DNA from: Ramlibacter sp.
GTDB taxonomy: Bacteria > Pseudomonadota > Gammaproteobacteria > Burkholderiales > Burkholderiaceae_C
Length of the DNA stretch: 64,000 nucleotides
Assembly (NCBI GenBank): GCA_016713005.1
Contig: JADJPY010000008.1
Span: 1 to 64,000, forward strand
Direction: 5' to 3'
The notes under the pieces were generated by a model, which had not been told where the DNA came from, did not search any database, and saw nothing but the letters and a program-made list of their open reading frames with translations. Position numbers and translations under genes: made by a program. Of this stretch, positions 1-64,000 are shown one piece after another; the stretch's first letter is position 1, and every line of letters begins with the position of its first letter.

Positions 1-423
1 TGCAACCGCGAAGACAGCAAGTGGCAGATGCGCACCGTGATGGAGCTCAAGGGCGGCACGCTTTCGGTGGCCGAGAGCAGCAAGTACCAGGGCAACAATG
101 CCTTTACCGTGCTGCGTTGCGGCGCGGTGGCGGCAGCGGCACCTGCAGCGCCAGCAGCTCCTGCTGCGCCGGCGGCCGCAGCGTCCGGCAAGGTGATGAA
201 CTGCACGGTCAACCCCGGGCAGGCAGGCGTGACGACGTACCTGGACGACAAGCTCAAGAAGTCGGGCAACGCCGTGCGCGACTTCGACGGCTACACCTTC
301 AAGGCGGAGAAAACCATCAAGGTCAACAAGATGGACATCCTGGTGGGCAAGCTGGTGCGTGCCAACGGCAGCGTGTCGGAACCGCAGTCCTACGCCATGG
401 CCGACGAGTGGACATGTAAGTAA
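1..423 (+). CDS. C-terminal part of a hypothetical secreted protein (ORF enters from upstream); contains a (PAA)n low-complexity linker
   Basis: The open frame runs from position 1 to the TAA at 421-423. The PAAPAAPAAPAAPAAAAS repeat lies at about 130-185. No homology was recognised. Confidence 0.45.
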   Translation, partial: CNREDSKWQMRTVMELKGGTLSVAESSKYQGNNAFTVLRCGAVAAAAPAAPAAPAAPAAAASGKVMNCTVNPGQAGVTTYLDDKLKKSGNAVRDFDGYTFKAEKTIKVNKMDILVGKLVRANGSVSEPQSYAMADEWTCK

Positions 424-536
424 CGCGTGTGGCGGGGGAGCGCTTCCGTTGGGGTGCGGAGGCAGCGGGCGCCGGTGGTTGAAAAGCTCCCCCGCAGCGG
501 AGTAAATTGCCAAGGTCGACCCGCCGGGAGCCGTCC

Positions 537-1793
537 ATGCGCGAAGTCCGTTTGCCCTTTTGCCGCCTGCCCTTTCGCAGCCTGCCCCTTCGCGCCTTGT
601 TTGCCGCGGCCCTGCTTCTGGGCGTTGCCCTGCCCGCGCTGGGTCAGACGTACTACGGCGTCACCCAGAGCTGGTGTGGCAAGAACGGCGGGCAGTTCCG
701 CTTTACCGGCAAGGTGGGCACCGACATCGGCGAGTGCGTGGTGCTGCCACGCGTGGGCAGCGGCAGTTCGGGCAGCGGCGGCGGCTACAGCGGTGGTGGC
801 GGCAACCGTTACATGGACATCTACAACGCGGCGGGCGCCCTGCGCCAGATGCTGGCCGAGAGCCGCCGTCGCGAGGCCATCCAGCTGGCGACCGACATCA
901 ACGAGCAGGGTCGCCAGGCCCTGAGCTGGGGCAACTACGAGCTGGCGATCAGCTATTTCGAGCAGTCGGCCGACCTGTGGGGCCAACTGGGCGATGGCGG
1001 CAATGTCCAGATCAGCCTGAACAACGCCGCGATCGCGCGCAACGCCTGGGCCGAGAAGGACCGGCAGGCCCGCGCCGCCGAAGAGCGCCGCCAGGAGGCG
1101 GAGCGCCAGCGCCTGGAGGATGAGCGTCGCAGCGCTGAAGAGGCCCGCCGCATCGCCGAAGCCGAGGCCGAAGCCGCCGCCAGGGCCAGGCAGGCGTCCA
1201 GCGGCCAAGGCGCTTCGGGCGGCGCGGCCCGGCCGGCCGTCAAGGGCGCCCGCAAGGACACCAATTGCACTGGCCCCGTGCCCGACGACGTGGCAGGCTG
1301 TTACGAGCAGCCCCGCCTGAGCAAGAAGCAACTGGCAGCCCAGGAGGCCGAACGCAAGCGTGCCGAACGCCGCGCCAAGCGCGACCAGCTGCGCGAGGCA
1401 CTGCGCGTCAAGGACAAGCCGGTGGGCGACGGCGGCGTGGTGGACGGTGACGACCTGCAGGTGGCGGCCGCTGACCCGCCCAAACCGCCAGAGCCGCCGG
1501 CCAAACCACCGGTCATGCATTGGGACCACAACATCATGCAGCACGAGTGCGACGCCCGCGGCGGCAGCTGGGGCACGCCCAAGGGGCGCACGATGCCGGG
1601 CTGCCTGCTGGACGGACCCGGGCGCAGCGGGTTCCCGCTGGCGGGCCCTGAGACGGACGCTTTCATCAAGGAGCAGGTGGACGAGCAGATCAAGCGCGCC
1701 GAAGAGCAGTCCAAAGCGTTGCGCGACAACCTGTTCCAGCGCAATCAGGATGCGCTCAGGCGGGCGCAGCAGGCAGGCAAGGTCGGGCCCTGA
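537..1793 (+). CDS. Hypothetical secreted protein with an N-terminal signal peptide and a charged coiled-coil (E/R/A-rich) central region
   Basis: ATG at 537 gives MREVRLPF...LLLGVALPALGQ, a signal-peptide-like start. The ORF track shows a frame running to 1793. A Gly-rich segment is followed by an ERRQEAERQRLEDERR coiled-coil-like region. Confidence 0.5.
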   Translation: MREVRLPFCRLPFRSLPLRALFAAALLLGVALPALGQTYYGVTQSWCGKNGGQFRFTGKVGTDIGECVVLPRVGSGSSGSGGGYSGGGGNRYMDIYNAAGALRQMLAESRRREAIQLATDINEQGRQALSWGNYELAISYFEQSADLWGQLGDGGNVQISLNNAAIARNAWAEKDRQARAAEERRQEAERQRLEDERRSAEEARRIAEAEAEAAARARQASSGQGASGGAARPAVKGARKDTNCTGPVPDDVAGCYEQPRLSKKQLAAQEAERKRAERRAKRDQLREALRVKDKPVGDGGVVDGDDLQVAAADPPKPPEPPAKPPVMHWDHNIMQHECDARGGSWGTPKGRTMPGCLLDGPGRSGFPLAGPETDAFIKEQVDEQIKRAEEQSKALRDNLFQRNQDALRRAQQAGKVGP

Positions 1794-1816
1794 AGCCGGG
1801 CGGTACGCCCTGCCGG

Positions 1817-2278
1817 CTACCCCGGGACGCAGCCAGATAGGTCCAGCAGGACGGCCAGCAGGCCCAGTGCCCCCACCACGATGGCGATGCCGGCCCGCGC
1901 GGCGTAAGGGCCTTCTTCATTGGGGTCCAGCAGCGAGATGGCGGGATCCTGCGGGTCGTACCAGACCTTGACGGCTGTGCCCGTGGCGTACTTGTCGGCC
2001 ACAGGGCGGGCCAGTTGCGCGGTGGAAAACGCCGGCGAGCCGCCGGGACCGATGCGGTCGCCGTCATAGGTGGCGCCGCCCACGGTGTAGGTGTAAGCCA
2101 CCTCCAGCTTGTGCTCATTGCCGGAGTCCAGCTCGCGCACGGTCAAATCGCATCGGGTAATGACGCCCTGGGTGGTGGGCCACTGCCGGCTGGCACGTGC
2201 CTCTGCACGCGTCACGTGTGCCAGCCAGGCCGCAACAGCGGCGATCAGCAGACAGATGAGTCCGAATCCGGTGAGCAT
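1817..2278 (-). CDS. DUF3592-like small membrane protein
   Basis: N-terminal TM helix (MLTGFGLICLLIAAVAAWLA), then a beta-rich domain, then a C-terminal TM helix. The ORF track frame was used; the internal ATG is at 2276-2278. Confidence 0.45.
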   Translation of the reverse strand: MLTGFGLICLLIAAVAAWLAHVTRAEARASRQWPTTQGVITRCDLTVRELDSGNEHKLEVAYTYTVGGATYDGDRIGPGGSPAFSTAQLARPVADKYATGTAVKVWYDPQDPAISLLDPNEEGPYAARAGIAIVVGALGLLAVLLDLSGCVPG

Positions 2279-2347
2279 GGGCGTCCCCCGCAATGGCGCA
2301 AGGATTCTAGCCAGCGCCTGCCCGCACGCGGCGATGCGTCACCCGGC

Positions 2348-3196
2348 CTACGGCTTGAGCACGTCGCGCAGGAAGCCTTCGGCCGGGTGGCGGGCCGCGG
2401 GCAGATTCATCAGGGTGTGCGGCGCACCGGGGATCAGCACCACACTGGCCTGCTTGTTGGCCTTGAGCGCCGCACCACAGTGCCCGGTGGCGGTGGCGTT
2501 GCCCAGCCAGCTGTTGCTGGGGGAAAAGAAGACGTCGGTCGAACTCATCACATTCAGGACCGGCCGGTCGTCGGGCAGCGCGGTGGCGTGGGCCTGCACA
2601 AAGTAGTTGTCTTCACAACTCCACGAGTAGATGATGCGCCCCGCAAACTCGCGCCCGCTGTAGCGGGCGACGGCGGTGGCGCCTTCGCTGGTGCCGGCCA
2701 GCACCACGCGTGCCGCATCGGCCCATGGCAGGCCCGGCAATGCCCGGGCGGCGAGTGCGATTTCAGAGACCCGCAGCGCATGCACTTTTTCGTAGGTGGC
2801 CTTGTCCACGGGCGACTTGTAGGTGATGCGGTTGGGCAGGGCAAACGAGTCGGGCGCCAGGCTGGCGATGCCCATGCCGGCCAGCCACTGCTGCCATTCG
2901 CCAATGGCCTTGAGCGCGAGTCCCGACGAACCGTGCATGAACACCACCACCGGCACGCGCTGGCGCGCCTCCTTTGGCGCGCCGCGCAGCGGCCCCAGGT
3001 AAGGGGCGCCGCCGGTCACGCTGGCGGGCAGCGCCACCTGGGCGCCGGCAATCACGTCTTGTGCCGATGCCGCCGTGTGCACCACCGCCTCGCCCTTGAT
3101 CTCGCCCTGCGGGGTCTGGGCCCAGACGCTGGCGGCCAAGAGCAGGCTGGCCAGTACTGCGGCGTGTTGAACGGTTTGTGTCAAGGTGTTCTTCAT
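2348..3196 (-). CDS. Secreted alpha/beta hydrolase (dienelactone-hydrolase-like)
   Basis: Signal-peptide-like MKNTLTQTVQHAAVLASLLLAASVWA. The FMHGSSG nucleophile-elbow context and GTSEGA fit the alpha/beta hydrolase fold. It is divergent from a LysR gene. Confidence 0.55.
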   Translation of the reverse strand: MKNTLTQTVQHAAVLASLLLAASVWAQTPQGEIKGEAVVHTAASAQDVIAGAQVALPASVTGGAPYLGPLRGAPKEARQRVPVVVFMHGSSGLALKAIGEWQQWLAGMGIASLAPDSFALPNRITYKSPVDKATYEKVHALRVSEIALAARALPGLPWADAARVVLAGTSEGATAVARYSGREFAGRIIYSWSCEDNYFVQAHATALPDDRPVLNVMSSTDVFFSPSNSWLGNATATGHCGAALKANKQASVVLIPGAPHTLMNLPAARHPAEGFLRDVLKP

Positions 3197-3243
3197 GGTG
3201 TTTTCTCCTTCGGCCTGCACTCTAGGCCTGCGTGGTCTTCGTG

Positions 3244-3283
3244 TCCAATGCATGTGTTGGCTGATTCATAATTAAAAGCTATG
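3244..3283. promoter_or_regulatory. Near-perfect 14-16 bp inverted repeat (TTGGCTGATTCATA...TATGAATATCAGCCAA) in the divergent hydrolase/LysR promoter region; candidate LysR operator
   Basis: The palindrome was read directly. It sits between the divergent starts at 3196 (minus) and 3281 (plus). Confidence 0.5.
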
Positions 3284-4204
3284 AATATCAGCCAACGGCA
3301 ACTTCGCATGTTTGTCGAGACGGCGCGACTGGGCAACATCTCGCGTGCCAGTGAAGCGCTGCACATCAGCCAGCCCGCGCTGACGCGGGCGCTGAAGGAG
3401 TTCGAGTCACAGATCAGCACGGTGCTGTTTGAGCGCACCACCCGGCGCCTGGCGCTCACGCCCGAAGGGGAGCGCTTTTTGCCCACGGCGCAGCGCCTGC
3501 TGGGCGACCTGACCGAGGCCGCCGAGCGACTGCGCGTGCAGGCCAGTGACGTGCAGGGCACGGTGACGCTTGCAGTGGGTACGGCGTTTGGCGCGCTGGT
3601 GCTGCCCCATGTGCTGCGGCCGCTGGCGGCGCGCTACCCCGGCATGCGCCTGCGCCTGCTGGACGACACCAGCGCCGGCATCACGCGCCGGGTCGTGCAC
3701 GCCGAGGCGGACCTCGGCATTGGTTCGCTGTCGGGCGACACCAGCGCCCTGCTGTGCCAGAAGCTGCTGACGGCGCCGCTGGGCGTGCTGGCCAACCCGG
3801 CGCACTTTGCCCTCAAGGCATCGGCCGGCGCACGCGAGCTGGCCGCGCTGCCCCTGCTGAAGGAAGGGCCGGACACCAGCATCATGCAGCTGCTGCGCCT
3901 GCACGGCTCCAGCCTGGTGGCGCAGATGGAAGGCGGCATTGAGGTTTCCAGCCTGTCCATCCAGCTGGCAATGGCGCAGGCGGGCGTGGGGGTGGCCGTG
4001 CTCTCGGCGCTGGGCGCCAGCCACCCGCAGGCGCGCGGCATGCGCTTTGTACCGTTGCGCCCCGCCGTGCGGCGCGAAGTCTTTTTGCAGCAGCGCCGCG
4101 ACCGGCCGCTGTCGGCCAGTGCCCGCGTGCTGCGCGATGCCCTGCTCGCGCCGCTGCGCGTGCCGCAGGCGCACCCGTCGATACGGTTTGTGGCCAAGGG
4201 CTGA
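3281..4204 (+). CDS. LysR-family transcriptional regulator
   Basis: N-terminal HTH (MNISQRQLRMFVETARLGNISRASEALHISQPALTRALKEFE) followed by a LysR substrate-binding domain. Confidence 0.85.
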   Translation: MNISQRQLRMFVETARLGNISRASEALHISQPALTRALKEFESQISTVLFERTTRRLALTPEGERFLPTAQRLLGDLTEAAERLRVQASDVQGTVTLAVGTAFGALVLPHVLRPLAARYPGMRLRLLDDTSAGITRRVVHAEADLGIGSLSGDTSALLCQKLLTAPLGVLANPAHFALKASAGARELAALPLLKEGPDTSIMQLLRLHGSSLVAQMEGGIEVSSLSIQLAMAQAGVGVAVLSALGASHPQARGMRFVPLRPAVRREVFLQQRRDRPLSASARVLRDALLAPLRVPQAHPSIRFVAKG

Positions 4205-4217
4205 GCGGACGCAACCG

Positions 4218-7200
4218 TCAATGAAAGTCCCGGCTCCGGTTGCCCAGCCGGCCGAGCCGGCCCAGCAGGGGCGTCAGGTCGGTGAGCCGCGCGGCCACCA
4301 GATGGCAGACCTGGCCACCGCTGTCCACATCGCGCTGCCAGGTGCCGTGCACGGCCAGCAGGCGCGCGCGAAGCAGGGGCTGGCGCTGGGCCTCGCGCAC
4401 ATGCCGCCACACGATCACGTTGACGGGGCCGGTCTCGTCCTCCAGCGTCACAAAGATGGTGCCCTTGGCCGTCTGGGGCTGCTGGCGCACCGTCACGATG
4501 CCGCAGGCGGCGGCTCGGCGGCCATCGGGCAGCGCAGACAGCTCCTGCGCATTCAGGTAGCCCGTGCGGGCCAGCCGTGCGCGCAACAGGGCCAGCGGAT
4601 GGCGACGCAGCGTCAGGCCGGTGGCGGCGTAGTCAAACAGGATCTCCTCGCCCTCGGGCGCGGGGGGCAGCGCCAGCGCGGCCTCGTGCACGGGCGCGCC
4701 GCGCAGCAGCGCGGGCGCGCGGTGGCGCGCGGCGGCGTCCCACACCTGCTGGCGCCGGTGGCCCGAGAGGCTGTGCAGCGCGTCGGCGGCGGCCAGCGCA
4801 TTCAGGTCTTTCACGTCCAGCTGCGCGCGCAGGGACAGGTCTTCGGTGCTGGCAAAGGGCGCCTGCGCGCGCGCAGCCACGATGCGGCTGGCGCCCTCGC
4901 CGCTCAGCCCGCCCACCATGTGCAGGCCCAGCCGGACTGCTGCGTCCGGGGCCACGTCAGGCCCCGAATAATTGGAATCTGACCCCAATTTCTCCAGTGT
5001 GCAGTCGGTGTGGCTGTGGGAGACGTCGGCGGGCAGCACTTGCACGCCATGGCGACGGGCGTCCTGCACCAGCTGGGCGGGCGGGTAAAAGCCCATGGGC
5101 TGGGAGTTGAGCATCGCGGCCAGGAAGCATGCGGGCTCGTGGCACTTGAGCCAGCTGCTGGCGTAGGCCAGCAGCGCAAAGCTGTAGGCGTGGCTCTCGG
5201 GGAAGCCGTATTCGCCAAAGCCCAGGATCTGCCCGAATATGCGCCGCGCAAACGCATCGGTATAGCCGCGGGCCAGCATGCCGCTGATGAGGGGCGCTTC
5301 GAACCTGTGCACCCCGCCCTTGCGCTTCCAGGCGGCCATGGCACGGCGCAGCGCATCGGCCTGCGTGGCACTGAAGCCGGCGGCCACCATCGAAATCTGC
5401 ATCACCTGCTCCTGGAAGATGGGCACGCCCAGCGTGCGCGCCAGCGCCTCTTTCAGGCGGGGTTCGTCGCCGTCGTGGCTCGAGCGCTCGTACTCGATGG
5501 GCAGGCCGCGGGCGACGCGCTCGCGCGCCTTCAGGTAGGGGTGCACCATGCCGCCGGCAATCGGCCCGGGCCGCACGATGGCGACCTCGATCACCAGGTC
5601 GTAGAAGCGCCGCGGCCGCAGGCGCGGCAGCATGGACATCTGCGCCCGGCTCTCGATCTGGAACACGCCCACCGTGTCGGCGCGGCGGATCATCTCGTAG
5701 GTGGCCGGATCCTCCTGCGGGATGTCACGCAGCTGCATGTCCGTGCCGCGCAGCGCGTTGCGCAGGTGCAGGCAGCGGCGGATGGCGGTGAGCATGCCCA
5801 GCGCCAGCACGTCGACCTTGAGCAGCCCCAGGCTTTCCAGGTCGTCCTTGTCCCACTGGATGACGGAGCGGTCTTTCATGGCCGCGTTCTCCACCGGCAC
5901 CAGCCGGGTCAGGCGGGTTTGCGTCAGCACAAAGCCGCCCACATGCTGGCTCAGGTGGCGCGGAAAGCCGATCAGCTCGCGCGTGAGGCCCAGCCACAGC
6001 CGCGCGGTGTGCACGGGAAGCGCCACGCCGCAGCGCTGCGCCAATTCGTCCAGCCGGTCGTCGGCCAGGCCCTTGTCAAACCACTGGTGCTCGCCGGCAA
6101 AAGCCTCCACCAGCGGCACGGGCACGCCCAGCGCCTTGCCCACGTCGCGGATGGCGCTGCGGGTGCGGTAGCAGGTGACAACGGCGGCAATGGCGGCGCG
6201 CTCGCGGCCGTACTTGGCGTAGATGTACTGGATGACTTCCTCGCGGCGCTCGTGCTCGAAATCCACGTCGATGTCGGGCGGTTCGTTGCGCCGCTCCAGG
6301 CTGATGAAGCGCTCCAGCAGCGGGTGCGAGTGCATGGGGTCGGCCGCGGTGATGCCAAGGCACCAGCACACCACCGAGTTGGCCGCCGAGCCGCGACCCT
6401 GGCAGAGGATGCCTTTGCCCTCGGCAAAGCGCACGATGTCGTCCACGGTCAGGAAAAACATCTCGTAGCGGCATTCGGCAATGAGCCGCAGCTCCTTGAC
6501 CAGGTAGCGGCCGATGCGCATGGGCAGGCCCTGCGGGTAACGCCGCGCCGCGCCTTGCAGCGTGCGCCGGCGCAGCGCCTGCGCGGGGCTCAGGCCTTCG
6601 GGCACCGTCTCCAGCGGGTAGTTGTAGCGCACCTCGTCCAGGCTGAAGCGGCAGCGCCGCGCCACCTCCAGCGTGGCGGCCAGCAGCGCCGGCGGATAGA
6701 TGTGGGCCAGGCGCGCGCGCAGCCGCAGGTGGCGCTCGGCGTTGGGCTGCAAACCGAAACCGCAGTCGGCCACCGGCCGGCCCAGACGCACGGCGGTGAT
6801 CACGTCCTGCAGCGGCTTGCGCGAGCGCACGTGCATGTGCACGTCGCCCGCGGCCACCAGCGGCACGCCGGTTTGTGCGCCCAGGGCCTGCAGCGTGGCC
6901 AGCCAGGCCTCGTCGTCGGGGCCGTGCAGCAACTCGGCCCCCAGCCAGATATCCAGGGGAAATATGGCCCTGAGCCCCGCCAGAATTGATCGGATAGCTA
7001 TCAAATTAATAGCATCCTGAGCACGACGCTCAGGGACGAAGAGCAGCTCGCATCCGCCCAGGCGGTGCAGCGCGGCCTCCGCGCCGGGCACGCGGTAGTC
7101 GCCCTTGGGCGCGTTGCGCCGCGCCGCGGTGATGAACTCGCACAGGTTGCCCCAGCCGTCCAGGTCGCGCGCCAGCGCCACCAGGCGAAAGCCCTCAAAC

Positions 7201-7445
7201 GCGAACTCCGCGCCGGCCAGCAGCTTCAGGCCCAGCTCGCGCGCCTTCATGTGCGCGCGCACCAGCCCGGCGACCGAGCATTCGTCGGTGATGGCCAGCG
7301 CCTCGTAGCCCAGATCAAAGGCGCGCTGCACCAGTTCTTCGGGGTGCGAGGCGCCCCGCTGGAAGCTGAAGTTGCTTAAAGCGTGCAGCTCGGCATAGCT
7401 GGGGAGGTGACCGGGCAGATAACCGGGCAGGGCCGACTCAGGCAT
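4218..7445 (-). CDS. dnaE2: Error-prone DNA polymerase III alpha-type subunit DnaE2 (ImuC)
   Basis: PHP domain N-terminus (SYAELHALSNFSFQRGAS), about 1075 aa, last gene of the imuA-imuB-dnaE2 cassette. Start was set at MPESALPGY (ATG 7443-7445). Confidence 0.9.
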   Translation of the reverse strand: MPESALPGYLPGHLPSYAELHALSNFSFQRGASHPEELVQRAFDLGYEALAITDECSVAGLVRAHMKARELGLKLLAGAEFAFEGFRLVALARDLDGWGNLCEFITAARRNAPKGDYRVPGAEAALHRLGGCELLFVPERRAQDAINLIAIRSILAGLRAIFPLDIWLGAELLHGPDDEAWLATLQALGAQTGVPLVAAGDVHMHVRSRKPLQDVITAVRLGRPVADCGFGLQPNAERHLRLRARLAHIYPPALLAATLEVARRCRFSLDEVRYNYPLETVPEGLSPAQALRRRTLQGAARRYPQGLPMRIGRYLVKELRLIAECRYEMFFLTVDDIVRFAEGKGILCQGRGSAANSVVCWCLGITAADPMHSHPLLERFISLERRNEPPDIDVDFEHERREEVIQYIYAKYGRERAAIAAVVTCYRTRSAIRDVGKALGVPVPLVEAFAGEHQWFDKGLADDRLDELAQRCGVALPVHTARLWLGLTRELIGFPRHLSQHVGGFVLTQTRLTRLVPVENAAMKDRSVIQWDKDDLESLGLLKVDVLALGMLTAIRRCLHLRNALRGTDMQLRDIPQEDPATYEMIRRADTVGVFQIESRAQMSMLPRLRPRRFYDLVIEVAIVRPGPIAGGMVHPYLKARERVARGLPIEYERSSHDGDEPRLKEALARTLGVPIFQEQVMQISMVAAGFSATQADALRRAMAAWKRKGGVHRFEAPLISGMLARGYTDAFARRIFGQILGFGEYGFPESHAYSFALLAYASSWLKCHEPACFLAAMLNSQPMGFYPPAQLVQDARRHGVQVLPADVSHSHTDCTLEKLGSDSNYSGPDVAPDAAVRLGLHMVGGLSGEGASRIVAARAQAPFASTEDLSLRAQLDVKDLNALAAADALHSLSGHRRQQVWDAAARHRAPALLRGAPVHEAALALPPAPEGEEILFDYAATGLTLRRHPLALLRARLARTGYLNAQELSALPDGRRAAACGIVTVRQQPQTAKGTIFVTLEDETGPVNVIVWRHVREAQRQPLLRARLLAVHGTWQRDVDSGGQVCHLVAARLTDLTPLLGRLGRLGNRSRDFH
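6981..7013. repeat. AT-rich small palindromic element (compound: CAGAATTGATCGGATAGC + GCTATCAAATTAATAGC), in-frame inside dnaE2
   Basis: Read directly. Family consensus GCTATC-W6-GTAGC. Confidence 0.7.
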
Positions 7446-8739
7446 AGAACCCCTGCAGGAACCATCGCCCCGACCCGCCACCGGCGAGCGCCGGCCGCTC
7501 GCGGTACACCCACACCAGCCCGGCCTGCGGGCTGTGGGCGATGAAATAGTCGCGCAGCGCCGGGCCGCCACCCTCCCACCAGCCGGCCTCGATGCGGTGC
7601 AGGCGCGTCAGCCGGCGCAGCGGGCCACCGTACTGCGGCACGTCCCGCTCCACCGCCAGCGCCAGCGGCTCGCGCAGCAGCCAGGTGGGGTACAGGACGT
7701 CCGCGGCTGGAGGGCTGGCGTGCGCGGCAGAAGGAGTGGCGCCCCCCTCGCCTGCGCCCTGCCCGCGCGCGCTCACCCAGCGCTGCATGGCCTCGGGCCG
7801 GTGGTCGGCCTGCGCCACGGGTACCTGCACCTGGTCTTCCCCCAGCCGCGCACTCAGGCGCTCCACCAGTTCGTGCAGGCGCTCGCCGGGGCGGTTGTCC
7901 TCGGGCAGGAAGCTGCGGCTTGCGCCCAGCCAGGGCGCGCTGTCGGTGAGGCGCAGGCGCAAGTGGCTGGCGGGCGCGGCCAGGCGCACGCGCGCGAGCT
8001 GCTCGCCCACCAGCCGGCGCAGGTGGGCCATGTCCTGCGCGGGCTGCGCCGTGCGCACCGTCAGTGATTCGTGGGGCGGCAGCGGCACGCCATCCAGGCG
8101 CTTGAGGTCCAGCGTCCACTGCAACTGCAGCGCCAGCGCGCCACGGTCGCGCGCGCGCAGCCAGGCCTGCAGTTGCAGCAGCAGGCGCTGCGCGGCCCAC
8201 ATCAGCCCGGGCGCAGTGGTGGCCAGCGCAGGCAGCTCCAGGCTGGCGTCAAACACCTCAGGCAGGGTCAGCCAGACGCAGGCGGCGGGCCGCTCGCCAT
8301 AGGCCGTGTCCAGCGCCTCCAGCAGGGGCGCGCCAAAGCGCCGCGCCACACCCCCGCGCGGCAGCGCGCGCAGCTGGCCCCACTGGCGGCAACCGGTGCG
8401 CGCCAGCGTGTCCAGCCAGGGCTGCGCGGCCGTCAGCGTGGACAGCGGCAGCCCGTCGGGCACGGCGGGCGGCACAGCCAGCCCCTGGCGCTGCAGGCGC
8501 AGGAGCGCGATTGCTATCAAATATGTAGCGGCTCGTGCATATTCCACGCGGGCTGCGGCATGATTTGGCCTGAAAAGACGGCGCAGCAGGCGATCTGGCC
8601 CGCCCCACAGCCGGTGCGAGGCCGAGACCTCCAGCACCAGTGCCTCGTCCACCTGCGCCACCCGCGGCGTGAACTGCAGCGCGCGCCAGCCCCAGGCGGT
8701 GTGCTCGCCCTCAGGTGGCAACAGCGCGATCCAGTGCAT
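7438..8739 (-). CDS. imuB: ImuB, Y-family DNA polymerase-like protein of the mutagenesis cassette
   Basis: Starts MHWIALLPPEGEH... as typical for ImuB. It overlaps the dnaE2 start by 8 nt and the imuA end by 29 nt, which indicates an operon. Confidence 0.85.
   Translation of the reverse strand: MHWIALLPPEGEHTAWGWRALQFTPRVAQVDEALVLEVSASHRLWGGPDRLLRRLFRPNHAAARVEYARAATYLIAIALLRLQRQGLAVPPAVPDGLPLSTLTAAQPWLDTLARTGCRQWGQLRALPRGGVARRFGAPLLEALDTAYGERPAACVWLTLPEVFDASLELPALATTAPGLMWAAQRLLLQLQAWLRARDRGALALQLQWTLDLKRLDGVPLPPHESLTVRTAQPAQDMAHLRRLVGEQLARVRLAAPASHLRLRLTDSAPWLGASRSFLPEDNRPGERLHELVERLSARLGEDQVQVPVAQADHRPEAMQRWVSARGQGAGEGGATPSAAHASPPAADVLYPTWLLREPLALAVERDVPQYGGPLRRLTRLHRIEAGWWEGGGPALRDYFIAHSPQAGLVWVYRERPALAGGGSGRWFLQGFYA
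8511..8531. repeat. Same element family (TTGCTATCAAATATGTAGCGG), in-frame inside imuB
   Basis: Read directly. Confidence 0.7.
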
Positions 8740-9487
8740 GACCGGCCTCCCGGGATGCGGGGGCGCCCGCCCGCGAGGGCGTGGCAGGGGGCCGCGCCAT
8801 GCCGCCCCGGCGTGTGGCCAGCAGCGCCGCCAGCCGCGCTGGGTGGGCGGGCAGCACCAGCGGCTCATCCAGCGGTGGCCCACGCCGCTTGAGGATGCGC
8901 AGCTGCAGCGTGTCGGTGCCCTGCAGCAGCAGGCGAAGCCGCGCGGGCGAGGATTCGTGCTGCGCCGCGGGCGTGCGGAACACCACCAGCAGCCGCCGGT
9001 GCTGCTGCGCGGCCAGGTGCAGCCGGCGCAGCGCATCCGCACGGGCCTGGGGCAGCCAGGCCAGCACGGCCACCCCATCGGCGCAGCGCAGCGCCTGCTC
9101 GGTGGCCCACAGGCCGGCAGCGGGCTGGCCCGCGCGCACCCACAGCAGCCGCCCCGGCGGCAGGCCCTGCGCAGCCAGCGCAGGGCCGAACGGCACCTGC
9201 GGCGCATCCACCAGCACCACCGGCCCGGGCTGCGCCCGCACCAGCTGCGCCAGCGAGGGCAACAGCAACTGCCACACGTGCAGACCGGGCCGGGCCTGCA
9301 GCACCTCCACCAGGCCGTCCAGCGGCCAGCCGCCACCGGGCAACTGCGCGTCCAGCGCGGCGTGGCCGGTGGACACCTGCGCCGACACCGGCGCGCACGC
9401 CTCCCCGCGCCAGACATGGGGCAAGTCATCTGGCAAGGCGGCGGGCAGGCGAACGGGCGTCACAACGGATGAGAAAAGGAGCGTCAA
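8711..9487 (-). CDS. imuA: ImuA (SulA/RecA-like SOS-induced protein)
   Basis: LPHVWRG...GHAALDAQLPGGGWP motif of the ImuA family. The start codon is TTG at 9485-9487 or a downstream GTG. A LexA box lies immediately upstream. Confidence 0.8.
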   Translation of the reverse strand: MTLLFSSVVTPVRLPAALPDDLPHVWRGEACAPVSAQVSTGHAALDAQLPGGGWPLDGLVEVLQARPGLHVWQLLLPSLAQLVRAQPGPVVLVDAPQVPFGPALAAQGLPPGRLLWVRAGQPAAGLWATEQALRCADGVAVLAWLPQARADALRRLHLAAQQHRRLLVVFRTPAAQHESSPARLRLLLQGTDTLQLRILKRRGPPLDEPLVLPAHPARLAALLATRRGGMARPPATPSRAGAPASREAGHALDRAVAT

Positions 9488-9489
9488 AA

Positions 9490-9509
9490 TACTGTTTGTT
9501 TATACAGTA
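9490..9509 (-). promoter_or_regulatory. LexA SOS box (TACTGTTTGTTTATACAGTA, i.e. CTGT-N8-ACAG) in the imuA promoter
   Basis: Perfect proteobacterial LexA consensus, read directly, 3 nt upstream of the imuA start. Confidence 0.9.
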
Positions 9510-9574
9510 TCATGGCGCACCTTGAAAGCAGCCCCCCCAATAGAGGGCGGGCTTCTTGCCTGCGTGCCCGGGAT

Positions 9575-9893
9575 TCAGCCAGGGGGGTGGCGCATCTGGC
9601 GCAACAACTCGCGCTTGCGGGTGGCGTTGGCCGCGCGCCAGGCCTCGCGAGCCAGTGCCAGGAAGCGCTCTTCGGCTTCGTCGGGGCCGGCGGCTTCGGC
9701 ATGCGCCCCGTCCAGCCAGCCGGCCGGCTGGCCGCACAGGCTTTCGATCTGGCGCGCCAGCTTGTCGCCGATCGGGCGCGACGACTTGATCTGGCTGAGC
9801 ATGCTCGGCGAGACCTGCAGCAGCGCCGCGAACTCCTGCTCCAGGCCCTTGGGCGGCGCGCCTTCGCTGATGCGCTGTTGCAGGAACTGCTGC
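9575..9893 (-). CDS. XRE-family (Cro/CI-type) HTH transcriptional regulator, about 106 aa
   Basis: ATG at 9891-9893. The HTH reads LEQEFAALLQVSPSMLSQIKSS. It lies directly upstream of the LexA box and imuA on the same strand. A GTG at 9938 would give 121 aa. Confidence 0.6.
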
Positions 9894-10263
9894 ATGAGCC
9901 AGGCGGTGTTGGAGCGCCGTGCCGTGGTGATGTTGGTCACGTGTTGAATTTCCACAACGTATTTGCAACACGGATTGTCGTGTGTGTTGACAGCGCAGTA
10001 AAGACTCTTTACAGTCCAACCCGTCGCAGCCGGATCGTCCGGCAGCAAGACATTTTTCAAGGCCAGCAGGACACATCGTGAGAACCGCCAACGCCCCGAA
10101 ACAAAGCCAGTTCCCAACGGGACGGCTTGCGTTCGTGCGCACCCGTGCGTTCACGTCGTTGCCGCAGATTTGCGCGCATGCCCTGGGCATGAATGGCTAT
10201 GAGGATCGACCCCCACCGGGCGAGGAGTGCGTGTAAGCGCAGCCCTCCACTCTCTGACACCAG

Positions 10264-10301
10264 AGGCCCGGTTTCGAAAGGAACCGGGCCTTTTTGTTTT
10301 T
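10264..10301 (+). terminator. Rho-independent terminator: 10-bp perfect stem AGGCCCGGTT/AACCGGGCCT, 8-nt loop, then TTTTTGTTTTT
   Basis: Read directly. It lies on the plus strand in a 470-bp non-coding spacer. Confidence 0.7.
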
Positions 10302-10397
10302 CCGCGCGGCCATCGAGCCGCCACCGGCACTGTGCCGGATTGTTCGTTAACAACTTGCCGCAAGCGCGCCACCGGTACTGGCCGGAGGGCGCCTTGC

Positions 10398-10444
10398 AAA
10401 AAAAGAAAAAGCGGATGCGCGGGTGCACAACACCCGCCATCCGC
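10398..10444 (-). terminator. Rho-independent terminator on the minus strand: imperfect GC hairpin (GCGGATGCGCGGGTG...CACCCGCCATCCGC) followed, on the minus strand, by U7CU5
   Basis: Read directly. It faces the plus-strand terminator at 10264-10301. Confidence 0.55.
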
Positions 10445-10593
10445 CACTTCGGGTGTGCCTATGCACCACCGCCAGCCAAGCCCAAGGTCCGGGCCGGCGG
10501 GATGTGCACGGGGTCGCACCCCATGTGCAGCGAGAAAGCCCGTCGGCTCGCCGGCGCTCGCGCATGGACACAGCCGAAGTGGAAATTGGAGAA

Positions 10594-10671
10594 GTCGTGT
10601 TCGTCTAGCTGGCCCAGGACACCGGTCTTTCATACCGGAGATCGCGGGTTCGAGTCCCGCACACGACGCCA
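10594..10671 (+). tRNA. tRNA-Glu (anticodon UUC), CCA encoded
   Basis: Manual fold: acceptor GTCGTGT/ACACGAC, anticodon loop CTTTCAT, T-loop TTCGAGT. Close to the E. coli tRNA-Glu sequence. Confidence 0.85.
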
Positions 10672-10760
10672 GAACCCAAGCCTTGCCGCGCTCACGCGGC
10701 GGGCGTAAACCGGCCGCAAAGATTGGGCGGCTCCGGAACCCGTCACCGGAAACCTTTTTT

Positions 10761-10836
10761 GCTCCGTTAACTCAGTGGCCAGAGTGCCGGCCTGTCTAGC
10801 CGGAGGCCGCGGGTTCGACTCCCGCACGGGGCGCCA
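10761..10836 (+). tRNA. tRNA-Asp (anticodon GUC), CCA encoded; unusual U37
   Basis: Acceptor GCTCCGT/ACGGGGC, anticodon stem CCGGC/GCCGG, loop CTGTCTA, T-loop TTCGACT. Confidence 0.8.
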
Positions 10837-10837
10837 G

Positions 10838-10925
10838 GGGTTGCGAGCAGCATTGGCGACTGCACCGGAATGTAAATCCGGCGCCCCAAGGGGCTTACGG
10901 GGTTCGACTCCCTGGCAACCCACCA
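10838..10925 (+). tRNA. tRNA-Tyr (anticodon GUA), type II long variable arm, CCA encoded
   Basis: Acceptor GGGTTGC/GCAACCC, anticodon loop ATGTAAA, 16-nt variable arm. It starts 1 nt after the tRNA-Asp CCA. Confidence 0.85.
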
Positions 10926-10932
10926 AATTTTT

Positions 10933-11008
10933 GCCCCGTTGGCTCAGTGGCGAGAGCACCGGTCTACGAAACCGGGGGTCGCACGTTCAAGTCGTGCACG
11001 GGGTACCA
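10933..11008 (+). tRNA. tRNA-Arg (anticodon ACG), CCA encoded
   Basis: Acceptor GCCCCGT/ACGGGGT (G1·U72 wobble), anticodon loop CTACGAA, T-loop TTCAAGT. Confidence 0.85.
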
Positions 11009-11015
11009 GTTTCGT

Positions 11016-11090
11016 TCTCGCGTAGCTCAGTGGCAGAGCAGCGTCTTGATAAGGCGCAGGCCGGTGGATCGTTCCCATCCGCGAGGACCC
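11016..11090 (+). tRNA. tRNA-Ile (anticodon GAU)-like; non-canonical (U1·G72, T-loop ATCGTTC with A54/U58 swapped, 3' end ACCC with no CCA); may be a pseudo-tRNA or an unusual tRNA
   Basis: Acceptor TCTCGCG/CGCGAGG, anticodon stem-loop GCGTC-TTGATAA-GGCGC. The D-arm is canonical; the T-arm is GGTGG-ATCGTTC-CCATC. Confidence 0.6.
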
Positions 11091-11100
11091 GTCAACACAA

Positions 11101-11176
11101 GCCGCGGTAGCTCAGACGGTAGAGCGCAGGACTGAAATTCCTGGCGGCGGAGGTTCAACTCCTCCCCGTGGCACCA
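11101..11176 (+). tRNA. tRNA-Phe (anticodon GAA), CCA encoded
   Basis: Acceptor GCCGCGG/CCGTGGC, anticodon loop CTGAAAT, T-arm GGAGG-TTCAACT-CCTCC. It is followed by a T6 run. Confidence 0.85.
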
Positions 11177-11206
11177 CTTTTTTCAACCCAACCAAGGAGG
11201 CGCGCC

Positions 11207-11380
11207 ATGCGCAAACAGTCCAAGCTGCGCGTGCTCCGTCCGCGCAACCCCATCGTCCAGGCCCTGGTCCGCCGCATTGCGGGCTTTGCCGTGGGCAGGC
11301 ACCGCGACGCCCGCAAGAACTCGCGCCGCAGCGAGGCGAAAGACCTCGACCAGCGCGTGCGCGAGATCGGCGAATGGTGA
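11207..11380 (+). CDS. Small Arg/Lys-rich hypothetical protein (57 aa) embedded between tRNA-Phe and tRNA-His
   Basis: Strong Shine-Dalgarno AAGGAGG at 11194-11200, 6 nt before ATG 11207. Sequence: MRKQSKLRVLRPRNPIVQALVRRIAGFAVGRHRDARKNSRRSEAKDLDQRVREIGEW. No recognised homology. Confidence 0.5.
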   Translation: MRKQSKLRVLRPRNPIVQALVRRIAGFAVGRHRDARKNSRRSEAKDLDQRVREIGEW

Positions 11381-11390
11381 AGCCATTGAT

Positions 11391-11466
11391 GGTGGCCATG
11401 GCGCAGCGGCGGCGCACCGGGTTGTGACCCCGGGGGTCGCGGGTTCGAATCCCGCTGGCCACCCCA
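11391..11466 (+). tRNA. tRNA-His (anticodon GUG) with genomically encoded G(-1), CCA encoded
   Basis: 8-bp acceptor G-1 GTGGCCA / TGGCCAC C73, anticodon loop TTGTGAC, T-loop TTCGAAT. Confidence 0.9.
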
Positions 11467-11480
11467 AGACTCCAGACAAC

Positions 11481-11567
11481 TCCCCCGTGGCGGAATTGGC
11501 AGACGCACCGGTCTCAGAAACCGCGGCCCGCACGGGCATGTCCGTTCGACTCGGGCCGGGGGAACCA
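11481..11567 (+). tRNA. tRNA-Leu (anticodon CAG), type II; U1-A72 and a C27·C43 mismatch
   Basis: Acceptor TCCCCCG/CGGGGGA, D-arm GCG-GAATTGGCAGA-CGC as in E. coli tRNA-Leu, anticodon loop CTCAGAA, long variable arm GCCCG-CA-CGGGC. Confidence 0.8.
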
Positions 11568-11576
11568 TTTCGATGA

Positions 11577-11652
11577 TGGGGTGTGGTCGAGAGGCCTCAG
11601 ACAGGCGGCTTTGAACCGTCGCACGCTGGTTCGAGTCCAGCCACCCCTGCCA
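11577..11652 (+). tRNA. tRNA-Gln (anticodon UUG); 1:72 is a U·U mismatch
   Basis: Acceptor TGGGGTG/CACCCCT, close to E. coli tRNA-Gln TGGGGTA/TACCCCA. Anticodon stem-loop GGCGG-CTTTGAA-CCGTC, T-loop TTCGAGT. Confidence 0.8.
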
Positions 11653-11682
11653 TTTGATACAGGCCACGAAAGGAGGCCATCC

Positions 11683-12258
11683 ATGCAAGACCAACGACAC
11701 AGCCACGTGCTGCAACTCGACATCCAGGGCACGCCGCAGGCGTGGATCTCGCTCGAGCAGGCGGCGCTTCATGTGGCTGCGGACTCGGTCGCGTGGTCGG
11801 ATGGCCGGGGACCTCTGGCCACGCTGCGCGGTGGCCACAACGTGGCGCGTGGCCGGCAATCCGTGATTGAGGTGCCGCCCATCATCGCGCTGCACGGCGC
11901 CTCGCGGGTCAATCTGTTTGACGTGGTGCCGGCCTTCAGCCGCAGCAAGCTGTTCCGGCGCGACCGGCACACCTGCGCCTACTGCGGCCAGCGTTTCGGC
12001 GAGAACGTGCTGCAGTGCGAGCACATCGTGCCGGCCTCGCGCGGCGGCCGCTGGACCTGGATGAACCTGGTCTCGGCCTGCGGCGCATGCAACGGCCGCA
12101 AGGCCGACCGCACGCCGGAGGAAGCGGGCATGCCGCTCGTGTACCTGCCCTACGTGCCGAGCCGCTACGAAAACTTCCTGCTGGAAGGCCGCGCCATCCG
12201 TGCCGACGTGCACGAGTGGCTGGCGACCCGCCTGCCGAAAGGATCGCGGCTGAACTGA
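11683..12258 (+). CDS. HNH endonuclease (191 aa) embedded in the tRNA array
   Basis: SD AGGAGG at 11671-11676. HNH/zinc-finger motif CAYCGQRFGENVLQCEHIVPASRGG...NLVSACGACNGRK. The N-terminal about 100 aa were not recognised. Confidence 0.8.
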   Translation: MQDQRHSHVLQLDIQGTPQAWISLEQAALHVAADSVAWSDGRGPLATLRGGHNVARGRQSVIEVPPIIALHGASRVNLFDVVPAFSRSKLFRRDRHTCAYCGQRFGENVLQCEHIVPASRGGRWTWMNLVSACGACNGRKADRTPEEAGMPLVYLPYVPSRYENFLLEGRAIRADVHEWLATRLPKGSRLN

Positions 12259-12394
12259 AGGTTCAGCCGCCAACGAATCTGCCGCGAAAAGCAAGACGCT
12301 CACAGGTTGGGGGTAAGACCCCGCCGGTGTGCGGTACCGGGCTGCGCCCGTCGCCGCCGCACATGCCGCTCTTGCCGGAAACGGTGGATACCAG

Positions 12395-12451
12395 GGTGCC
12401 GATGGGGATATGCCCTCGACGGCCCGGGTTCGACTCCCGGCGGCACCACCA
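12395..12451 (+). ncRNA. tRNA-like mini-helix: 7-bp acceptor (GGTGCCG/CGGCACC) + short hairpin + canonical T-arm (CCGGG-TTCGACT-CCCGG) + ACCA; a tRNA 3' fragment lacking D and anticodon arms
   Basis: Manual fold. Only 22 nt lie between the acceptor 5' strand and the T-stem. The 3' CCA overlaps the start of the following Lys-like tRNA. Confidence 0.45.
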
Positions 12452-12522
12452 TTGGATAGCTCATTGGGTAGAGCAGCGAATTTTTAATTCGTCGGTCGCG
12501 GGTTCGAATCCCGCTCCAACTC
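12450..12522 (+). pseudogene. tRNA-Lys (anticodon UUU)-like with a disrupted acceptor stem (positions 1:72 and 2:71 mismatched) and no CCA; probable 5'-truncated tRNA at a recombination junction
   Basis: D-arm GCTC-ATTGGGTA-GAGC, anticodon stem-loop GCGAA-TTTTTAA-TTCGT, T-arm GCGGG-TTCGAAT-CCCGC. The 5' strand CATTGGA pairs with the 3' strand TCCAACT only at positions 3-7. Confidence 0.55.
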
Positions 12523-12769
12523 GGAGAAATCCAAACCGGTCGAAAGACCATGCCGAACGCGGACCGAAGGCGCAAGCCCGAAGTCCGTCAGCGGCGGCGG
12601 CCCGTGCGCCGGGCAAGCGGGGCTTCGCGTCCACGGACAAGCCGGGCAACCACTCGCAAGAGGCGTTGCCCAGGCGCACCGCGGTACCCGGGCCCAGGCA
12701 TCCGGCGTCCACTGCCGTCCCTGTAACGGCACCTATTCCCCCAAACACGCAACCACCAAGGAGAAGAAC

Positions 12770-14872
12770 ATGAAATTCAAGCGTGTCACTGTCAAGAAGA
12801 ACGAACGCGGCCTGCTGCTGCGCAACGGCGATTTCTCGCGCGTGCTGCAGCCCGGCCGGCACTGGCTGTGGGAAGGCTTCGACACGCTTCGCGTCGAGAC
12901 CTTCGCGCTCGAGCAGCCCGCGTTCACGCACGGCCTGGCCGACTACCTGATGGCCAAGGAGCCCGAAGCCGTCGAAGCCAACTTCGTGCGCGTCGAGCTC
13001 GGCGAGACTCAGGTCGGCCTGCGCAGCGAGAATGGCGTGCTGGTCGAGGTGCTGGCGCCCGCCACCCGCCGCCTGTACTGGAAGGGCCTGGTCGACGTGC
13101 AAGTGGAGGTGGTCGACATCGCCGGCACAGCAGAGCTGCCCGCAGCGCTGGTGCACCGCCTGAACAACACGCAGCTGCGCCAACGCAGTGTCGCCGGCCT
13201 GGCCGGTGTGCTGCAGGTGCAGGTGCCCGAGTACGGCGCCGGTGTCCTGACGATCGATAGCAAGGTCGAGCGCCTGCTGCGTCCCGGTTCGTACGCCTTC
13301 TGGAAGTACAACCGCGCGATCGCGGTGGAGCTGGTCGACCTGCGGCTGCAGGCGCTGGAAGTGACGGGCCAGGAAATCCTGACCCGCGACAAGGTCGGCC
13401 TGCGGCTGAACCTGTCGGCCACCTGGCGCTACACCGACGTGCTCAAGGCCTTCACCCAGCTGGCCAAGCCCGCGGAGCACCTGTACCGCGAGCTGCAGTT
13501 CGGCCTGCGCGCCGCCGTGGGAACCCGCACGCTCGATGAGCTGCTGGAGAACAAGACGGTGATCGACGACGTCGTGCGCGCGCACGTGGAAGGCAAGCTC
13601 GCCGGCTTCGGTCTCGCGCTGGACAGCGCGGGCGTGAAGGACGTGGTGCTGCCTGGCGAGATGAAGACCATCCTCGCGCAGGTGGTCGAAGCCGGCAAGT
13701 CGGCCGAGGCCAACGTGATCCGCCGCCGCGAGGAAACCGCGGCGACGCGTTCCCTGCTCAACACGGCCAAGGTGATGGAGGACAACCCCGTCGCCCTGCG
13801 CCTGAAGGAGCTGGAGACGCTGGAACGCGTGGCCGAGCGCATCGACAAGATCTCCGTGTTCGGAGGTCTGGACCAGGTGCTCAACGGGCTGGTATGCGTT
13901 AGGGGGGTTCCGCAGCCCCTTTACTCGAAGAACACCATCGGCCAAGAAAAGCAAATCAAGATCAAGCAGCCTCCGGTCCTGTTTGGGAAAACCCAAACCG
14001 TGCTGGCCAAGCTGGCCGATCAACTGGGCGGTCCGCTGGTCGCCTACTGGAACAACCCGCGCGGCTCGGTCTGCCATTCGGACGTGCTGGCCCTGTACGA
14101 CGTGCTGGGCCGCATCGGCCGCCAGGACACCATCTACCTGTTCCTGAAGTCTGACGGCGGCAGTGGCCAGGTGTCCCTGCGGCTGGTGAACCTGCTGCGC
14201 CAGCATTGCCGCCAACTGGTGGCGCTGGTGCCGCTGGAATGCGCCTCCGCCGCCACGATGATCGCGCTGGGCGCCGACCGTATCCTGATGGGCCCGACGG
14301 CCTACCTGACGGCGGTGGACACGTCGCTGAACCACGCCCTGTCGCCCGTCGACCGCGACAACGACCGGGAGCACGAGCGAGTGGGGGCTGTCCAGATGCA
14401 CCCGCCGGCCATGTGGCGCAGGGGCCGGGGGGGGGCCGCCCCCCCCCCGGGGGGGGGGGGGGGGGCGGCCGGCCCCCGCGGGGGGGGGGGGCGGGGGGGA
14501 GAAAAAGCGACCGCGCTCAACTCGAAGTACCCGTCGCACAGCTACCCCATCCTGCTGGACGAGGCGGTAAAAATCGGGCTGAAGGCCGAGCGCATGCCGC
14601 AGGAGGTCAACACCCTGCTGCTGGAGCTCAACGGCTACTACAGCGAGATGGGCCAGAAGGCAACCACGGACTTCGACGAGATCCGCGCCCACGGCAACGA
14701 GATCGCCAACATCTGGGAGGCCACCGGTGTGCAGGTGTTCTACCAGCAGGACAAGGACTGGTTCTACCGGGCCGAGGAAAGGCGCTGGATCACGATGAAC
14801 GACAACAGCGGCTGGCGCCGCATCGAACGCGCCGGCAACCGCATCAAACGCAGCCTGCTGCACGTGGCTTGA
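12770..14872 (+). CDS. SPFH/band-7 (stomatin-like) domain fused to a ClpP-fold SDH-family (NfeD/STOPP-like) serine protease domain; contains an internal low-complexity poly-G/C segment
   Basis: SD AGGAGA before ATG 12770. The N-terminal about 370 aa are SPFH-like. The middle has the SDH-family motif YLFLKSDGGSGQ...ECASAATMIALGADRILMGPTAYL. Positions 14422-14500 encode the junk-like stretch RRGRGGAAPPPGGGGGAAGPRGGGG. Confidence 0.6.
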   Translation: MKFKRVTVKKNERGLLLRNGDFSRVLQPGRHWLWEGFDTLRVETFALEQPAFTHGLADYLMAKEPEAVEANFVRVELGETQVGLRSENGVLVEVLAPATRRLYWKGLVDVQVEVVDIAGTAELPAALVHRLNNTQLRQRSVAGLAGVLQVQVPEYGAGVLTIDSKVERLLRPGSYAFWKYNRAIAVELVDLRLQALEVTGQEILTRDKVGLRLNLSATWRYTDVLKAFTQLAKPAEHLYRELQFGLRAAVGTRTLDELLENKTVIDDVVRAHVEGKLAGFGLALDSAGVKDVVLPGEMKTILAQVVEAGKSAEANVIRRREETAATRSLLNTAKVMEDNPVALRLKELETLERVAERIDKISVFGGLDQVLNGLVCVRGVPQPLYSKNTIGQEKQIKIKQPPVLFGKTQTVLAKLADQLGGPLVAYWNNPRGSVCHSDVLALYDVLGRIGRQDTIYLFLKSDGGSGQVSLRLVNLLRQHCRQLVALVPLECASAATMIALGADRILMGPTAYLTAVDTSLNHALSPVDRDNDREHERVGAVQMHPPAMWRRGRGGAAPPPGGGGGAAGPRGGGGRGGEKATALNSKYPSHSYPILLDEAVKIGLKAERMPQEVNTLLLELNGYYSEMGQKATTDFDEIRAHGNEIANIWEATGVQVFYQQDKDWFYRAEERRWITMNDNSGWRRIERAGNRIKRSLLHVA
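14422..14500. repeat. Cluster of long G and C homopolymer tracts (G9, C10, G17, G12, G7) inside the SPFH-protease CDS
   Basis: Read directly. Confidence 0.8.
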
Positions 14873-14875
14873 CCC

Positions 14876-16120
14876 GTGCCGGGATGCCAAGGAGAAACAC
14901 CATGGAAGAAACCAACTACATCGAAGAAGAACCCTGGCGGCGTGCCCATCAGGATGTGGACGCGCGGTGTGCCGGTGGAAGACGCGGCCAGGCGCCAGCT
15001 GACGAATGCAGCCCGCCTGCCGGTTGTCTTCCCGCACATCGCGGTCATGCCCGACGTGCACCTGGGCATCGGCGCTACGGTCGGTTCGGTCATCCCCACC
15101 CTGCGCGCCATCATTCCGGCGGCGGTGGGCGTGGACATTGGCTGCGGCATGATGGCCTGCAAGACCACGTTGGTGGCGAGCGACCTGCCCGACAACCTGG
15201 GGCCGCTGCGCGAGGCGATCGAGCGCACGGTGCCGCACGGGCGCTCCCCCGGCGCGCGCGACCCCGGCGCTTGGGGCAAGGTACCGGGCTCGGTGGACAC
15301 GGCCTGGGCGCAGCTGGAGCCCGATTTCACCGAGCTGTGCCGCGACTACCCCAAGCTGGCCAAAACCAACAACCGCGCCCACCTGGGCACGCTGGGCACG
15401 GGCAACCACTTCATCGAGGTCTGCCTGGACGAAGCGGGGTTTGTGTGGTTCATGCTGCACTCGGGCTCGCGCGGCGTGGGCAACTTCATCGGCACGATGT
15501 TCATCGAGCTGGCGAAGCAGGACGCAATGCGCAACCAGGTCAACCTGCCGGACCGCGACCTGGCCTACTTCGAGGAAGGTTCGCGCTACTTTGGCGATTA
15601 CGTGCGCGCCGTGGGCTGGGCCCAGCGCTTTGCGGCGCTGAACCGCGAGGTGATGATGCGCCATGTGATCGAAGTCACCAAGACGGTGATCCGCAAGAGC
15701 TTCCAGGCACACATCGAGGCGGTGAACTGCCACCACAACTATGTGCAGAAGGAGCACCACTTCGGAGAAGACGTGTACGTCACCCGCAAGGGCGCGGTCA
15801 GCGCGAAGGTCGGGCAGCTGGGGATCATCCCCGGCAGCATGGGCGCGCGCAGCTACATCGTGCGTGGCAAGGGCAACCCAGAGTCGTTCGAGTCCTGCTC
15901 GCACGGCGCCGGGCGCGTCATGAGCCGCGGCGACGCCAAACGCCGCTTTACCCTGGCGGACCACCGAGCTGCCACCGAGGGCGTGGAGTGCCGCAAGGAT
16001 CAGGGCGTCATCGACGAGACGCCCGCCGCGTACAAGGACATTGACGCGGTGATGGCGGCGCAGGACGACCTGGTGGAGGTGCTGCACACCCTCAAGCAGG
16101 TCGTGTGCGTCAAGGGGTAA
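14876..16120 (+). CDS. rtcB: RNA-splicing ligase RtcB (3'-phosphate/5'-OH RNA ligase); N-terminus ambiguous and probably frameshifted
   Basis: Strong similarity to E. coli RtcB from MWTRGVPVEDAARRQL...HIAVMPDVHLGIGATVGSVIPT through the C-terminal HGAGR motif. The ORF track frame starts at GTG 14876 with no SD. An SD (AAGGAG, 14889-14894) plus ATG 14902 lie in the +2 frame. Confidence 0.85.
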   Translation: MPGCQGETPWKKPTTSKKNPGGVPIRMWTRGVPVEDAARRQLTNAARLPVVFPHIAVMPDVHLGIGATVGSVIPTLRAIIPAAVGVDIGCGMMACKTTLVASDLPDNLGPLREAIERTVPHGRSPGARDPGAWGKVPGSVDTAWAQLEPDFTELCRDYPKLAKTNNRAHLGTLGTGNHFIEVCLDEAGFVWFMLHSGSRGVGNFIGTMFIELAKQDAMRNQVNLPDRDLAYFEEGSRYFGDYVRAVGWAQRFAALNREVMMRHVIEVTKTVIRKSFQAHIEAVNCHHNYVQKEHHFGEDVYVTRKGAVSAKVGQLGIIPGSMGARSYIVRGKGNPESFESCSHGAGRVMSRGDAKRRFTLADHRAATEGVECRKDQGVIDETPAAYKDIDAVMAAQDDLVEVLHTLKQVVCVKG

Positions 16121-16133
16121 CTGCGCCCCGTGC

Positions 16134-16172
16134 AAAAAGGGCCTGTCGCGATGCGGCAGGCCCTTTTTCTTT
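16134..16172. terminator. Bidirectional rho-independent terminator (A5-GGGCCTG...CAGGCCC-T5CT3) between convergent rtcB and scoB
   Basis: Read directly. An A-run precedes the hairpin and a T-run follows it. Confidence 0.75.
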
Positions 16173-16199
16173 GTCCGCCGCAGCGGCCCTCACCGCACC

Positions 16200-16838
16200 C
16201 TAGTGCAGCTTGACGCCCGTCTTGCTCTGCGCGAACTCGTGGGTCACGCCGGGGGCCAGCTCCACCACCTTCAGCCCCTGGGGCGTCACGTCAAAGACGC
16301 CCAGGTCGGTGATCAGTCGGTCCACCACGCCCACGCCCGTCAGGGGCAGCGTGCACTTGGGGAGGATCTTGAGGTCTTCGGTGCCGTCCTTCTTCTTGGC
16401 CACATGCTCCATCAGCACGATGACGCGCTTGACGCCAGCCACCAGGTCCATCGCGCCGCCCATGCCCTTGACCATCTTGCCGGGGATCATCCAGTTGGCC
16501 AGGTCGCCGTGCTCGCTGACCTGCATGGCGCCCAGGATGGACAGGTTGATCTTGCCGCCGCGGATCATGGCAAAGCTGTCGTGGCTGCCAAAGATGCTGC
16601 TGCCCTTGATGGTGGTCACCGTCTGCTTGCCGGCGTTGATCAGGTCGGCGTCGACTTCGTCCTCGGTGGGGAACGGGCCGATGCCCAGCATGCCGTTCTC
16701 GGACTGCAGCCACACCTCCTTGTCGGCGGGCACAAAATTGGCCACCAGCGTGGGAATGCCTATCCCGAGGTTGACGTAAAAACCGTCTTCGAGCTCACGG
16801 GCCGCACGGGCGGCCATCTGGTCTTGATTCCACGACAT
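16200..16838 (-). CDS. scoB: 3-oxoacid CoA-transferase subunit B (ScoB/AtoA family)
   Basis: Homology pattern [30 protein letters not shown]...SENG. Confidence 0.9.
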
Positions 16839-16870
16839 TGAATGCTCCTGATTTCTCGGTGACGGCGGGC

Positions 16871-17578
16871 TCAGACGCCCGCCTTTTCGGTAATCGTGCG
16901 CTTCTCGATGCGCTTCTCGGGGGTGGCGTTGAGCACGATGCGGTGCACATAGATGCCGGGCAGGTGGACCTGGTCGGGCGCCATCGCACCGGTCTCCACG
17001 ATCTCTTCCACTTCCACCACGCAGATCTTGCCGGCCATGGCCGCGGCGGGGTTGAAGTTGCGCGCGGTCAGGCGGAACTGCAGGTTGCCGGATTTGTCGG
17101 CGCGCCAGGCCTTGACCAGGGAAACATCGGGCACAAGCGAACGCTCCATCACATACTGTTCGCCATCGAACTCGCGGATTTCCTTGCCTTCGGCCACGAT
17201 GGTGCCCACACCGGTCTTGGTGAAGAACGCCGGGATGCCCGCACCGCCGGCGCGCAGCTTCTCGGCCAGCGTGCCCTGGGGGGTGAATTCAAGCGCCAGT
17301 TCGCCAGCCAGGTACTGGCGTTCGAACTCCTTGTTCTCGCCCACGTAGGACGAAATCATCTTCTTGATCTGGCGCGTCTCCAGCAGCTTGCCCAGCCCGA
17401 AGCCGTCGACGCCGGCGTTGTTGGAAATGGCGGTGAGGTTCTTCACGCCGGAATCGCGCAGCGCATCGATTAGCGCCTCGGGGATGCCGCACAGGCCGAA
17501 ACCGCCCACGGCGAGCAGTTGCCCGTCCTGGACAATGCCCTTGAGCGCCGCGGCGGCGTTGGGGTAAATCTTGTTCAC
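16871..17578 (-). CDS. scoA: 3-oxoacid CoA-transferase subunit A (ScoA/AtoD family)
   Basis: Probable GTG start at (M)[33 protein letters not shown]. The ORF track frame is 16871..17599. Confidence 0.85.
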
Positions 17579-17605
17579 GCTGGTCTCCTTGGATCGCAAT
17601 CCCGC

Positions 17606-17634
17606 ACGATACTACGTAGAGGTTTAGGTAGTAT
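17606..17634. promoter_or_regulatory. Inverted repeat ATACTACGTAG-N-GTAGTAT in the divergent scoA / PAS-LuxR promoter region
   Basis: Read directly. Confidence 0.4.
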
Positions 17635-17640
17635 TCCGTA

Positions 17641-18204
17641 ATGGCAAGCCCGAAAGCGTACCCCGTCGTCGATTACCAGCTGGCATTTGACCTGGCGCCC
17701 ATCGGCATGGTGCTGTCGCGCAACCGCGCGATCATGGACTGCAACCAGCGCGTGTGCGAGATGTTCGGCTTCAGCCGCGAACTTCTGGTGGGGCAGTCCT
17801 TTCAGGTGATGTACCCCAGCGCCGACGAGTACGAGCGCACCGGCGTGCGCATCGCACCCCTGCTGGGCCGTGGCGGCACCTACGCCGACGACCGGATCAT
17901 GAAGCGCGCCAGTGGCGAGCTGTTCTGGTGCCACGTGACCGGGCGCGCGCTGGACCCCGGCGATCCGCATGCCGCCGGCATCTGGGGCTTTGAGGACCTG
18001 AGCTCACAACGCCCCGTCAAGGCCGAGCTGACCCCGCGCGAGCGCGAGGTCGCTGCCAACCTGCTGGCGGGCCTGACCAGCAAGGAAATCGGCAAGACGC
18101 TGGCCATCAGTCACCGCACGGTGGAGATCTACCGGGCCCGGCTGATGCGCAAGTACAAGGCCAGCACCACCGGCGACCTGGTGCACAAGCTCATGGCGGG
18201 GTGA
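17641..18204 (+). CDS. PAS-domain LuxR-family (HTH) transcriptional regulator
   Basis: PAS-like N-terminus. C-terminal LuxR HTH TPREREVAANLLAGLTSKEIGKTLAISHRTVEIYRARLMRK. Confidence 0.8.
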   Translation: MASPKAYPVVDYQLAFDLAPIGMVLSRNRAIMDCNQRVCEMFGFSRELLVGQSFQVMYPSADEYERTGVRIAPLLGRGGTYADDRIMKRASGELFWCHVTGRALDPGDPHAAGIWGFEDLSSQRPVKAELTPREREVAANLLAGLTSKEIGKTLAISHRTVEIYRARLMRKYKASTTGDLVHKLMAG

Positions 18205-18210
18205 TTGGGC

Positions 18211-18666
18211 ATGAATATCCTGCGCCGACGCTTCCGCCGCATCCGCCTGTTCACCCGACGCGGGTTGCTCTACTCGCTGTTGCTCTCACTCGTCATCCTC
18301 GCGCTGGGCGGGCTGGGCTTCTGGGCGATCGAGCCAGGAGTTCACTCGTTTGGCGACGGCTTGTGGCTCGCGTTCACCACCGCCGCCACGGTGGGGTATG
18401 GCGACATCGTGCCGCACACCTGGGCCGGCCGGCTGTTTGCGGTGCTGGTGGTACTGCTGGGGCTGGGCGTACTGTCGCTGGTTACAGCGTCAGTTGCAGC
18501 GATTTTTGTGCAAACCGAGGAACGCCAGATCGAGCGCGACCTGATGCAGGAAATGGCACGCCTGCACGCGCAGATTTCCGAATTGCAGGAGGCGGTGGCG
18601 CGGCTCGATGCAGGCGATCGTGACCCACGAAGGCCCCGCCCCGGAATCACTGAAAATTCACAGTGA
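18211..18666 (+). CDS. Small two-TM potassium channel protein (ion-transport-2 family, TVGYGD selectivity filter)
   Basis: FTTAATVGYGDIVP motif. ATG at 18211; the ORF track gives a TTG at 18205 immediately after the regulator stop. Confidence 0.8.
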   Translation: MNILRRRFRRIRLFTRRGLLYSLLLSLVILALGGLGFWAIEPGVHSFGDGLWLAFTTAATVGYGDIVPHTWAGRLFAVLVVLLGLGVLSLVTASVAAIFVQTEERQIERDLMQEMARLHAQISELQEAVARLDAGDRDPRRPRPGITENSQ

Positions 18667-18700
18667 AATCGTCATCCAGCCCCCGCCAATGCTTGCTGAC

Positions 18701-18724
18701 CCGCTACTGAATTGATAGCAATCA
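18701..18724. repeat. Same family, reverse orientation (CCGCTACTGAATTGATAGCAATCA); provides the kinase TGA stop
   Basis: Read directly. Confidence 0.65.
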
Positions 18725-20152
18725 CGCATCCATTCCGGCCAGTTGGCCGAACGGCAACGTCTGCTTGACCAGCAACACCGTGCACGGTGCGTCCATTGCC
18801 ACCTTGATGGGCACGGTGGCGATCAGCCGCTGCATCTGCAGGCCATGGGTGGCGGCACCCATCACGATGATGCTGACGTGGTTGCCCTCGGCGTAGCGCA
18901 ACAGCGCGTGCGCCACATCGCCAGACTCCAGCACGTGGTACGAGGTCTGGTGGCCGGCCAGATCCAGCGGTTTCGCCCATTGCTGAAGCATGCCCAGGTG
19001 CTGGCGGTGCAACTGGGTCTCGCTGGACGCCTCGTCGGTGCCCGAGGTCGGCGGTATCACCGTGACACAGGCCAGACGGGCCCCGGGCCGCGTGCCCAAA
19101 GAGCGCTGCACCGCCTGGCGCAGTGAATACAGCGTGGCGTCGGTCACGTCGCGGTGCGGCACCGCCACCATGACGATGGGGACTTCCTGGATCTGCTCCT
19201 GGGGCAGCGGGCTTGGCTGGTAGTGCATGCCGGCGGCGCGCAGCCAGCGGCGAAAGTGCTCGCCGAAGCCCGTGGCCGTGGTGCGCTCTCCGCGCTGGGT
19301 GACGACGACATGGTCCGGGTGGCTCAGGTCAAAGGCCAGGTGAGCCGCCGACGGGTAGCGCTGCGCCGCCTCGGGGGCCAGGCAGCGCAGCGTCACCTCC
19401 TGCAGCCAGGCGGGCAGCTGGGGCTGCAGCTTGCGGGGGGGCATCGGGTCCACCCACAGACGCTGGCGCAGTCCGCCGGCGGTTTGCGGGTCGCCAAAGG
19501 GCAACTCGCGTGTGGCCATCTCGTACAGCATCACGCCGATGGCGAACAGGTCGCTGCGCGGGTCCCCGCGCACGCCCACCACCTGTTCGGGCGCGATCCA
19601 CACCGGCGAGCCCACCGCCTTGCGCATCTCTTCGGCCAGCAAGTCGGGGTACTGCGCGTGGCAGGACAGGCCAAAGTCCAGCAACACGGCTTCGCCGTCG
19701 GCGCGCAACACCACGTTGGCGGGTTTGAGGTCAAGGTGGCAGACGTTCTGGCGGTGCAGGCTGTGCACGGCACGCGCCATCGCAGCGCCCACTGCGCGGA
19801 TCTGCTCCAGTGGCAGCGGGCCTGGCGTGCTGTCCAGCAGGTGCTGCAGCGTGTCGCCTTCGATGTATTCCATGACGATGTAGGGCAGTACCTGCAGGTC
19901 GCCGGCCGCCACAAAGCGCGGCACATGCGGGCCACGCAGCACCGGCTGGATCTGCACCTCGACCTCGAAGCTGACGATGTTCTCTGCGCCGTCGCCAGCC
20001 GTCATGCGCGGAATCTTCATTGCCATGGGGAAAGGCTCGGCGCGGCCCTCGTCGGCATAGCCCACGCGGTAAATGTGAGCCATGCCGCCGGCGTGCAGGC
20101 ATTCGCCCACAAGAAAGCCATCCAGCACGGTGCCGGGTTCCAGCAGCTTCAT
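18722..20152 (-). CDS. Hanks-type Ser/Thr protein kinase fused to a C-terminal universal stress protein (UspA) domain
   Basis: Kinase motifs HLDLKPANVVL, DFG, APE. The C-terminal about 150 aa form a Usp-like alpha/beta domain. Confidence 0.8.
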   Translation of the reverse strand: MKLLEPGTVLDGFLVGECLHAGGMAHIYRVGYADEGRAEPFPMAMKIPRMTAGDGAENIVSFEVEVQIQPVLRGPHVPRFVAAGDLQVLPYIVMEYIEGDTLQHLLDSTPGPLPLEQIRAVGAAMARAVHSLHRQNVCHLDLKPANVVLRADGEAVLLDFGLSCHAQYPDLLAEEMRKAVGSPVWIAPEQVVGVRGDPRSDLFAIGVMLYEMATRELPFGDPQTAGGLRQRLWVDPMPPRKLQPQLPAWLQEVTLRCLAPEAAQRYPSAAHLAFDLSHPDHVVVTQRGERTTATGFGEHFRRWLRAAGMHYQPSPLPQEQIQEVPIVMVAVPHRDVTDATLYSLRQAVQRSLGTRPGARLACVTVIPPTSGTDEASSETQLHRQHLGMLQQWAKPLDLAGHQTSYHVLESGDVAHALLRYAEGNHVSIIVMGAATHGLQMQRLIATVPIKVAMDAPCTVLLVKQTLPFGQLAGMDA

Positions 20153-20907
20153 CGTCCTGACTCCAGGCGTCGGGCAAAGTGTTCGGGCTGGCCGGCCGCG
20201 CGGATGGCGGCGGCAGCGCCCAAGTGGTCGTAGGGCACACGGTGGAAGGTCAACTGCAGGGCAACCTCATCCAGCATCGCGTACATGGCGGTGGTGCGGC
20301 CGTCGCGCGGCTGCCCGACAGAGCCCACGGTGGCCAACCAGTGGCGATGGCGTGGCACAGGCAAGGGCGCGCCGGGGATGGGGTCAAACTGCATCAGGCC
20401 ACGCCCGGCGCCGCGGTAGTACACCGTCTGGTGGTGGACATGGCCGACAAACAGATGGCGTATGTCGGTGCCCGCAGCGTCCAGGCAGGCCGCGGCCCGG
20501 TGTGTGTTGTCGATGTAATGCCATTGGCCGGGTTCGCTCGCGCTGGCGTGGACCAGCAGCAACGAATCGTGCCGGTACACCATTGGCAGCGCGGCCAGGA
20601 AGTCGAGTTGCGCGGGCGAGAGTTGCGCATGCGTCCAGGCAGCGCCGACACTTTCCATGGTCTCGCCACCGTCTGCAGCAGGTGGCGGTGGAGCCACAGC
20701 CAGCGCATCATGGTTGCCTTGCAGCACCACCGCGCCCTCCAGGGCCAGGGCCATGGCGCGGTCCACCACGGCGGCCGGCTCGGCACCATACCCGACGAGG
20801 TCACCCAGCAGGGCAAAGCGCCGTGCACCCTGCGCGCGCGCATGGGCCAGACAGGCGTCCAGCGCCCGCACATTGGCGTGGATGTCCGACAGCAAGGCCA
20901 GTTTCAT
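20149..20907 (-). CDS. PPP-family metallophosphoesterase (Ser/Thr protein phosphatase-like)
   Basis: Motifs DIHAN, GDLVGYG, GNHD, GHVH. Its stop overlaps the kinase start (ATGA). Confidence 0.8.
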   Translation of the reverse strand: MKLALLSDIHANVRALDACLAHARAQGARRFALLGDLVGYGAEPAAVVDRAMALALEGAVVLQGNHDALAVAPPPPAADGGETMESVGAAWTHAQLSPAQLDFLAALPMVYRHDSLLLVHASASEPGQWHYIDNTHRAAACLDAAGTDIRHLFVGHVHHQTVYYRGAGRGLMQFDPIPGAPLPVPRHRHWLATVGSVGQPRDGRTTAMYAMLDEVALQLTFHRVPYDHLGAAAAIRAAGQPEHFARRLESGR

Positions 20908-21044
20908 GAGGGGTTGTCTCCTGCGCGGATGTTGCGCCCGCTTCCTGATGGGAAGCTTGCGCGCGACAGGACAAATCAGCCTTGATACAGGTCAAGGCCG
21001 GCCGGCGGGTGCGGTCCGCCGTCGAGCGGGGTCAGACAGGCCGT

Positions 21045-21428
21045 TCAGGCCGGCCGGGAAGGAGCGTCGATCACCTCGGACGCGCTGCGAAACGCATCCA
21101 CCGCAGCGGGAAAGCCGCAGTACACGCTGGCATGAAGAAAGATCTCCTGCAGCTCCTGCGGCGTGACGCCGTTGTTCAGCGCGCCGCGCACATGGATCTT
21201 GAGCTCGTGCATGCGCCCCAGCGCCACCAGCATCGACACGGTGACGATGCTGCGGGTCTTGAGGTCAATGCCGTCCCGCTGCCAGGTGTTGCCCCAGGCG
21301 TGGCGGGTCACCAGGTCCTGCAGCGGGCGGGTGAAGTCTGTGGCGCGGTCCAGCGCGCCCTGCACATAGGCGTCGCCCAGCACGGCGCGGCGGCGGGCCA
21401 TGCCCTTGTCGTAGATCGGGTCGTTCAT
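21045..21428 (-). CDS. Carboxymuconolactone decarboxylase-family protein (PcaC-like)
   Basis: MNDPIYDKGMARRRAVLGDAYV...GFPAAVDAF. SD AGGAGC. ATG at 21426-21428. Confidence 0.75.
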   Translation of the reverse strand: MNDPIYDKGMARRRAVLGDAYVQGALDRATDFTRPLQDLVTRHAWGNTWQRDGIDLKTRSIVTVSMLVALGRMHELKIHVRGALNNGVTPQELQEIFLHASVYCGFPAAVDAFRSASEVIDAPSRPA

Positions 21429-21485
21429 GAAAGCTCCTGGGGACAATGCCCCTAGGATAATGCCCTGGCAATCCAAGGAGTTCCC

Positions 21486-22070
21486 ATGAGCCGCTATCCC
21501 GCCCCTGAAATCAAGGACCTGCCCGAAGACATCCGCGCCAAGGTGCTGGAGGTGCAGGAAAAGGCGGGCTTCGTGCCCAACGTGTTCCTCGCATTTGCGC
21601 GCCGGCCTGCCGAGTGGCGCGCCTTCTTCGCGTACCACGACGCGCTGATGGTGCCCGAGTCCGTGGGACGCACCAGCAACCTGACCAAGGGCGACCGCGA
21701 GATGATCGTCACCACCACCAGCGCGGCCAACAACTGCCTGTATTGCGTGGTGGCGCACGGCGCGATCCTGCGCATTTACGAGAAAAAGCCGCTTGTGGCC
21801 GACCAGGTGGCGATCAACTACAAGAAGGCCGACATCACGCCACGCCAGCGCGCGATGCTGGACTTCGCCATGAAGGTCTGCCTGCACTCCGACGAGATCA
21901 GCGACGCCGACTTCGCGCCATTGCACGCGCACGGCTTTGACGACGAGGACATCTGGGACATTGCGGCGATCACGGCGTTCTTTGGCCTGTCCAACCGCAT
22001 GGCCAGCTTCAGCCACATGTTGCCCAACCCCGAGTTCTATCTGATGGGTCGGGTGCCGAAAGCGAAATAG
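21486..22070 (+). CDS. AhpD-like / peroxidase-related CMD-family protein (CxxC motif)
   Basis: NNCLYCVVAHG motif. Confidence 0.75.
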   Translation: MSRYPAPEIKDLPEDIRAKVLEVQEKAGFVPNVFLAFARRPAEWRAFFAYHDALMVPESVGRTSNLTKGDREMIVTTTSAANNCLYCVVAHGAILRIYEKKPLVADQVAINYKKADITPRQRAMLDFAMKVCLHSDEISDADFAPLHAHGFDDEDIWDIAAITAFFGLSNRMASFSHMLPNPEFYLMGRVPKAK

Positions 22071-22077
22071 CCGGTGT

Positions 22078-22106
22078 TTGCTATGCTTTTGATAGCTAAC
22101 TAGTGA
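22078..22106. repeat. Variant of the family (TTGCTATGCTTTTGATAGCTAACTAG) between convergent AhpD-like and eptA-like genes
   Basis: Read directly. Confidence 0.5.
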
Positions 22107-23875
22107 GTCTGCACGGGGGCTGAGGCCAGTTTTCCATGGAAATCCGGGCGGCAGGCCGCCCAGGCGTCCAGCGGGGCCCGGTACGCGGGGGACTGCACAT
22201 CCAGGAAGCCCAGCACGGTGTGGAAGTAGTTGTCGTGCGTCAGGGGGGCGTCCAGCGAAGTCTGCAGGCAGTCCCTGTCCATGTGGCGCCGCGCGCCCAG
22301 CCCGCCATCCAGCCAGGCCACCATGGGCACCTGCTTCTGCACGTCGGGGGCAAAGGCATAGGGCACGCCATGCAGGTACAGCCCGTATTCGCCAAGCGAC
22401 TCCCCATGATCGGAGACGTACAGCATCGCCGTATCAAACTGGCGGCTGCGCGACTTCAGCCATTGCACGGTGGACGCAAGAAAGTGGTCGGTGTATGCGA
22501 TGGAGTTGTCGTAGCCGTTGAGCACCTCCTGCTGAGGGCATTCGGACAGCACGGTGTTTGTGCACTCGGGCATGAAGCGCTTGTAGGCCGGGGTTGCACG
22601 CTTGTAGTACGCTGGCCCGTGGCTGCCCATCTGGTGCATCACGATCACCACACCATTGCGCCGCTGCGCCTCGGGCAGCGACAGGATGCGTTCGTCCAGC
22701 CCGTGCAACAAGGCTTCATCCATGCACTCGCCGTCCTGGCACAGGCCGGCCAGCGCGGGCTGCCTGGCCACGGCTGCGGTGGATGCGCTGGCAACACGGT
22801 TGCATACCCCCTTGCAGCCGGACTGGTTGTCCAGCCACAGCACGGCCAGGCCAGCCGACTGCAGCACATCGAGCAGGTTGCCGTATTCGGCGTCACGCTT
22901 CTCGTAGCCCGTCTTGCCCAGACTGGAGAACATGCACGGAACCGACGCCAGCGTGTTGGTGCCGCACGAGCGAACGTTGCGCCAGCTCAGCACGTCCAGC
23001 CCGGCCAGTTCGGGCGTGGTGTCACGCGCATAGCCATTGAGCGAAAAGTTGCCGGCTCTGGCCGTTTCGCCAACCACCAATACCAGCAGCGGCACCCGTG
23101 TCTGGCCAGCGTAGCTGGTGCCCAACGCCGCGCCTGCGCTGATGGGGACAAAAGGCTTGCCGCGCTTGAACAGCGGCTTGAGCGTGACCGACGCCGTTGA
23201 CAGGATGCTGGCCAGGGGGTTGATGGTGTAGCGCAGGTGCATGTGGCTGCGCACCAGGGGGGCAATCTGCCGGTACATCACCAGCGTGCCGCCCGCCAAC
23301 AGGCCAACGCTGGCCGCCAGCAACAGCGCCGAGCGCGCCAGCTGCCCCCAGGCGCTGCGGCGCGCCAGCAGCGGCAGCCGCCACAACCACAGCGTGGGCA
23401 AGCCGGCCACCAGCAGCACATGGCCCACCAGGCCGGGACTGAGCAGGTCGCGCGCCTCACGCGCGTCCGTCGCCAGCACGTTGCCGACCATGGTGGTGTC
23501 TATCAGGACGCCGAAATCCAGCATGTAGTGCTGGGCGACCCCGGCGAGGACCAGCAGCGCCACCCACACCGGCTTCATTCCGCGCGGCCAGGCCAGCAGG
23601 GACAACAGCACCGTGGTGGCGGACCACACCAGCACGGCGATGCCCAGCAGCAGCACCGGTTGGGAAAAGGCCCCCACCCCGACCCGGAACAGTTCGCTCC
23701 ACAGCGCCAGGTTGCCGGCCACCGTGACCCACAGCGCCAGCGCAACCACCACAGCCTGCGGCGAGCGGGGCGCTAGCCACAAGCGGCGCAGCGCCAGCCA
23801 CAACGGGCCAAGGATCAGGGCAAAGGTCGGGCTCGCAGCGCCAGCGGCGGAGTGCGCGGATGTGTTGGTAGGCAT
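22100..23875 (-). CDS. Phosphoethanolamine transferase (EptA/MCR family, sulfatase-like C-terminal domain with N-terminal TM helices)
   Basis: Five TM helices, then the sulfatase domain motifs NVRSCGTNT..., DHGESLGE. Confidence 0.8.
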   Translation of the reverse strand: MPTNTSAHSAAGAASPTFALILGPLWLALRRLWLAPRSPQAVVVALALWVTVAGNLALWSELFRVGVGAFSQPVLLLGIAVLVWSATTVLLSLLAWPRGMKPVWVALLVLAGVAQHYMLDFGVLIDTTMVGNVLATDAREARDLLSPGLVGHVLLVAGLPTLWLWRLPLLARRSAWGQLARSALLLAASVGLLAGGTLVMYRQIAPLVRSHMHLRYTINPLASILSTASVTLKPLFKRGKPFVPISAGAALGTSYAGQTRVPLLVLVVGETARAGNFSLNGYARDTTPELAGLDVLSWRNVRSCGTNTLASVPCMFSSLGKTGYEKRDAEYGNLLDVLQSAGLAVLWLDNQSGCKGVCNRVASASTAAVARQPALAGLCQDGECMDEALLHGLDERILSLPEAQRRNGVVIVMHQMGSHGPAYYKRATPAYKRFMPECTNTVLSECPQQEVLNGYDNSIAYTDHFLASTVQWLKSRSRQFDTAMLYVSDHGESLGEYGLYLHGVPYAFAPDVQKQVPMVAWLDGGLGARRHMDRDCLQTSLDAPLTHDNYFHTVLGFLDVQSPAYRAPLDAWAACRPDFHGKLASAPVQTH

Positions 23876-23959
23876 CGCGCCATGGTGGCCACCCAAACTG
23901 AAGACCGCCTGAAGCGGGGCTGAATCCTATTCCGGCCAGCGGCAGTGGCCACGAAGGAC

Positions 23960-25120
23960 TCAGGGCGCCAGGCGCAGCAGTTTTCCGCCCGAACCGTCGG
24001 TCAACAGGTACAGGGCGCCGTCAGGCCCCTGACGCACATCCCGGATGCGCTCGTTGCGAGCGACAAGGAGCCGTTCACGCGCGGTGACGGTATTTCCGTC
24101 CAGACGCAAGCGCCACAGCGCCCGGCCCGCCAGTGCGCCCACAAACAGGTTGCCCTGCCACTGCGGGATGAGCGACGCGGTGTAGAAAGCCATGCCGCTG
24201 GGCGCAATGGACGCCTTTGCACCGCCCGCCCAGGTGCCGCCGTCGATGGTCTCCCACCAGGTCACCGGTTGCTCCATTCCGGGCTTGGACGTACCTTCAC
24301 CGACCTGCAAGGTCGTGCCGTACTCTTGCCCGTAGCTGATCACCGGCCAACCGTAGTTTCGGCCTGCAAGCGTGCGATTGACCTCGTCACCGCCCTGCGG
24401 GCCGTGTTCGCTGGTCCACAGCTCACCCGTTGCCGGGTGAATCGCCGCTCCCTGGGGGTTGCGATGACCATAGCTCCAAATTTCGGGCTGGGCGCCCGGT
24501 GTCGTGGCGAACGGGTTGCCCGGCGCCGGGGCGCCGTCCACCGTGAGGCGAACGACCTTGCCGTGGCCGCGGGAGAGGTCCTGCGCATAGCCGCGCTGGT
24601 CGTTGAGCTGCCTTTCGCCCAGGGTGACGAACAGGCTGCCGCTGCCGTCAAACGCCAAGCGGGACCCATAGTGCCCCGAGCTGGCCACCTTGGGCGACTG
24701 CCGGTAAATCACAGTCAGCGACTCCAGCGCAAAACTGCTCAGGTTGAGCTCGGCACGGGCCACGGCCGTTCCGTTGAGCGAGGCATCCACCGCATCGCGC
24801 TCGGAAAAACTGAAGTAAATGCGCCGGTTCGCGGCAAAGGCCGGATCCAGCACCACGTCCAGCAGACCGCCCTGCTCCACCGCCTCCACCGCCGGCAAGC
24901 CCGCAATGAACACCGATGAACCGGAATCTGCCGCAATCAGGCGCAGACGACCCGGGCGCTCGGTGACGAGCGCGCGCCCGTCGGGCAGGAACGCCAGGCT
25001 CCACGGCGCATCCAGCCCGGTGAAGCGCTCGGTCACCGTGACGGATGGCCCCCCGGATGCGGCACCGCCGCCGCCTCCGCAGGCACACAGAAGCAACGAC
25101 AGCAACAACGCGGCCCGCAT
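23960..25120 (-). CDS. PQQ-dependent soluble sugar (glucose/sorbosone) dehydrogenase, lipoprotein
   Basis: Lipobox LLLCACGG. Beta-propeller motifs LAFLPDGRALVTER and SYGHRNPQG. Confidence 0.8.
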   Translation of the reverse strand: MRAALLLSLLLCACGGGGGAASGGPSVTVTERFTGLDAPWSLAFLPDGRALVTERPGRLRLIAADSGSSVFIAGLPAVEAVEQGGLLDVVLDPAFAANRRIYFSFSERDAVDASLNGTAVARAELNLSSFALESLTVIYRQSPKVASSGHYGSRLAFDGSGSLFVTLGERQLNDQRGYAQDLSRGHGKVVRLTVDGAPAPGNPFATTPGAQPEIWSYGHRNPQGAAIHPATGELWTSEHGPQGGDEVNRTLAGRNYGWPVISYGQEYGTTLQVGEGTSKPGMEQPVTWWETIDGGTWAGGAKASIAPSGMAFYTASLIPQWQGNLFVGALAGRALWRLRLDGNTVTARERLLVARNERIRDVRQGPDGALYLLTDGSGGKLLRLAP

Positions 25121-25121
25121 G

Positions 25122-25541
25122 TCAGCTCACCAGATCGCGCAGCCACTGGGGCAGCGGCCTGGACTTCTGCGCAGGGAAATCCACCCAGATGGTGGTGGCG
25201 CCTCCCTCGGCATAAATCACACCCGGTGTGTCGGTGCGCTCCATGGTGGCCCAGCTCTCGAAGGTCGTGCGTCCTGGATCGCTGGCGTACATCTTCAGGC
25301 GCACATCACCCGGGTATTCCAGCTGGCGGTAAAAGTTGCAGAACGCGTTGACGATGACAGGGCCCTCGCCCCTGGGGTCGGGCACACAGCCGATCGTGCG
25401 GAACCACTCGATCCGGACGGTCTCCAGGTAGCGGAAGTAGATGGTGTTGTTGACATGGTTCATCGCATCCATGTCGCCCCAGCGCATGGGCACGGTCATT
25501 TCGAACACCAGTTTCTTGGCTGCAGGGATCTGGATCTTCAT
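25122..25541 (-). CDS. Acyl-CoA thioesterase (4HBT/YbgC-like hotdog fold)
   Basis: MKIQIP...VNNTIYFRYLE. ATG at 25539-25541. Confidence 0.7.
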   Translation of the reverse strand: MKIQIPAAKKLVFEMTVPMRWGDMDAMNHVNNTIYFRYLETVRIEWFRTIGCVPDPRGEGPVIVNAFCNFYRQLEYPGDVRLKMYASDPGRTTFESWATMERTDTPGVIYAEGGATTIWVDFPAQKSRPLPQWLRDLVS

Positions 25542-26320
25542 GCGCCAAAACCGTCGTCCGCAGCGATCACCGCGCCATTGACGAAATGGCTTTCGTTGCT
25601 GGCCAGAAGCATCAGCACGGCGTCCAGGTCCTGGGGTTGACCCACGCGCTTGCGAGGAAGCATCTGCACCAGCTTCTGGCCCTGTTCGGTCGCCCAGTGG
25701 TGGTGGTTGATCTCGGTATCGATGTAGCCGGGGCACAGCGCGTTCACGTTGATGCCAAAACGCCCCCACTCCATCGCCATCGCCTTGGTCATCTGCACAA
25801 CGGCGGCCTTGCTCATGCAGTACACACCGATCTGGGGCAGCACCTTCAGGCCCGCCATGGAGGCGATGTTGATGATCCGACCGCCGGTGAAGGTACCCGG
25901 TGCCGCCCCGCGCGCGCGGGCCAGCATGCGCTTGCCCACCTCCTGCGCGACAAAAAAAGCGCCCTTCGTGTTGGTGTTGAAGATGAAGTCGTAGTCCTCC
26001 TCGGTCACATCCTGGAGGCGCTGTGTGGTGCTGACGCCGGAATTGTTGACAAGGATGTCGATCGAGCCCATCTCGGTCTCGGCGTGTGCCACGGCTGAGC
26101 GAATCGAGGTGATGTCGGTAACGTCCAGTTCCACCACGTGGGCGTCGCCGCCCTCGCCTTCAATATGGGCCCGAAGCTCCTTTAGCTTGTCCACGCGCCG
26201 GCTGGCGAGCACGACACCGGCCCCGGCGCGCGCCAGTGTGCGTGCGAACTGGGCGCCCAGGCCGCTTGATGCGCCGGTAACAAAGGCCACGCGGCCCGAC
26301 AAATCCAGGGTGTATGCCAT
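25538..26320 (-). CDS. SDR-family oxidoreductase
   Basis: TGASSGLG, NNSG and YCMSK motifs. Confidence 0.85.
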   Translation of the reverse strand: MAYTLDLSGRVAFVTGASSGLGAQFARTLARAGAGVVLASRRVDKLKELRAHIEGEGGDAHVVELDVTDITSIRSAVAHAETEMGSIDILVNNSGVSTTQRLQDVTEEDYDFIFNTNTKGAFFVAQEVGKRMLARARGAAPGTFTGGRIINIASMAGLKVLPQIGVYCMSKAAVVQMTKAMAMEWGRFGINVNALCPGYIDTEINHHHWATEQGQKLVQMLPRKRVGQPQDLDAVLMLLASNESHFVNGAVIAADDGFGA

Positions 26321-26432
26321 TTAGGGAGCCTCCACGAATCTTCAACAATAAAATCAGTCACCGGCCCGACAGACAGCGCCGTCGCCTGACGCGACAATTG
26401 CGGCTCATTATCCGACCCAGACGAGATACCCC

Positions 26433-28124
26433 ATGACCCACGAAGAAATCCTTGCCCAGTTTGGCCCGCGTGAAGCGATGGAGTACGACGTCGTGGTGGT
26501 GGGCGGCGGCCCGGCCGGGCTGGCCACGGCCATACGCCTCAAGCAGCTCGCGGCGGAAAAGGGCACGGACGTGTCGGTGGTGGTGCTTGAAAAAGGCTCA
26601 GAGCCGGGCGCACACATTCTGTCTGGCGCCATCATGGACCCGATCGCACTGACCGAACTCCTGCCGCGCTGGAGGGAAACGGGTGCCCCGCTGAACCAGC
26701 CTGTCACCGACGATGCCTATGTGTTTCTTGGAGAGAAAACTGGGTTCCGCGTCCCCAATCCATTTTTGCCGCCTTTCGCACAAAACCATGGGAACTACAT
26801 CGTCAGCCTTGGCGCAGTGACCAAATGGCTGGCAGAACAGGCCGAAGGGCTGGGGGTTGAAATTTTCCCGGGCTTTGCAGCGGCCGAAATCCTGTACAGC
26901 GACAACGGCGCCGTCAAAGGCGTGGCCACCGGCAACATGGGGGTGGGCAAGGACGGTGAGCCCACCGGCAACTTCCAGCTGGGCATGGAGCTGCTGGGCA
27001 AGTACACGGTGTTTGCCGAAGGCGCGCGGGGCCACCTGGGCAAGCAATTGATTGCCCGATACCAACTCGACAAAGACCGGGACCCGCAGTCCTGGGGCAT
27101 TGGCATCAAGGAAGTCTGGGAAATCGATCCCGCCCGCCATGAGTCCGGCTTTGTGATGCACACCGCTGGCTGGCCCATGGAATCCGATACGTATGGTGGT
27201 GCCTTCCTGTACCACCTGGATGGCAACAAGGTCGCGCTGGGCTTTGTCACCGGCCTCGGCTACTCCAATCCCTACCTCAGCCCGTTCGAGGAGTTCCAGC
27301 GCTGGAAAACCCACCCCAACATCCGGTACTACTTCGAGGATGCCAATGGCGAAATCACCGCCAAACGTCTGGGCTACGGCGCACGCGCCATCAACGCCAG
27401 CGGCATCAACGCCCTGCCCAAAACCGTGTTTCCGGGCGGGGCACTGGTGGGCTGTGATGCGGGCTACCTCAACGTAGGCCGGATCAAGGGCAGCCATGCC
27501 GCCATCAAGACCGGAATGCTGGCCGCCGAAGCGGCCTACGACGCCGTGGCGGCCGGGCGCCAGCACGACGAGCTGGGCGCCTACCCTGAAGCCTTCGAGA
27601 AAAGCTGGCTTCACACCGAGTTGAACAAGGACCGCAACTTCAAGAACTGGTTCAAATACGGCCTGACGGTGGCCACCCTGATGAACGGCTTTGAGCAGTT
27701 TGTGCTTCGCGGCCACGTGCCCTGGACACTGCGCCGCACCAAGCCCGATCATGCGTACCTCAAGCCAGCGTCCGAGTGCACGCCGATCCAGTATCCCAAG
27801 CCCGACGGCAAGCTGACATTTGACCGCCTGAGCAGCGTGTTCATCAGCAACACCAATCACGAAGAACATCAGCCTGCGCACCTGACACTGAAGGACGCTT
27901 CCGTACCCGTTGGCATCAACCTGAGCAAGTACGCAGGCCCCGAGGCACGCTACTGCCCGGCTGGCGTCTACGAGTTCGTGAAGAACGAAGACGGCAGCGA
28001 CCGCTTGCAGATCAATGCGCAGAACTGCGTGCACTGCAAGACCTGCGACATCAAGGACCCCACGCAAAACATCGTGTGGGTTACCCCGGAGGGCGGCGGC
28101 GGCCCCAATTACGTCGGCATGTAG
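26433..28124 (+). CDS. Electron-transfer flavoprotein-ubiquinone oxidoreductase (ETF-QO)
   Basis: VVVVGGGPAG FAD motif. C-terminal 4Fe-4S cysteines CPAGVYEF...CVHCKTC. Confidence 0.9.
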   Translation: MTHEEILAQFGPREAMEYDVVVVGGGPAGLATAIRLKQLAAEKGTDVSVVVLEKGSEPGAHILSGAIMDPIALTELLPRWRETGAPLNQPVTDDAYVFLGEKTGFRVPNPFLPPFAQNHGNYIVSLGAVTKWLAEQAEGLGVEIFPGFAAAEILYSDNGAVKGVATGNMGVGKDGEPTGNFQLGMELLGKYTVFAEGARGHLGKQLIARYQLDKDRDPQSWGIGIKEVWEIDPARHESGFVMHTAGWPMESDTYGGAFLYHLDGNKVALGFVTGLGYSNPYLSPFEEFQRWKTHPNIRYYFEDANGEITAKRLGYGARAINASGINALPKTVFPGGALVGCDAGYLNVGRIKGSHAAIKTGMLAAEAAYDAVAAGRQHDELGAYPEAFEKSWLHTELNKDRNFKNWFKYGLTVATLMNGFEQFVLRGHVPWTLRRTKPDHAYLKPASECTPIQYPKPDGKLTFDRLSSVFISNTNHEEHQPAHLTLKDASVPVGINLSKYAGPEARYCPAGVYEFVKNEDGSDRLQINAQNCVHCKTCDIKDPTQNIVWVTPEGGGGPNYVGM

Positions 28125-28142
28125 CCACGGGCGCTGCGCGGT

Positions 28143-28178
28143 CGACATTTGAGCTATAAATCTCCTGATCCCCAGGGA
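28143..28178. repeat. Expanded variant: GCTAT-[AAATCTCCTGATCCCCAGGGAGATTT]-GTAGC in the ETF-QO / TAXI-1 intergenic region
   Basis: Read directly. Confidence 0.5.
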
Positions 28179-28190
28179 GATTTGTAGCCC

Positions 28191-29504
28191 ATGGCCACCG
28201 CCGCGTTGTACCGCCACCGCTGGACCCTGATCCGGGCCCCCATTGCGGCAGCAACTGTGCTTGCAGCGTGGGCTGCCTGGGCCTGGTTGTTCCCGATGCC
28301 GGACTCCCGGCTGGTCATTTCCGCCGGGCAACGGGATGGTGCCTACCACCAGATTGCCTCCCGGTACGTCGACGCATTTGCTCGCCACGGCGTGGAGCTC
28401 GTCGTGCTGGAATCCGAGGGTTCGGCCCAGAACCTGTTGCGTCTGAGGGGACAAACACCAGCGGCCGACCTTGCCCTTGTCCAGGGCGGTTTCGGCTGGT
28501 CCTCTCCCACTTTGGAGCGCGGCGAGATGGCCGACGTCCAGACGCTGGCCAACGTGGACATCGAAGGCGTGTGGGTATTCAGCAAGCAGCGCGACCTTCA
28601 CTCACTGGTACAACTGCGCGGCCTGCGCGTGGCCGCTGGTCCCGCCGGCAGCGGTCACCGGGTTCTGGCCCAGAGGCTGCTTCATCAACTGCGTGTGCGA
28701 AGCGAAGAAATCCGGTGGGACGCCCTCAGTGGCACGCGTGCTGGCGATGCCCTGGTTCGCGGTGACGTGGATGCCGTCTTCATGGTCGCATCTGCCGATT
28801 CACCTGCTGTGCGCCGGCTGCTCGCCCTGCCGGGCATTTACCTGTCCGCGCTGCAACGTACGGCGGCGCTGTCGGAGCGCAACAATTTTCTGGAGCCCCG
28901 ACTGCTGGCGCAGGACATGCTGGGAGCTGGCACCCCGTCAAGGGACGTGGCGCTCCTGACCACCCACACCCACCTGATCGCCCGCCAGGACCTGCACCCC
29001 GCACTCAAGCGCCTGGCCACCCTCATGGCTCTGCAGGTGCATGCCGGACCGGGGCCGTTTCATCGGGCAGGCGACTTCCCGACATTGCGGCACGGCGACT
29101 TCCCTTCGGCCGCAGAGGCCAGGGACGCGCTGGCCAGCGGGCCTGGCTGGCTGGAGCAGCACCTGTCGTTTTCATGGTCGCAGGCCCTGCAGCGGCTGCT
29201 GGTGATAGGTGTGCCCTTGGGCATACTCGCCTGGTGGCTGGCCCGCCTGCTGCCGGCCTGGTTGCGCTGGCGCCTGGAAAGCCGGCTCACACGCTGGTAC
29301 GGTGAGCTCAAGTTCATCGAAAACGACTTGAGCGGGGATACGATCAGCGGGCTTGCCTTGCGGCGGTTCAACGAGCGTCTGGCACGAATGGACACGGCTC
29401 TGGCGTCCCTGAAACTGCCCGCGGAGCTCGCCCAACGCTGGTACACCCTTCACCAGCACATCGAGTTCGTTCGGCAGCGGGTCAGCGGGATGCGCGGACG
29501 ATGA
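28191..29504 (+). CDS. Membrane protein with a periplasmic TAXI/solute-binding-like domain, a second TM helix and a cytoplasmic coiled-coil (paralog 1)
   Basis: N-terminal TM, SBP-like core, then a TM helix plus WYGELKFIENDL coiled-coil. Confidence 0.5.
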   Translation: MATAALYRHRWTLIRAPIAAATVLAAWAAWAWLFPMPDSRLVISAGQRDGAYHQIASRYVDAFARHGVELVVLESEGSAQNLLRLRGQTPAADLALVQGGFGWSSPTLERGEMADVQTLANVDIEGVWVFSKQRDLHSLVQLRGLRVAAGPAGSGHRVLAQRLLHQLRVRSEEIRWDALSGTRAGDALVRGDVDAVFMVASADSPAVRRLLALPGIYLSALQRTAALSERNNFLEPRLLAQDMLGAGTPSRDVALLTTHTHLIARQDLHPALKRLATLMALQVHAGPGPFHRAGDFPTLRHGDFPSAAEARDALASGPGWLEQHLSFSWSQALQRLLVIGVPLGILAWWLARLLPAWLRWRLESRLTRWYGELKFIENDLSGDTISGLALRRFNERLARMDTALASLKLPAELAQRWYTLHQHIEFVRQRVSGMRGR

Positions 29505-30796
29505 GACTGCCCCTGCTCTACCGTCGCCGCTGGTGGCTGCTGTACCTGCCGATCGCGGCCTTGATTGTCTCTGCCATTGCGTTGGCAGCCACAGTCTGGA
29601 AACCATTGCCCCCCAGGATGCTGACGTTTGGCGTCGGTCCAGCCGAAAGCAGCTACCTCAGGCTGGCGCAGGTATACGCCTCACGCCTGGAACGCATGGG
29701 CATCGCGGTGGAGATTGTGACCAACCCGCGACCACAGGATGCCCTTGAGCGGCTGATGCGGCCGGGGGACCCGGTGGACGCCGCATTTGCACAAGGCCTC
29801 TACGCCCGCGACGCGCGCGATGTGCAGGCCCTGGCGGCGGTTGGCCATGAGATCGTGTGGGTGTTTGCACGCCAGGACATCGCCGCAATGTCCCAGCTGC
29901 GTGGTGCCCGCATCGCCGCCGCAGCGGCGGGGTCGTCCAATCGCCTGGCTGCGGAACTGCTGCTCGCCCACCTGCGAATCAAGCCCTCCGAAGTGAGCTT
30001 TGACCCGCTGGTGGGGGACTCGGCCATCCAGGCACTGGCAGAAGGCCGGGTCCAGGCGGTCGTGCACGTGGCCACCGGGGAGTCCGTCACAGCGGCCACC
30101 CTGGCGCGCCTGGACGGGGTGCACCTGCTGGCGGTGGAACGGACCGGCGCGCTCTCGGCGCGTGAGCCCCGCTTGCGCCCGCTGGTGATACCGCAAGGCT
30201 CGATCGAACTTCGAAGTGATATTCCCGGCGGTGACATTCCCGCCGTCGCCACCCAGACCCAGTTGCTCGTCCGTCCGGGTCTGCATCCCGCCCTGCAACG
30301 GGTGCTGCTGGACGTCGCAGGTGAAGTTCACTCGGTAACGGGGTTCCTGGAACGCCAGGGCCAGTTTCCGACAACGCGCGGACTCGATTTCCCGGCCTCC
30401 GAGGTGGCGATGCAGACTTCATTGGGTGCCCGGCCGTGGCTGGAAACTCTGCTGCCCTACAGGACGGCACAGCTGGCCGAGCTGTTGCTGTACGCCGTGT
30501 TGCCTCTGTGCCTGGGTGGCTTGCTGCTGGCGCAGCGTGTCCCCCGTTTCATTGAGTGGCGAGTGAACGGCGCGCTGCAGCATTTCTACGGTGAGTTGAA
30601 GTTCCTGGAGGCGGACATGACTCGCATCGCCACCAACGATCCCATCGCACTTCGGTGGGTGGTCACCCGCCTGGACGCGCTGGAGCAACAAGTCTCAACA
30701 ATGGACCTGCCCGATCGCTACGCCGATCGCTGGTACACGCTGCGGGCCCATCTGGTCGATGCGCGGGAGCGCCTGCTCAGGCTGCGGGCCCGCTGA
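29501..30796 (+). CDS. Paralog 2 of the TAXI-like two-TM membrane protein
   Basis: Same architecture; HFYGELKFLEADM. ATGA overlap with paralog 1. Confidence 0.5.
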   Translation: MRLPLLYRRRWWLLYLPIAALIVSAIALAATVWKPLPPRMLTFGVGPAESSYLRLAQVYASRLERMGIAVEIVTNPRPQDALERLMRPGDPVDAAFAQGLYARDARDVQALAAVGHEIVWVFARQDIAAMSQLRGARIAAAAAGSSNRLAAELLLAHLRIKPSEVSFDPLVGDSAIQALAEGRVQAVVHVATGESVTAATLARLDGVHLLAVERTGALSAREPRLRPLVIPQGSIELRSDIPGGDIPAVATQTQLLVRPGLHPALQRVLLDVAGEVHSVTGFLERQGQFPTTRGLDFPASEVAMQTSLGARPWLETLLPYRTAQLAELLLYAVLPLCLGGLLLAQRVPRFIEWRVNGALQHFYGELKFLEADMTRIATNDPIALRWVVTRLDALEQQVSTMDLPDRYADRWYTLRAHLVDARERLLRLRAR

Positions 30797-30829
30797 AATC
30801 CCGGGTGCCCGTAGCAAAGCCGGTAGAAT

Positions 30830-31025
30830 CCGGCCAGTCAGGAGAGCGTCTCCCCCGCGGAGGCCGCCGAAGGCGCAGGGACACCCCGAACGCTCAGGCA
30901 AAAGGACTGGCGAAGCGCCCCGCAGGGGGTGTTTCCTTGCTGGAGAGAGGCCTCCCTCGCGGAGGTCCACCGAAGGAGCAAGCGCCGTATCGCCGGCGTG
31001 AATCTCTCAGGTAAAGCGGACAGCA
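30830..31025 (+). ncRNA. Tandem glycine riboswitch (two aptamers) in the gcvT leader
   Basis: Aptamer 1 is GGAGAG...ACCGAAGGCGCA...CTCAGGCAAAAGGAC at about 30840-30908. Aptamer 2 is CTGGAGAGAG...CACCGAAGGAGCAA...CTCTCAGGTAAAGCGGACAG at about 30939-31023. A terminator-like hairpin GCCTTGTTCAGCAAGGC plus U-rich run follows. Confidence 0.85.
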
Positions 31026-31098
31026 GGGGCAGCCCATGGCGCGGCCTTGTTCAGCAAGGCCGGGTTGTGGTTTCAAGGTTTGCCCCGGAGAACGCCGC

Positions 31099-32226
31099 GT
31101 GTCCGCCCCTGCCGAACAATTGCTCACCACGCCGCTGCACGCGCTGCACCTCGAACTGGGCGCCCGAATGGTGCCCTTTGCCGGGTACTCGATGCCGGTG
31201 CAGTACCCCGCCGGCCTGATGGCCGAACACCACCACACCCGCAACGCCGCCGGGCTGTTTGACGTCTCCCACATGGGACAGCTGCGCCTCGTAGGCGCCG
31301 ACGCCGCTGCCGCGTTTGAAACACTGATGCCGGTGGACGTGATGGATCTGGGCGTGGGCAAGCAGCGCTACGGCCTGCTGCTGACGGACGAGGGCACCAT
31401 CATCGATGACCTGATGTTCGTCAACCGCGGGCACGACCTGTTCGTCATCGTCAATGGCGCCTGCAAGGTGGGCGACATCGCCCACATCCAGCAAAAGATT
31501 GGCGCACGCTGTGCCGTGCTGCCCATGCCCGACCAGGCCTTGCTGGCGCTGCAGGGCCCCCAGGCCGTGACCGCCCTGTCGCGCCTGCTGGCGGGCGTGG
31601 ACAAACTGGTGTTCATGACCGGGGGCCACTTCACTTGGGAAGGCGCCCAGCTGTTCATTACGCGCAGCGGGTACACCGGCGAAGACGGTTTTGAGATTTC
31701 CGTGCCGCCCGCGCACGCCGAACCCCTTGCCCGCGCGCTGCTGGCCCAGCCCGAGGTCAAACCTATCGGCTTGGGTGCCCGGAACTCGCTGCGGCTGGAG
31801 GCCGGGCTGTGCCTGTATGGCAATGACATCGACACCACCACCACGCCGGTGGAGGCCGCGCTGAACTGGGCCATCCAGAAAGTGCGGCGCACCGGCGGTA
31901 CGCGCGAAGGCGGCTTCCCCGGCGCCTCCAAAGTGCTGGCACAGCTGCAGGGCCAGGGCCTTGCGCGCAAGCGCGTGGGCCTGGTGGCCCTGGAGCGGGT
32001 GCCGGTGCGCGAGCACACCGAACTGCAGGACACCCAGGGCCGCCGCATTGGCGAGGTCACCAGCGGCCTGCTGGGGCCAACCGTCGACAAGCCCGTGGCC
32101 ATGGGCTACGTGGGCATTGAATTTGCTGCCATTGGCACGCGTGTAAACGCCATCGTGCGTGGCAAGGCAGTGCCAATGGAGGTGGCCGCCATGCCCTTCA
32201 CCCCCAACCGCTACCACCGCGGCTGA
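31099..32226 (+). CDS. gcvT: Glycine cleavage system T protein (aminomethyltransferase)
   Basis: Homology [26 protein letters not shown]...FDVSHMG. GTG start chosen at 31099. Confidence 0.9.
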
Positions 32227-32258
32227 ACCCGTTTTTTGAACCCCATCAGGAGAACCCC

Positions 32259-32630
32259 ATGAGCATCAAGTACACCGAAGATCACGAATGGCTGAAGGTT
32301 GAGGGCGACCTCGCCGTGGTCGGCATCACCGTCCACGCGCAGGACGCACTGGGCGACGTGGTGTTTGTGGACCTGCCCGAGGTGGGCAAAAGCTACACCC
32401 AGAAGGAAACGGCGGGCGTGGTCGAGTCGGTCAAGGCGGCGGCCGATGTGTACATGCCCGTCAGCGGCGAGGTGACCGAAGTGAACGAGGCGCTGCGCGC
32501 CGACCCGTCGCTGGCCAACAGCGACCCGCTGGGCGCGGGCTGGTTCTTCAAGATCAGGCTGGCCGATGCATCGCAGCTCGACGCGCTGATGGACGAGACA
32601 CGCTACACCGCTTTCTCCGCCGACGCCTGA
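32259..32630 (+). CDS. gcvH: Glycine cleavage system H protein
   Basis: Lipoyl-lysine motif VESVKAA. 123 aa. Confidence 0.95.
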
Positions 32631-32643
32631 GCAGGAAACCACC

Positions 32644-35613
32644 ATGTTGATGCAGTCTGCCCGGCCGCTGGGCGAGCTGGAAAACGCCAGCGAATTCATT
32701 CCGCGCCATATTGGCGTTGACGCCACCGATGAAGCCCACATGCTGTCGGTGATCGGCGAGGCCTCGCGCCGGGCGCTCATCGACAGCATCGTGCCGCGCA
32801 GCATTGCCCGCAGCAGCGCCATGAAGCTGCCGGCGCCGGTCACGGAAGCAGCAGCGCTGGCCGAACTCAAGGCCATGGCCGGGCGCAACCAGCTGCTCAA
32901 GAGCTTCATCGGCCAGGGCTACTACGGCACCCATACGCCGGGCGTCATCCTGCGCAACATCCTGGAGAACCCCGCCTGGTACACCGCCTACACGCCCTAC
33001 CAGGCCGAGATTTCCCAGGGCCGCATGGAGGCGCTGGTGAACTTCCAGACCATGGTGTGCGACCTGACGGCCATGCCGATCGCCAACGCCTCGATGCTCG
33101 ACGAAGCCACCTCGGCGGCCGAGGCCATGACACTCGCCAAACGCAGCGTCAAAAGCAAGAGCCAGCGCTTTGTGGTGGCCGGCGACTGCCATCCGCAAAC
33201 GATTGAGGTGATCCAGACCCGCGCCAGGCCGCTGGGCATCGAGGTGGTGCTGGCCAATTCCGCCGCCGAGTGGGATGCAGCGCTGCAAGGCGACTACTTC
33301 GCCGTGCTGGCGCAGTACCCGTCCACCAGCGGTCGCATCGACGACCTGCGCGCCGACGTCGACAAGGCCCACGCCCGCCAGGCGGCCTTCATCGTGGCGG
33401 CCGACCTGCTGGCGCTGACACTGCTGGTGCCACCGGGCGAATGGGGCGCCGACATCGTGGTGGGCACCACACAGCGCTTTGGCATGCCCATGGGCGCCGG
33501 CGGCCCGCATGCCGCCTACCTGGCCTGCCGCGACGACTTCAAGCGCTCCATGCCGGGCCGGCTGGTCGGCGTGAGCGTGGACGCCCACGGCAACCCGGCC
33601 TACCGGCTGGCACTGCAAACGCGCGAGCAGCACATCCGCCGTGAAAAGGCGACCTCCAACATCTGCACTGCGCAGGTGCTGCCGGCCGTGGTGGCCAGCA
33701 TGTATGCCGTGTACCACGGACCCCAGGGCCTCAAGCGCATCGCCCAGCGCGTGGCCAGCTACACCGCTGTTCTTGCGCGCGGCCTGTCCGCGCTCGGCCA
33801 TTCACCACAGCATGACAGTGCTTTTGACACGCTGACCGTGCACACCAAGTCTGCTACAAAAACGATAGCGGTCCGCGCAGTGTCCATGCGGGCCAACCTG
33901 CGAATCTACTTTGAAGATTACCTCTGCATCGCGCTCGACGAGACCACCACGCGCGCCGACGTGGAGCTGCTGTGGAAGATCTTTGCCACCGACGGCCAGG
34001 CCCTCCCCTCGTTCGCCGAATTCGAAAAGGGCATCGAGCCGCTGATCCCCACGGCGCTGCGCCGCACCAGCGCCTACCTGACGCACCCGGTGTTCAACAC
34101 CCACCACTCCGAGACCGGCATGCTGCGCTACATCCGGGCCTTGAGCGACAAGGACCTGGCGCTGGACCGCAGCATGATCCCGCTGGGCAGCTGCACCATG
34201 AAGCTCAACGCCACCAGCGAGATGATCCCCATCACCTGGCCCGAGTTCGCCAACGTGCACCCGTTTGCGCCCGCCGACCAGCAGCAGGGCTACGCGCAGC
34301 TGGACGCGCAGCTGCGCGAGTGGCTGTGCCAGGCCACCGGCTATGCCGGCATCAGCCTGCAGCCCAACGCCGGTTCCCAGGGTGAGTACGCCGGTCTGCT
34401 GGTGATCAAGGCCTACCATGAGAGCCGGGGCGAGGGCCACCGCAACATCTGCCTGATTCCTTCCTCTGCGCACGGCACCAACCCGGCCAGCGCGCAAATG
34501 GTTGGCATGCAGGTGGTGGTGACCCGCTGCGACGACAACGGCAACGTGGACATGGCCGACCTGCAAGCGAAGTGTGAGCAATACAGCCCGCAGCTTGCGG
34601 CCGTGATGATCACTTACCCCAGCACCCACGGCGTGTTTGAAACCCAGGTCAAGGAACTGTGCGCGCTGGTGCACCGCCACGGTGGCCGCGTGTATGTGGA
34701 CGGCGCCAACATGAACGCGCTGGTGGGCGTGGCCGCGCCGGGTGAATTTGGTGGCGACGTGAGCCACCTCAACCTGCACAAGACCTTCTGCATCCCTCAC
34801 GGCGGCGGCGGCCCGGGCGTGGGGCCGGTGTGCGTGGTGGCGGACCTGGTGCCTTTCCTGCCCGGCCATGCCACCGGCGCCGCCATGGGCGCAGTGAGCG
34901 GCGCCGGGCCGTCCCAAGCCGCGAAGGCCCCCTCGGGGGGCAGCGAACCACGCGCAGCGGGGAGCGTGGGGGCCATATCCGCCGCGCCGCTGGGCAACGC
35001 GGCGGTACTGCCCATCAGCTGGATGTACTGCCGCATGATGGGCCCCGAGGGCCTGCAGCAGGCCACCGAGGTGGCCATCCTGTCGGCCAATTACATCAGC
35101 GCGCGCCTTAAGGACCACTACCCCACGCTGTACGCCAGCGAGAACGGCCATGTGGCGCATGAGTGCATCCTGGACCTGCGCCCGCTCAAGGAATCCAGCG
35201 GCGTCACCGCCGAAGACGTGGCCAAGCGGCTGATCGACTACGGCTTTCACGCGCCGACGCTGAGCTTTCCGGTGGCGGGCACGCTGATGGTGGAGCCCAC
35301 CGAAAGCGAGACGCTGGACGAGCTGGACCGCTTCATTGGCGCAATGATCGCCATCCGCGAGGAAATCCGCCGCGTGGAAAAAGGCGAGTGGCCGCAGGAC
35401 GACAACCCGCTCAAGCACGCACCGCACACGGCGCAGGCACTGGTGGCCGACGAGTGGAAGCACCCCTATTCGCGCCAGGTGGCGGCGGCCACGCTGTCGG
35501 CCAGACAACACGCCAAGTACTGGGCACCCGTGGGCCGGCTGGACAACGTCTACGGCGACCGCAACCTGTTCTGCAGCTGCGTGCCGGTGAGCGACTGCGC
35601 CGACGCCGCCTGA
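32644..35613 (+). CDS. gcvP: Glycine dehydrogenase (decarboxylating), P protein
   Basis: 989 aa with full-length GcvP homology. Confidence 0.95.
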
Positions 35614-35664
35614 GGGCGCGCACTGGACTCCACCCTGATCCTCACCGTCATCGCCGGGGCTGCG

Positions 35665-36378
35665 ATGGCAGGCTTTGTGCAGGGCCTCTCGGGCTTTGGC
35701 TACGGGCTGACCGCCATGTCCATCTGGGCCTGGACGCTGGAGCCCATGCTGGCAGCGGCGTTGGCCGTTTTTGGCGGGTTGACGGGCCAGCTGATCTCTG
35801 CGGTGTCGGTGCGTCGAGGTTTTGACTGGAAGCTGGTGGCGCCTTTCATCGCCGGCGGGCTGGCCGGGCTGCCTCTGGGTCTGTGGCTGCTGCCGCGACT
35901 GGATGTGATGCTCTTCAAGCTGGTGCTGGGTCTCTTGCTGGTGGTGTTCTGCCCGCTGATGCTGCTGGCCACGCGGCTGCCAAAGGTGCAGCGTGGCGGC
36001 CGCGTGGGCGACGCTCTGGCCGGTGCCGCCGGTGGCGTGATGGGCGGGCTGGGCGGCTTCACAGGCGTGGTGCCCACCCTGTGGTGCCAGGTGCGGGGCC
36101 TGTCCAAGGACCATCAGCGCTCGGTGATCCAGAACTTCAACCTGACCATGCTGGCGGTGACCTTTGCCACCTATGTGGCCACCGGCATCATCTGCAGCGA
36201 CATGCTGCCTCTGTTTGCCATTGCAGCCCCGGCAATGCTGGTGCCGTCCCTTCTGGGTGCGCGGCTGTACATCGGCATCAGTGAGAACACGTTTCGCAAG
36301 GTCGTGCTGGGCGTGCTGACCGCCGCCGGCGTGGCGATGCTGGTTTCGGCGGTGCCGGCGCTGCTGGCAAGGGCCTGA
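35665..36378 (+). CDS. TauE/SafE-family (DUF81) membrane exporter
   Basis: Polytopic membrane protein with GFVQGLSGFGYG motifs. Confidence 0.7.
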   Translation: MAGFVQGLSGFGYGLTAMSIWAWTLEPMLAAALAVFGGLTGQLISAVSVRRGFDWKLVAPFIAGGLAGLPLGLWLLPRLDVMLFKLVLGLLLVVFCPLMLLATRLPKVQRGGRVGDALAGAAGGVMGGLGGFTGVVPTLWCQVRGLSKDHQRSVIQNFNLTMLAVTFATYVATGIICSDMLPLFAIAAPAMLVPSLLGARLYIGISENTFRKVVLGVLTAAGVAMLVSAVPALLARA

Positions 36379-36388
36379 GGCGCGGGAC

Positions 36389-37054
36389 TCAGGCCCGCAA
36401 ACTGTCCAGCCAGGTCATCGCCGCGCGCAGTTCTGACGGGCGTATCTCATGCGCGCCGGGAAACTCCGCATACGTCAGCTCCACCGGCAGCGACGCCAAT
36501 TTCTGGCGTATGTCATGCGCGCTGGCCAGGGGGATCACGTTGTCCTGCAGCCCGTGGCTCACCCACAGCTTGCGCCCCTGCAGCGCCGACGGGGACGCCA
36601 CCAGCGGCCACACCTGAGGCAGCAGGCGGCTGTGCATGACCATCGCAGCCTGCAGCAACTGCGGCTGGGTCAGCAGCAGGCTCAACGACATGATGCCGCC
36701 CTGGCTGAAGCCGCCCACTACCACCCGGTTGGCCGGCAGGCCCAGCTGGCTGGCCGCTGAGGTCACGGTTTGCGCCACCAGCGGGCGGCTGGCCGCCTCT
36801 TGCGCCTCGTTGATGACCCGCTCACCGTTTGGACGCACGCCAAACTCGAACCAGGCATAAGCCTGCGGGCCCAGGACGTGCGGCGCGCGCAGGCTCAGCA
36901 CATGAAATTGCGGCGGGACGGCGGGCGCCAGGCCGAACAGGTCCTCTTCGTTGCTGCCCACGCCATGCATCAATACCAGCAGCCAGGGATCGGCCGTACC
37001 CGGCGCAGCCCGGCGAAACAGGTGATCCAGGGGCAGGTGCAGGTCCGGGCTCAT
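36389..37054 (-). CDS. Phospholipase/carboxylesterase-family alpha/beta hydrolase
   Basis: GFSQGG nucleophile elbow. Confidence 0.75.
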   Translation of the reverse strand: MSPDLHLPLDHLFRRAAPGTADPWLLVLMHGVGSNEEDLFGLAPAVPPQFHVLSLRAPHVLGPQAYAWFEFGVRPNGERVINEAQEAASRPLVAQTVTSAASQLGLPANRVVVGGFSQGGIMSLSLLLTQPQLLQAAMVMHSRLLPQVWPLVASPSALQGRKLWVSHGLQDNVIPLASAHDIRQKLASLPVELTYAEFPGAHEIRPSELRAAMTWLDSLRA

Positions 37055-37896
37055 GCGGCCTCTGCGACGGCCGCATGGAACGCCGGAAACGCGAACGCGT
37101 CCATGGACAGCATGCTGTACATCACCTCGCGACTGAGGTATTCGGGACTCGCGCCGGCCTCGCCAAAACCACCCGCGCCCAGCGCGAAGAACAGCGGCAG
37201 GAAATGGTCTTCCGTCGGATGGGCACGCTGGGCATGTGGCGCCTCGCGCCGGTAGTCCAGCAGCGCCTTCAGGCTGCCATGCGTGATGGCGCTTTCAATC
37301 CAGCGGCTGAACTCCAGCACGTAGGGTGCAGGCTCGCGCTCGCCGCCAAAGAACTCCGCCAGGTTGTGCGTCATGCTGCCCGAGCCGAGCACCAGCACGC
37401 CCTGCTCGCGCAGCGGCTGCAGGGCCTGACCCATGGCGAACACCTCGGCTGGACCCCAGCGCACCGGCAAGGCCACCTGCACCACTGGAACGGTGGCGTC
37501 GGGAAACAGGTGCATCAGGGGAACCCAGGCGCCGTGGTCCATGGGGCGCTGATCATCGGCCATGGCGTCGATGCCGACCTGATGCAGCAGTTCCAACACC
37601 CTCCCCCCCAGCGCCGGCTCACCGGGTGCCGGGTACTGCAGTTCATACAGGGCCTGCGGGAAGCCACCGAAGTCGTGCCAGGTGGCTGGAGCCGGATTGG
37701 TCATCACCGCGGGCGCACGCGCCATCCAGTGTGGCGACATCACCACCACGCCGCGCACTCCGCCCTCGCGGGCCGTCAGTTCAGCGCCAAAGCGCGTCAG
37801 CGCGGGTCCGGTCTCGCCCGGGTCCACCGCAAACAGTGGCGCGCCGTGGGAGACGAACAGGGCAGGCAAGGAGGCGGCGGAAGACATGGCGGACAA
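37051..37896 (-). CDS. Class III extradiol ring-cleavage dioxygenase (YgiD/DODA-type)
   Basis: FVSHGAP...SPHW motif. Confidence 0.75.
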   Translation of the reverse strand: MSAMSSAASLPALFVSHGAPLFAVDPGETGPALTRFGAELTAREGGVRGVVVMSPHWMARAPAVMTNPAPATWHDFGGFPQALYELQYPAPGEPALGGRVLELLHQVGIDAMADDQRPMDHGAWVPLMHLFPDATVPVVQVALPVRWGPAEVFAMGQALQPLREQGVLVLGSGSMTHNLAEFFGGEREPAPYVLEFSRWIESAITHGSLKALLDYRREAPHAQRAHPTEDHFLPLFFALGAGGFGEAGASPEYLSREVMYSMLSMDAFAFPAFHAAVAEAA

Positions 37897-37998
37897 CCCG
37901 TTTCAGGAAGAGACTCTGAATTTAAGGCCATCCGGGCACGGTGACAGCCCCCGCAGGCGCGACACACTGTTGCACCGGCAGGACGGTGCAGCCCTCGA

Positions 37999-38646
37999 TC
38001 AGGCCGCCAGCTGGCGGATGGCCTGCTCGAACACGTCCACGGGCTGGCCGCCGGAGATGAGGTGCTGGTCGTTGAAGATGATCGCCGGTACAGAGTGAAT
38101 GCCCGCGTTCAGGTAGAACTGCTCCTGCGCGCGCACCTCCGCTGCATACTCGTCACCCGCCAGGATGGCGCGGGCACGGGCCTCGTCCAGGCCCACACTG
38201 GAGGCCGCCGCGGCCAGGACATCCACCGACGCGGGACTCTCGCCACGCCCGTGGTGGGCCTGCAGCAATGCCTTCTTTAGCGCGTGTTGCTTGGCCGCGC
38301 CCTCCAGGCTTGCCCAGTGCAGCAGCCGGTGTGCATCAAAGGTGTTCCAGATGCGGCCCCGGCCTTCGCGGCGGAAGCTGAAGCCGACTGCTTCGCCACG
38401 CAGGCGGATGGTCTCGCGGATCTGCGCCTGCTGCTGGGGCGTGGAGCCGTACTTCTGCGTCAGGTGCTCGCCCACGTCCTGGCCCTCAGGGCCCATCTGG
38501 GGGTTGAGCTCGAAGGGCTGGAAGTGCAGCTCTGCCTGCACCCCGGCTCCCACGCGCTCCAGTGCCTGCTCCAGCGCGGCCAGCCCGATCGCGCACCAGG
38601 GGCAGGAGACGTCGGAGACAAAGTCAATCTTCAGGGTGGCAGGCAT
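37999..38646 (-). CDS. DsbA-family thiol:disulfide oxidoreductase (FrnE/HCCA-isomerase-like)
   Basis: CPWC active site. Start was set at MPATLKIDF; the ORF track shows an upstream extension MDLNRYKKDSK that is encoded by an AT-rich repeat element. Confidence 0.7.
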   Translation of the reverse strand: MPATLKIDFVSDVSCPWCAIGLAALEQALERVGAGVQAELHFQPFELNPQMGPEGQDVGEHLTQKYGSTPQQQAQIRETIRLRGEAVGFSFRREGRGRIWNTFDAHRLLHWASLEGAAKQHALKKALLQAHHGRGESPASVDVLAAAASSVGLDEARARAILAGDEYAAEVRAQEQFYLNAGIHSVPAIIFNDQHLISGGQPVDVFEQAIRQLAA

Positions 38647-38647
38647 T

Positions 38648-38668
38648 TTGCTATCTTTTTTGTAGCGG
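38648..38668. repeat. Same family (TTGCTATCTTTTTTGTAGCGG) at the 5' end of the DsbA-like gene
   Basis: Read directly; 18/18 identical to the copy at 59119. Confidence 0.7.
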
Positions 38669-38706
38669 TTCAGGTCCACTGGACGGGGGCTGGAGGCCGA
38701 TTTTCC

Positions 38707-39150
38707 TTACATTTCGGCCAGCGCGGCAATCGCCAGCGCATAACCCTTCACGCCGAAGCCGGCCATCACCGCCTTGGCCGCCGGCGAGATGTAGCTGTGG
38801 TGACGGAAAGCCTCGCGTGCGTGCACGTTGCTGATGTGCAGCTCGATGCAGGTCACGCCCGCGCCCTTGATGGCGTCGTGCAGCGCGACGCTGGTATGGG
38901 TATAGGCGCCGGCGTTCAGGATCACGCCCGCCAATGTGCCCGAAGCCTGCGCGCGCCCGGCCTCGTGCAGCCAGTCCACCAGCACGCCCTCGTGGTTGGT
39001 CTGGCGGAAATCCAGCGTCAGGCCCTGCTTCGCGCAGGCTTGTGCGCACAGCTTTTCCACATCGGCCAGAGTGGCGTGGCCATAGACGGCAGGCTCGCGC
39101 GTGCCCAGCAGGTTGAGATTGGGTCCGTTCAGGACGAGTGCGGTTTTCAT
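38707..39150 (-). CDS. aroQ: Type II 3-dehydroquinate dehydratase
   Basis: [20 protein letters not shown]. Confidence 0.9.
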
Positions 39151-39164
39151 GGGAGCCAAGGGTA

Positions 39165-40046
39165 TCAAACTTCCCGCGGGCGGCGCGCCGGCAGCGGTGC
39201 GGGGCGACGCAGCACCTCCTGGGCCAGCCAGACCGCACTGCGGCGCGACCGTTGCGCCACCACGGGCAACGGCAGCTGCTGGTAGTCGTCGTTGAACACC
39301 TCGAAGCTGTAGTCGCCCCGGTAACCCAGACGGTCCAGCCGCAGCACGAGGCTGGCCAGTTCGGCGCTGTGCACGCCCTCGCCGGGAAAGACGCGGAAGG
39401 TGCGCGCAGTCGTCATGCGCTCCTCGAAGGTGCGCGTCTCCTGCCACATGAAGTCCGACAGCTGCACCAGGAAAATCTTGCTCGGGTCCAGCTCGTCGAT
39501 GGCCTCCAGCGGAGTTCCTGCGGCAAAGATGTGGAATGAGTCAATGCCCAGCCCGAGGTTGGGGCAATCCGCACGGGCGACCACATCCCATGCCGTGGTG
39601 AACTCGTTGATCGTCCGGCCCCACGACAACCCCTCATACGCCACGCGGATGCCCAGCGGCACGGCCAGCATCGCCAGCTTGCGCAGGTCGCGCGCCAGGT
39701 CCTGGGGCTCCTGTGACGCATGGGTGGATGTCGACGAGCAGGCCAGCAACACCTTGCACCCCAGGTCGGCGCACATCTGCAGCATGGACTTGGCGATATC
39801 AACCTTGTAGGCGTGCAGGTGGCCGCTCAGCCCCTCGAAGTCCCGCAGCACCTGGAATCCCGTGGGACGCAGGCCGCTGTCGCGCACCGCTGCCACAGCG
39901 GCAGAAACGCCGCCGGCGTGCCCCACAATGTCACGCGCACTCAGCATCACCTGGCGGAATCCGGCCTCGCGCATGGCGCCCAGCTTGGCCTCCAGCGGCC
40001 CGGCCAGGGTGATGGTGTCCATGCCGATGTTGTCCGTCAGAAGCAT
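39165..40046 (-). CDS. Sugar-phosphate isomerase/epimerase (xylose-isomerase-like TIM barrel); QuiC N-domain-like
   Basis: TIM-barrel family pattern, in a quinate/shikimate context. Confidence 0.65.
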
Positions 40047-40054
40047 GGCGGACC

Positions 40055-40936
40055 TCAGGTGTCTCGGTGGACCAGCTCAAACGCGACCGAGCCAAGGCTG
40101 GTCCGCGTGAGCGCGCCCCGGTCCTCCGGGTGCAGGCGCTGCGATTCGACAAACTGCACACCGCGCAGCTTGAGCGCAGTCACAGCAGCGCCGACGTCGG
40201 GGGTACCGATGCCGATGCGGTGCAGTTCCTCGCTGGAGTCGGCGGTCTCGACGGCGGGGTCGGGCTCGATCAGCTGCCACATGAAGCGCCCGCAGGGGCT
40301 GCGCAGCAGCGTTCCCTTGGGCATGATGCCGAAGCGCTGCCCGTCCGGGATGGGCTGGAATCCGAACATCTCGCCATAGAAAGCCAGCCAGTCGGCGCTG
40401 CGGTCCAGGCCGATGTACTGCACCACCCCGAAGTAATCCATGTTGGCCAGCGCGGGCGGATGAGCTTCTACGGTCGGAATCAGGGAAAAATCAATGTCAA
40501 AAATGGAAAATTCGCGGTAGCGGTCGACAAAGTAGTAGCGTGCGCCGCCCGGTCCGTGGATGGCCGGCACGTTGAGCTCCATCGCCTGTGCGTGGCCCTC
40601 CACAGGCCATGCTCCCAGGTCCACGCATCTGCGAAAGGCCTGCGCCGCATCGTGCACGCGAAACGCCACCGCCGACAGTGCCGGCGGCCGGTCGGGCTCG
40701 GCCTGCAGGCTGTTGTCGCCCGGGTGGGCGTTGATCACCAGGTTCATCGACCCCTGGCGGTACAGCACCACCTCGCGCGACCGGTGCCGGGCCACCGGTC
40801 GGAACCCCATGGCCTCGAGTACCTGGCCCAGCGCCTGCGGGTGCGAGGTGGTGTATTCGATGTACTCGATGCCGTCCAGCCCCAGGGGGTTGGGCGCGTC
40901 GGGCAGTGCTTCCCGGTCCGGCTGGCGTGAGGTCAT
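40055..40936 (-). CDS. 4-hydroxyphenylpyruvate-dioxygenase-like VOC-family protein (QuiC C-domain-like)
   Basis: Two VOC modules. SD AGGAG. ATG at 40934-40936. Confidence 0.65.
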   Translation of the reverse strand: MTSRQPDREALPDAPNPLGLDGIEYIEYTTSHPQALGQVLEAMGFRPVARHRSREVVLYRQGSMNLVINAHPGDNSLQAEPDRPPALSAVAFRVHDAAQAFRRCVDLGAWPVEGHAQAMELNVPAIHGPGGARYYFVDRYREFSIFDIDFSLIPTVEAHPPALANMDYFGVVQYIGLDRSADWLAFYGEMFGFQPIPDGQRFGIMPKGTLLRSPCGRFMWQLIEPDPAVETADSSEELHRIGIGTPDVGAAVTALKLRGVQFVESQRLHPEDRGALTRTSLGSVAFELVHRDT

Positions 40937-40956
40937 GGTCACTCCTCTGTTGGCGT

Positions 40957-41820
40957 TCAGTCCACGCGTGTCTGCAGCAAGAGGCGGAAATGCGCCTGCA
41001 TGCGCTGCGGGTCGGCCGTCCGCCCGGTAAACAACCCGAACGCATCCACGGCCTGTCCCACCGCCATCGTCCCGCCATCCACCGTGGCGCAACCGATGGC
41101 CCGCGCTGCCTTGAGCAGCGCCGTCTCCAACGGGAAGTAGACGATCTCGGCCACCCACAACCGCGGATGCAGCAGTTCGGCCGGCAGCGGCAGGCCGGGC
41201 AATTTGTCCATGCCGGTGGGCGTGGCGTGCACCAGGCCCGTGGCCGCGGCAATGACGCTGGCCGGGTGGTCGGCAGACACCACGCGGGTCGTGCCGTGCA
41301 GTCGCCCCAGCTCGGTGGCCAGCGCACGGGCACGGGCGGCTTCGTGGTCCACCAGCACCAGCCGTTCGCAGCCCATGCCCAGCAGTGCGTGGGCGATGGC
41401 CGAGCCGGCCCCGCCGGCACCCAGCAGCACCACACAGGACAGGTCGGCCTGTGGCAGCGCGCGGGTAAAACCCCAGCGCCAGCCCGAGCCGTCGGTGTTG
41501 TGCCCGACAAGACGCCCACCGTCATTGACCACCGTGTTCACCGCACCCATCGCCCGCGCGTCTGCGGACAGGTCGTCCAGCAGCGGGATCACCGCCTGCT
41601 TGCACGGAAATGTGATGTTGAGGCCGGAAAAACCCATGACCCGCGCTGCGTCCAGCAGCGTGGGCAGGGCCTCCACCCCGCGGCCGCTGCGGTCAAGGTC
41701 GATCAGCTGGTAGTGGACCCGCAGCCCATGGCACGCGCCCTCCTCCTCATGCATGGAGGGCGTGAGCGAACGCTGGATGCCAGCGCCGATCAAACCCAGG
41801 AGGACGCGTGCTTCGCTCAC
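40957..41820 (-). CDS. Shikimate/quinate 5-dehydrogenase (AroE/YdiB family)
   Basis: GAGGAGSAIAHAL Rossmann motif and SLTPSMH N-terminal motif. Confidence 0.8.
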   Translation of the reverse strand: MSEARVLLGLIGAGIQRSLTPSMHEEEGACHGLRVHYQLIDLDRSGRGVEALPTLLDAARVMGFSGLNITFPCKQAVIPLLDDLSADARAMGAVNTVVNDGGRLVGHNTDGSGWRWGFTRALPQADLSCVVLLGAGGAGSAIAHALLGMGCERLVLVDHEAARARALATELGRLHGTTRVVSADHPASVIAAATGLVHATPTGMDKLPGLPLPAELLHPRLWVAEIVYFPLETALLKAARAIGCATVDGGTMAVGQAVDAFGLFTGRTADPQRMQAHFRLLLQTRVD

Positions 41821-42821
41821 TTGCGCAGCTTGGCCAGTTCGGCCTGCAGTTCAGCCACGGTTGCCGCAATCGCCGCACCGTGCTTGTCGATCACCGGTGC
41901 CAGCCTGGCGCGCAGCTTGGCCTGCTCGGCGGGGCTGAGCTCGGTCACCTGCATGCCGGCCTTCTTGAGCTGGTCAAGCTGCCCTGCGGCGGCTTCGCGA
42001 TTGACCTGGCGCTGGTACTTGCCGGCCTCGACGGCGGCGTCACCGATGATCTTCTTCTCGTCGGCAGACAGCGTGTCCCAGACCTTCTTGCTGAAGATGA
42101 AGGATTGCGGGTTGTACTGGTGGTTGGTCACCGCCAGGTGCTTCTGGACCTCGGCAAACTTGTTGGCCAGGATCACGCTGAAGGGGTTCTCCTGCCCGTC
42201 CACGGCCTTCTGCTCGAGCGCCGCATAGAGCTCAGGGAAAGCCAGCGGGGTGGGGTTTGCATCCAGCGCCTTGACCCAGTCGATGTTGATCGGGTTGGGG
42301 ATCACGCGCAGCTTCAGGCCGGCGATGTCTTCCACCTTGGTGATGGGACGCCTGCTGTTGCTCATGTTGCGAAAGCCCAGCTCCCAGTAGGCCAGGCCGA
42401 CGATCGCCTTGTCGGCCAGCTTGGCATGCAGCTTCTGGCCAAAGGGACCATCGACGACGGCGTCGGCCTCGCGGGCGCTGGCGAACATGAAGGGGAAGTC
42501 GTAGACCTCGAAGTCCTTGACCTGCGAGGCGAGGATGCCGCTGTTCAGCACGGTGATCTCGACTGTGCCGCCCTGCAGCGCCGACACGGTGGCCGCGTCG
42601 CCACCCAGAACGCCACCGGGGAATACGTTGACCTTGAGCTTGCCCCCACTCTTGGCTGCGACGATTTCGGCAAAGCGCGTGGCGCCCTGCTCCAGCGGGT
42701 GTCCCTTGGGGTTTTGCAGACCCAGCTTGAGCGTGCGCTCCTTGATGTCCTGTGCGGACGCCACACCCAGCACGGCCAACGCCGCGGCGGCCAGTACGGT
42801 TTTGATCATCAGACGCTTCAT
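41817..42821 (-). CDS. dctP: TRAP transporter substrate-binding protein (DctP family)
   Basis: Signal peptide MKRLMIKTVLAAAALAVLGVASA and DctP homology. Confidence 0.85.
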   Translation of the reverse strand: MKRLMIKTVLAAAALAVLGVASAQDIKERTLKLGLQNPKGHPLEQGATRFAEIVAAKSGGKLKVNVFPGGVLGGDAATVSALQGGTVEITVLNSGILASQVKDFEVYDFPFMFASAREADAVVDGPFGQKLHAKLADKAIVGLAYWELGFRNMSNSRRPITKVEDIAGLKLRVIPNPINIDWVKALDANPTPLAFPELYAALEQKAVDGQENPFSVILANKFAEVQKHLAVTNHQYNPQSFIFSKKVWDTLSADEKKIIGDAAVEAGKYQRQVNREAAAGQLDQLKKAGMQVTELSPAEQAKLRARLAPVIDKHGAAIAATVAELQAELAKLRK

Positions 42822-42913
42822 GGATAGTCTCCTCGGATAAATGGATTCAAGGTAGGCAAACAGGTAGAACGGGTTCTGGCGTACCAGCAGAAGCCCGCAG
42901 GGATCCTTGCAAC

Positions 42914-44194
42914 TCAGCCCGTCAGGAGCTTCAGGGGCGCCATGACCAGCTGCGGGAAAAGAACCATCAGGAACATGACCAGATACTGGGCACACATGAA
43001 CGGCAGGACGCCTTTGGTCACCTCGTCCATGCTGATGCGCCCGACGCCGGCCACGGTGTTGAGAACGGTCCCCACCGGGGGCGTGATCAGGCCAATGGCA
43101 TTGTTGATGATGAACAGCACACCGAAATACACCGGGTCGATACCGGCCGCCTTGACCACCGGCATCAGCACCGGCGTGAGCAGCAGGATGGTGGGTGTCA
43201 TGTCCAGCGCAGTGCCCACCACCATCACCAGCACCATGATGGCCACCAGGAGCAATTTGGGCTGGTCCAGCAGCGGCTGCAGCAGCGACACCACCTGAGC
43301 CGGCAACTGCGCCACCGTGATCAGCCATGCCGAGACCATCGCCGCGGCGACCAGGAACATGATCACCGACGTGGTCTTTGCTGCCGCCAGGAATACCGGG
43401 TACAGATCCCGGAATCCCAGTTCGCGGTAAACCAGCGTCGACACGGCCAGGGCATAGACCGCCGCCACCACCGCGGCCTCTGTCGGCGTGAAGACACCCA
43501 TCTTCAGCCCGACGATCACGATCACAGGCAGCACCAGTGCCCATGTGGACCGGCGAAAGGCCTGGGCCACTTCGCCTCGCGAGCGCCGCGGCGGCGGAAC
43601 CACCTTTTCCTTGCGCACCAGCCACCACCAGGTCACCCAGAGCGAAGCGCCCAGCAGGAGACCGGGCACGATTCCGGCCAGAAAAAGCTTGGAGATCGAC
43701 ACATTGGCCGCAACCCCAAAAATCACAAATCCGATACTGGGCGGGATGACGGGCGCAATGATCCCGGCTGAGGCGATCAGCCCGGCCGAGCGGGCGCGAT
43801 CGTGGCCAGCCGCGACCATCATCGGCAACAACAACGCGGCCAGCGCCGCCGCATCGGCTACGGCCGAGCCCGAAAGCGCCGCGAGGATGCAGGCGGCCAC
43901 AATGGCCACATAGCCCAGACCACCCCGGATGTGGCCCACCAGCGCCATGGCCAGGTCCACAATGCGGCGCGACAGGCCGCCATGGTTCATCAATTCGCCG
44001 GCGAGCATGAAAAACGGCACCGCAAGCAGCGGGAAGCTGTCCGCACCGTTGATGACGTTCTGGGCCAGGATCTGGGCATCGAACATGTCGAGGTGCCACA
44101 TCAGGGCGGCGCCACAGATCAGCAATGAGAACGCGATCGGAATGCCCAGGGCCATCGCGCCCAGCAGGGAGCCCAGGAAAATGGCGATGGTCAT
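42914..44194 (-). CDS. dctM: TRAP transporter large permease (DctM family)
   Basis: Start MTIAIFLGSLLGAMALGIPIAF overlaps the dctQ stop. Confidence 0.85.
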   Translation of the reverse strand: MTIAIFLGSLLGAMALGIPIAFSLLICGAALMWHLDMFDAQILAQNVINGADSFPLLAVPFFMLAGELMNHGGLSRRIVDLAMALVGHIRGGLGYVAIVAACILAALSGSAVADAAALAALLLPMMVAAGHDRARSAGLIASAGIIAPVIPPSIGFVIFGVAANVSISKLFLAGIVPGLLLGASLWVTWWWLVRKEKVVPPPRRSRGEVAQAFRRSTWALVLPVIVIVGLKMGVFTPTEAAVVAAVYALAVSTLVYRELGFRDLYPVFLAAAKTTSVIMFLVAAAMVSAWLITVAQLPAQVVSLLQPLLDQPKLLLVAIMVLVMVVGTALDMTPTILLLTPVLMPVVKAAGIDPVYFGVLFIINNAIGLITPPVGTVLNTVAGVGRISMDEVTKGVLPFMCAQYLVMFLMVLFPQLVMAPLKLLTG

Positions 44195-44724
44195 TTCGCT
44201 TCCCCTTCGGCCGTTGTTTCCTCGGATTCGCGGATGCCCACCAGCTGGTCGTCCCCCAGCTGCCCGGACAGCAGGCGCCATAAATCCATCAGCAAAATGA
44301 TGGCGGCCGAAACGGCGAACGCCATGCCGCTGGCGTAGAACCAGCCCATGGACACCTCCATGATGGCGCTGCTGGTGGTGAGATTGATGCGGGTCTGGTC
44401 CAGCGCGCCCTTGAACAGCAGCCAGCACACCCCAAGCATCGCCAGGTAGCCCAGGCCGAGGCTCGCCTTCTTGCCCCAGCGCGGCAGCCGCGCCACGAGC
44501 ATGTCTGTCCCCAGGTGCGCGCGCTCGTGCATCGCTATCACGGCCCCAAGAAAAGTCATCCAGACGAACAGCCAGCGCGACAGCTCTTCCGAAATGGACA
44601 GGCCAGAGTTGAAGGCATAGCGCAGCACCACGTTGGCGAACACCAGTATCACCATCAATGCCAGGCAACCGACGATGACTGCGCCAAGCAGTCGGCAGTA
44701 GCGGTCAACCAGTGTGTTCAGCAT
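44191..44724 (-). CDS. dctQ: TRAP transporter small permease (DctQ family)
   Basis: Four TM helices, about 177 aa. Confidence 0.8.
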   Translation of the reverse strand: MLNTLVDRYCRLLGAVIVGCLALMVILVFANVVLRYAFNSGLSISEELSRWLFVWMTFLGAVIAMHERAHLGTDMLVARLPRWGKKASLGLGYLAMLGVCWLLFKGALDQTRINLTTSSAIMEVSMGWFYASGMAFAVSAAIILLMDLWRLLSGQLGDDQLVGIRESEETTAEGEAK

Positions 44725-44847
44725 CAGGACTTGTCTCCGGTGGCCATGGCGTTGGCGATGGCGGTTTTGATGCGATGAATTATGTACGAACTGGTTAGTT
44801 CTTAAAGATCGGTAAAAACCCTGATCTTTTCTTTCTTGAATTAATAT
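44725..44847. promoter_or_regulatory. AT-rich promoter region with inverted repeats GAACT-N4-AGTTC and AAGATC-N12-GATCTT; candidate TetR operators for the TRAP/quinate operon
   Basis: Read directly. Confidence 0.4.
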
Positions 44848-45522
44848 TTAGGTAATATTTTTCACGAAACGCACCACCATTTCGATGATGCTGTCACGCC
44901 GCGCGGCGATTGCTGCCGGTGACTCCAGATCGCGCTTGAAGATGAGCGCGAACGTGTGGCGGTTGGCCACATTGAAGAAGCTCAGCGCGCTGATGGACAT
45001 GTGCAGGTCCACCGGATCAATGCCACTGCGGAACACCCCGGCCGCCACGCCGCGCTCGTAGACCTGGGTCACCGCCGCGATGACCGGGACATTGAGCTTC
45101 TGGATGGATTTGCTGCGCGCCAGGAACTCCCCCCGGTGGATGTTTTCTGTCATCACCAGCCGGATGAAGTCCGGGTTGGCCAGCTGGTAGTCCACGGTAA
45201 AGCCCACCAGTTTGCGCAGGGCATCCTCGGGCGCCAGGTCCTCCAGATGCAGCTCGGTCTCGATCTGGCGGATGTGCCGGTAGGCCGCCTCCAGCACCGC
45301 CACATACAGTGCCTCCTTGCTGCCGAAGTAGTAGTAGATCATGCGCTTGCTGGTGCGCATGGCCTCGGCGATCACGTCGATGCGGGCACCGGCCAGGCCC
45401 TTTTCGGAGAACTCGTGCGTGGCGACTTCGATGATGTCGGCCATGGTGCGCTCGGGGTCGTTGGTGCGCGGCTCGGCCTTGGGACGTCTGCGAGGCGCCG
45501 CAGAATGTACTGTCTGGTTCAT
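44848..45522 (-). CDS. TetR/AcrR-family transcriptional regulator
   Basis: HTH IDVIAEAMRTSKRMIYYYFGSKEALY. Confidence 0.85.
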   Translation of the reverse strand: MNQTVHSAAPRRRPKAEPRTNDPERTMADIIEVATHEFSEKGLAGARIDVIAEAMRTSKRMIYYYFGSKEALYVAVLEAAYRHIRQIETELHLEDLAPEDALRKLVGFTVDYQLANPDFIRLVMTENIHRGEFLARSKSIQKLNVPVIAAVTQVYERGVAAGVFRSGIDPVDLHMSISALSFFNVANRHTFALIFKRDLESPAAIAARRDSIIEMVVRFVKNIT

Positions 45523-45610
45523 CTTGCGAAGTGTAGAAGAAGCCGCTGCTCACCACGCCTTGTCGCCTGCGGGGCCGCGTTCGGCAGCGAAGTCGCCGAC
45601 AATCGGGGCA

Positions 45611-46516
45611 GTGAAAACCCGCCATTTCGCGCAACTCTTTGCGCTGTCTGCCCTGTGGGGCGCCTCCTTCCTGTTCATCCGCATCGCCAGCCCGGTGCTG
45701 GGTCCCCTGGTCATGGCCGAGATCCGGGTGGCCCTGGCCTCGCTGGTTCTCTGGATCGCCATGCGCGCCGCGGGCGAAAGCATCCAGCGCCGGTGGTGGC
45801 GTGAGCTGTTCATCGTGGGCGCGCTGTCGGTCGCCCTGCCTTTTGCGCTGTTCTCCTGGGCCGGCCTGCATCTGCCGGCGGGCTACATGGCGCTGCTCAA
45901 CGTGAGCGCGGTGCTGTTTGGCACCTTGTTCGCCGCCTGGCTGCGAGAGGACACGCTCACCGCGCGCAAGCTCCTGGGATGCGTGTGCGGCTTTGCTGGC
46001 GTGGGCATGGTGGTGCAACTGGGACCGGTGCAGCTGTCGCTGCCGGTTGTGCTTGCCGCACTGGCCTGCGTCACGGCCGCAGCCTGCTACGGCCTTTGCA
46101 CGCCGCTGATGAAACGCGCCACCACGCGCATCCCCACCCTGACCATTGCCGCGGGCTCGCACATGACGTCGGCTCTGCTCCTGCTGGCACCAGCCGCAGC
46201 CACACTGCCACAGGCCCGCTTCAGCTGGGGTGCGGCGATGGCCGTGCTCGTGATGGGTGTGGTCACCTCCGGGGGCGCCTTCTGGATGCACCTGCGCATC
46301 ATCAAGCAAGTCTCGCCGGTCGCCGCGATGGCACCCACCTTCCTGATCCCGCTCTTCGGGCTGGCGTGGGGCTGGATTTTCCTGGGCGAGCCCATGGGCT
46401 CTGGTCTGTGGCTCGGTGGGGCGCTGGTGCTGCTGGCGGCCGCGCTCGTCACCGGCTTCAACCCGGTCGCACGGCTGTGGCAGGCGCTGTCTGGTTCCGA
46501 TGCCGCCAGACCCTGA
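45611..46516 (+). CDS. EamA/DMT-family transporter
   Basis: Ten TM helices. GTG start at 45611. Confidence 0.75.
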   Translation: MKTRHFAQLFALSALWGASFLFIRIASPVLGPLVMAEIRVALASLVLWIAMRAAGESIQRRWWRELFIVGALSVALPFALFSWAGLHLPAGYMALLNVSAVLFGTLFAAWLREDTLTARKLLGCVCGFAGVGMVVQLGPVQLSLPVVLAALACVTAAACYGLCTPLMKRATTRIPTLTIAAGSHMTSALLLLAPAAATLPQARFSWGAAMAVLVMGVVTSGGAFWMHLRIIKQVSPVAAMAPTFLIPLFGLAWGWIFLGEPMGSGLWLGGALVLLAAALVTGFNPVARLWQALSGSDAARP

Positions 46517-47666
46517 ACGCGCAACCGGTTGCTATCAAACTTGTAGCAAAGGAAGTCCAGAAGACGGGGGTCAGGCCGTAATTTGAGCTCAGGACTCCGC
46601 CCCCGATCGACCCCAGCACGCCGGTGCAGCCATAGCCGATGACGGTGTACAGCGCCTGGCCGCGGCCACGCAGCCGTGCCGGGAAATGGTGCGACAGCAT
46701 GGCGATGCACACCGTGTGGTGGGCGGCAAAAGTCAAGGCGTGCAGGGATTGCGCGACAAACAGGGCGAGCAGCCAGCCGCCCCCCGCCGCAGTGAGCCCC
46801 ATGCGCAGCACGGTGCACGCGGCACACACGACCAGCCAGGCGCTCAGGCTCAGCCGCGGCAACCACCGGCTCTGGGTGAAGAACCAGCCGATCTCCACCA
46901 CCACAGATACCGCCCACAGCACGCCGATCATGGTCTTGCTGTAGCCCAGCGAGTCCAGGTACAGGGAGAAGAACGCGTAGATGCCGATGTGCGACAACAC
47001 GTGGAAAAACACCGCCGCAAAGAACCACTGCACCGCGCGCTGCCGCAGCACCGGCATCACCGGCACCGAGGATCCAGCCGTGGAGACAGGATCGCGGCGG
47101 TTCGGCAGCCACCATGTGCTGGCCGCCACCGCCACCAGCGTGAGCGCCGTCCAGGCAGGGAAATGCGACATGCCGAAGCGCTCGAACCATGCGCCCGCGG
47201 CAAACACCGTCAGCAGGAAGCCCAGCGATCCCCACAGACGCACCCGGCCATACCGGCGCGCATCAAACACGCCGCCCTGGCTGACGAGGTGCGCCATGGC
47301 GGCCTCGCTCATGGGCATCATGGCGCTGGTGTGGGTGAACATCACCACCAGCACCAGGGCCAGCCAGGCCACGCCCCAGTCCAGCCCAAGCCCCAGCGAG
47401 GACAGCAATGCAGCCGTGGCGCCATAGCGCAGCAGGCGCACACGCTCACCGCTGCGGTCGCTCAACGCACCCCATGCGTAGGGCGCAAACAGCCTTGTGG
47501 CGGCCTGCACCGCCGTCAGCAGGCTGATGGTGAACAGGCCCAGGCCCAGTTCTTTCAGCCAGAGCGGGAGGTACGGATTGAAAAAGCCGATATGTGCAAA
47601 GTAGCTCGCTGACAGGGCGGCAAACGGGGCCAGGGCGGCCTTGCGCGTGGCGCCCATGGGCTGCAA
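46458..47666 (-). CDS. MFS transporter
   Basis: Twelve TM helices. Confidence 0.75.
   Translation of the reverse strand: MQPMGATRKAALAPFAALSASYFAHIGFFNPYLPLWLKELGLGLFTISLLTAVQAATRLFAPYAWGALSDRSGERVRLLRYGATAALLSSLGLGLDWGVAWLALVLVVMFTHTSAMMPMSEAAMAHLVSQGGVFDARRYGRVRLWGSLGFLLTVFAAGAWFERFGMSHFPAWTALTLVAVAASTWWLPNRRDPVSTAGSSVPVMPVLRQRAVQWFFAAVFFHVLSHIGIYAFFSLYLDSLGYSKTMIGVLWAVSVVVEIGWFFTQSRWLPRLSLSAWLVVCAACTVLRMGLTAAGGGWLLALFVAQSLHALTFAAHHTVCIAMLSHHFPARLRGRGQALYTVIGYGCTGVLGSIGGGVLSSNYGLTPVFWTSFATSLIATGCAFRVWRHRNQTAPATAVRPG
46529..46547. repeat. Same family (TTGCTATCAAACTTGTAGC), in-frame in the MFS 3' end
   Basis: Read directly. Confidence 0.65.
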
Positions 47667-47675
47667 CCGCCTGGC

Positions 47676-48773
47676 CTAGAGGAACGACGACGCGATGGGT
47701 GCCAGCGGCGACTGCACATCGCCGTTTTGCGCGCGCTGGCGCAGCGCGTGCTCCATCACCACCAGGGCCAGCATCGCTTCGGCGATGGGGGTGGCGCGGA
47801 TGCCCACACAGGGGTCGTGCCGACCCTTGGTGACAACCTCGGTGGGTTCGCCCCTGATGTTGATCGTCTCGCGCGGGCTGATGATGGAGCTGGTGGGCTT
47901 GATGGCGATGGCCACGTCCAGGTCCTGCCCGGTGCTGATGCCGCCCAGCACGCCGCCGGCGTTGTTGGACTTGAATCCCTGGGGCGACAGCGAATCGCCG
48001 TGGGTGGTGCCGCGTTGCGTGACGCTGGCAAAGCCCGCGCCAATCTCCACGCCCTTGACGGCGTTGATGCCCATCATGGCGTATGCAATGTCCGCATCGA
48101 GCTTGTCAAACAGCGGCTCGCCAAGCCCCACGGGCACCTTGCTGGCCACGACCCGAACCCGCGCCCCACACGAATCGCCCGCCTTGCGCAGGCTGTCCAT
48201 GTAGGCCTCCAGCTGGCTCACATCGGCCACAGGTGCGAAGAACGGGTTGCGGGGCACATGCTCCCAACCCTCGAACGGGATGGCGACTTCGCCAATCTGC
48301 GTCATGCAACCCCGGAAAGTGGTGCCGTAGCGGTCACGCAGCCATTTTTTGGCCACGGCACCGGCCGCCACCATGGGCGCCGTCAGTCGCGCCGAAGACC
48401 GCCCGCCGCCGCGCGGGTCACGCAGGCCGTACTTCTGGATGTAGGTGTAATCGGCATGCCCGGGGCGGAAGGTCTGGGCGATTTCGCTGTAGTCCTTGCT
48501 GCGCTGGTCGGTGTTGCGGATGAGCAGGCAGATCGGCGTGCCGGTGGTATGCCCCTCGTAAACGCCCGAAAGGATTTCGACCTTGTCCTCTTCCTGGCGC
48601 TGGGTGACATGGCGACTCGTGCCAGGGCGGCGGCGGTCCAGGTCGCCCTGGATGTCGGCCTCCGAAAGCGCCATGCCGGGCGGACAACCGTCGATCACGC
48701 AGCCGATGGCAGGGCCGTGGGATTCACCAAAGTTGGTGACAGCGAATAGGGAGCCAAAGGTGTTGCCGCTCAT
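47676..48773 (-). CDS. aroC: Chorismate synthase
   Basis: [33 protein letters not shown]. Confidence 0.95.
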
Positions 48774-48877
48774 GGGGCGCGATTATCCCAGACCGGTCCG
48801 AAGCGGTGCATGGAGACGGGAACACTTCATGCTTGACGCAACCCTGCAGCCATCACCCGAGGCTGAAGGAGAAACCC

Positions 48878-49297
48878 ATGCTGGACCGCACGCAAACGAA
48901 GTTCTCTCACGTCAAGCCCGCTGATACGGCATACGTTGCCGGTGGCCTGCGCGACTTCTTTCTCTACCGTGACCTTGGCGTGGCCGAAGCCACCAACAGC
49001 AAGGTCATCGCGCGCCTTGTCAAGGCCAACATGGCACCGGAAACGGGCACCGGCTGGCACCGCCACGAGGCAGAGTTCCAGATCGTGATCATGGTCAAGG
49101 GCTGGGCGAAGTTCATGTACGAGGACAAGGAGACCCTGGTGGAAGCCGGTGATGTGGTGCACCAGCGCCCCGGCATCCGCCACTACCTGTTCGACTATTC
49201 GCCTGACATGGAGTACCTGGAGATCGTCTCGCCGGCCGATTTCAGGACAGTGGATGTCGAGCCGGTCTGCGACATACCGGCGCCGACTCCCTGGTAA
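48878..49297 (+). CDS. Cupin-domain protein
   Basis: SD AGGAG. Cupin motifs WHRHE...VVHQRPGIRH. Confidence 0.7.
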   Translation: MLDRTQTKFSHVKPADTAYVAGGLRDFFLYRDLGVAEATNSKVIARLVKANMAPETGTGWHRHEAEFQIVIMVKGWAKFMYEDKETLVEAGDVVHQRPGIRHYLFDYSPDMEYLEIVSPADFRTVDVEPVCDIPAPTPW

Positions 49298-49300
49298 CCG

Positions 49301-49957
49301 TCAGAACTCAGCGTCAAGCTCGTCGATCTCGGCAGGCTCCTTCTTCGCGGCGGCCACCCATTCCTTCATGGCGGGGAGTTCCATGATCCGCTTGCAATAG
49401 GCCACGCTTACCTTGTCCAGGGGCACGTCGTAGGTCAGGAAACGTGTCACCACAGGGGCATACATGGCGTCGGCCATGGTGGGCACCTTGCCAAACAGGT
49501 ATGGGCCCCCATAGGACGCCAGGCATTCCTTCCAGATGGCCAGGACGCGGTCGATGTCGCCCTGTGCGCGCGACCAGACCTTGAAGTTGGGGAAATGTGC
49601 GCGCAGGTTCATCGGCAGCGCGCCGCGCAAGGACGAAAAACCCGAATGCATCTCGCCGCAAATGGCGCGGCAGTGCGCCCGCGCCCTGGCATCGGCGGGC
49701 AGCAGCCCCGCCTTGGGCTTGACCTCATTGAGGTACTCGCCGATCGCCAGCGTGTCCCAGACCTTGATGCCGTTGTGCTGCAGCGAAGGCACCAACATGG
49801 ACGGCGCCAGAAGGAGCATCTCCGCTTTCATGGCCGGGTCATCCGGCGGAATCACCTTTTCGGTGAATTCCAGGCCTGCGAATCTGGCCATCAGCCAGCC
49901 GCGCAAGGCCCAGGCACCATAGTTCTTGCTGCTGATCGTCAGGACGGCTTTGGCCAT
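49301..49957 (-). CDS. Glutathione S-transferase
   Basis: GST N- and C-domains. Start at MAKAVLTISS. Confidence 0.75.
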   Translation of the reverse strand: MAKAVLTISSKNYGAWALRGWLMARFAGLEFTEKVIPPDDPAMKAEMLLLAPSMLVPSLQHNGIKVWDTLAIGEYLNEVKPKAGLLPADARARAHCRAICGEMHSGFSSLRGALPMNLRAHFPNFKVWSRAQGDIDRVLAIWKECLASYGGPYLFGKVPTMADAMYAPVVTRFLTYDVPLDKVSVAYCKRIMELPAMKEWVAAAKKEPAEIDELDAEF

Positions 49958-50103
49958 GGAGGTCTCCGGTGTTGCCCCGGTTTCGAGCAAGTTGCGGGCC
50001 AGAGCGGTGCATCAATGGCCAGGGCACCAATACAGGCGCCGCTGGCCCGCAACTTGCCTGTGGTCAAGTCTCCGGGCCACAAGCCCGCCCCACAGGGAAG
50101 CCC

Positions 50104-51318
50104 ATGCTGTATCAGGCCTATCAAACCCAGTCCGACCTGATTTCGCCGTTGCGTTTGCTGGCCCAGCACTCCAGCGCACTGATGTGGCTGCGCCAGACCG
50201 AGGGCAGCGTCCTGCGCAAGTTCTCCGCCGCCGCCGAGGTGTTCTCCCGCATGCGCCTGACGCATTCGCGCCCGGCCTACGGCATAGATTCCGTCCAGGT
50301 GGGTGGCGACACCTGGGCCATCACGGAAGAAAAGACCCTCGCCCTGCCCTTTGGCACGCTGCTGCATTTCCGCCGTGAGGGCGCGGGTACCGACCTGCCG
50401 CCGGTGCTGCTGGTGGCGCCGCTGTCGGGTCACTTCGCCACCTTGCTGCGCGAGACCGTGCGCACCCTGCTGCAGGACCACGATGTCTACATCACCGATT
50501 GGCACAACGCGCGCGACGTGAGCCTGCGCCACGGCGGCTTCAGCCTGGACGACTACATCGACTACATGATGCGGTACATGGCCGCCATCGGCCCGGGCGT
50601 GAACGTGGTCGCCGTCTGCCAGCCTTGCGTGGCCGCGCTGGCCGCCACCGCCCTGATGGCCGAGGACGACCACCCTGCCACGCCACGCAGCCTGACGCTG
50701 ATGGCAGGGCCCGTGGACTGCCGCGTCAACCCCACCGGCGTGAACACCCTGGCCACCAGCAAGCCGATCGAGTGGTTCGAACAGAACCTCATCAGCCATG
50801 TGCCGCTGCCGCACGCGGGCTACATGCGCCGGGTCTACCCCGGGTTCGTGCAGCTCAGCGCCTTCATGAGCATGAACCTGGAGCGCCACAAGCAGCAGTT
50901 CCGCAACCTGTACCAGCACCTGGTGGAGGGCGAGGAAGAGCAGGCCAACCTGATCCGCGTGTTCTACGACGAGTACCTGGCCGTGAACGACCTGCCGGCC
51001 GAGTTCTACCTGGAAACCGTGGAGAAAGTGTTCCAGACCTACGACCTGGCCGTGGGCAAGCTGGCGTACCGCGGCCGGCTGGTCAACCCTGGCGCCATCC
51101 GCCGCACAGCACTGCTGACGGTGGAGGGCGAACGCGACGACATCTGCAGCGTCGGCCAGACGGTGGCCGCGCAGGACCTGTGCACCGGCATCCGGCCGTA
51201 CCTGAAAACCCACCATATCCAAGTGGGCGTGGGACACTACGGCGTGTTCAGCGGCCGCAAGTGGAACCAGCAGATCTACCCGCGCGTGCGGGAGGTGATC
51301 CACGCCAGCATGGGCTGA
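50104..51318 (+). CDS. phaZ: Intracellular poly(3-hydroxybutyrate) depolymerase (PhaZ)
   Basis: MLYQAYQTQSDLISPLRLLA N-terminus typical of PhaZ. Confidence 0.85.
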   Translation: MLYQAYQTQSDLISPLRLLAQHSSALMWLRQTEGSVLRKFSAAAEVFSRMRLTHSRPAYGIDSVQVGGDTWAITEEKTLALPFGTLLHFRREGAGTDLPPVLLVAPLSGHFATLLRETVRTLLQDHDVYITDWHNARDVSLRHGGFSLDDYIDYMMRYMAAIGPGVNVVAVCQPCVAALAATALMAEDDHPATPRSLTLMAGPVDCRVNPTGVNTLATSKPIEWFEQNLISHVPLPHAGYMRRVYPGFVQLSAFMSMNLERHKQQFRNLYQHLVEGEEEQANLIRVFYDEYLAVNDLPAEFYLETVEKVFQTYDLAVGKLAYRGRLVNPGAIRRTALLTVEGERDDICSVGQTVAAQDLCTGIRPYLKTHHIQVGVGHYGVFSGRKWNQQIYPRVREVIHASMG

Positions 51319-51325
51319 CGACGTC

Positions 51326-51785
51326 TCAGGGCTTGGGCGCTTCTTCCTGCTCGGCAGGCCAGTCGCGGATGTAGGCCTTGAGCATCTTGTTCTCGAAATT
51401 CTGGCTGTCCACAACGGCCTTGGCCACGTCGTAGAAGCTGATCACGCCCATCAGCATGCGGGCGTCCATCACCGGCATGTAGCGCGCGTGGCGTTCCAGC
51501 ATCATGCGGCGGACTTCGTCCAGGTCGGTTTCGCCCGTGCAGGTCAGCGGGTGGTCGTCCATGGCCTTGCGCACCTGCGTGGCCCCCACCACTCCCCCCG
51601 TTGCGCACGATGGTCTGGATCACCTCGCGAAACGTCAGCATGCCCACCAGGTCGCCGTGGTCCATGACCACCAGCGAGCCGATGTCCTTTTCGGCCATGA
51701 CATCCACGGCCCGGGCCAGCGGTTCGTCGGGCGTCACGGTGTACAGGGTGTTGCCCTTGACGCGCAGGATGTCGCTGACTTTCAT
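51326..51785 (-). pseudogene. CBS-pair domain protein interrupted by a frameshift in a C6/G6 homopolymer (51594-51599)
   Basis: The N-half is MKVSDILRVKGN...VIQTIVRNGG (ORF 51276..51785). The C-half is ...RKAMDDHPLTCTGETDLDEVRRMMLERHARYMPV... (ORF 51326..51592), in another frame. Confidence 0.6.
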
Positions 51786-51926
51786 GATGTTCTCCTCTGG
51801 GCCATGACGCAGACCATGCGATCAATATAGCCCACAATAAGCCCATTCAACTGCGACGGCGCCCGCGGGTCAAGCCCCGGATTCCCCGGGGCGCTGCCGC
51901 ACAAACCACGACCTTGCGGAGACCCC

Positions 51927-53237
51927 ATGCCCGGCTATTCCGATCCCGGCTTCGACACGTTGGCACTGCACGCCGGCGCCGCGCCAGACCCTGCCACCGG
52001 CGCGCGCGCCACGCCCATCCACCTGACGACCTCGTTTGTGTTCGAGTCCAGTGACCACGCCGCGGCGTTGTTCAACCTGGAGCGTCCCGGCCACGTGTAC
52101 AGCCGCATCAGCAATCCCACCACCGCGGTGCTGGAGCAGCGCGTGGCTGCCCTTGAAGGCGGCATCGGCGCCATTGCCACCGCCAGTGGCCAGGCGGCGC
52201 TGCACCTGAGCGTGGCCACGTTGATGGGCTCTGGCTCGCACATTGTGGCCAGCACTGCGCTGTACGGCGGCAGCCAGAACCTGCTGCACTACACGATGCG
52301 CCGCTTCGGCATCGACACCACCTTCGTCAAGCCGGGTGACCTGGACGGCTGGCGCGCCGCCATCCGGCCCAACACCAAACTGCTGTTTGGCGAAACCGTG
52401 GGCAACCCCGGGCTGGACGTGCTGGACATTCCCGCCGTCGGCGCAATCGCACACGAGGCCGGCGTGCCGCTGCTGGTGGACGCCACCCTCACCTCCCCCT
52501 ACCTGCAGCAGCCGCTGGCGCTGGGGGCTGACCTGGTCTATCACTCGGCCACCAAGTTCCTGAGCGGCCACGGCACGGTGATTGGCGGCATCGTGGTGGA
52601 CGGCGGCAGCTTTGACTGGGACAGCCCCAGGGCCGCTGGCCGCTTTGCCGAACTGACCCAGCCCTACGACGGCTTCCACAACATGGTGTTCACCGAGGAG
52701 TCCACCGTCGGCGCCTTCCTGCTGCGCGCGCGCCGCGAGGGCCTGCGCGACTTTGGAGCCTGCATGAGCCCGCACACCGCCTGGCTGATCCTGCAGGGCA
52801 TTGAAACCCTGCCCCTGCGCATGCAGCGGCACATGGGCAACACGGAAAAGGTGGTGGAGTTCCTTGCCAGCCAGCCCTTTGTGGCGCGCGTGGGCCACCC
52901 CATGCTGGAGAGCCACCCCAGCCATGCCCTGGCGCAAAGGCTCTTGCCCAAGGGCGCGGGCAGCGTGTTCAGCTTTGACATCAAGGGCAACCGCGAGCAG
53001 GGCAAGAAGTTCATCGAGGCGCTCAAGGTCTTCAGCCACCTGGCCAATGTGGGCGATTGCCGCTCGCTGGTGATCCACCCGGCCAGCACCACGCACTTCC
53101 GCATGACCGACGAAGCACTCGCTGGCGCCGGCATCAGCCAGGGCACGATCCGCCTGTCCATTGGCCTGGAAGACCCGGACGACCTGATTGACGACCTCAA
53201 GCGCGCCCTCAAGGCCGCGGAGAAAGCAGGAGCATGA
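51927..53237 (+). CDS. metY: O-acetylhomoserine aminocarboxypropyltransferase (sulfhydrylase)
   Basis: PLP enzyme with full-length MetY homology. Confidence 0.9.
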   Translation: MPGYSDPGFDTLALHAGAAPDPATGARATPIHLTTSFVFESSDHAAALFNLERPGHVYSRISNPTTAVLEQRVAALEGGIGAIATASGQAALHLSVATLMGSGSHIVASTALYGGSQNLLHYTMRRFGIDTTFVKPGDLDGWRAAIRPNTKLLFGETVGNPGLDVLDIPAVGAIAHEAGVPLLVDATLTSPYLQQPLALGADLVYHSATKFLSGHGTVIGGIVVDGGSFDWDSPRAAGRFAELTQPYDGFHNMVFTEESTVGAFLLRARREGLRDFGACMSPHTAWLILQGIETLPLRMQRHMGNTEKVVEFLASQPFVARVGHPMLESHPSHALAQRLLPKGAGSVFSFDIKGNREQGKKFIEALKVFSHLANVGDCRSLVIHPASTTHFRMTDEALAGAGISQGTIRLSIGLEDPDDLIDDLKRALKAAEKAGA

Positions 53238-54052
53238 TCCTCACCGTCAACAGCGCCAATACCTACTGCTACACCGGCGGCAAGCCTTTCGATGCCGCCA
53301 AGCCCACCGTGGTTTTCATCCACGGCGTCGTCAACGACCACAGCGTGTGGATCCTGCAGAGCCGCTACATGGCCAACCACGGCTGGAACGTGCTGGCCGT
53401 GGACTTGCCCGGCCACTGCCGCAGCGATGGCGAGGCGCCCTCGTCGGTGGAGGAAGCGGCCGGATTCATCAAGGCGCTGCTGGACGCGGCCGGGGTGCAC
53501 AAGGCGGCCCTGGTCGGCCACAGCTGGGGTTCGCTGATTGCGCTGGAAGCGGCCTCACAACTCAAGGAACGCGTGAGCCACCTGGTGCTCGTGGGCACCG
53601 CCTTCCCGATGAAGGTCTCGCAAATGCTGCTGGACGCTTCGCTCAACGAACCCGAGAAAGCCCTGCAGATGATCAATGTGTTCAGCCGCAGCACACTGGC
53701 GCCCCCGCCCTCGACGCTGGGCCCAGGCACCTGGATATACGGGGCCAGCCTTGCACTGGGCCGGCGCGTGCTGCGCAGCAACCCCAAGGTCAACGTGTTC
53801 CACCGCGGCTTCAAGGCCTGCGACAGCTACACGCACGGCGAGGACGCGATGGGGCAGGTCACCGCACCTGTGCTGTTTGTGCTGGGCGCACAGGACCAGA
53901 TGACAATGGCCAAGGCTGCGCAGCCCCTGATCACCAAGGCGCAGGCTGCGGGCAAGCGCTTCAAGGTTGTCAGCCTGCCTGTGGGCCATCACCAGATGAC
54001 CGAGACACCCGACGCGACGCTGTTCGCCATCCGAGACTTCCTGCAGGGCTGA
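53234..54052 (+). CDS. Alpha/beta hydrolase
   Basis: GHSWGS nucleophile elbow. ATGA overlap with metY. Confidence 0.7.
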   Translation: MILTVNSANTYCYTGGKPFDAAKPTVVFIHGVVNDHSVWILQSRYMANHGWNVLAVDLPGHCRSDGEAPSSVEEAAGFIKALLDAAGVHKAALVGHSWGSLIALEAASQLKERVSHLVLVGTAFPMKVSQMLLDASLNEPEKALQMINVFSRSTLAPPPSTLGPGTWIYGASLALGRRVLRSNPKVNVFHRGFKACDSYTHGEDAMGQVTAPVLFVLGAQDQMTMAKAAQPLITKAQAAGKRFKVVSLPVGHHQMTETPDATLFAIRDFLQG

Positions 54053-54766
54053 TCAGGGCAGCGCCCGCAGGCGCTGCGTCTCCTTGCGCACCACCTCATA
54101 GCATTCGCAGGCGCGGGTTTCCAGGCCGGAGCGACTGAGCACCGCGATGTGCCCGCGCCGGCTGCTGATGTAGCCGGCGCGCTGCAGGTTCCCCACCGCA
54201 CCCGTGATTCCCTCGCGGCGGACCCCCAGCATGCCGGCCACCAGTTCCTGCGTCATCACCAGTTCCTGGCCGGGCAGCCTGTCCAGCGTCAACAGCAGCC
54301 AGCGGCACAGCTGCTGCTCCACCGAATGGTGGCGGTTGCAGGCCGCCGTCTGGCACATGTGTGTGGCCAGCCCCTGCGTGTAGCGCAGCAGCACGCGCTG
54401 CGTCAGCGTGCAGCTGTCAAACGCCTGCTTGAGCGCCCTGCGATCCAGCCGGTAGGCGTGGCCCGCCGTGCGCACCATGGCCGAGCTGGGCGTGGTGTCG
54501 CCCCCCATGAACAAGGCAATCCCCACCACGCCTTCGTTGCCGACACCCGCACTTTCTGCGGATGCGCCGGACTCGGTCACATAGTGCAGGGAGACGATGG
54601 CGGTGACGGGAAAGCAGGCGTGCTGCATCTGCCGTCCAGGCTCATAAAGCATCTCGCCCAGGGGCAGCATCACCAGCTCCATCTGTTCGGCCAGACGCCC
54701 CAGCGCCAGTGGTGGCAGCGCGGCAAGCAGGCCGTTGTGCAACGGGCTGTGCATGGCCTGCATCAA
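54053..54766 (-). CDS. Crp/Fnr-family transcriptional regulator
   Basis: cNMP-binding domain plus C-terminal HTH. Confidence 0.8.
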   Translation of the reverse strand: MMQAMHSPLHNGLLAALPPLALGRLAEQMELVMLPLGEMLYEPGRQMQHACFPVTAIVSLHYVTESGASAESAGVGNEGVVGIALFMGGDTTPSSAMVRTAGHAYRLDRRALKQAFDSCTLTQRVLLRYTQGLATHMCQTAACNRHHSVEQQLCRWLLLTLDRLPGQELVMTQELVAGMLGVRREGITGAVGNLQRAGYISSRRGHIAVLSRSGLETRACECYEVVRKETQRLRALP

Positions 54767-55602
54767 GTCCGTGCCATGACTTCCACGCCGATGCCCCGGT
54801 AGCCCAGGAATCGGCAGGCCTGGTTGAACATGGGCTCCCCGCTGACACGGTACTGCTGCTGCGATCCGTCTGGCCTGGTGCGGCTGAACAGGAAATCCAG
54901 GAAAGGCTGGCGTGCGGTGATCATCGCCTGCAGGGCCTCGCGCTGGGCGCGGTTCCAGCCCGCGCCTTCGACGACCACATCGCCAACGGGCACGGTGTTG
55001 TCGTCGAAGGCATTCACCTGCAGCCCCAGCATCTCCAGCACTGGCCCAGAGACCCGGGTAAAGGCGCCCGCCTCGTCCTGCTCCCAGTACCAGTCCGACG
55101 CCAGCTCGGTCAGGCTGCGGTAGCGTGCCTCGCTCTCGCGCAGCTCGGCGGTGCGCTCCTGCACGACCTGCTCCAGCCGCTTGTTGTAGTCGTCCAGCTT
55201 GCGGTACAGCAGGCGCACTTCCAGCATGTTGCGGATGCGCGTCTTGACTTCCACCAGGTCAAACGGCTTGCTGATGAAGTCGCGCGCACCCGCCTGCAGC
55301 GCACGAAGCTTGTGGCCGGGCTGGGCCGTCAGCACGATGACGGGCATGTAGCGGTCGACCAGACTGGTCTTCAGGCCCTGCATCACCTGGAAGCCGTCCA
55401 TCCCCGGCATCTGCAGGTCCAGCAGGATCAGTTCGTACGGATCCCTGCGGTGCAGCGCGCACACCTCCTGCGGGTTCATGGTGGAGCTCACCCGGGTGTA
55501 ACCCGCCTCCTGCAACAGTTGGCTCAGCAGGGCGATGTTGGCCTCCTGGTCATCGACGACGAGGATGCGTGCCTGCAGGATGTCTTCTTCGGTTAGTGTC
55601 AT
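54763..55602 (-). CDS. Response regulator (REC) with C-terminal PAS domain
   Basis: VVDDQ...D(54)...KP motifs. Confidence 0.8.
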   Translation of the reverse strand: MTLTEEDILQARILVVDDQEANIALLSQLLQEAGYTRVSSTMNPQEVCALHRRDPYELILLDLQMPGMDGFQVMQGLKTSLVDRYMPVIVLTAQPGHKLRALQAGARDFISKPFDLVEVKTRIRNMLEVRLLYRKLDDYNKRLEQVVQERTAELRESEARYRSLTELASDWYWEQDEAGAFTRVSGPVLEMLGLQVNAFDDNTVPVGDVVVEGAGWNRAQREALQAMITARQPFLDFLFSRTRPDGSQQQYRVSGEPMFNQACRFLGYRGIGVEVMART

Positions 55603-57305
55603 GTGATGTCTTCGGTGGTTGCTTCCTGGTCCCTGTCCTGGGCATGTTTCAGTGCTGCGTCCAGTGCCGCCATGAACTGGCTGACCTTGATGGGTTTGGT
55701 GAGGTAGTTGAAGAAGCCCGCTTCCAGGCCTTTTTCGATGTCGCGCGGCACCGCGTTGGCACTCAGCGCCAGGATGGGGATGTGCGCAGTCTGGGGGTCG
55801 GCACGCAGGATCTTCATGGCCTCGATGCCGCTGATGCCGGGCAGATGGATGTCCATCAGGATCACGTCGGGCAGGTACGCCCGCGCGAATTCGATGCCCA
55901 CCTGCCCATCGGCGGCGGTCAGCAGGCGCAGGTCGGAGCGGCGTGCGATCAGTTGCTCCACCAGCTCCAGGTTGGCCGGGTTGTCTTCCACGTACAGCAG
56001 GGTGCGCAGAGGCGCACCTGCCGCCACCGGTGCCTGCGGGAGCACCAGCCCGGCTTCCGGAGCAGCAAGTTGCGGCGCCGTGGTCAGGGCCAGCTCGACC
56101 CAGAACAGGCTGCCCACGCCCACCGTGCTTTCCACGCCGATCATGCCCTCCATCAGTTTCAGCAGCTTGCGGGTCACCACCAGACCGATGCCGGTGCCTT
56201 CCTCGGCGCTGGCTTCCTTGCCCATGCGGTTGAAGGGCTCGAACAGCTGGTTGAGCTGGTCCGGCGACATACCCTCACCGGTGTCACGCACGCTGATGCG
56301 CACGGCGTCCGGCGGGCTCAGCGCGCATTCCACCGTGACGGTGCCCCCGGAGCGGTTGTATTTGACGGCGTTGAACAGCAGGTTGATCAGCACCTGCTTG
56401 AGCCGCGTGCGGTCGGCCTGCACATACCAGGGCGTGGGCAGGTGCGGAAAGCTCATGGCGATGCCGCGCTTGTGGGCCTGCGGCTCGATCATGGCGCGGC
56501 ACTCCAACAAGACCTCCACCAGCGACACCGGCTCGCGCGAGACGATGACCCTGCCCGACTCGATCAACGCCAGGTCCAGCACTTCGTTGATGAGTTCCAG
56601 CAGGTACCAGCCGGCCTTGAGGATCTGCTCCAGGTTGCGCCGCTGCCCGGGCGTGGGCACCGGCGTTCCGGTTTCCATGAGCTGCGCAAAGCCCAGGATG
56701 GCGTTGAGCGGCGTGCGCAGCTCATGGCTCATGCTGGACAGGAAATCCGTCTTGGCGCGGTTGGCCTCTTCGGCCGCAGCCATGGCGGCATTGAGCTCCA
56801 GCTCAACTTGCTTGCGCACCGAGTTGTCGGTGCCGATCAGCAGGTAACCGATGATGTCGGAATACGCGTCGCGCAGCGCGGTAATGGACACGATCGCCGG
56901 GAAGCGGCTGCCGTCCTTGCAGATGTAGGTCAGTTCGTAGATGTCTTCAATGCCGCGCGAGGCCTTGAAGGCCAGCGCCTCAAAGCCCGGGGTGATCGGC
57001 GTTCCCAATTCAAGGCTGAGCGCCTCGGCACGGGCCATCACCTCCTGCGGATCGTGTATGTCGCTGGGGTTGATGCGGTTGACCACCTCGGCGGCCAGGT
57101 AGCCCAGCATGCGTTCCGCCCCCACATTGAAGAGCTGGATGATCCCTTTTTCGTCCGTCGCGATGATCGAGAAATTGGCGCTGGTCAGGATCGCGTTCTG
57201 CAAGGCGCCCGTCTTGAGCAATGCCTGCTGGCGGTGGACCTCAGTGATGCCGTCTGCGGGATGCGCATCGTTGCCGCTGTCCGGCAAGGGATTCTTCCTG
57301 GACAT
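55599..57305 (-). CDS. Hybrid sensor histidine kinase (PAS-HisKA-HATPase-REC)
   Basis: MSHELRTPLN H-box, HATPase_c, C-terminal REC. Start at MSRKNPLP. Confidence 0.85.
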   Translation of the reverse strand: MSRKNPLPDSGNDAHPADGITEVHRQQALLKTGALQNAILTSANFSIIATDEKGIIQLFNVGAERMLGYLAAEVVNRINPSDIHDPQEVMARAEALSLELGTPITPGFEALAFKASRGIEDIYELTYICKDGSRFPAIVSITALRDAYSDIIGYLLIGTDNSVRKQVELELNAAMAAAEEANRAKTDFLSSMSHELRTPLNAILGFAQLMETGTPVPTPGQRRNLEQILKAGWYLLELINEVLDLALIESGRVIVSREPVSLVEVLLECRAMIEPQAHKRGIAMSFPHLPTPWYVQADRTRLKQVLINLLFNAVKYNRSGGTVTVECALSPPDAVRISVRDTGEGMSPDQLNQLFEPFNRMGKEASAEEGTGIGLVVTRKLLKLMEGMIGVESTVGVGSLFWVELALTTAPQLAAPEAGLVLPQAPVAAGAPLRTLLYVEDNPANLELVEQLIARRSDLRLLTAADGQVGIEFARAYLPDVILMDIHLPGISGIEAMKILRADPQTAHIPILALSANAVPRDIEKGLEAGFFNYLTKPIKVSQFMAALDAALKHAQDRDQEATTEDIT

Positions 57306-57437
57306 GCGCGGGTTCCCGGTAAAGCACTGAGCCTGTGCGCTGCCGCCGGCGCTGTCCGTTCGGTAGCGCACAGACGGGGACACTTTCGCCCTTCGCCAGA
57401 GCCAGCGGAGCCCCGCACCCCGGTGTATAACCGGCTC

Positions 57438-58721
57438 ATGCTTAATGGCATCTCCATCACGCCCCCGATGAGCCCGGCCCGAGCGCGCGAGATCGCCGCC
57501 TCGCTGGACCTGCGCGCCCTGCCCGCCGACTTCTACACCAACCCCTATCCGGTCTACGCGCAACTGCGCCAGGCCGAGCCGGTGCGCCAGATGCCCGACG
57601 GCAGCTATTTCCTGACGCGCTACGCCGATCTGGTGGCCGTGTACCGCGATGCACAGACCTTCAGCTCGGACAAGAAGGTGGAGTTCGCACCGAAATACGG
57701 GGGCTCTCCCCTGTTCGAGCACCACACCACCAGTCTGGTGTTCAACGATCCGCCGCTGCACACACGGGTGCGCAAGCTCATCATGGGCGCGCTCACGCGC
57801 CGGGCGATCGCCGACATGGAGCCCGGGCTTGTCACGCTGGTGGACAGCCTGCTGGACACCATCGAGGCGAAAGGCGGGGGCGACCTGATCGAGGACTTTG
57901 CCTCGGCCATCCCCGTGGAGATCATCGGCAACCTGCTGGGCGTGCCGCACGCCGACCGCGGCCCACTGCGCGGCTGGTCGCTCGCCATCCTGGGTGCGCT
58001 GGAACCCAGGCTGACACCGCAGCAGGAAGCCGCCGGCAACCAGAGCGTGACCGAAATGCTGGCCTACCTGCGCGAGCTGGTGCGCGAGCGCCGTGCCCGC
58101 CCCGGCGACCCGGAGCACGACGTGCTGACGCGCCTCATCCAGGGCGAAGGCAGCGACAGGCTGAGCGAAGTGGAGCTGCTGCAGAACTGCATCTTCATCC
58201 TCAACGCCGGCCACGAGACCACCACCAACCTGATTGGCAATGCACTGGTCTGCCTGCAGGAGTGGCCCGCCGAGAAGGCGGATTTGCTATCAAAAATGGA
58301 GCGGCTCAGCGAGGATCCACGGGGGCTGGAGGCAGTTTTGAACCCTGCGGTGGACGAATTCCTGCGTTTTGAGTCGTCCAACCAGCTGGGCAACCGCCGC
58401 GCCACGCGGGCGTGCGAGGTCGGCGGCGTTCCGCTGGAATCGGGCGCGCTGGTGACGCTTGGCATCGGCGCGGCCAACCGCGATCCGGCGCAGTTTGCCA
58501 ACCCGGACGTGCTGGACCTGTCGCGTCCGGACTGTCGCCATCTGGCTTTCGGCTTTGGCATCCACCAGTGTGCGGGCCTGAGCCTGGCGCGGCTGGAGGG
58601 GCGCATTGCCATCGGACGCTTTCTGGCTCGCTTTCCGCAGTACCGGTTGAGCGAGAGCCCCGTGCGCGGCGGTCGCGCGCGTTTCAGGGGTTTCTTGCGT
58701 GCGCCCTTCGGCGTGGCCTAA
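57438..58721 (+). CDS. Cytochrome P450
   Basis: Heme-binding loop FGFGIHQCAGLSLAR and I-helix NAGHETT. Confidence 0.9.
   Translation: MLNGISITPPMSPARAREIAASLDLRALPADFYTNPYPVYAQLRQAEPVRQMPDGSYFLTRYADLVAVYRDAQTFSSDKKVEFAPKYGGSPLFEHHTTSLVFNDPPLHTRVRKLIMGALTRRAIADMEPGLVTLVDSLLDTIEAKGGGDLIEDFASAIPVEIIGNLLGVPHADRGPLRGWSLAILGALEPRLTPQQEAAGNQSVTEMLAYLRELVRERRARPGDPEHDVLTRLIQGEGSDRLSEVELLQNCIFILNAGHETTTNLIGNALVCLQEWPAEKADLLSKMERLSEDPRGLEAVLNPAVDEFLRFESSNQLGNRRATRACEVGGVPLESGALVTLGIGAANRDPAQFANPDVLDLSRPDCRHLAFGFGIHQCAGLSLARLEGRIAIGRFLARFPQYRLSESPVRGGRARFRGFLRAPFGVA
58284..58304. repeat. Same family (TTGCTATCAAAAATGGAGCGG), in-frame inside the P450 gene
   Basis: Read directly. Confidence 0.65.
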
Positions 58722-58750
58722 ACTGCAACGCACAGGCCAGGAGACAACCC

Positions 58751-59113
58751 ATGGACACCAGCACCACCGCCGATCCCAACCCCAATCCCGCCCCGGGCGC
58801 CGCCGTCGACCCGCGCAGCTTCACCAGCTTCGCGCAGTTCTATCCGTTCTACCTGGGCGAGCACCGCAACACCACCTGCCGGCGGCTGCACTTTGTGGGC
58901 TCGTCGCTGGGTCTGGTGTTCCTGGCCACGATGTTGGCCACGGGCAACCTGCTGTGGCTGCTGGCGGGCCTGCTGTGCGGCTACGCCTTTGCCTGGATCG
59001 GGCACTTTGGCTTCGAGAAGAACAAACCCGCGAGCTTCAAGCGCCCGCTGTACAGCTTCATGGGCGACTGGGTGATGTACAAGGACATCTGGACGGGCAG
59101 GATCCCGTTCTGA
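58751..59113 (+). CDS. DUF962 (Mpo1-like) membrane protein
   Basis: SD AGGAGA. FAQFYPFYLGEHRN motif. Confidence 0.65.
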   Translation: MDTSTTADPNPNPAPGAAVDPRSFTSFAQFYPFYLGEHRNTTCRRLHFVGSSLGLVFLATMLATGNLLWLLAGLLCGYAFAWIGHFGFEKNKPASFKRPLYSFMGDWVMYKDIWTGRIPF

Positions 59114-59115
59114 AA

Positions 59116-59137
59116 CCGCTATCTTTTTTGTAGCGCC
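59116..59137. repeat. Same family (CCGCTATCTTTTTTGTAGCGCC) between DUF962 and yihY; carries the yihY TAG stop
   Basis: Read directly. Confidence 0.7.
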
Positions 59138-60312
59138 TCAGCAAGCCGGGACGCGGGCTGGAGGCCGTTTTTCCATATAAAGTCGGTTGATTCCGAGGGT
59201 GCCAGCAGCAGCCGCTGCGCCAGCGCCGACAGCGGGGCCTGTTCTGCGTCGGCCAGCAGCACCAGGCGGCCGTCTTCGAGACGCCCCACCCAGTCGATGG
59301 CGGCCATCGACTCCACCACCGGCTCCAGCTCCAGCGTGTCCACGTGCAGCTGGCGCGCCAGCAAGGCCATGTCCGTTCCCGCCTGACCCTGCTGCCTCGC
59401 GGCGTGCAGCGCCTGCAGCACCTCCACGCCCAGCTGGAACTGCCAGCCCGCGTAGCCGCCGCGGCGCGCCACGCCGCCCAGCAGGCTGGGCAGGTAGGCG
59501 GCGATCACCGCGCCCAGCAGCAGCACCACCCACACCACGTAGATCCACAGCAGCAGGATGGGCACCGACGCAAACGCACCGTAGATGGCCGAGTAGGTGG
59601 GCACCGCCTTCAGGTACGCGGCCAGCCCGGCCTTGGCCAGCTCCAGCCCGACCGCCACAAACACACCGCCCGCGAGCGCGTGGCGCCACTTCACCAGCGT
59701 GTTGGGCACGTAGTGGTACAGCGCGGCGACGCCGGCAGACATCATCGCAAACTCGATCACATTCAGCAGCGCCTTGACGCTGCCCGGCATGGCACTCACC
59801 ACCCCGCGCGAGGCCGACAGCGCGTAGGACGTCATCGCCAGGCTGGCGGCCAGCAGCAACGGCCCCAGCGTCAGCACGGCCCAGTACATCAGCACACGCT
59901 GCGCCAGCGGCCGCGGGCGGCGCACCCGCCAGATGGCGTTGAGCGTGCGGTCAATCGTCAGGATCAGCGAGATCGCCGTCACCAGCAGGAAGCCCACGCC
60001 CACCAGCCCGAGCCGGCTGGCCTTGGTGGCGAATTGCGTGAGGTAGCCCATCACCTGCTTGGCGATGGCCTCGGGGATCAGGCTCTCGGCCAGCCACTGC
60101 TGCAGCGTGCCCTGCAGCTTGCCGAACATCGGGAAGGCGCTGAACACCGCCAGGATCACCGCGAACAGCGGCACCATGGAGATGACGGTGGTGAAGGTCA
60201 GGCTGCTGGCCGTGTTGCCCAGCCGGTCCTCGCGAAACCGCTCCAGCAGCGTGGCACCCGTCGCGCGCCAGGGAAACGTCTTCAGGGCCTGCAGCGCGTC
60301 GTCCAGTTTCAT
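59119..60312 (-). CDS. YihY/BrkB-family membrane protein
   Basis: MKLDDALQALKTFPW... with six TM helices. Confidence 0.75.
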   Translation of the reverse strand: MKLDDALQALKTFPWRATGATLLERFREDRLGNTASSLTFTTVISMVPLFAVILAVFSAFPMFGKLQGTLQQWLAESLIPEAIAKQVMGYLTQFATKASRLGLVGVGFLLVTAISLILTIDRTLNAIWRVRRPRPLAQRVLMYWAVLTLGPLLLAASLAMTSYALSASRGVVSAMPGSVKALLNVIEFAMMSAGVAALYHYVPNTLVKWRHALAGGVFVAVGLELAKAGLAAYLKAVPTYSAIYGAFASVPILLLWIYVVWVVLLLGAVIAAYLPSLLGGVARRGGYAGWQFQLGVEVLQALHAARQQGQAGTDMALLARQLHVDTLELEPVVESMAAIDWVGRLEDGRLVLLADAEQAPLSALAQRLLLAPSESTDFIWKNGLQPASRLAEALQKR

Positions 60313-60333
60313 GGCCGCTATCATGCCACCACG

Positions 60334-60741
60334 ATGAGCGCGCCCACCCCTGCAGCCGGCACCCCCACACCCCAGGTGCAGCGCACCCGCAGCGTGGCCG
60401 TGGCCAGCCTGCTGGGGCTGATCGTGCTGGGCCTGTTGTGGGAGCTGTGGCTGGCCCCGGTGCGACCCGGCGGCTCCTGGCTGGCGCTGAAAGTGTTGCC
60501 ACTGTGCATTCCGCTGGCCGGGCTTATGAAGAACCGCATGTACACCTACCGCTGGCTCAGCCTGATGGTGTGGCTGTATTTCACCGAGGGCGTGGTTCGC
60601 GCCACCACCGACCGCGCGCCCAGCGCCTGGCTGGCGCTGGTGGAGGTGGCGCTGTGCCTCACCCTGTTTGTCGCATGCACCCTCCATGTGCGCCTGCGCC
60701 TGAAGAACGCCGCCGATGCCACCCCTGTCGCCTCTGCCTGA
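60334..60741 (+). CDS. DUF2069-like small membrane protein
   Basis: Four TM helices, 135 aa. Confidence 0.5.
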   Translation: MSAPTPAAGTPTPQVQRTRSVAVASLLGLIVLGLLWELWLAPVRPGGSWLALKVLPLCIPLAGLMKNRMYTYRWLSLMVWLYFTEGVVRATTDRAPSAWLALVEVALCLTLFVACTLHVRLRLKNAADATPVASA

Positions 60742-62149
60742 CACCCTGCGCCAGATCGTGGGCGCACCCCATGTATTGACGCACGACGACCCCGGCACGG
60801 ACCTCACCGCCTGGGAGCAGGACTGGCGCCGCCGCGTGCGCGGCCGCGCGCTGGCCGTCGTGCGCCCCGGCAACACGGAGGAAGTGGCCGCTGTCGTGCG
60901 GGCCTGTGCCGCCGCCGGCGCCCCGCTGGTGCCCCAGGGCGGCAACACCGGGCTGGTGGTGGGCTCCACGCCCGACGCCAGCGGCACGCAGGTGGTGCTG
61001 AGCCTGACCCGGATGAACCGCGTGCGCGCCCTGGACGCCGCCAACCTCACGCTGACGGTGGAGGCCGGTTGCATCCTGCAAACACTGCAGGAGGCTGCCG
61101 CCAAAGACGGCTTCCTGTTCCCGCTGAGCCTGGCGGCCGAGGGCAGCTGCACCATCGGCGGCAACCTGGCCACCAACGCCGGCGGCACGCAGGTGGTGCG
61201 CTACGGCAACGCGCGCGACCTCTGCCTGGGGCTGGAAGTCGTCACGGCGCAGGGCGAGGTGTGGCACGGCCTCACCGGCCTGCGCAAGGACAACACCGGC
61301 TACGACCTGCGTGACCTCTTCATCGGCAGCGAGGGCACGCTGGGTGTGATCACCGCCGCCACCATGAAGCTGTACCCCCTGCCCGCGGCCACCCTCTCCG
61401 CCTGGGCGGCCGTGCCCACGCTGGACGCCGCCGTATCCCTGTTGGGCCTGGCGCACCGCCACCTGGGCGCCGGTCTCACCGGCTTTGAGGTGATGGGCCA
61501 GTTTGCGCTGGACCTGGTGGCCAGACACTTTGCGCAGCTGCGCGTGCCGCTGTACCAGGGCACGCCCTACTGCGTGCTGCTGGAGGCGTCCGACAGCGAA
61601 TCCGAAGACCACGCGCGCGGCCGATTCGAGGCGCTGCTGGAAGCGGCCATGGAGCAGGGCTGCATCAGCGACGCGGTGATCCCCGAGAGCCTGGCCCAGG
61701 CGCAGCAGCTGTGGCACATCCGCGAGAGCATCCCGCTGGCGCAGGCCGAAGAAGGCCTGAACATCAAGCACGACATCTCCATCCCCGTGTCGCGCATCCC
61801 CGCGTTCTGCGCGCACACCGATGCGCTGCTGGCGCAGCAGATCCCCGGCGTGCGGCTGGTCAACTTTGGCCACCTGGGCGACGGCAACCTGCACTACAAC
61901 GTGCAGGCGCCCGAGGGCGGCGACGCGGCGGCCTTCCTGCGCGATCAGGAGGAGCGCGTCAACACGCTGGTGTTTGATGCCGTGCGGGCGTTCGACGGCT
62001 CCATCTCGGCCGAACACGGCGTGGGTGACCTGAAAGCCGCGAAGCTGCCGGCCTACAAATCGGCCGTGGCCCTGCAGATGATGCGCGCGATCAAGCAGGC
62101 GCTGGACCCGCAGAACATCATGAACCCGGGTCGGGTGCTACAGAATTGA
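60716..62149 (+). CDS. FAD-linked oxidase (GlcD / D-lactate / D-2-hydroxyacid dehydrogenase family)
   Basis: FAD-binding PCMH domain plus C-terminal FAD-oxidase domain. Confidence 0.85.
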   Translation: MPPLSPLPDTLRQIVGAPHVLTHDDPGTDLTAWEQDWRRRVRGRALAVVRPGNTEEVAAVVRACAAAGAPLVPQGGNTGLVVGSTPDASGTQVVLSLTRMNRVRALDAANLTLTVEAGCILQTLQEAAAKDGFLFPLSLAAEGSCTIGGNLATNAGGTQVVRYGNARDLCLGLEVVTAQGEVWHGLTGLRKDNTGYDLRDLFIGSEGTLGVITAATMKLYPLPAATLSAWAAVPTLDAAVSLLGLAHRHLGAGLTGFEVMGQFALDLVARHFAQLRVPLYQGTPYCVLLEASDSESEDHARGRFEALLEAAMEQGCISDAVIPESLAQAQQLWHIRESIPLAQAEEGLNIKHDISIPVSRIPAFCAHTDALLAQQIPGVRLVNFGHLGDGNLHYNVQAPEGGDAAAFLRDQEERVNTLVFDAVRAFDGSISAEHGVGDLKAAKLPAYKSAVALQMMRAIKQALDPQNIMNPGRVLQN

Positions 62150-62162
62150 TAGCGGCTTAGCG
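62137..62162. repeat. Same family (GCTACAGAATTGATAGCGGCTTAGCG); carries the FAD-oxidase TGA stop
   Basis: Read directly. Confidence 0.65.
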
Positions 62163-62207
62163 AGATTGGACGGTGGCTGCAGGCCGATTTGGCACTGAAA
62201 ATCGCCC

Positions 62208-63538
62208 TCAGCGCGCCAGCGCCCGTGCCAGCCGCTCCAGCCGCGCCCGGTAGGCGGCGGCGTCATGGGGACGGCGGGCAAAGCCGGTGTCGGCGGCGGC
62301 CTGCGCGACACGCGAAGACACAGCCACGAGCAGGCGATCGTCCAGCAGCGTGGGCAGCAGCTTGGCCGGGCCGAAGGCAGCGTCGCTGCGGGCCAGCTCG
62401 GCCAGAGCCAGCACGGCGGCCTTCTTCATCGCCTCGTTGATCTGGGGCGCGCCCACGTCCAGCGCTGCGCGAAACAGGTAGGGGAAGCACAGCGCGTTGT
62501 TGACCTGGTTGGGGTAGTCCGAACGGCCGGTGGCGGTGATGGCGTCCGGCGCCACGGCCATGACCCGCTCGGGCCGAATCTCGGGCTCGGGGTTGGCCAG
62601 GCCGAACACGACGGGCCGCGGCGCCATGCTTTTGACCATGGACTGGGTCACCGCGCCGGGGCCGGACAGGCCAAGCACAACGTCGGCACCCACCAATGCA
62701 TCGGCCAGGGTGCGGGCGGCGGTGTCTCTCGCCCATGCGGCCTTCTCGCCGGTGTCGCCCCGGCCGCTGTGGATCACGCCGCGGGAGTCGCAGACGACGG
62801 TGTTGGCCTTGCTCAGGCCCAGGCTCACCAGCAGTTCGAGGCAGGCGATGGCGGCAGCGCCTGCGCCGTTGCACACCAGCTTGACGTCCTCAAGCCGCTT
62901 GCCCTGCAGGTGCAGCGCGTTGGTCAACCCGGCCGCCACCACGATGGCCGTGCCGTGCTGGTCGTCGTGGAACACGGGGATGGGCAATCGCGCGCGCAGC
63001 GCCCGCTCCACCTCGAAGCATTCGGGGGCCTTGATGTCTTCGAGGTTGATGCCGCCAAAGGTGGGGTGCAGGCTGGCAATGATCTCGATGAGCTTCTTGG
63101 GGTCGGTCTCGTCGATCTCGATGTCAAAGGCGTCGATGCCGGCAAACCGCTTGAACAGCACCGCCTTGCCTTCCATCACCGGCTTGCCGGCAACGGCGCC
63201 GATGTTGCCCAGCCCCAGCACGGCCGTGCCGTTGGTGATGACGGCCACCAGGTTGCCCTTGGCGGTGAAGTCCCAGGCCAGGGCCGGGTCGCGGGCGATC
63301 TCCAGGCAGGGCATGGCCACGCCAGGCGAGTACGCCAGCGACAGGTCGTCCAGCGAAGCCACACGCTTGGTGACCTGGATGCCGATCTTGCCGCCCACGT
63401 CGTCGGCATTCTGGGCGCGGTGGTAGGCGAGCGCGGCCTCTCGCAGGTGCGCGCCTTCGTCCTCCGCGGCGGCCTGGAACTGCTGGTGCTGGTCCGTGGG
63501 GGTGGCTGTCTCGTTGCCGGCGTGTTGTTGTGTGGTCA
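62208..63538 (-). CDS. NAD(P)-dependent malic enzyme (malic-enzyme domains only)
   Basis: AYSPGVA and GAGAAA motifs. Start at MTTQQHAG. Confidence 0.85.
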
Positions 63539-63677
63539 TGTCCGGGGTGCTCTGGGTGAGGGAGGGGTATTGTCGCGCCGGGGATGGCTGTTGCGGCTGC
63601 GGGTTTCCACATGGCAAAGGCCAAACACCTTTGCCTTGCGCATAAAATTTGCGCAATCTGCATGGAGCCTATTGAGA

Positions 63678-64000
63678 ATGACCCAGCGCCCCGTCCGCTC
63701 CCAGTACGAAGACTTCATGCGCCATGTGTACACCACCGGCGCGCCCAAGACCGACCGCACCGGCACCGGCACAAAAAGCGTGTTCGGCTACCAGATGCGG
63801 TTTGACCTGAACGAGGGCTTCCCGCTGGTCACCACCAAAAAGGTGCACCTCAAGAGCATCATCGTCGAGCTGCTGTGGTTCCTCACCGGCAGCAGCAACA
63901 ACAACTGGCTCAAGGAACGCGGCGTCACGATCTGGGACGAGTGGGCCCGCCCCGACGGTGACCTGGGCCCGGTGTACGGCGTGCAGTGGCGCAGCTGGCC
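63678..64000 (+). CDS. thyA: Thymidylate synthase, N-terminal part (runs off the window end)
   Basis: [32 protein letters not shown]. Confidence 0.9.

Follow-up and report, generated by a model that had tools for sequence, protein, structure and literature searches.

Small dispersed repeats in bacterial genomes are usually explained as selfish DNA insertions or as RNA hairpins. The uptake sequences DUS and USS, of Neisseria and the Pasteurellaceae, are thought to accumulate in place through point mutation and drive; their cores span 9-12 bp (about 30 bp for USS with its flanks) and recur about once per kb, and DUS frequently come as inverted pairs with a terminator function. The REP/BIME/REPIN sequences of Gammaproteobacteria are G+C-rich hairpins of 20-40 bp whose head, GTAG/CGTC, is conserved; they lie strictly outside genes, frequently come in pairs and are linked to RAYT transposases. 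Rickettsia palindromic elements (RPE), which are palindromic throughout, add 30-50 residues to the protein-coding genes that carry them in frame, mycobacterial MIRU are operon-oriented intercistronic units of 40-100 bp found in tandem arrays (VNTR), and Neisseria dRS3 is a 20-mer that stands alone, bordering mosaic elements and providing a phage integration site. The tyrosine-recombinase sites dif, att and attC consist of inverted arms of 7-13 bp around an overlap of 6-8 bp that is identical between partner sites, and are served by a cognate integrase. BRE, a repeat of 75-91 bp reported from Bordetella and from Comamonadaceae (Polaromonas JS666, Delftia, Acidovorax), is mostly intergenic with some copies within coding sequences, has a G+C content of 69% and is often tandem (Hot et al. 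2011, PMC3110155).

We analysed a stretch of 64,000 nucleotides (the window) from a Ramlibacter MAG, with a computed G+C content of about 67% in place of the 69% given in a preliminary description. That description had proposed a family of palindromic elements of about 21 bp, GCTATC-W6-GTAGC, outside any standard annotation class, and the family is real: the window holds three exact matches and nine with up to two mismatches (0.00 and 0.02 expected from shuffles), as well as nine matches to GCTA-N9-TAGC against 0.10 expected, so that the motif, which lies in both orientations, is well above its expectation from composition. It is the size that needs revision. Eight or nine of the nine GCTA-N9-TAGC palindromes form the 5' part of a unit of about 57-66 bp, which reads (T)TGCTAT, about seven A/T-rich bases (W7), ATAGC, a genome-specific block of about 9-11 bases, about ten variable bases, GGGCTGGAGGCC and nATTT, with the fixed GGGCTGGAGGCC block placed 20 nt 3' of the palindrome and the ATTT tract beyond it. 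The centres of its two near-palindromic boxes are about 34 bp apart, its 5' edge is sharp, and its information content, measured on copies not chosen by the search pattern, is about 54 bits. Within the palindrome only 5 bp of each arm are conserved and the spacer varies among copies; the GTAGC of most window copies is a peculiarity of Ramlibacter, the family-wide consensus head being ATAGC.

A profile search recovers eight full copies in the window (E2 to E9), and the elements listed earlier at 8511, 18701, 22078, 38648, 46529, 58284, 59116 and 62137 are all genuine members. The one listed at 6981 also belongs, but is weaker: E1 (6943..7017, minus strand, palindrome 6997-7013, nhmmer E 4e-5) is full-length and lies in frame inside dnaE2, in the PHP domain region, where it encodes QDAINLIAIRSILAGLRAIFPLDIWL; orthologous copies are found in the dnaE2 genes of L120 and L122. 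E2 (8507..8587, plus strand, 58.5 bits) is antisense and in frame inside imuB and encodes LLRRLFRPNHAAARVEYARAATYLIAIA, while E7 (58282..58361, plus strand) is sense and in frame inside a cytochrome P450 gene (57435-58721) and encodes LLSKMERLSEDPRGLEAVLN. A copy missed by the earlier list, at 33849..33894 on the plus strand, consists of the palindrome GCTACAAAAACGATAGC with a degenerate downstream part (E 0.013) and is in frame in gcvP (ATKTIAV...). Conversely, the supposedly expanded copy at 28143 is a separate hairpin, AAATCTCC...GGAGATTT, flanked by GCTAT and GTAGC and without the downstream blocks. The 18-mer said to be shared by the copies at 38648 and 59116 is indeed identical (GCTATCTTTTTTGTAGCG, at 38650 and 59118).

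Four of the ten window copies are thus inside genes (E1, E2, E7 and the gcvP copy, 33853), and several more overlap coding tails. The preliminary description placed copies precisely at convergent gene ends, and this stands for E3, E4, E6, E8 and E9 only. E3 (18644..18725, minus strand) is a full copy between a K+-channel gene (plus), whose stop at 18664-18666 falls within the 3' end of the element, and a Ser/Thr kinase-Usp gene (minus). E4 (22075..22153, plus strand), also full, separates a CMD-family gene (plus, stop 5 nt upstream) from an EptA-like gene (minus) whose last 17 or so codons and TAG are read from the element. E6 (46526..46602, plus strand), the most diverged copy at 41.8 bits, starts 10 nt past an EamA stop and overlies the last transmembrane helix (LSSNYGLTPVFWTSFATSLIAT) of a convergent MFS (PPP-family) transporter. 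The full copy E8 (59114..59194, plus strand) starts 1-3 nt past an Mpo1-like stop and lies wholly within the C-terminal coding tail of a convergent BrkB/YihY gene, with the stop TAG at 59119-59121 in GATAGC; it has orthologous copies in L001 and L002 and a decayed trace in Ramlibacter sp. WS9. E9 (62133..62211, plus strand) is a full copy between a FAD-linked oxidase gene (plus) and a malic-enzyme gene (minus, stop at 62208), and is missing from the orthologous gene end in L001-L003. The sole fully intergenic copy, E5 (38647..38724, plus strand), is a full copy that makes up the whole spacer between two co-directional genes, aroQ and a DsbA-like gene (both minus), and is antisense to both, with the aroQ TAA at 38707-38709 and the DsbA-like ATG 1 nt from TTGCTA. 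The element was also said to supply four stop codons: those of the FAD oxidase (TGA) and of yihY (TAG) do lie in the palindrome, that of the EptA-like gene lies in the element but 3' of the palindrome, and the kinase TGA directly abuts TTGCTA just outside the edge.

In a wider survey of 126 copies, genes were called heuristically as GC3-based ORFs and not taken from annotation. An upstream stop lies at -32 to +15 in 41 copies, and 36 have a convergent stop between +5 and +89. Starts are concentrated at +54 to +59 (5-10 nt past GGAGGC), and only three copies are between divergent genes. Reading frames can end in the AT-rich box because it often holds stop codons; the GGAGG of the GC box serves some downstream genes as a Shine-Dalgarno ribosome-binding site. 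Stop or start codons adjoin most copies, and the majority come immediately after a stop codon of like orientation. Both orientations relative to genes occur and there is no GC-skew bias (119:92). Long ORFs contain 18 of 145 copies, and estimates of the share overlapping coding sequence range from 12 to 40%. Neighbouring copies are mostly co-oriented and far apart; in the loci surveyed a single close inverted pair and no doublets were seen.

Copies that overlie codons, in imuB, dnaE2, the P450 gene, the MFS transporter and the BrkB tail, align co-linearly with orthologues that have no motif. The WGG-to-LLR segment of ImuB has 38 residues in motif-bearing (window, L120-L122) and motif-free (L123, L124) alleles alike, but its GC3 is 0.43-0.46 in the former (window 0.46) against 0.82-0.89 in the latter; among 26 diverse ImuB proteins the segment lengths are near-identical, a few residues apart, and the alignments A2 and A3 show no length change. 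The L121 allele has the palindrome and the 3' blocks but retains the ancestral PWAQG in the middle, a stepwise build-up of the motif. In all 55 P450 orthologues the segment has 28-30 residues; 11 of them carry TTG CTA TCA AAA.TG ... GGG CTG GAG GC..TT TTG, and WS9 has a GC-rich version of equal length. Four-fold sites between the P450 clades are unsaturated (0.67, where 0.43 is expected), so a shortage of time could be part of the reason why the P450 copy is still there. The KG.Y-to-G.EL segment of DnaE2 has 51 residues here and in motif-free L124, the BrkB tail with the motif is only 3 residues longer, and the terminal helix of the MFS transporter is native, its orthologues being equal in length with the same helix. 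Within genes it is mainly AT-rich codons and conservative replacements that spell out the motif, and A-T-x-(L/T)-I-A sites recur in ImuB, MFS and GcvP. E5 and E9 could still be insertions.

By pattern scan, over 116 contigs contain the unit, nearly all of them Comamonadaceae (Polaromonas, Rhodoferax, Curvibacter, Acidovorax, Comamonas, Diaphorobacter, Giesbergeria and similar), and 0.97 Mb of Comamonadaceae loci yield 212 profile matches. Motif-bearing genomes have about one copy per 5-10 kb, a density that, extrapolated, probably means hundreds per genome; related motif-free genomes have essentially none. The spread is patchy, with Ramlibacter sp. WS9 and about 70 other relatives lacking the unit. 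Some 70 motif-free P450 loci (379 kb) contain no other match to the family, and GCTA-N9-TAGC occurs at 1.3 per 100 kb in them against 14-18 in motif-bearing sequence (0 in 30 kb of WS9). Copies within one genome agree at about 45 positions, and even at low-information positions they are more alike than copies from different genomes (0.48 vs 0.39 identity, p = 2e-14). Orthologous copies follow their own genome: the middle block of the imuB copy is GGCTCGTGC in the window and AGCTTGCGC in L122. Partial and mosaic copies exist. A 69-nt BLAST query, which is not a sensitive probe, gave one plasmid match and no phage match.

We put at roughly 0.45 the probability that this double-strand DNA motif of about 57-66 bp, of which the window palindromes are the 5' box and which many Comamonadaceae share, acts at the DNA and not the RNA level as a recognition motif that a directional process has built and maintains in place, be it selection for a putative lineage-specific binding factor or molecular drive. 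A somewhat unlikely alternative is a selfish dispersed repeat, spread and homogenised not by cut-and-paste but by copying between copies (templated repair, or ectopic gene conversion in short patches), which an enzyme nicking at the palindrome might initiate, with overlays surviving only where the peptide is tolerated. The near full-length consensus common to copies of one genome, the genome's own middle block in orthologous imuB copies and the partial or mosaic copies all fit such copying, and conversion between anchored microhomologies would naturally be length-neutral. However, seed sites share only about 11 of 17 identities with the palindrome, too few for RecA-type homology, conversion tracts would blur the sharp 5' edge, and neither the window nor the intervals between inverted pairs offer a nuclease or transposase candidate. 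Quite unlikely, in our judgement, is a classical non-autonomous mobile element of REP/REPIN, MITE, Correia or RPE type, bringing about 60 bp of new DNA to gene ends and occasionally, in frame, into genes. High copy number, the sharp 5' boundary, placement at gene ends with scarcity between divergent genes, and presence/absence differences as at E9 would be expected of one, and the P450 segment is 11 residues longer than in the closest solved P450s. Yet neither of the consensus ends, TTGCTAT... and ...GGCCGATTT, is an inverted copy of the other, the 3' end CGATTT being unrelated to the 5' end; there are no terminal inverted repeats, conserved hairpin or target-site duplication, the consensus flanks carrying no information, and no doublets were seen. 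Neither a RAYT nor another transposase or recombinase was seen among the window ORFs scanned, and the ORFs between inverted pairs are, by eye, ordinary genes. A mobile mini-element, as first suggested, should moreover make filled sites longer than empty ones, and in every testable gene (imuB, P450, dnaE2, and the BrkB and MFS tails) alleles with and without the motif are equal within 3 residues; these five length-neutral overlays, with the near-absence of plasmid and phage matches to the insensitive query, weaken the reading further.

An RNA-level element, whether an intrinsic or bidirectional terminator, a 3'-UTR stabiliser or a small RNA, is very unlikely. It would suit the position directly after same-orientation stops, and some Ramlibacter copies, among them E8, can form GCCUCAGC...GCUGGAGGC followed by a U-run. 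E8 is, however, the only window copy with such an intrinsic-terminator fold, and the termination module once proposed finds no echo in the family as a whole: RNAalifold gives no consensus structure on either strand, Watson-Crick covariation and mutual information are absent throughout the alignment of 170 copies, the palindrome included, z-scores of folding are close to 0, and no element matched an Rfam family at the gathering threshold or at E up to 10. Copies stand in both orientations to transcription, many being antisense or inside genes. The idea of a core site for a tyrosine recombinase, or of a phage-integration target, comparable to dif, att or dRS3, drew on the two short inverted arms around an A/T-rich spacer, but is now extremely improbable: the arms are of 5 bp only, the spacer is not kept between copies and does not covary, the palindrome always sits within a fixed asymmetric 57-bp unit, some copies lie inside essential-looking coding sequence, and Pfam scans of about 50 window ORFs found no integrase or prophage junction.

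If the motif is indeed a recognition sequence kept by a directional process, its copies would not have been added as extra DNA but built and maintained on sequences that already fit, such as those for the peptide A-T-x-L-I-A, encodable as GCT ACn nnn TTG ATA GCA. The force might be selection for binding by a putative lineage-specific protein that reads both near-palindromic boxes, or molecular drive, for instance a bias in DNA uptake or in the copying of short patches from one copy to another. In genomes that lost the force, perhaps Ramlibacter sp. WS9, AT-rich codons would revert to GC-rich ones and leave traces in the protein, weak in the DNA. Several observations count against this reading. 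To our knowledge, about 54 bits over about 57 bp is far beyond the reach of a single DNA-binding protein or any known uptake receptor; agreement at about 45 positions within a genome resembles template copying more than independent convergence; nothing in the data speaks directly for selection over recurrent conversion; our analysis identified no trans-acting factor; and we know of no natural competence with uptake specificity in Comamonadaceae. Our literature search found no paper pairing uptake-sequence terms with this family, nor any description of the motif in Rfam or full texts.

A bolder version, which we consider unlikely, is that the unit is a Comamonadaceae genome "signature" of about 57 bp, written into intergenic DNA and, via synonymous and conservative substitutions, into genes, the writing being done by uptake bias, by templated repair with a bias or by selection for a DNA-binding complex specific to the family. 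If true, Comamonadaceae would have a third uptake-sequence-like system, after those of Neisseriaceae and Pasteurellaceae, or else the unit would found a new class of protein-recognition site spread over the chromosome. Its gain or loss between the window MAG and Ramlibacter sp. WS9 should then point to the responsible factor.

The patchy presence in close relatives offers a direct comparative route to whatever reads or writes the motif. The 57-bp unit appears superimposed on existing codons, with rare AT-rich codons kept in genes of 83-89% GC3 and protein length unchanged. Should this overlay hold, synonymous sites and protein tails are under a substantial force throughout a major family of environmental bacteria. 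In practical terms, the units will lead gene callers to wrong stops and starts, element-encoded peptides such as A-T-x-L-I-A can turn up in unrelated proteins, and the motif can reveal MAG binning errors.

How, then, does the motif compare with the described systems? BRE is unrelated in sequence (TTTTTTGCCGCCGGGCGCCCAAGGCAAAAAGCCCCCTCGGGGGGCAGCAAGC...), and nhmmer, run in both directions, gave no match between the two profiles even at E 100. Some of the motif-bearing loci contain BRE-like copies as well, at separate places. With dRS3 the motif shares short terminal inverted repeats around a variable spacer and, probably, hundreds of copies, but its palindrome is one box of a fixed asymmetric unit. 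MIRU likewise overlap the upstream stop and the downstream start region, though the motif copies are single, of either orientation and also intragenic; RPE likewise have copies that are in frame within protein-coding genes and persist in orthologues, but the motif leaves gene length unchanged. The REP-like behaviour noted earlier extends to location only: both are short chromosomal sequences with a high copy number, which favour 3' gene ends and the gaps between convergent genes and are rare between divergent ones, and the window copies do carry GTAG, but the motif has no stable stem-loop with compensatory changes, no terminal GTAG/CGTC across the family and no strictly extragenic location, and neither doublets nor a RAYT were seen. 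It differs from DUS and USS in its length and lower density, and from DUS in its single copies. Like DUS and USS, however, it has many copies, which occur in both orientations and are concentrated immediately downstream of genes; it lies in place within coding regions without change of length, its frames encoding tolerated peptides, and it has lineage-specific "dialects" confined to one bacterial family.

The AT-rich palindrome GCTATC-W6-GTAGC is found three times exactly and nine times with at most two mismatches in the window, against 0.00 and 0.02 expected from dinucleotide-preserving shuffles, and the looser form GCTA-N9-TAGC occurs nine times against 0.10 expected; the family that the preliminary description proposed is thus not a product of chance. 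The G+C content of the window is 67%, not the 69% stated there. The element had been given as about 21 bp long, and while the palindrome itself holds up, reading the copies in a common orientation reveals that it forms just the beginning of a longer unit, namely TTGCTATC-W6-GTAGC, GGCTCAGCRAG, about six variable bases, ACGGGGGCTGGAGGCC and then GATTTT. A profile built from the window copies recognises eight full-length members at 42-61 bits: E2 (8507-8587, +), E3 (18725-18644, -), E4 (22075-22153, +), E5 (38647-38724, +), E6 (46526-46602, +), E7 (58282-58361, +), E8 (59114-59194, +) and E9 (62133-62211, +). It further matches E1 (7017-6943, -), a weaker member, and the palindrome at 33849-33894, whose tail is degenerate. 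The 18-mer said to be common to E5 and E8 is real. The copy placed at 28143 drops out of the family, being a different hairpin that the profile does not match: a separate structure of 8-9 bp, GCTAT-AAATCTCC-TGATCCCCA-GGGAGATTT-GTAGC (28153-28197), between an ETF-QO gene and an NMT1-like gene. Its flanking pentamers are the same as those of the family palindrome; it may be an expanded-centre derivative, or this may be coincidence.

The motif is a real family of about 57 bp, widespread in Comamonadaceae. Scanning one genome per species with TTGCTA-N10-AGC-N20-GGGCTGRAGSC gave matches in at least 116 contigs; among the matches listed, almost all are Comamonadaceae, the carriers being Polaromonas, Rhodoferax, Curvibacter, Acidovorax, Comamonas, Diaphorobacter, Giesbergeria and Ca. 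Aalborgicola, together with 'Burkholderiaceae' and 'Burkholderiales' MAGs. Typical Comamonadaceae copies also occur in MAG records titled Candidatus Kapabacteria (L012), Asaia bogorensis (L029) and Synechococcus sp. (L077), contigs which are probably mis-binned or mislabelled. With a 69-nt BLAST query, an insensitive probe, plasmid databases gave one match and phages none. Within 0.97 Mb of matched loci the profile finds 212 copies, a density of about one copy per 5-10 kb when seeded copies are discounted, and the family-wide consensus reads TTGCTATtaAtTtaATAGCTGCTtGCGC, followed by some 11 variable bases and GGGCTGGAGGCcgATTTg. The fifty copies outside the scan pattern reproduce this profile, at about 54 bits and with an abrupt 5' edge. 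The consensus differs between genomes, the window having GGCTCAGCRAG and ACGG before the GC box where Polaromonas-type genomes have TGCTTGCGC and AAGG, and at low-information positions identity is 0.48 within genomes versus 0.39 between them (p = 2e-14).

Copies are placed at gene ends. By Pfam scans and translations, E3 is flanked by two genes that converge on it, for a K+ channel and a kinase-Usp protein; E4 has a CMD-family gene on one side and, on the other, an EptA-like gene to which the element supplies the last codons and the stop. E5 takes up all of the space separating aroQ from a DsbA-like gene, both on the opposite strand, and E6, next after EamA, covers the terminal part of an MFS transporter gene that converges on it. 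E8 starts right after an Mpo1-like gene and falls wholly in the coding tail of a convergent BrkB/YihY gene, and E9 holds the stop of an FAD-linked oxidase. In a related Ramlibacter MAG (L001) a ccdA-ccdB toxin-antitoxin pair (14797-15353) directly follows the FAD-oxidase gene, a position taken in the window by E9 and a malic-enzyme gene. A wider survey, using heuristic GC3-based ORFs, covered 126 copies with enough flanking sequence. Same-strand upstream genes end between -32 and +15 of the 5' edge in 41 of these and convergent genes at +5 to +89 in 36; only three copies separate divergent genes. Downstream starts cluster at +54 to +59, that is 5-10 nt past GGAGGC, clear cases being a threonine aldolase, a response regulator and a phosphoesterase, and several genes on the other strand begin only a few bases from TTGCTA. 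The stop codons and GGAGG that genes borrow in this way look like secondary consequences of the motif.

Among 145 copies, 18 fall within long ORFs; both strands and four reading frames are represented. The motif acts at the DNA level, independently of its orientation. The in-frame intragenic copies of the window are E1 in dnaE2, E2 in imuB, E7 in a cytochrome P450 gene and the copy at 33853 in gcvP. The gcvT-gcvH-gcvP genes are preceded by an ordinary tandem glycine riboswitch with two aptamers (30829-31033). The P450 gene (57435-58721, +) encodes a protein 100% identical to one named 'MAG: cytochrome P450 [Ramlibacter sp.]'. On the other strand, the stop-to-stop ORF of a hybrid histidine kinase (55599-58286, -) overlaps this gene by about 850 bp; this is a typical high-GC antisense-ORF artefact, and the true kinase start must lie well downstream of that of the longest ORF.

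Intragenic copies are co-linear with motif-free alleles. The imuA(?)-imuB-dnaE2 SOS mutagenesis cassette (4218-9500, -) carries the motif in frame in both imuB and dnaE2, and both copies have been conserved in three related loci from metagenomes or MAGs. From WGG to LLR, imuB has 38 codons in motif-bearing alleles (the window, L120, L122 and, more weakly, L121) and in the motif-free alleles L123 (Ramlibacter sp. WS9, GCA_003797765.1) and L124 alike. The motif-bearing segment uses AT-rich codons (GC3 0.43-0.46, within genes of 0.83-0.89) versus a GC3 of 0.82-0.89 in the motif-free segment, as in GCT ACA TAT TTG ATA GCA versus GCC ACC TCG CTC ACG GCC. Across 26 diverse representatives the ImuB segment differs in length by no more than a few residues and shares the conserved A.T..(L).A, and the L121 allele is a mosaic in which the palindrome and 3' blocks are present and the ancestral PWAQG is kept in the middle. 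The P450 segment spans 28-30 aa in 55 orthologues, of which 11 have the DNA motif; its AT3 is 0.41 with the motif versus 0.20 without it, the flanks being at 0.14-0.16, and the motif-free congener Ramlibacter sp. WS9 has a same-length ALLAKMESLSSDAAALEAAMS in GC-rich codons. Compared with the closest solved P450s this segment has 11 additional aa, a difference that predates the motif-bearing clade. The DnaE2 segment is 51 aa with and without the motif. The tail of BrkB, LWKNG.LP.L.LRD.L*, is conserved and leaves a decayed trace in WS9; in the window it is 3 aa longer. E6 overlies the native terminal helix of the MFS transporter (..YGL.SVFW.S.ATSLIATGCAF.VWR), whose orthologues have 387-420 aa compared with 402 in the window. 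The translation of the reversed palindrome, A-T-x-(L/T)-I-A, recurs in ImuB, MFS and GcvP.

About 70 P450 loci without the motif (379 kb) contain no other family match, and GCTA-N9-TAGC occurs 1.3 times per 100 kb in motif-free P450 loci, 14 in the window and 18 in family-bearing loci. In 30 kb of WS9 there are neither GCTA-N9-TAGC nor family copies; same-length traces of the motif are kept in its P450 and BrkB-tail proteins (L003 10001-11311 and 18114-19316; L123), and weakly in DNA, which suggests a lineage-specific loss of whatever maintains the motif.

A recombinase site, a REP-like mini-element and a termination module had been proposed for the palindromes. RNAalifold, applied to both strands of 170 copies, recovered no shared fold other than a 3-bp remnant of the palindrome, and because no column pair, the palindrome included, has Watson-Crick covariation or notable mutual information, only GCTAT and ATAGC are conserved, not a stem. 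Folding energies of single copies are not different from those of shuffles, Rfam matched no element (whole window at the gathering threshold, 58250-59250 at E up to 10), and a Ramlibacter-type terminator hairpin, GGCTCAGC...GCTGGAGCC with a T-run, is not general across the family. By eye, neither consensus strand fits a sigma-70 promoter, CTGGAGGCCGATTTG is without the -12 GC that a sigma-54 site has, and the consensus sequences for FliA, IHF, Fis, Fur and FNR do not fit. Replication-strand bias is absent, copy orientation being independent of local GC skew. The structure is also not that of a classical mobile element: the two termini do not form an inverted repeat, the flanks hold no signal, and neighbouring copies are single and mostly co-oriented. 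No RAYT was seen between inverted pairs, where the ORFs look like ordinary genes, and a Pfam scan of about 50 window ORFs found no transposase or integrase. The only REPIN-like pair seen is in L004 (4709-4782, +, and 4977-5051, -; 195 bp apart, 73% identity at normally variable positions), and it may be a local inverted duplication. Elsewhere in the window, ten tRNA genes (Glu, Asp, Tyr, Arg, Ile, Phe, His, Leu, Gln, Lys) lie within 2 kb (10594-12522); next come genes for a Band7/SPFH-ClpP-like protease (12488-14872) and an RtcB RNA ligase (14873-16120). Such a tRNA cluster is unusual in a betaproteobacterial chromosome and could represent an island.

Three observations speak against insertion: the L121 allele is a mosaic, A-T-x-L-I-A seed sites recur, and lengths are unchanged. 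From a real family acting at the DNA level, placed at gene ends and co-linear with motif-free alleles, we infer that copies arise and persist in place through a directional force. Candidates would be selection for binding of a lineage-specific factor that reads two near-palindromic boxes, spaced by about 34 bp, a molecular drive of the uptake type, or a biased copying of short patches from one copy to another. Some copying from a template is favoured by the consensus, which is genome-specific and nearly full-length. We consider it unlikely that the motif belongs to a different category altogether, as a long signature sequence written into genes.

Full-text literature searches gave no description of the motif, and the account of GTAG-tagged REPs by Di Nocera et al. 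(2013) makes no mention of the Comamonadaceae genera. The betaproteobacterial BRE (Hot et al. 2011, PMC3110155) is unrelated in sequence; BRE copies are present in some loci (L116 3912-4071, in tandem; L034 1076-1152; L003 4821-4876), and two distinct small-repeat families therefore coexist in Comamonadaceae. Unlike the motif, RPEs add residues, MIRUs are tandem, and dRS3 and recombinase core sites are free-standing short palindromes. REP elements are alike in location, but the motif lacks the hairpin, the GTAG head and the extragenic location that define them. In behaviour, DNA uptake sequences come closest, although the motif has five times their length and a tenth of their frequency.

Follow-up and report, generated by a model that had tools for sequence, protein, structure and literature searches.

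The nine tRNA genes located between positions 10,594 and 11,652 of the window (the whole stretch of 64,000 nucleotides of Ramlibacter sp. that was analysed) belong to a mobile cassette and are not housekeeping genes; their departures from the usual tRNA build split into two classes, family hallmarks that are under selection and private lesions of the species. The locus is a new array of the already known L-array type. It probably carries functional-looking, selectively maintained tRNAs that would form, together with the RNA ligase RtcB, a stress-inducible back-up set. It has long been asked why extra tRNA genes are found in phages, plasmids and some bacteria; at this locus, specific tRNA lineages are common to a bacterial array and to many phage clusters, selection has kept unusual nucleotides at three structural sites with the anticodon unchanged, and mobile tRNAs are physically tied to an operon for RNA repair by RtcB and to a leader that possibly senses translation.

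The cassette includes, in this order, a gene for a putative HTH regulator, a promoter, a small leader ORF, a terminator, structured leader RNAs, the tRNA genes and a gene encoding an HNH endonuclease. In this lineage it lies directly upstream of an operon formed by a tRNA-like RNA, a Band-7 gene, a Clp-like protease gene and rtcB.

Structure of the tRNA genes

Genes for Glu, Asp, Tyr, Arg, Ile, Phe, His, Leu and Gln tRNAs, all on the forward strand, were called with ARAGORN and with the Rfam model RF00005. The gathering score of this model (29 bits) was reached by eight of the nine genes (41.2–67.1 bits), i.e. Phe (67.1), Arg and His (63.6 each), Asp (63.5), Glu (61.5) and the weaker genes Ile (51.9), Gln (46.3) and Leu (41.2). 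The exception is tRNA-Tyr, which is not listed under RF00005 and whose best match in the clan was tRNA-Sec, with 26.9 bits. The near-universal nucleotides (U8/A14, a purine at position 37, U54/A58, a paired 1:72 and a 3' CCA) are all present in tRNA-Glu(UUC) (10,594–10,671), which is close to canonical, and in the canonical tRNA-Phe(GAA) (11,101–11,176) and tRNA-His(GUG) (11,391–11,466); the latter has C73, CCA and, as previously proposed from manual folding, an encoded G-1, the G at 11,391 that stands opposite C73 in the covariance-model alignment.

The departures that the first-pass annotation had described in four other genes were all recovered by the same alignment. In tRNA-Ile(GAU) (11,016–11,090) the acceptor stem UCUCGCG/CGCGAGG, within 11,016–11,087, opens with U1·G72, the T-arm GGUGG-AUCGUUC-CCAUC places A at position 54 and U at 58, and A73 is followed by CCC (11,088–11,090), so that the gene ends in ACCC and CCA is absent. 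[quoted passage not shown] In tRNA-Leu(CAG) (11,481–11,567) the stem UCCCCCG/CGGGGGA has U1-A72, where its array relatives have C1-G72, and C27·C43 does not pair. The anticodon loop of tRNA-Asp(GUC) (10,761–10,836) reads CUGUCUA, with U37. Automated folding, which had been named as a possible refutation, was run; the odd pairs stayed and canonical pairing was not recovered. Additional deviations were found in tRNA-Asp (A38 and A10-U25), in tRNA-Tyr(GUA) (10,838–10,925), which has a long variable arm and G8/C14 replacing U8/A14, and in tRNA-Arg(ACG) (10,933–11,008), which has G1·U72 and a short D-loop without A20. Since region 9,896–12,770 is 100% identical in two further assemblies of the same species (L097 and L099), and thus in three independent assemblies, these nucleotides are not assembly errors.

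That the deviations represent the usual build of these isoacceptors in this bacterial group is highly improbable. As canonical references we took E. coli tRNAs, a single tRNA-Ile of Duganella and the general rules for tRNAs; the E. coli sequences, verified at 100% identity, show CUGUCAC in Asp, U1-A72 in Gln, UUCAAGU in Ile and G1-C72 in Leu. The Duganella tRNA-Ile, encoded in an rRNA operon, has a G1·U72 wobble, and a weak 1:72 pair may be partly a lineage trait of tRNA-Ile, but its T-loop is normal, with U54/A58. Against this explanation it was also observed that the non-array tRNAs captured in the fetched loci are canonical, that the array genes are supernumerary, plasmid-borne and present or absent between strains and genera, and that the deviations are also seen in low-GC phage clusters. 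A search for Burkholderiales tRNA-Asp genes in plasmids and chromids returned only another plasmid-borne cluster, in which one copy has C37 and another is of the canonical type.

Within the array, a small basic ORF of 57 aa (11,207–11,380, forward strand) preceded by the ribosome-binding site AAGGAGG was predicted. A gene is also called there in the two sister assemblies; among the compared loci, tblastn detected a homolog in L008 only, and a Pfam search returned no family match.

Leader region and putative regulator

A putative HTH (XRE-like) regulator is encoded divergently upstream of the array (9,575–9,955, reverse strand). The protein has 126 aa according to the sister assemblies, and an alternative ATG start at 9,895 would yield 106 aa. 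Its HTH_3 match is weak (E = 0.004, below the cut-off); nonetheless, a gene is called at the corresponding site in L097, and in about 20 loci, among them the plasmids L091 and L092, tblastn detected a homolog in divergent orientation upstream of the array. No similarity to this protein was found for the annotated HTH regulator upstream of the array of Burkholderia pM7012.

A sigma-70-like promoter (TTGACA-17-TACAGT, 9,987–10,015, forward strand), with 10 of 12 consensus matches and conserved in the alignment, points toward the array. It is followed by a leader ORF of 52 aa (10,078–10,236, forward strand) with a GTG start and an AGGA ribosome-binding site at 10,068–10,071. Its frame is kept through indels in about 20 loci, with the C-terminal consensus NE(D/G)xxHPGEGSA before the stop codon, and the hairpin around this codon is conserved. 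About 25 nt downstream of the ORF there is a strong intrinsic terminator, or attenuator, formed by a hairpin with a 14-bp stem and a T-run (10,262–10,300, forward strand; terminator scan); the hairpin is kept in 11 loci with some covariation.

Three further elements, all on the forward strand, separate the terminator from the first tRNA gene. The first is a long hairpin (10,360–10,397; GCAAG..CCGG-UACUGG-CCGG..CUUGC) with compensatory differences among loci. The second is the remnant of a tRNA-Gly (10,411–10,446) that retains the arms GCGGAUG/CAUCCGC and the CCA, a hairpin having taken the place of its interior; this leader tRNA is intact in L013, L021, L054, L091 and L092. The third is a conserved RNA of about 150 nt with several stems (10,444–10,593), for which RNAalifold predicted from eight loci a closing helix CCACUUCGG/CCGAAGUGG and a total of 47 pairs, of which 17 show compensatory change. 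No Rfam family matched the multi-stem RNA, and the leader as a whole (9,850–10,620) gave insignificant Rfam matches only. A sigma-54 promoter, considered for the sequence upstream of the leader tRNA, was discarded, given that the spacing does not fit and that the motif forms one arm of a hairpin.

HNH endonuclease and RtcB operon

The array is followed by a gene for an HNH endonuclease of 191 aa (11,683–12,258, forward strand; Pfam HNH_5, 3e-15). Homologs of this gene are found at the array end in most of the compared loci, and the family is also represented on plasmids that carry arrays in Nostoc, Acaryochloris, Mycobacterium and others; at the Acaryochloris HNH locus there were no tRNAs within 9 kb.

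The Band-7 gene is preceded by a conserved structured RNA (12,259–12,769, forward strand), a leader of about 510 nt that surrounds a tRNA-like element (12,450–12,522), itself preceded by an extra minihelix of acceptor/T-arm type (12,395–12,451). ARAGORN called the element as a tenth gene, tRNA-Lys. We rejected this call, considering that the tRNA model covers positions 3–68 only, that the acceptor stem is truncated to 5 bp, that CCA is absent and that the "anticodon" varies among loci; the arms are conserved, also in loci without arrays.

The next reading frame (12,770–14,872, forward strand) includes a Band-7/SPFH gene and then an SDH-type Clp-like protease gene (Pfam Band_7, 1.3e-27, and SDH_protease). 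In the window they form a single ORF of 700 aa, and in the sister assemblies separate genes of 378 and 336 aa. This fusion is probably due to sequence errors, since indels and a poly-G/C stretch exclusive to the window are present at 13,894–13,942 and 14,369–14,499; these also account for the fact that an exact look-up of the 700-aa SPFH ORF returned nothing. The last gene encodes an RtcB RNA ligase for 3'-phosphate and 5'-OH ends (14,876–16,120, forward strand; Pfam RtcB, 2.4e-125), whose closest relatives are 89% identical, many of them with upstream arrays. Among the genes of the window, none was identified as encoding a toxin or a defence function.

An operon of this kind has been predicted: according to bioRxiv 10.1101/312249, which cites Burroughs and Aravind (2016), a Band-7-associated tRNA lies beside RtcB. 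Common to such operons and to the locus is an RtcB downstream of a Band-7 protein and of a tRNA-like non-coding RNA in which the D and T arms are conserved, a proper acceptor end is missing and the "anticodon" is not conserved. In the window the rtcB gene, the adjoining Band-7/SPFH gene and the tRNA-like RNA beside it are all present, and the 12,259–12,769 element matches the Band-7-associated tRNA as it is portrayed in that text. Unlike these Band-7 operons and the related Rsr-YrlA-RtcB operons, this locus lacks Ro60/Rsr, RtcA and RtcR, has the extra minihelix within its leader and carries a full array of real tRNAs upstream.

Distribution and mobility of the cassette

RtcB loci were fetched, scanned for tRNAs and compared by tblastn. 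Homologous cassettes were found in about 25 Burkholderiales genomes and on megaplasmids, with a variable tRNA content: 16 genes in L013, 18 in L021, 27 in L092 and 45 in L095. Of the 80 closest RtcB loci, only a part carries the cassette, the chromosomal contexts of the cassette differ, and the dnaE2 and CoA-transferase flanks of the window are not common to the other loci compared by tblastn. Versions of it reside on the conjugative megaplasmids of Variovorax (L091), Methylibium PM1 (L092) and Burkholderia (pM7012, L095). An origin from mobile elements, one of the options raised before, is therefore well supported by these differing chromosomal sites and conjugative megaplasmids, and also by an HNH family that is found with tRNA arrays in different phyla and by the presence of the Ile and Asp lineages in phage clusters.

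The possibility that the array is the tRNA cluster of an integrated phage, compensating the codon usage of phage genes, was considered given that HNH endonucleases occur within the tRNA clusters of many phages, that the Ile and Asp lineages are common to viral contigs and that IMG/VR proviruses start at a homologous HNH gene. These proviruses are not phages that carry an array: they are integrase-bearing prophages integrated beside the HNH gene and do not enclose the array. Phage structural, integrase and lysis genes are absent near the array of the window, which is flanked by imuA/B-dnaE2 and CoA-transferase genes; no att-like direct repeats were found in a search around the island, and phage genomes match the DNA of the locus only at single tRNAs. 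In addition, judging from their anticodons, the array tRNAs would decode the major GC-rich codons of the host. An origin as a prophage cluster is thus very unlikely.

The locus resembles the L-arrays in many of its features. Tran et al. (2016; PMC4758250) define a tRNA array unit as at least 20 genes with at least two per kb; the nine genes within 1.06 kb in the window exceed this density and fall short of this number, also in contrast with the 16 to 45 genes of the relatives. As in other L-arrays, the genes are dense, on the same strand, supernumerary and provided with an encoded CCA, and the cassette is horizontally transferred and sporadic on chromosomes and megaplasmids; the homologous array of the Methylibium PM1 plasmid has been catalogued already. 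L-arrays spread by horizontal transfer and have a linked HNH gene and a co-regulated rtcB (Santamaria-Gomez et al. 2021; PMC8421152), and the TrcR regulon of Anabaena includes the trn operon, rtcB, an HNH gene and a slipin/Band-7 gene (PMC10272220). Likewise, the linked HNH gene of the window is of the homing type and shares 35–45% amino acid identity with the HNH genes on plasmids of Nostoc and Acaryochloris, and the association with rtcB and Band-7/slipin, which in Anabaena consists of co-regulation by TrcR, is here a physical linkage. The locus differs in the fusion of its cassette with the RtcB operon, in the conserved leader ORF and the terminator that precede the array, and in its putative XRE-type HTH regulator, TrcR being an RHH protein.

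Conservation of the unusual nucleotides

The hallmark class, found in the arrays of many genera, includes a pyrimidine at position 37 (Y37) with A38 and A10-U25 in tRNA-Asp, N1·U72 in tRNA-Gln, A54:U58 in tRNA-Ile and tRNA(CAU), and Y1-R72 in tRNA-Leu. The private class comprises the CCC end of tRNA-Ile, C27·C43 of tRNA-Leu, G8/C14 of tRNA-Tyr, the absence of A20 in tRNA-Arg and the gutted leader tRNA-Gly. The oddities exceed chance, since most of them recur in orthologous arrays and three (Asp U37, Gln U1·U72 and A54:U58) also in phage tRNA clusters.

The pyrimidine at position 37 of tRNA-Asp is present in about 15 of 16 arrays; it was seen in 12 of the 13 aligned array copies and, as C37, also in L095 and L096. 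In the Asp alignment 99.6% of the cells are paired, 15 of the 21 stem pairs show compensatory change (none of 500 shuffles scored equally high), and the anticodon loop is invariant at positions 32–36. The alternation between U and C at position 37 could reflect neutral transitions from a single founder. For the Ile/CAU family, compensatory change was observed in 15 of 22 pairs and A54:U58 in 9 of 12 sequences, 1:72 being the only systematically weak pair. Among the parsed array tRNAs, pyrimidine 37 is nearly restricted to Asp, U58 never occurs without A54, and CCA is encoded in almost every gene; anticodons, discriminator bases and CCA ends are kept as in working tRNAs.

These observations bear on the idea that the genes are decaying relics, a neutral leftover of horizontal transfer in which the odd nucleotides are damage in pseudo-tRNAs. 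In its favour, the species has the private lesions, the tRNA content varies widely among loci, and a sister strain lacks the Ile, Phe and Gln genes and has a mosaic HNH region; furthermore, L-arrays have long been reported as poorly expressed, and 3 of the 26 array genes of Anabaena are pseudogenes (PMC8421152). In contrast, the main oddities are common to arrays of many genera that show abundant compensatory changes in their stems, three of them recur in phage clusters of unrelated base composition, and anticodons and most identity elements are intact. We consider decay of the whole array unlikely. Hence the earlier suggestion of pseudo-tRNAs fails as a general description, as compensatory changes keep the cloverleaves and CCA is nearly always encoded, and may hold for single genes, such as the tRNA-Ile with its CCC tail, or those absent from the sister strain; the lesions specific to the window and the gene losses of that strain suggest relaxed selection on individual genes.

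tRNA lineages shared with phage clusters

A total of 713 distinct tRNAs from viral clusters was inspected, in a sample that was picked by two sequence patterns and is not random, so that the count for Ile depends on the patterns and those for Gln and Asp-37 are independent of them. In 38 viral tRNA-Ile(GAU) genes the T-arm is the same as in the array tRNA-Ile and the core is near-identical; A54:U58 is present in 54 of the 713 tRNAs. The U·U mismatch at 1:72 was found in 22 of the 38 distinct viral tRNA-Gln genes. Pyrimidine 37 occurs in Asp only (5 of 23), and viral Asp genes with the anticodon loop CUGUCUA were recovered. A scan with a pattern of the Gln D-arm gave a single match, which is not a tRNA. 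Judged by sequence, the Ile and Asp genes of the array share tRNA lineages with phage tRNA clusters.

In phage T4, tRNA-Lys cut by PrrC is repaired by Rnl and Pnkp. One of the viral contigs (L126) is a genuine phage that encodes a terminase and, beside its tRNA cluster, an Rnl-type RNA ligase and a Clp protease; phage clusters resemble the locus in the tRNA lineages, the U·U end of Gln, the HNH genes inside them and the adjoining RNA-repair enzymes. They differ in that the cassette of the window is chromosomal and has no phage genes, and in that RtcB is not homologous to the Rnl ligase.

Proposed role of the array

An L-array is expected to be silent in standard conditions and to be induced and charged when translation is under stress. 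In Anabaena sp. PCC 7120 the trn operon is induced by translational stress, and under induction 23 of its 26 array tRNAs could be detected and were aminoacylated; these tRNAs are not strictly required for the rescue of translation, and a role as a sponge has been proposed (PMC8421152). By analogy with this operon, we infer that the regulator and the leader terminator would keep the expression of the array low, and that impaired translation would lead, through attenuation, to read-through into the array. Once induced, the array tRNAs would be charged and act as a second set, and RtcB would meanwhile reseal cleaved tRNAs.

In a different explanation, the array would mainly produce non-translational RNAs, i.e. 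decoys or sponges for tRNases, cofactors or substrates of RtcB and Band-7, or regulators. The physical coupling of the array with a tRNA-like RNA and RtcB is consistent with it, as is the sponge proposal, and substitutions such as Y37, G8/C14 and A54:U58 would presumably impair decoding or the tertiary structure with the fold being kept. Nevertheless, the conservation of anticodons, discriminator bases and CCA ends and the aminoacylation of the Anabaena tRNAs in vivo (PMC8421152) argue against it, and the invariant positions 32–36 of the Asp loop contrast with the freely varying "anticodon" of the tRNA-like element upstream of Band-7. We regard a mainly non-translational role as improbable.

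For a translational back-up set, the hallmark substitutions may be relevant in that they spare the anticodons and most of the synthetase identity elements and would alter sites of nucleases or modification enzymes at the acceptor end, the T-loop and the 3' side of the anticodon; because of this, the set could stay usable when the housekeeping tRNAs are attacked. It is plausible from the sequences that the array tRNAs are nuclease-evading variants, as had been suggested for them. Phage tRNAs have been proposed to evade anticodon nucleases (van den Berg et al. 2023; PMC10264068); that idea refers to changes in the anticodon loop, whereas of the three hallmarks considered here two are located elsewhere, at the acceptor end and in the T-loop. 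Cleavage by known toxins takes place at the acceptor 3' end of tRNA-Ile(GAU) and tRNA-Gln, and in the T-loop between T and pseudouridine (PMC9086364). A literature search for A54/U58 T-loops returned no paper, and keyword look-ups in the consulted papers on L-arrays and TrcR returned no mention of the conserved non-canonical positions.

A more specific version, which we put forward only tentatively and which is rather doubtful, is that Asp Y37/A38, Gln N1·U72 and A54:U58 (in Ile, CAU and others) constitute an "escape code" shared by mobile tRNAs at the sites that toxins or defence nucleases contact or cleave (the acceptor end, the T54/Ψ55 bond and the 3' side of the anticodon), and that the island is a chromosomal rescue module. 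If so, the leader-peptide attenuator would sense stalled translation and release toxin-proof tRNAs, and RtcB would mend the housekeeping ones.

For annotation purposes, the array genes should be taken neither as housekeeping tRNAs nor as simple pseudogenes, and the "tRNA-Lys" beside Band-7 as a tRNA-like RNA. The deviations define the point mutations with which an escape from toxins or modification can be tested: U37A/A38C in tRNA-Asp, U72A in tRNA-Gln and A54U/U58A in tRNA-Ile.

Results

The unusual residues of the array tRNAs are real

ARAGORN places ten tRNA-like genes at 10594-12522 of the + strand, and all of them, tRNA-Tyr excepted, are supported by the Rfam tRNA model; tRNA-Tyr was not reported under RF00005 in the Rfam search of the window. 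The first-pass annotation had folded several tRNAs of the array (10594-11652) by hand and described non-canonical residues in four of them, as well as an encoded G-1 in tRNA-His, which it called normal for bacteria. These features were checked residue by residue against the Rfam tRNA covariance model, and the alignment agrees with the manual folding at each position. In tRNA-Ile(GAU) (11016-11087), the acceptor stem UCUCGCG/CGCGAGG includes the U1·G72 pair, the T-arm GGUGG-AUCGUUC-CCAUC shows the swapped residues A54 and U58, and the 3' end is A-CCC, not A-CCA. U1·U72 of tRNA-Gln(UUG) is marked as a non-pair, as is C27·C43 of tRNA-Leu(CAG), which also has U1-A72; the pyrimidine at position 37 of tRNA-Asp(GUC) is U37 of the loop CUGUCUA, and the encoded G-1 of tRNA-His is the G at 11391, which faces C73. 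The Rfam tRNA scores (Phe 67, Ile 52, Gln 46, Leu 41) rank as these defects would predict. The canonical references from E. coli, confirmed by 100% identity matches in public genomes, have the Asp loop CUGUCAC, U1-A72 in Gln, the Ile T-loop UUCAAGU and G1-C72 in Leu. The tRNA-Ile(GAU) of the window retains A73, C4-G69, U12-A23 and A37/A38. Two additional oddities were absent from the first-pass annotation: in tRNA-Tyr (10838-10925) G8 and C14 replace the U8·A14 tertiary pair, and tRNA-Arg(ACG) (10933-11008) has a shortened D-loop without A20.

Two more assemblies of this uncultured species, the JGI metagenome L097 and the NCBI assembly L099, match the region 9896-12770 at 100% identity, and therefore the deviations are real sequence. 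Compared with these two assemblies, the window differs at 13894-13942, 14369-14499 and 14932: it has scattered small deletions, a poly-G/C stretch of 130 nt and an indel of 2 nt. Because of these differences, the Band-7 and Clp-like protease genes appear as a single 700-aa ORF and the N-terminus of RtcB is changed. These indels and the poly-G/C stretch are probably sequence or assembly errors, and they leave the tRNA array untouched.

Several non-canonical positions are conserved among related arrays

The array tRNAs were compared with those of related loci, taking positions from ARAGORN calls that were verified by alignment. A pyrimidine at position 37 is present in 12 of the 13 aligned array copies of tRNA-Asp, and C37 is also seen in pM7012 of Burkholderia and in a tRNA cluster on a Variovorax plasmid; in the aligned array copies residues 32-36 and A38 are invariant, and A10-U25 is kept in 12/13. 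The Asp cloverleaf is 99.6% paired with compensatory changes in 15 of 21 pairs, a result reached by none of 500 shuffles. The 1:72 position of tRNA-Gln is U·U in the window and in four related loci (L013, L021, L029 and L092, the last from Methylibium petroleiphilum PM1), whereas L054 has C·U and L095 (pM7012) has G·U; elsewhere the stems of the array tRNA-Gln vary, and G73, G2-C71 and G3-C70 are retained. The A54:U58 loop, AUCGU(U/G)(C/A), is found in tRNA-Ile(GAU) of the window, L013, L054 and L091 (Variovorax), and also in a paralogous CAU tRNA of L012, L013, L018, L021 and L054. In this Ile/CAU family 15 of 22 pairs covary, and only 1:72 is regularly weak or broken. Among 157 well-parsed array tRNAs, positions 54/58 are U/A in 140, U58 appears only together with A54, and pyrimidine 37 is nearly limited to tRNA-Asp. 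Judged against the E. coli references and the tRNA-Ile of a Duganella rRNA operon (L084, a chance find), which has the normal loop UUCGAGC, it is unlikely that the deviations are simply usual for this bacterial group.

Other features belong to this species only, namely the CCC tail of tRNA-Ile, C27·C43 of tRNA-Leu, G8/C14 of tRNA-Tyr, the tRNA-Arg without A20 and the deleted leader tRNA-Gly. C27·C43 was seen in the window only among the array tRNA-Leu(CAG), and given that the long-arm tRNA-Leu(CAG) of other arrays has C1-G72, both sides of the pair have changed in U1-A72. Within the species, a sister strain (L098, JGI 3300056759) lacks Ile, Phe and Gln (window-equivalent 11032-11215 and 11573-11665) and has a mosaic HNH region with 95% identity and many indels, a pattern that points to recombination or gene conversion in the array; therefore, gene content turns over even within the species. 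Such losses between strains, as well as the species-only lesions, would be accounted for if the array were a relic and its oddities the damage accumulated by neutral decay, but this leaves the conserved, covarying features unexplained and we regard it as improbable. Selection maintains the fold and several of the unusual nucleotides of these supernumerary and mobile tRNA genes, which in the window are physically joined to an RNA-repair operon.

Architecture of the island and its leader region

The DNA of the window belongs to a Burkholderiales bacterium of high GC content from the Rubrivivax/Aquabacterium/Methylibium group. The island is approximately 6.5 kb long and lies between the error-prone polymerase gene dnaE2, which together with imuB/imuA-like ORFs (4218-9487, - strand) lies directly to its left, and CoA-transferase genes on the downstream side. 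Its first element is a small divergent gene with a weak HTH_3 match, which encodes a putative regulator. Between this gene and a conserved leader ORF of 52 aa (10078-10300 including the terminator; C-terminal consensus HPGEGSA* in relatives) there is a promoter, TTGACA-17-TACAGT, so that the leader ORF and its terminator are situated between the array promoter and the tRNAs. The ORF stops around 25 nt ahead of a strong 14-bp terminator hairpin, and the stop codon is enclosed by a hairpin. Downstream of the terminator come a long hairpin and then what is left of a leader tRNA-Gly (10411-10446), in which an internal deletion leaves a plain hairpin. A conserved multi-stem RNA of around 150 nt (10444-10593) extends from the leader tRNA-Gly to the first array tRNA; 17 of its 47 pairs covary across eight loci, its closing helix is formed by the CCA end of the leader tRNA and a downstream UGG, and no Rfam family matched it. 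A complete leader tRNA-Gly(GCC) opens other arrays (L013:4398-4473, L021:866-941, L054:3423-3498); its anticodon loop is ACGCCAU in several RtcB-linked arrays, with C33 in place of the near-universal U33, and carries an insertion in L009 and L015.

The array itself contains a 57-aa ORF between tRNA-Phe and tRNA-His, and an HNH endonuclease gene is placed 3' of the nine tRNAs. At its right end the island has genes for a Band-7/SPFH protein, an SDH-type Clp-like protease and RtcB; the best match of RtcB is 89%. Upstream of the Band-7 gene there is a conserved structured RNA of around 510 nt (12259-12769), with an acceptor/T-arm minihelix ending in ACCA (12395-12451) fused to a tRNA-like element (12450-12522). 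ARAGORN calls this element tRNA-Lys(UUU); its acceptor stem has 5 bp and no CCA, its "anticodon" differs in each related locus, and SPFH-rtcB loci that have no array carry the RNA as well. The element matches the "band-7-associated tRNA" predicted beside RtcB, as described in bioRxiv 10.1101/312249 with reference to Burroughs & Aravind 2016.

Distribution of the cassette

Upstream tRNA arrays of 4-18 genes on the same strand were found in around 20 of the 80 closest RtcB loci. The order recovered by tblastn is recurrent: divergent regulator, array, HNH, tRNA-like RNA, Band-7 and RtcB; in the same searches the dnaE2 and CoA-transferase flanks were not syntenic in other array loci. A prophage cluster that supplies codons is contradicted by this gene content and by the flanks. 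The regulator-array-HNH module is also present without RtcB on megaplasmids, with 10 tRNAs in Variovorax paradoxus, 27 in M. petroleiphilum PM1 and 45 in Burkholderia sp. M701. The PM1 array includes genes for an HD-domain protein and an AlkB dioxygenase (L092 9535-10887), the latter being a further nucleic-acid repair enzyme tied to an array. Relatives of the HNH protein (35-45% identical) are encoded on plasmids of Nostoc, Acaryochloris, Mycobacterium, Tsukamurella and Rhodococcus, all groups known for tRNA arrays.

Sister arrays contain other unusual tRNAs. A long tRNA-Cys(GCA) of 85-87 nt (L020:9808-9893, L021:1695-1780, L028:6683-6768, L092:9427-9513, L095:8644-8728) has C1-G72, U73 and a long extra arm, which is unusual for tRNA-Cys. 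A 77-nt tRNA-Leu(CAG) (L008:6969-7045, L025:7330-7406, L029:3330-3406) has no long variable arm, the defining trait of bacterial tRNA-Leu. Most sister arrays have a second type of tRNA-His, with U-1 for G-1 and 3' C73-CCC-AA for C73-CCA (L007:7271-7343, L012:163-235, L013:6887-6959 and others), unlike the tRNA-His of the window, which is of the canonical type.

Some array tRNAs have counterparts in phage tRNA clusters

IMG/VR was scanned for the exact T-arm of the window tRNA-Ile, GGTGGATCGTKCCCAYC, which matched 58 viral contigs; 50 of the matches lie within tRNAs and 38 of these are tRNA-Ile(GAU), with D-arm, anticodon arm, variable loop and T-arm nearly identical to those of the window. Their clusters hold 5-30 tRNAs each, and the GC content of the contigs is 34-59%. 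A D-arm scan also recovered viral tRNA-Asp of the window family, with the loop CUGUCUA. All the tRNAs from 85 viral loci were then pooled, giving 713 distinct, well-formed, CCA-ending genes; in this sample the search pattern introduces a bias into the Ile count, but none into the Gln and Asp-37 counts. Pyrimidine 37 occurs in tRNA-Asp only (5/23), always as U37 with A38 and on quite different backbones; of the 38 tRNA-Gln genes, 22 have U1·U72 and 9 have U-A, and 54 tRNAs, spread over many isotypes, have A54:U58.

Among these contigs, L126 (IMG/VR 3300044842_000041) is a true phage with a large terminase. On either side of its 13 clustered tRNAs there are genes for an Rnl-type RNA ligase, a Clp protease, PhoH and a DUF2828/DUF7788 protein (RNA-binding according to PHROGs). 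The Rnl-type ligase has no homology to RtcB. Functionally, this phage gene set parallels the combination of tRNAs, protease and RtcB in the window. IMG/VR proviruses that start at a homolog of the window HNH gene were set aside, as these are prophages integrated beside that gene.

Discussion

tRNA arrays, their HNH genes, the link with rtcB and the Band-7-associated tRNA are already described, and the Methylibium plasmid array had been catalogued before. The conserved non-canonical positions, and the fact that phage clusters share them, appear to be new: keyword searches of published accounts of tRNA arrays found no reference to such positions, and a literature search on A54/U58 T-loops found no paper. 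No earlier description appears to exist either for the conserved leader ORF, the terminator and the structured RNAs that precede the array.

The Anabaena trn L-array is silent, and antibiotics that target the ribosome induce it; under these conditions 23 of the 26 tRNAs were detected and aminoacylated. The array aids survival and shares its regulation with rtcB and an HNH gene (PMC8421152), and a slipin/Band-7 gene is likewise under the control of its repressor, TrcR (PMC10272220). In the window these components form one single cassette. By analogy, the array is probably a reserve set of tRNAs that translational stress would release, with RtcB resealing those tRNAs that have been cleaved, and a leader ORF that stops just before a terminator suggests possible ribosome-dependent attenuation. 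Decoy or cofactor roles, in which the array tRNAs would serve outside decoding, are less likely because anticodons and CCA ends are conserved.

The hallmark changes spare the anticodons, the discriminators and most identity elements. E. coli GlnRS opens the 1:72 pair on binding, so that a mismatch at this position of tRNA-Gln should be tolerated. The changes fall at sites used by known toxins: CdiA-CT EC3006 and Kp342 cleave tRNA-Ile(GAU) after C71 or C72, tRNA-Gln is likewise cut by known toxins at the 3' end of its acceptor, and the Burkholderia E479 toxin cleaves the T-loop between T and pseudouridine (PMC9086364). A54 would preclude the formation of m5U54. Since toxin sites are altered and phage tRNAs have been proposed to evade anticodon nucleases via loop changes (PMC10264068), nuclease evasion is a reasonable hypothesis. 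The locus provides exact mutations for testing why mobile elements carry tRNAs.

Outside the island, the window has a tandem glycine riboswitch (30829-31033) upstream of gcvT-gcvH-gcvP, which is an ordinary arrangement.
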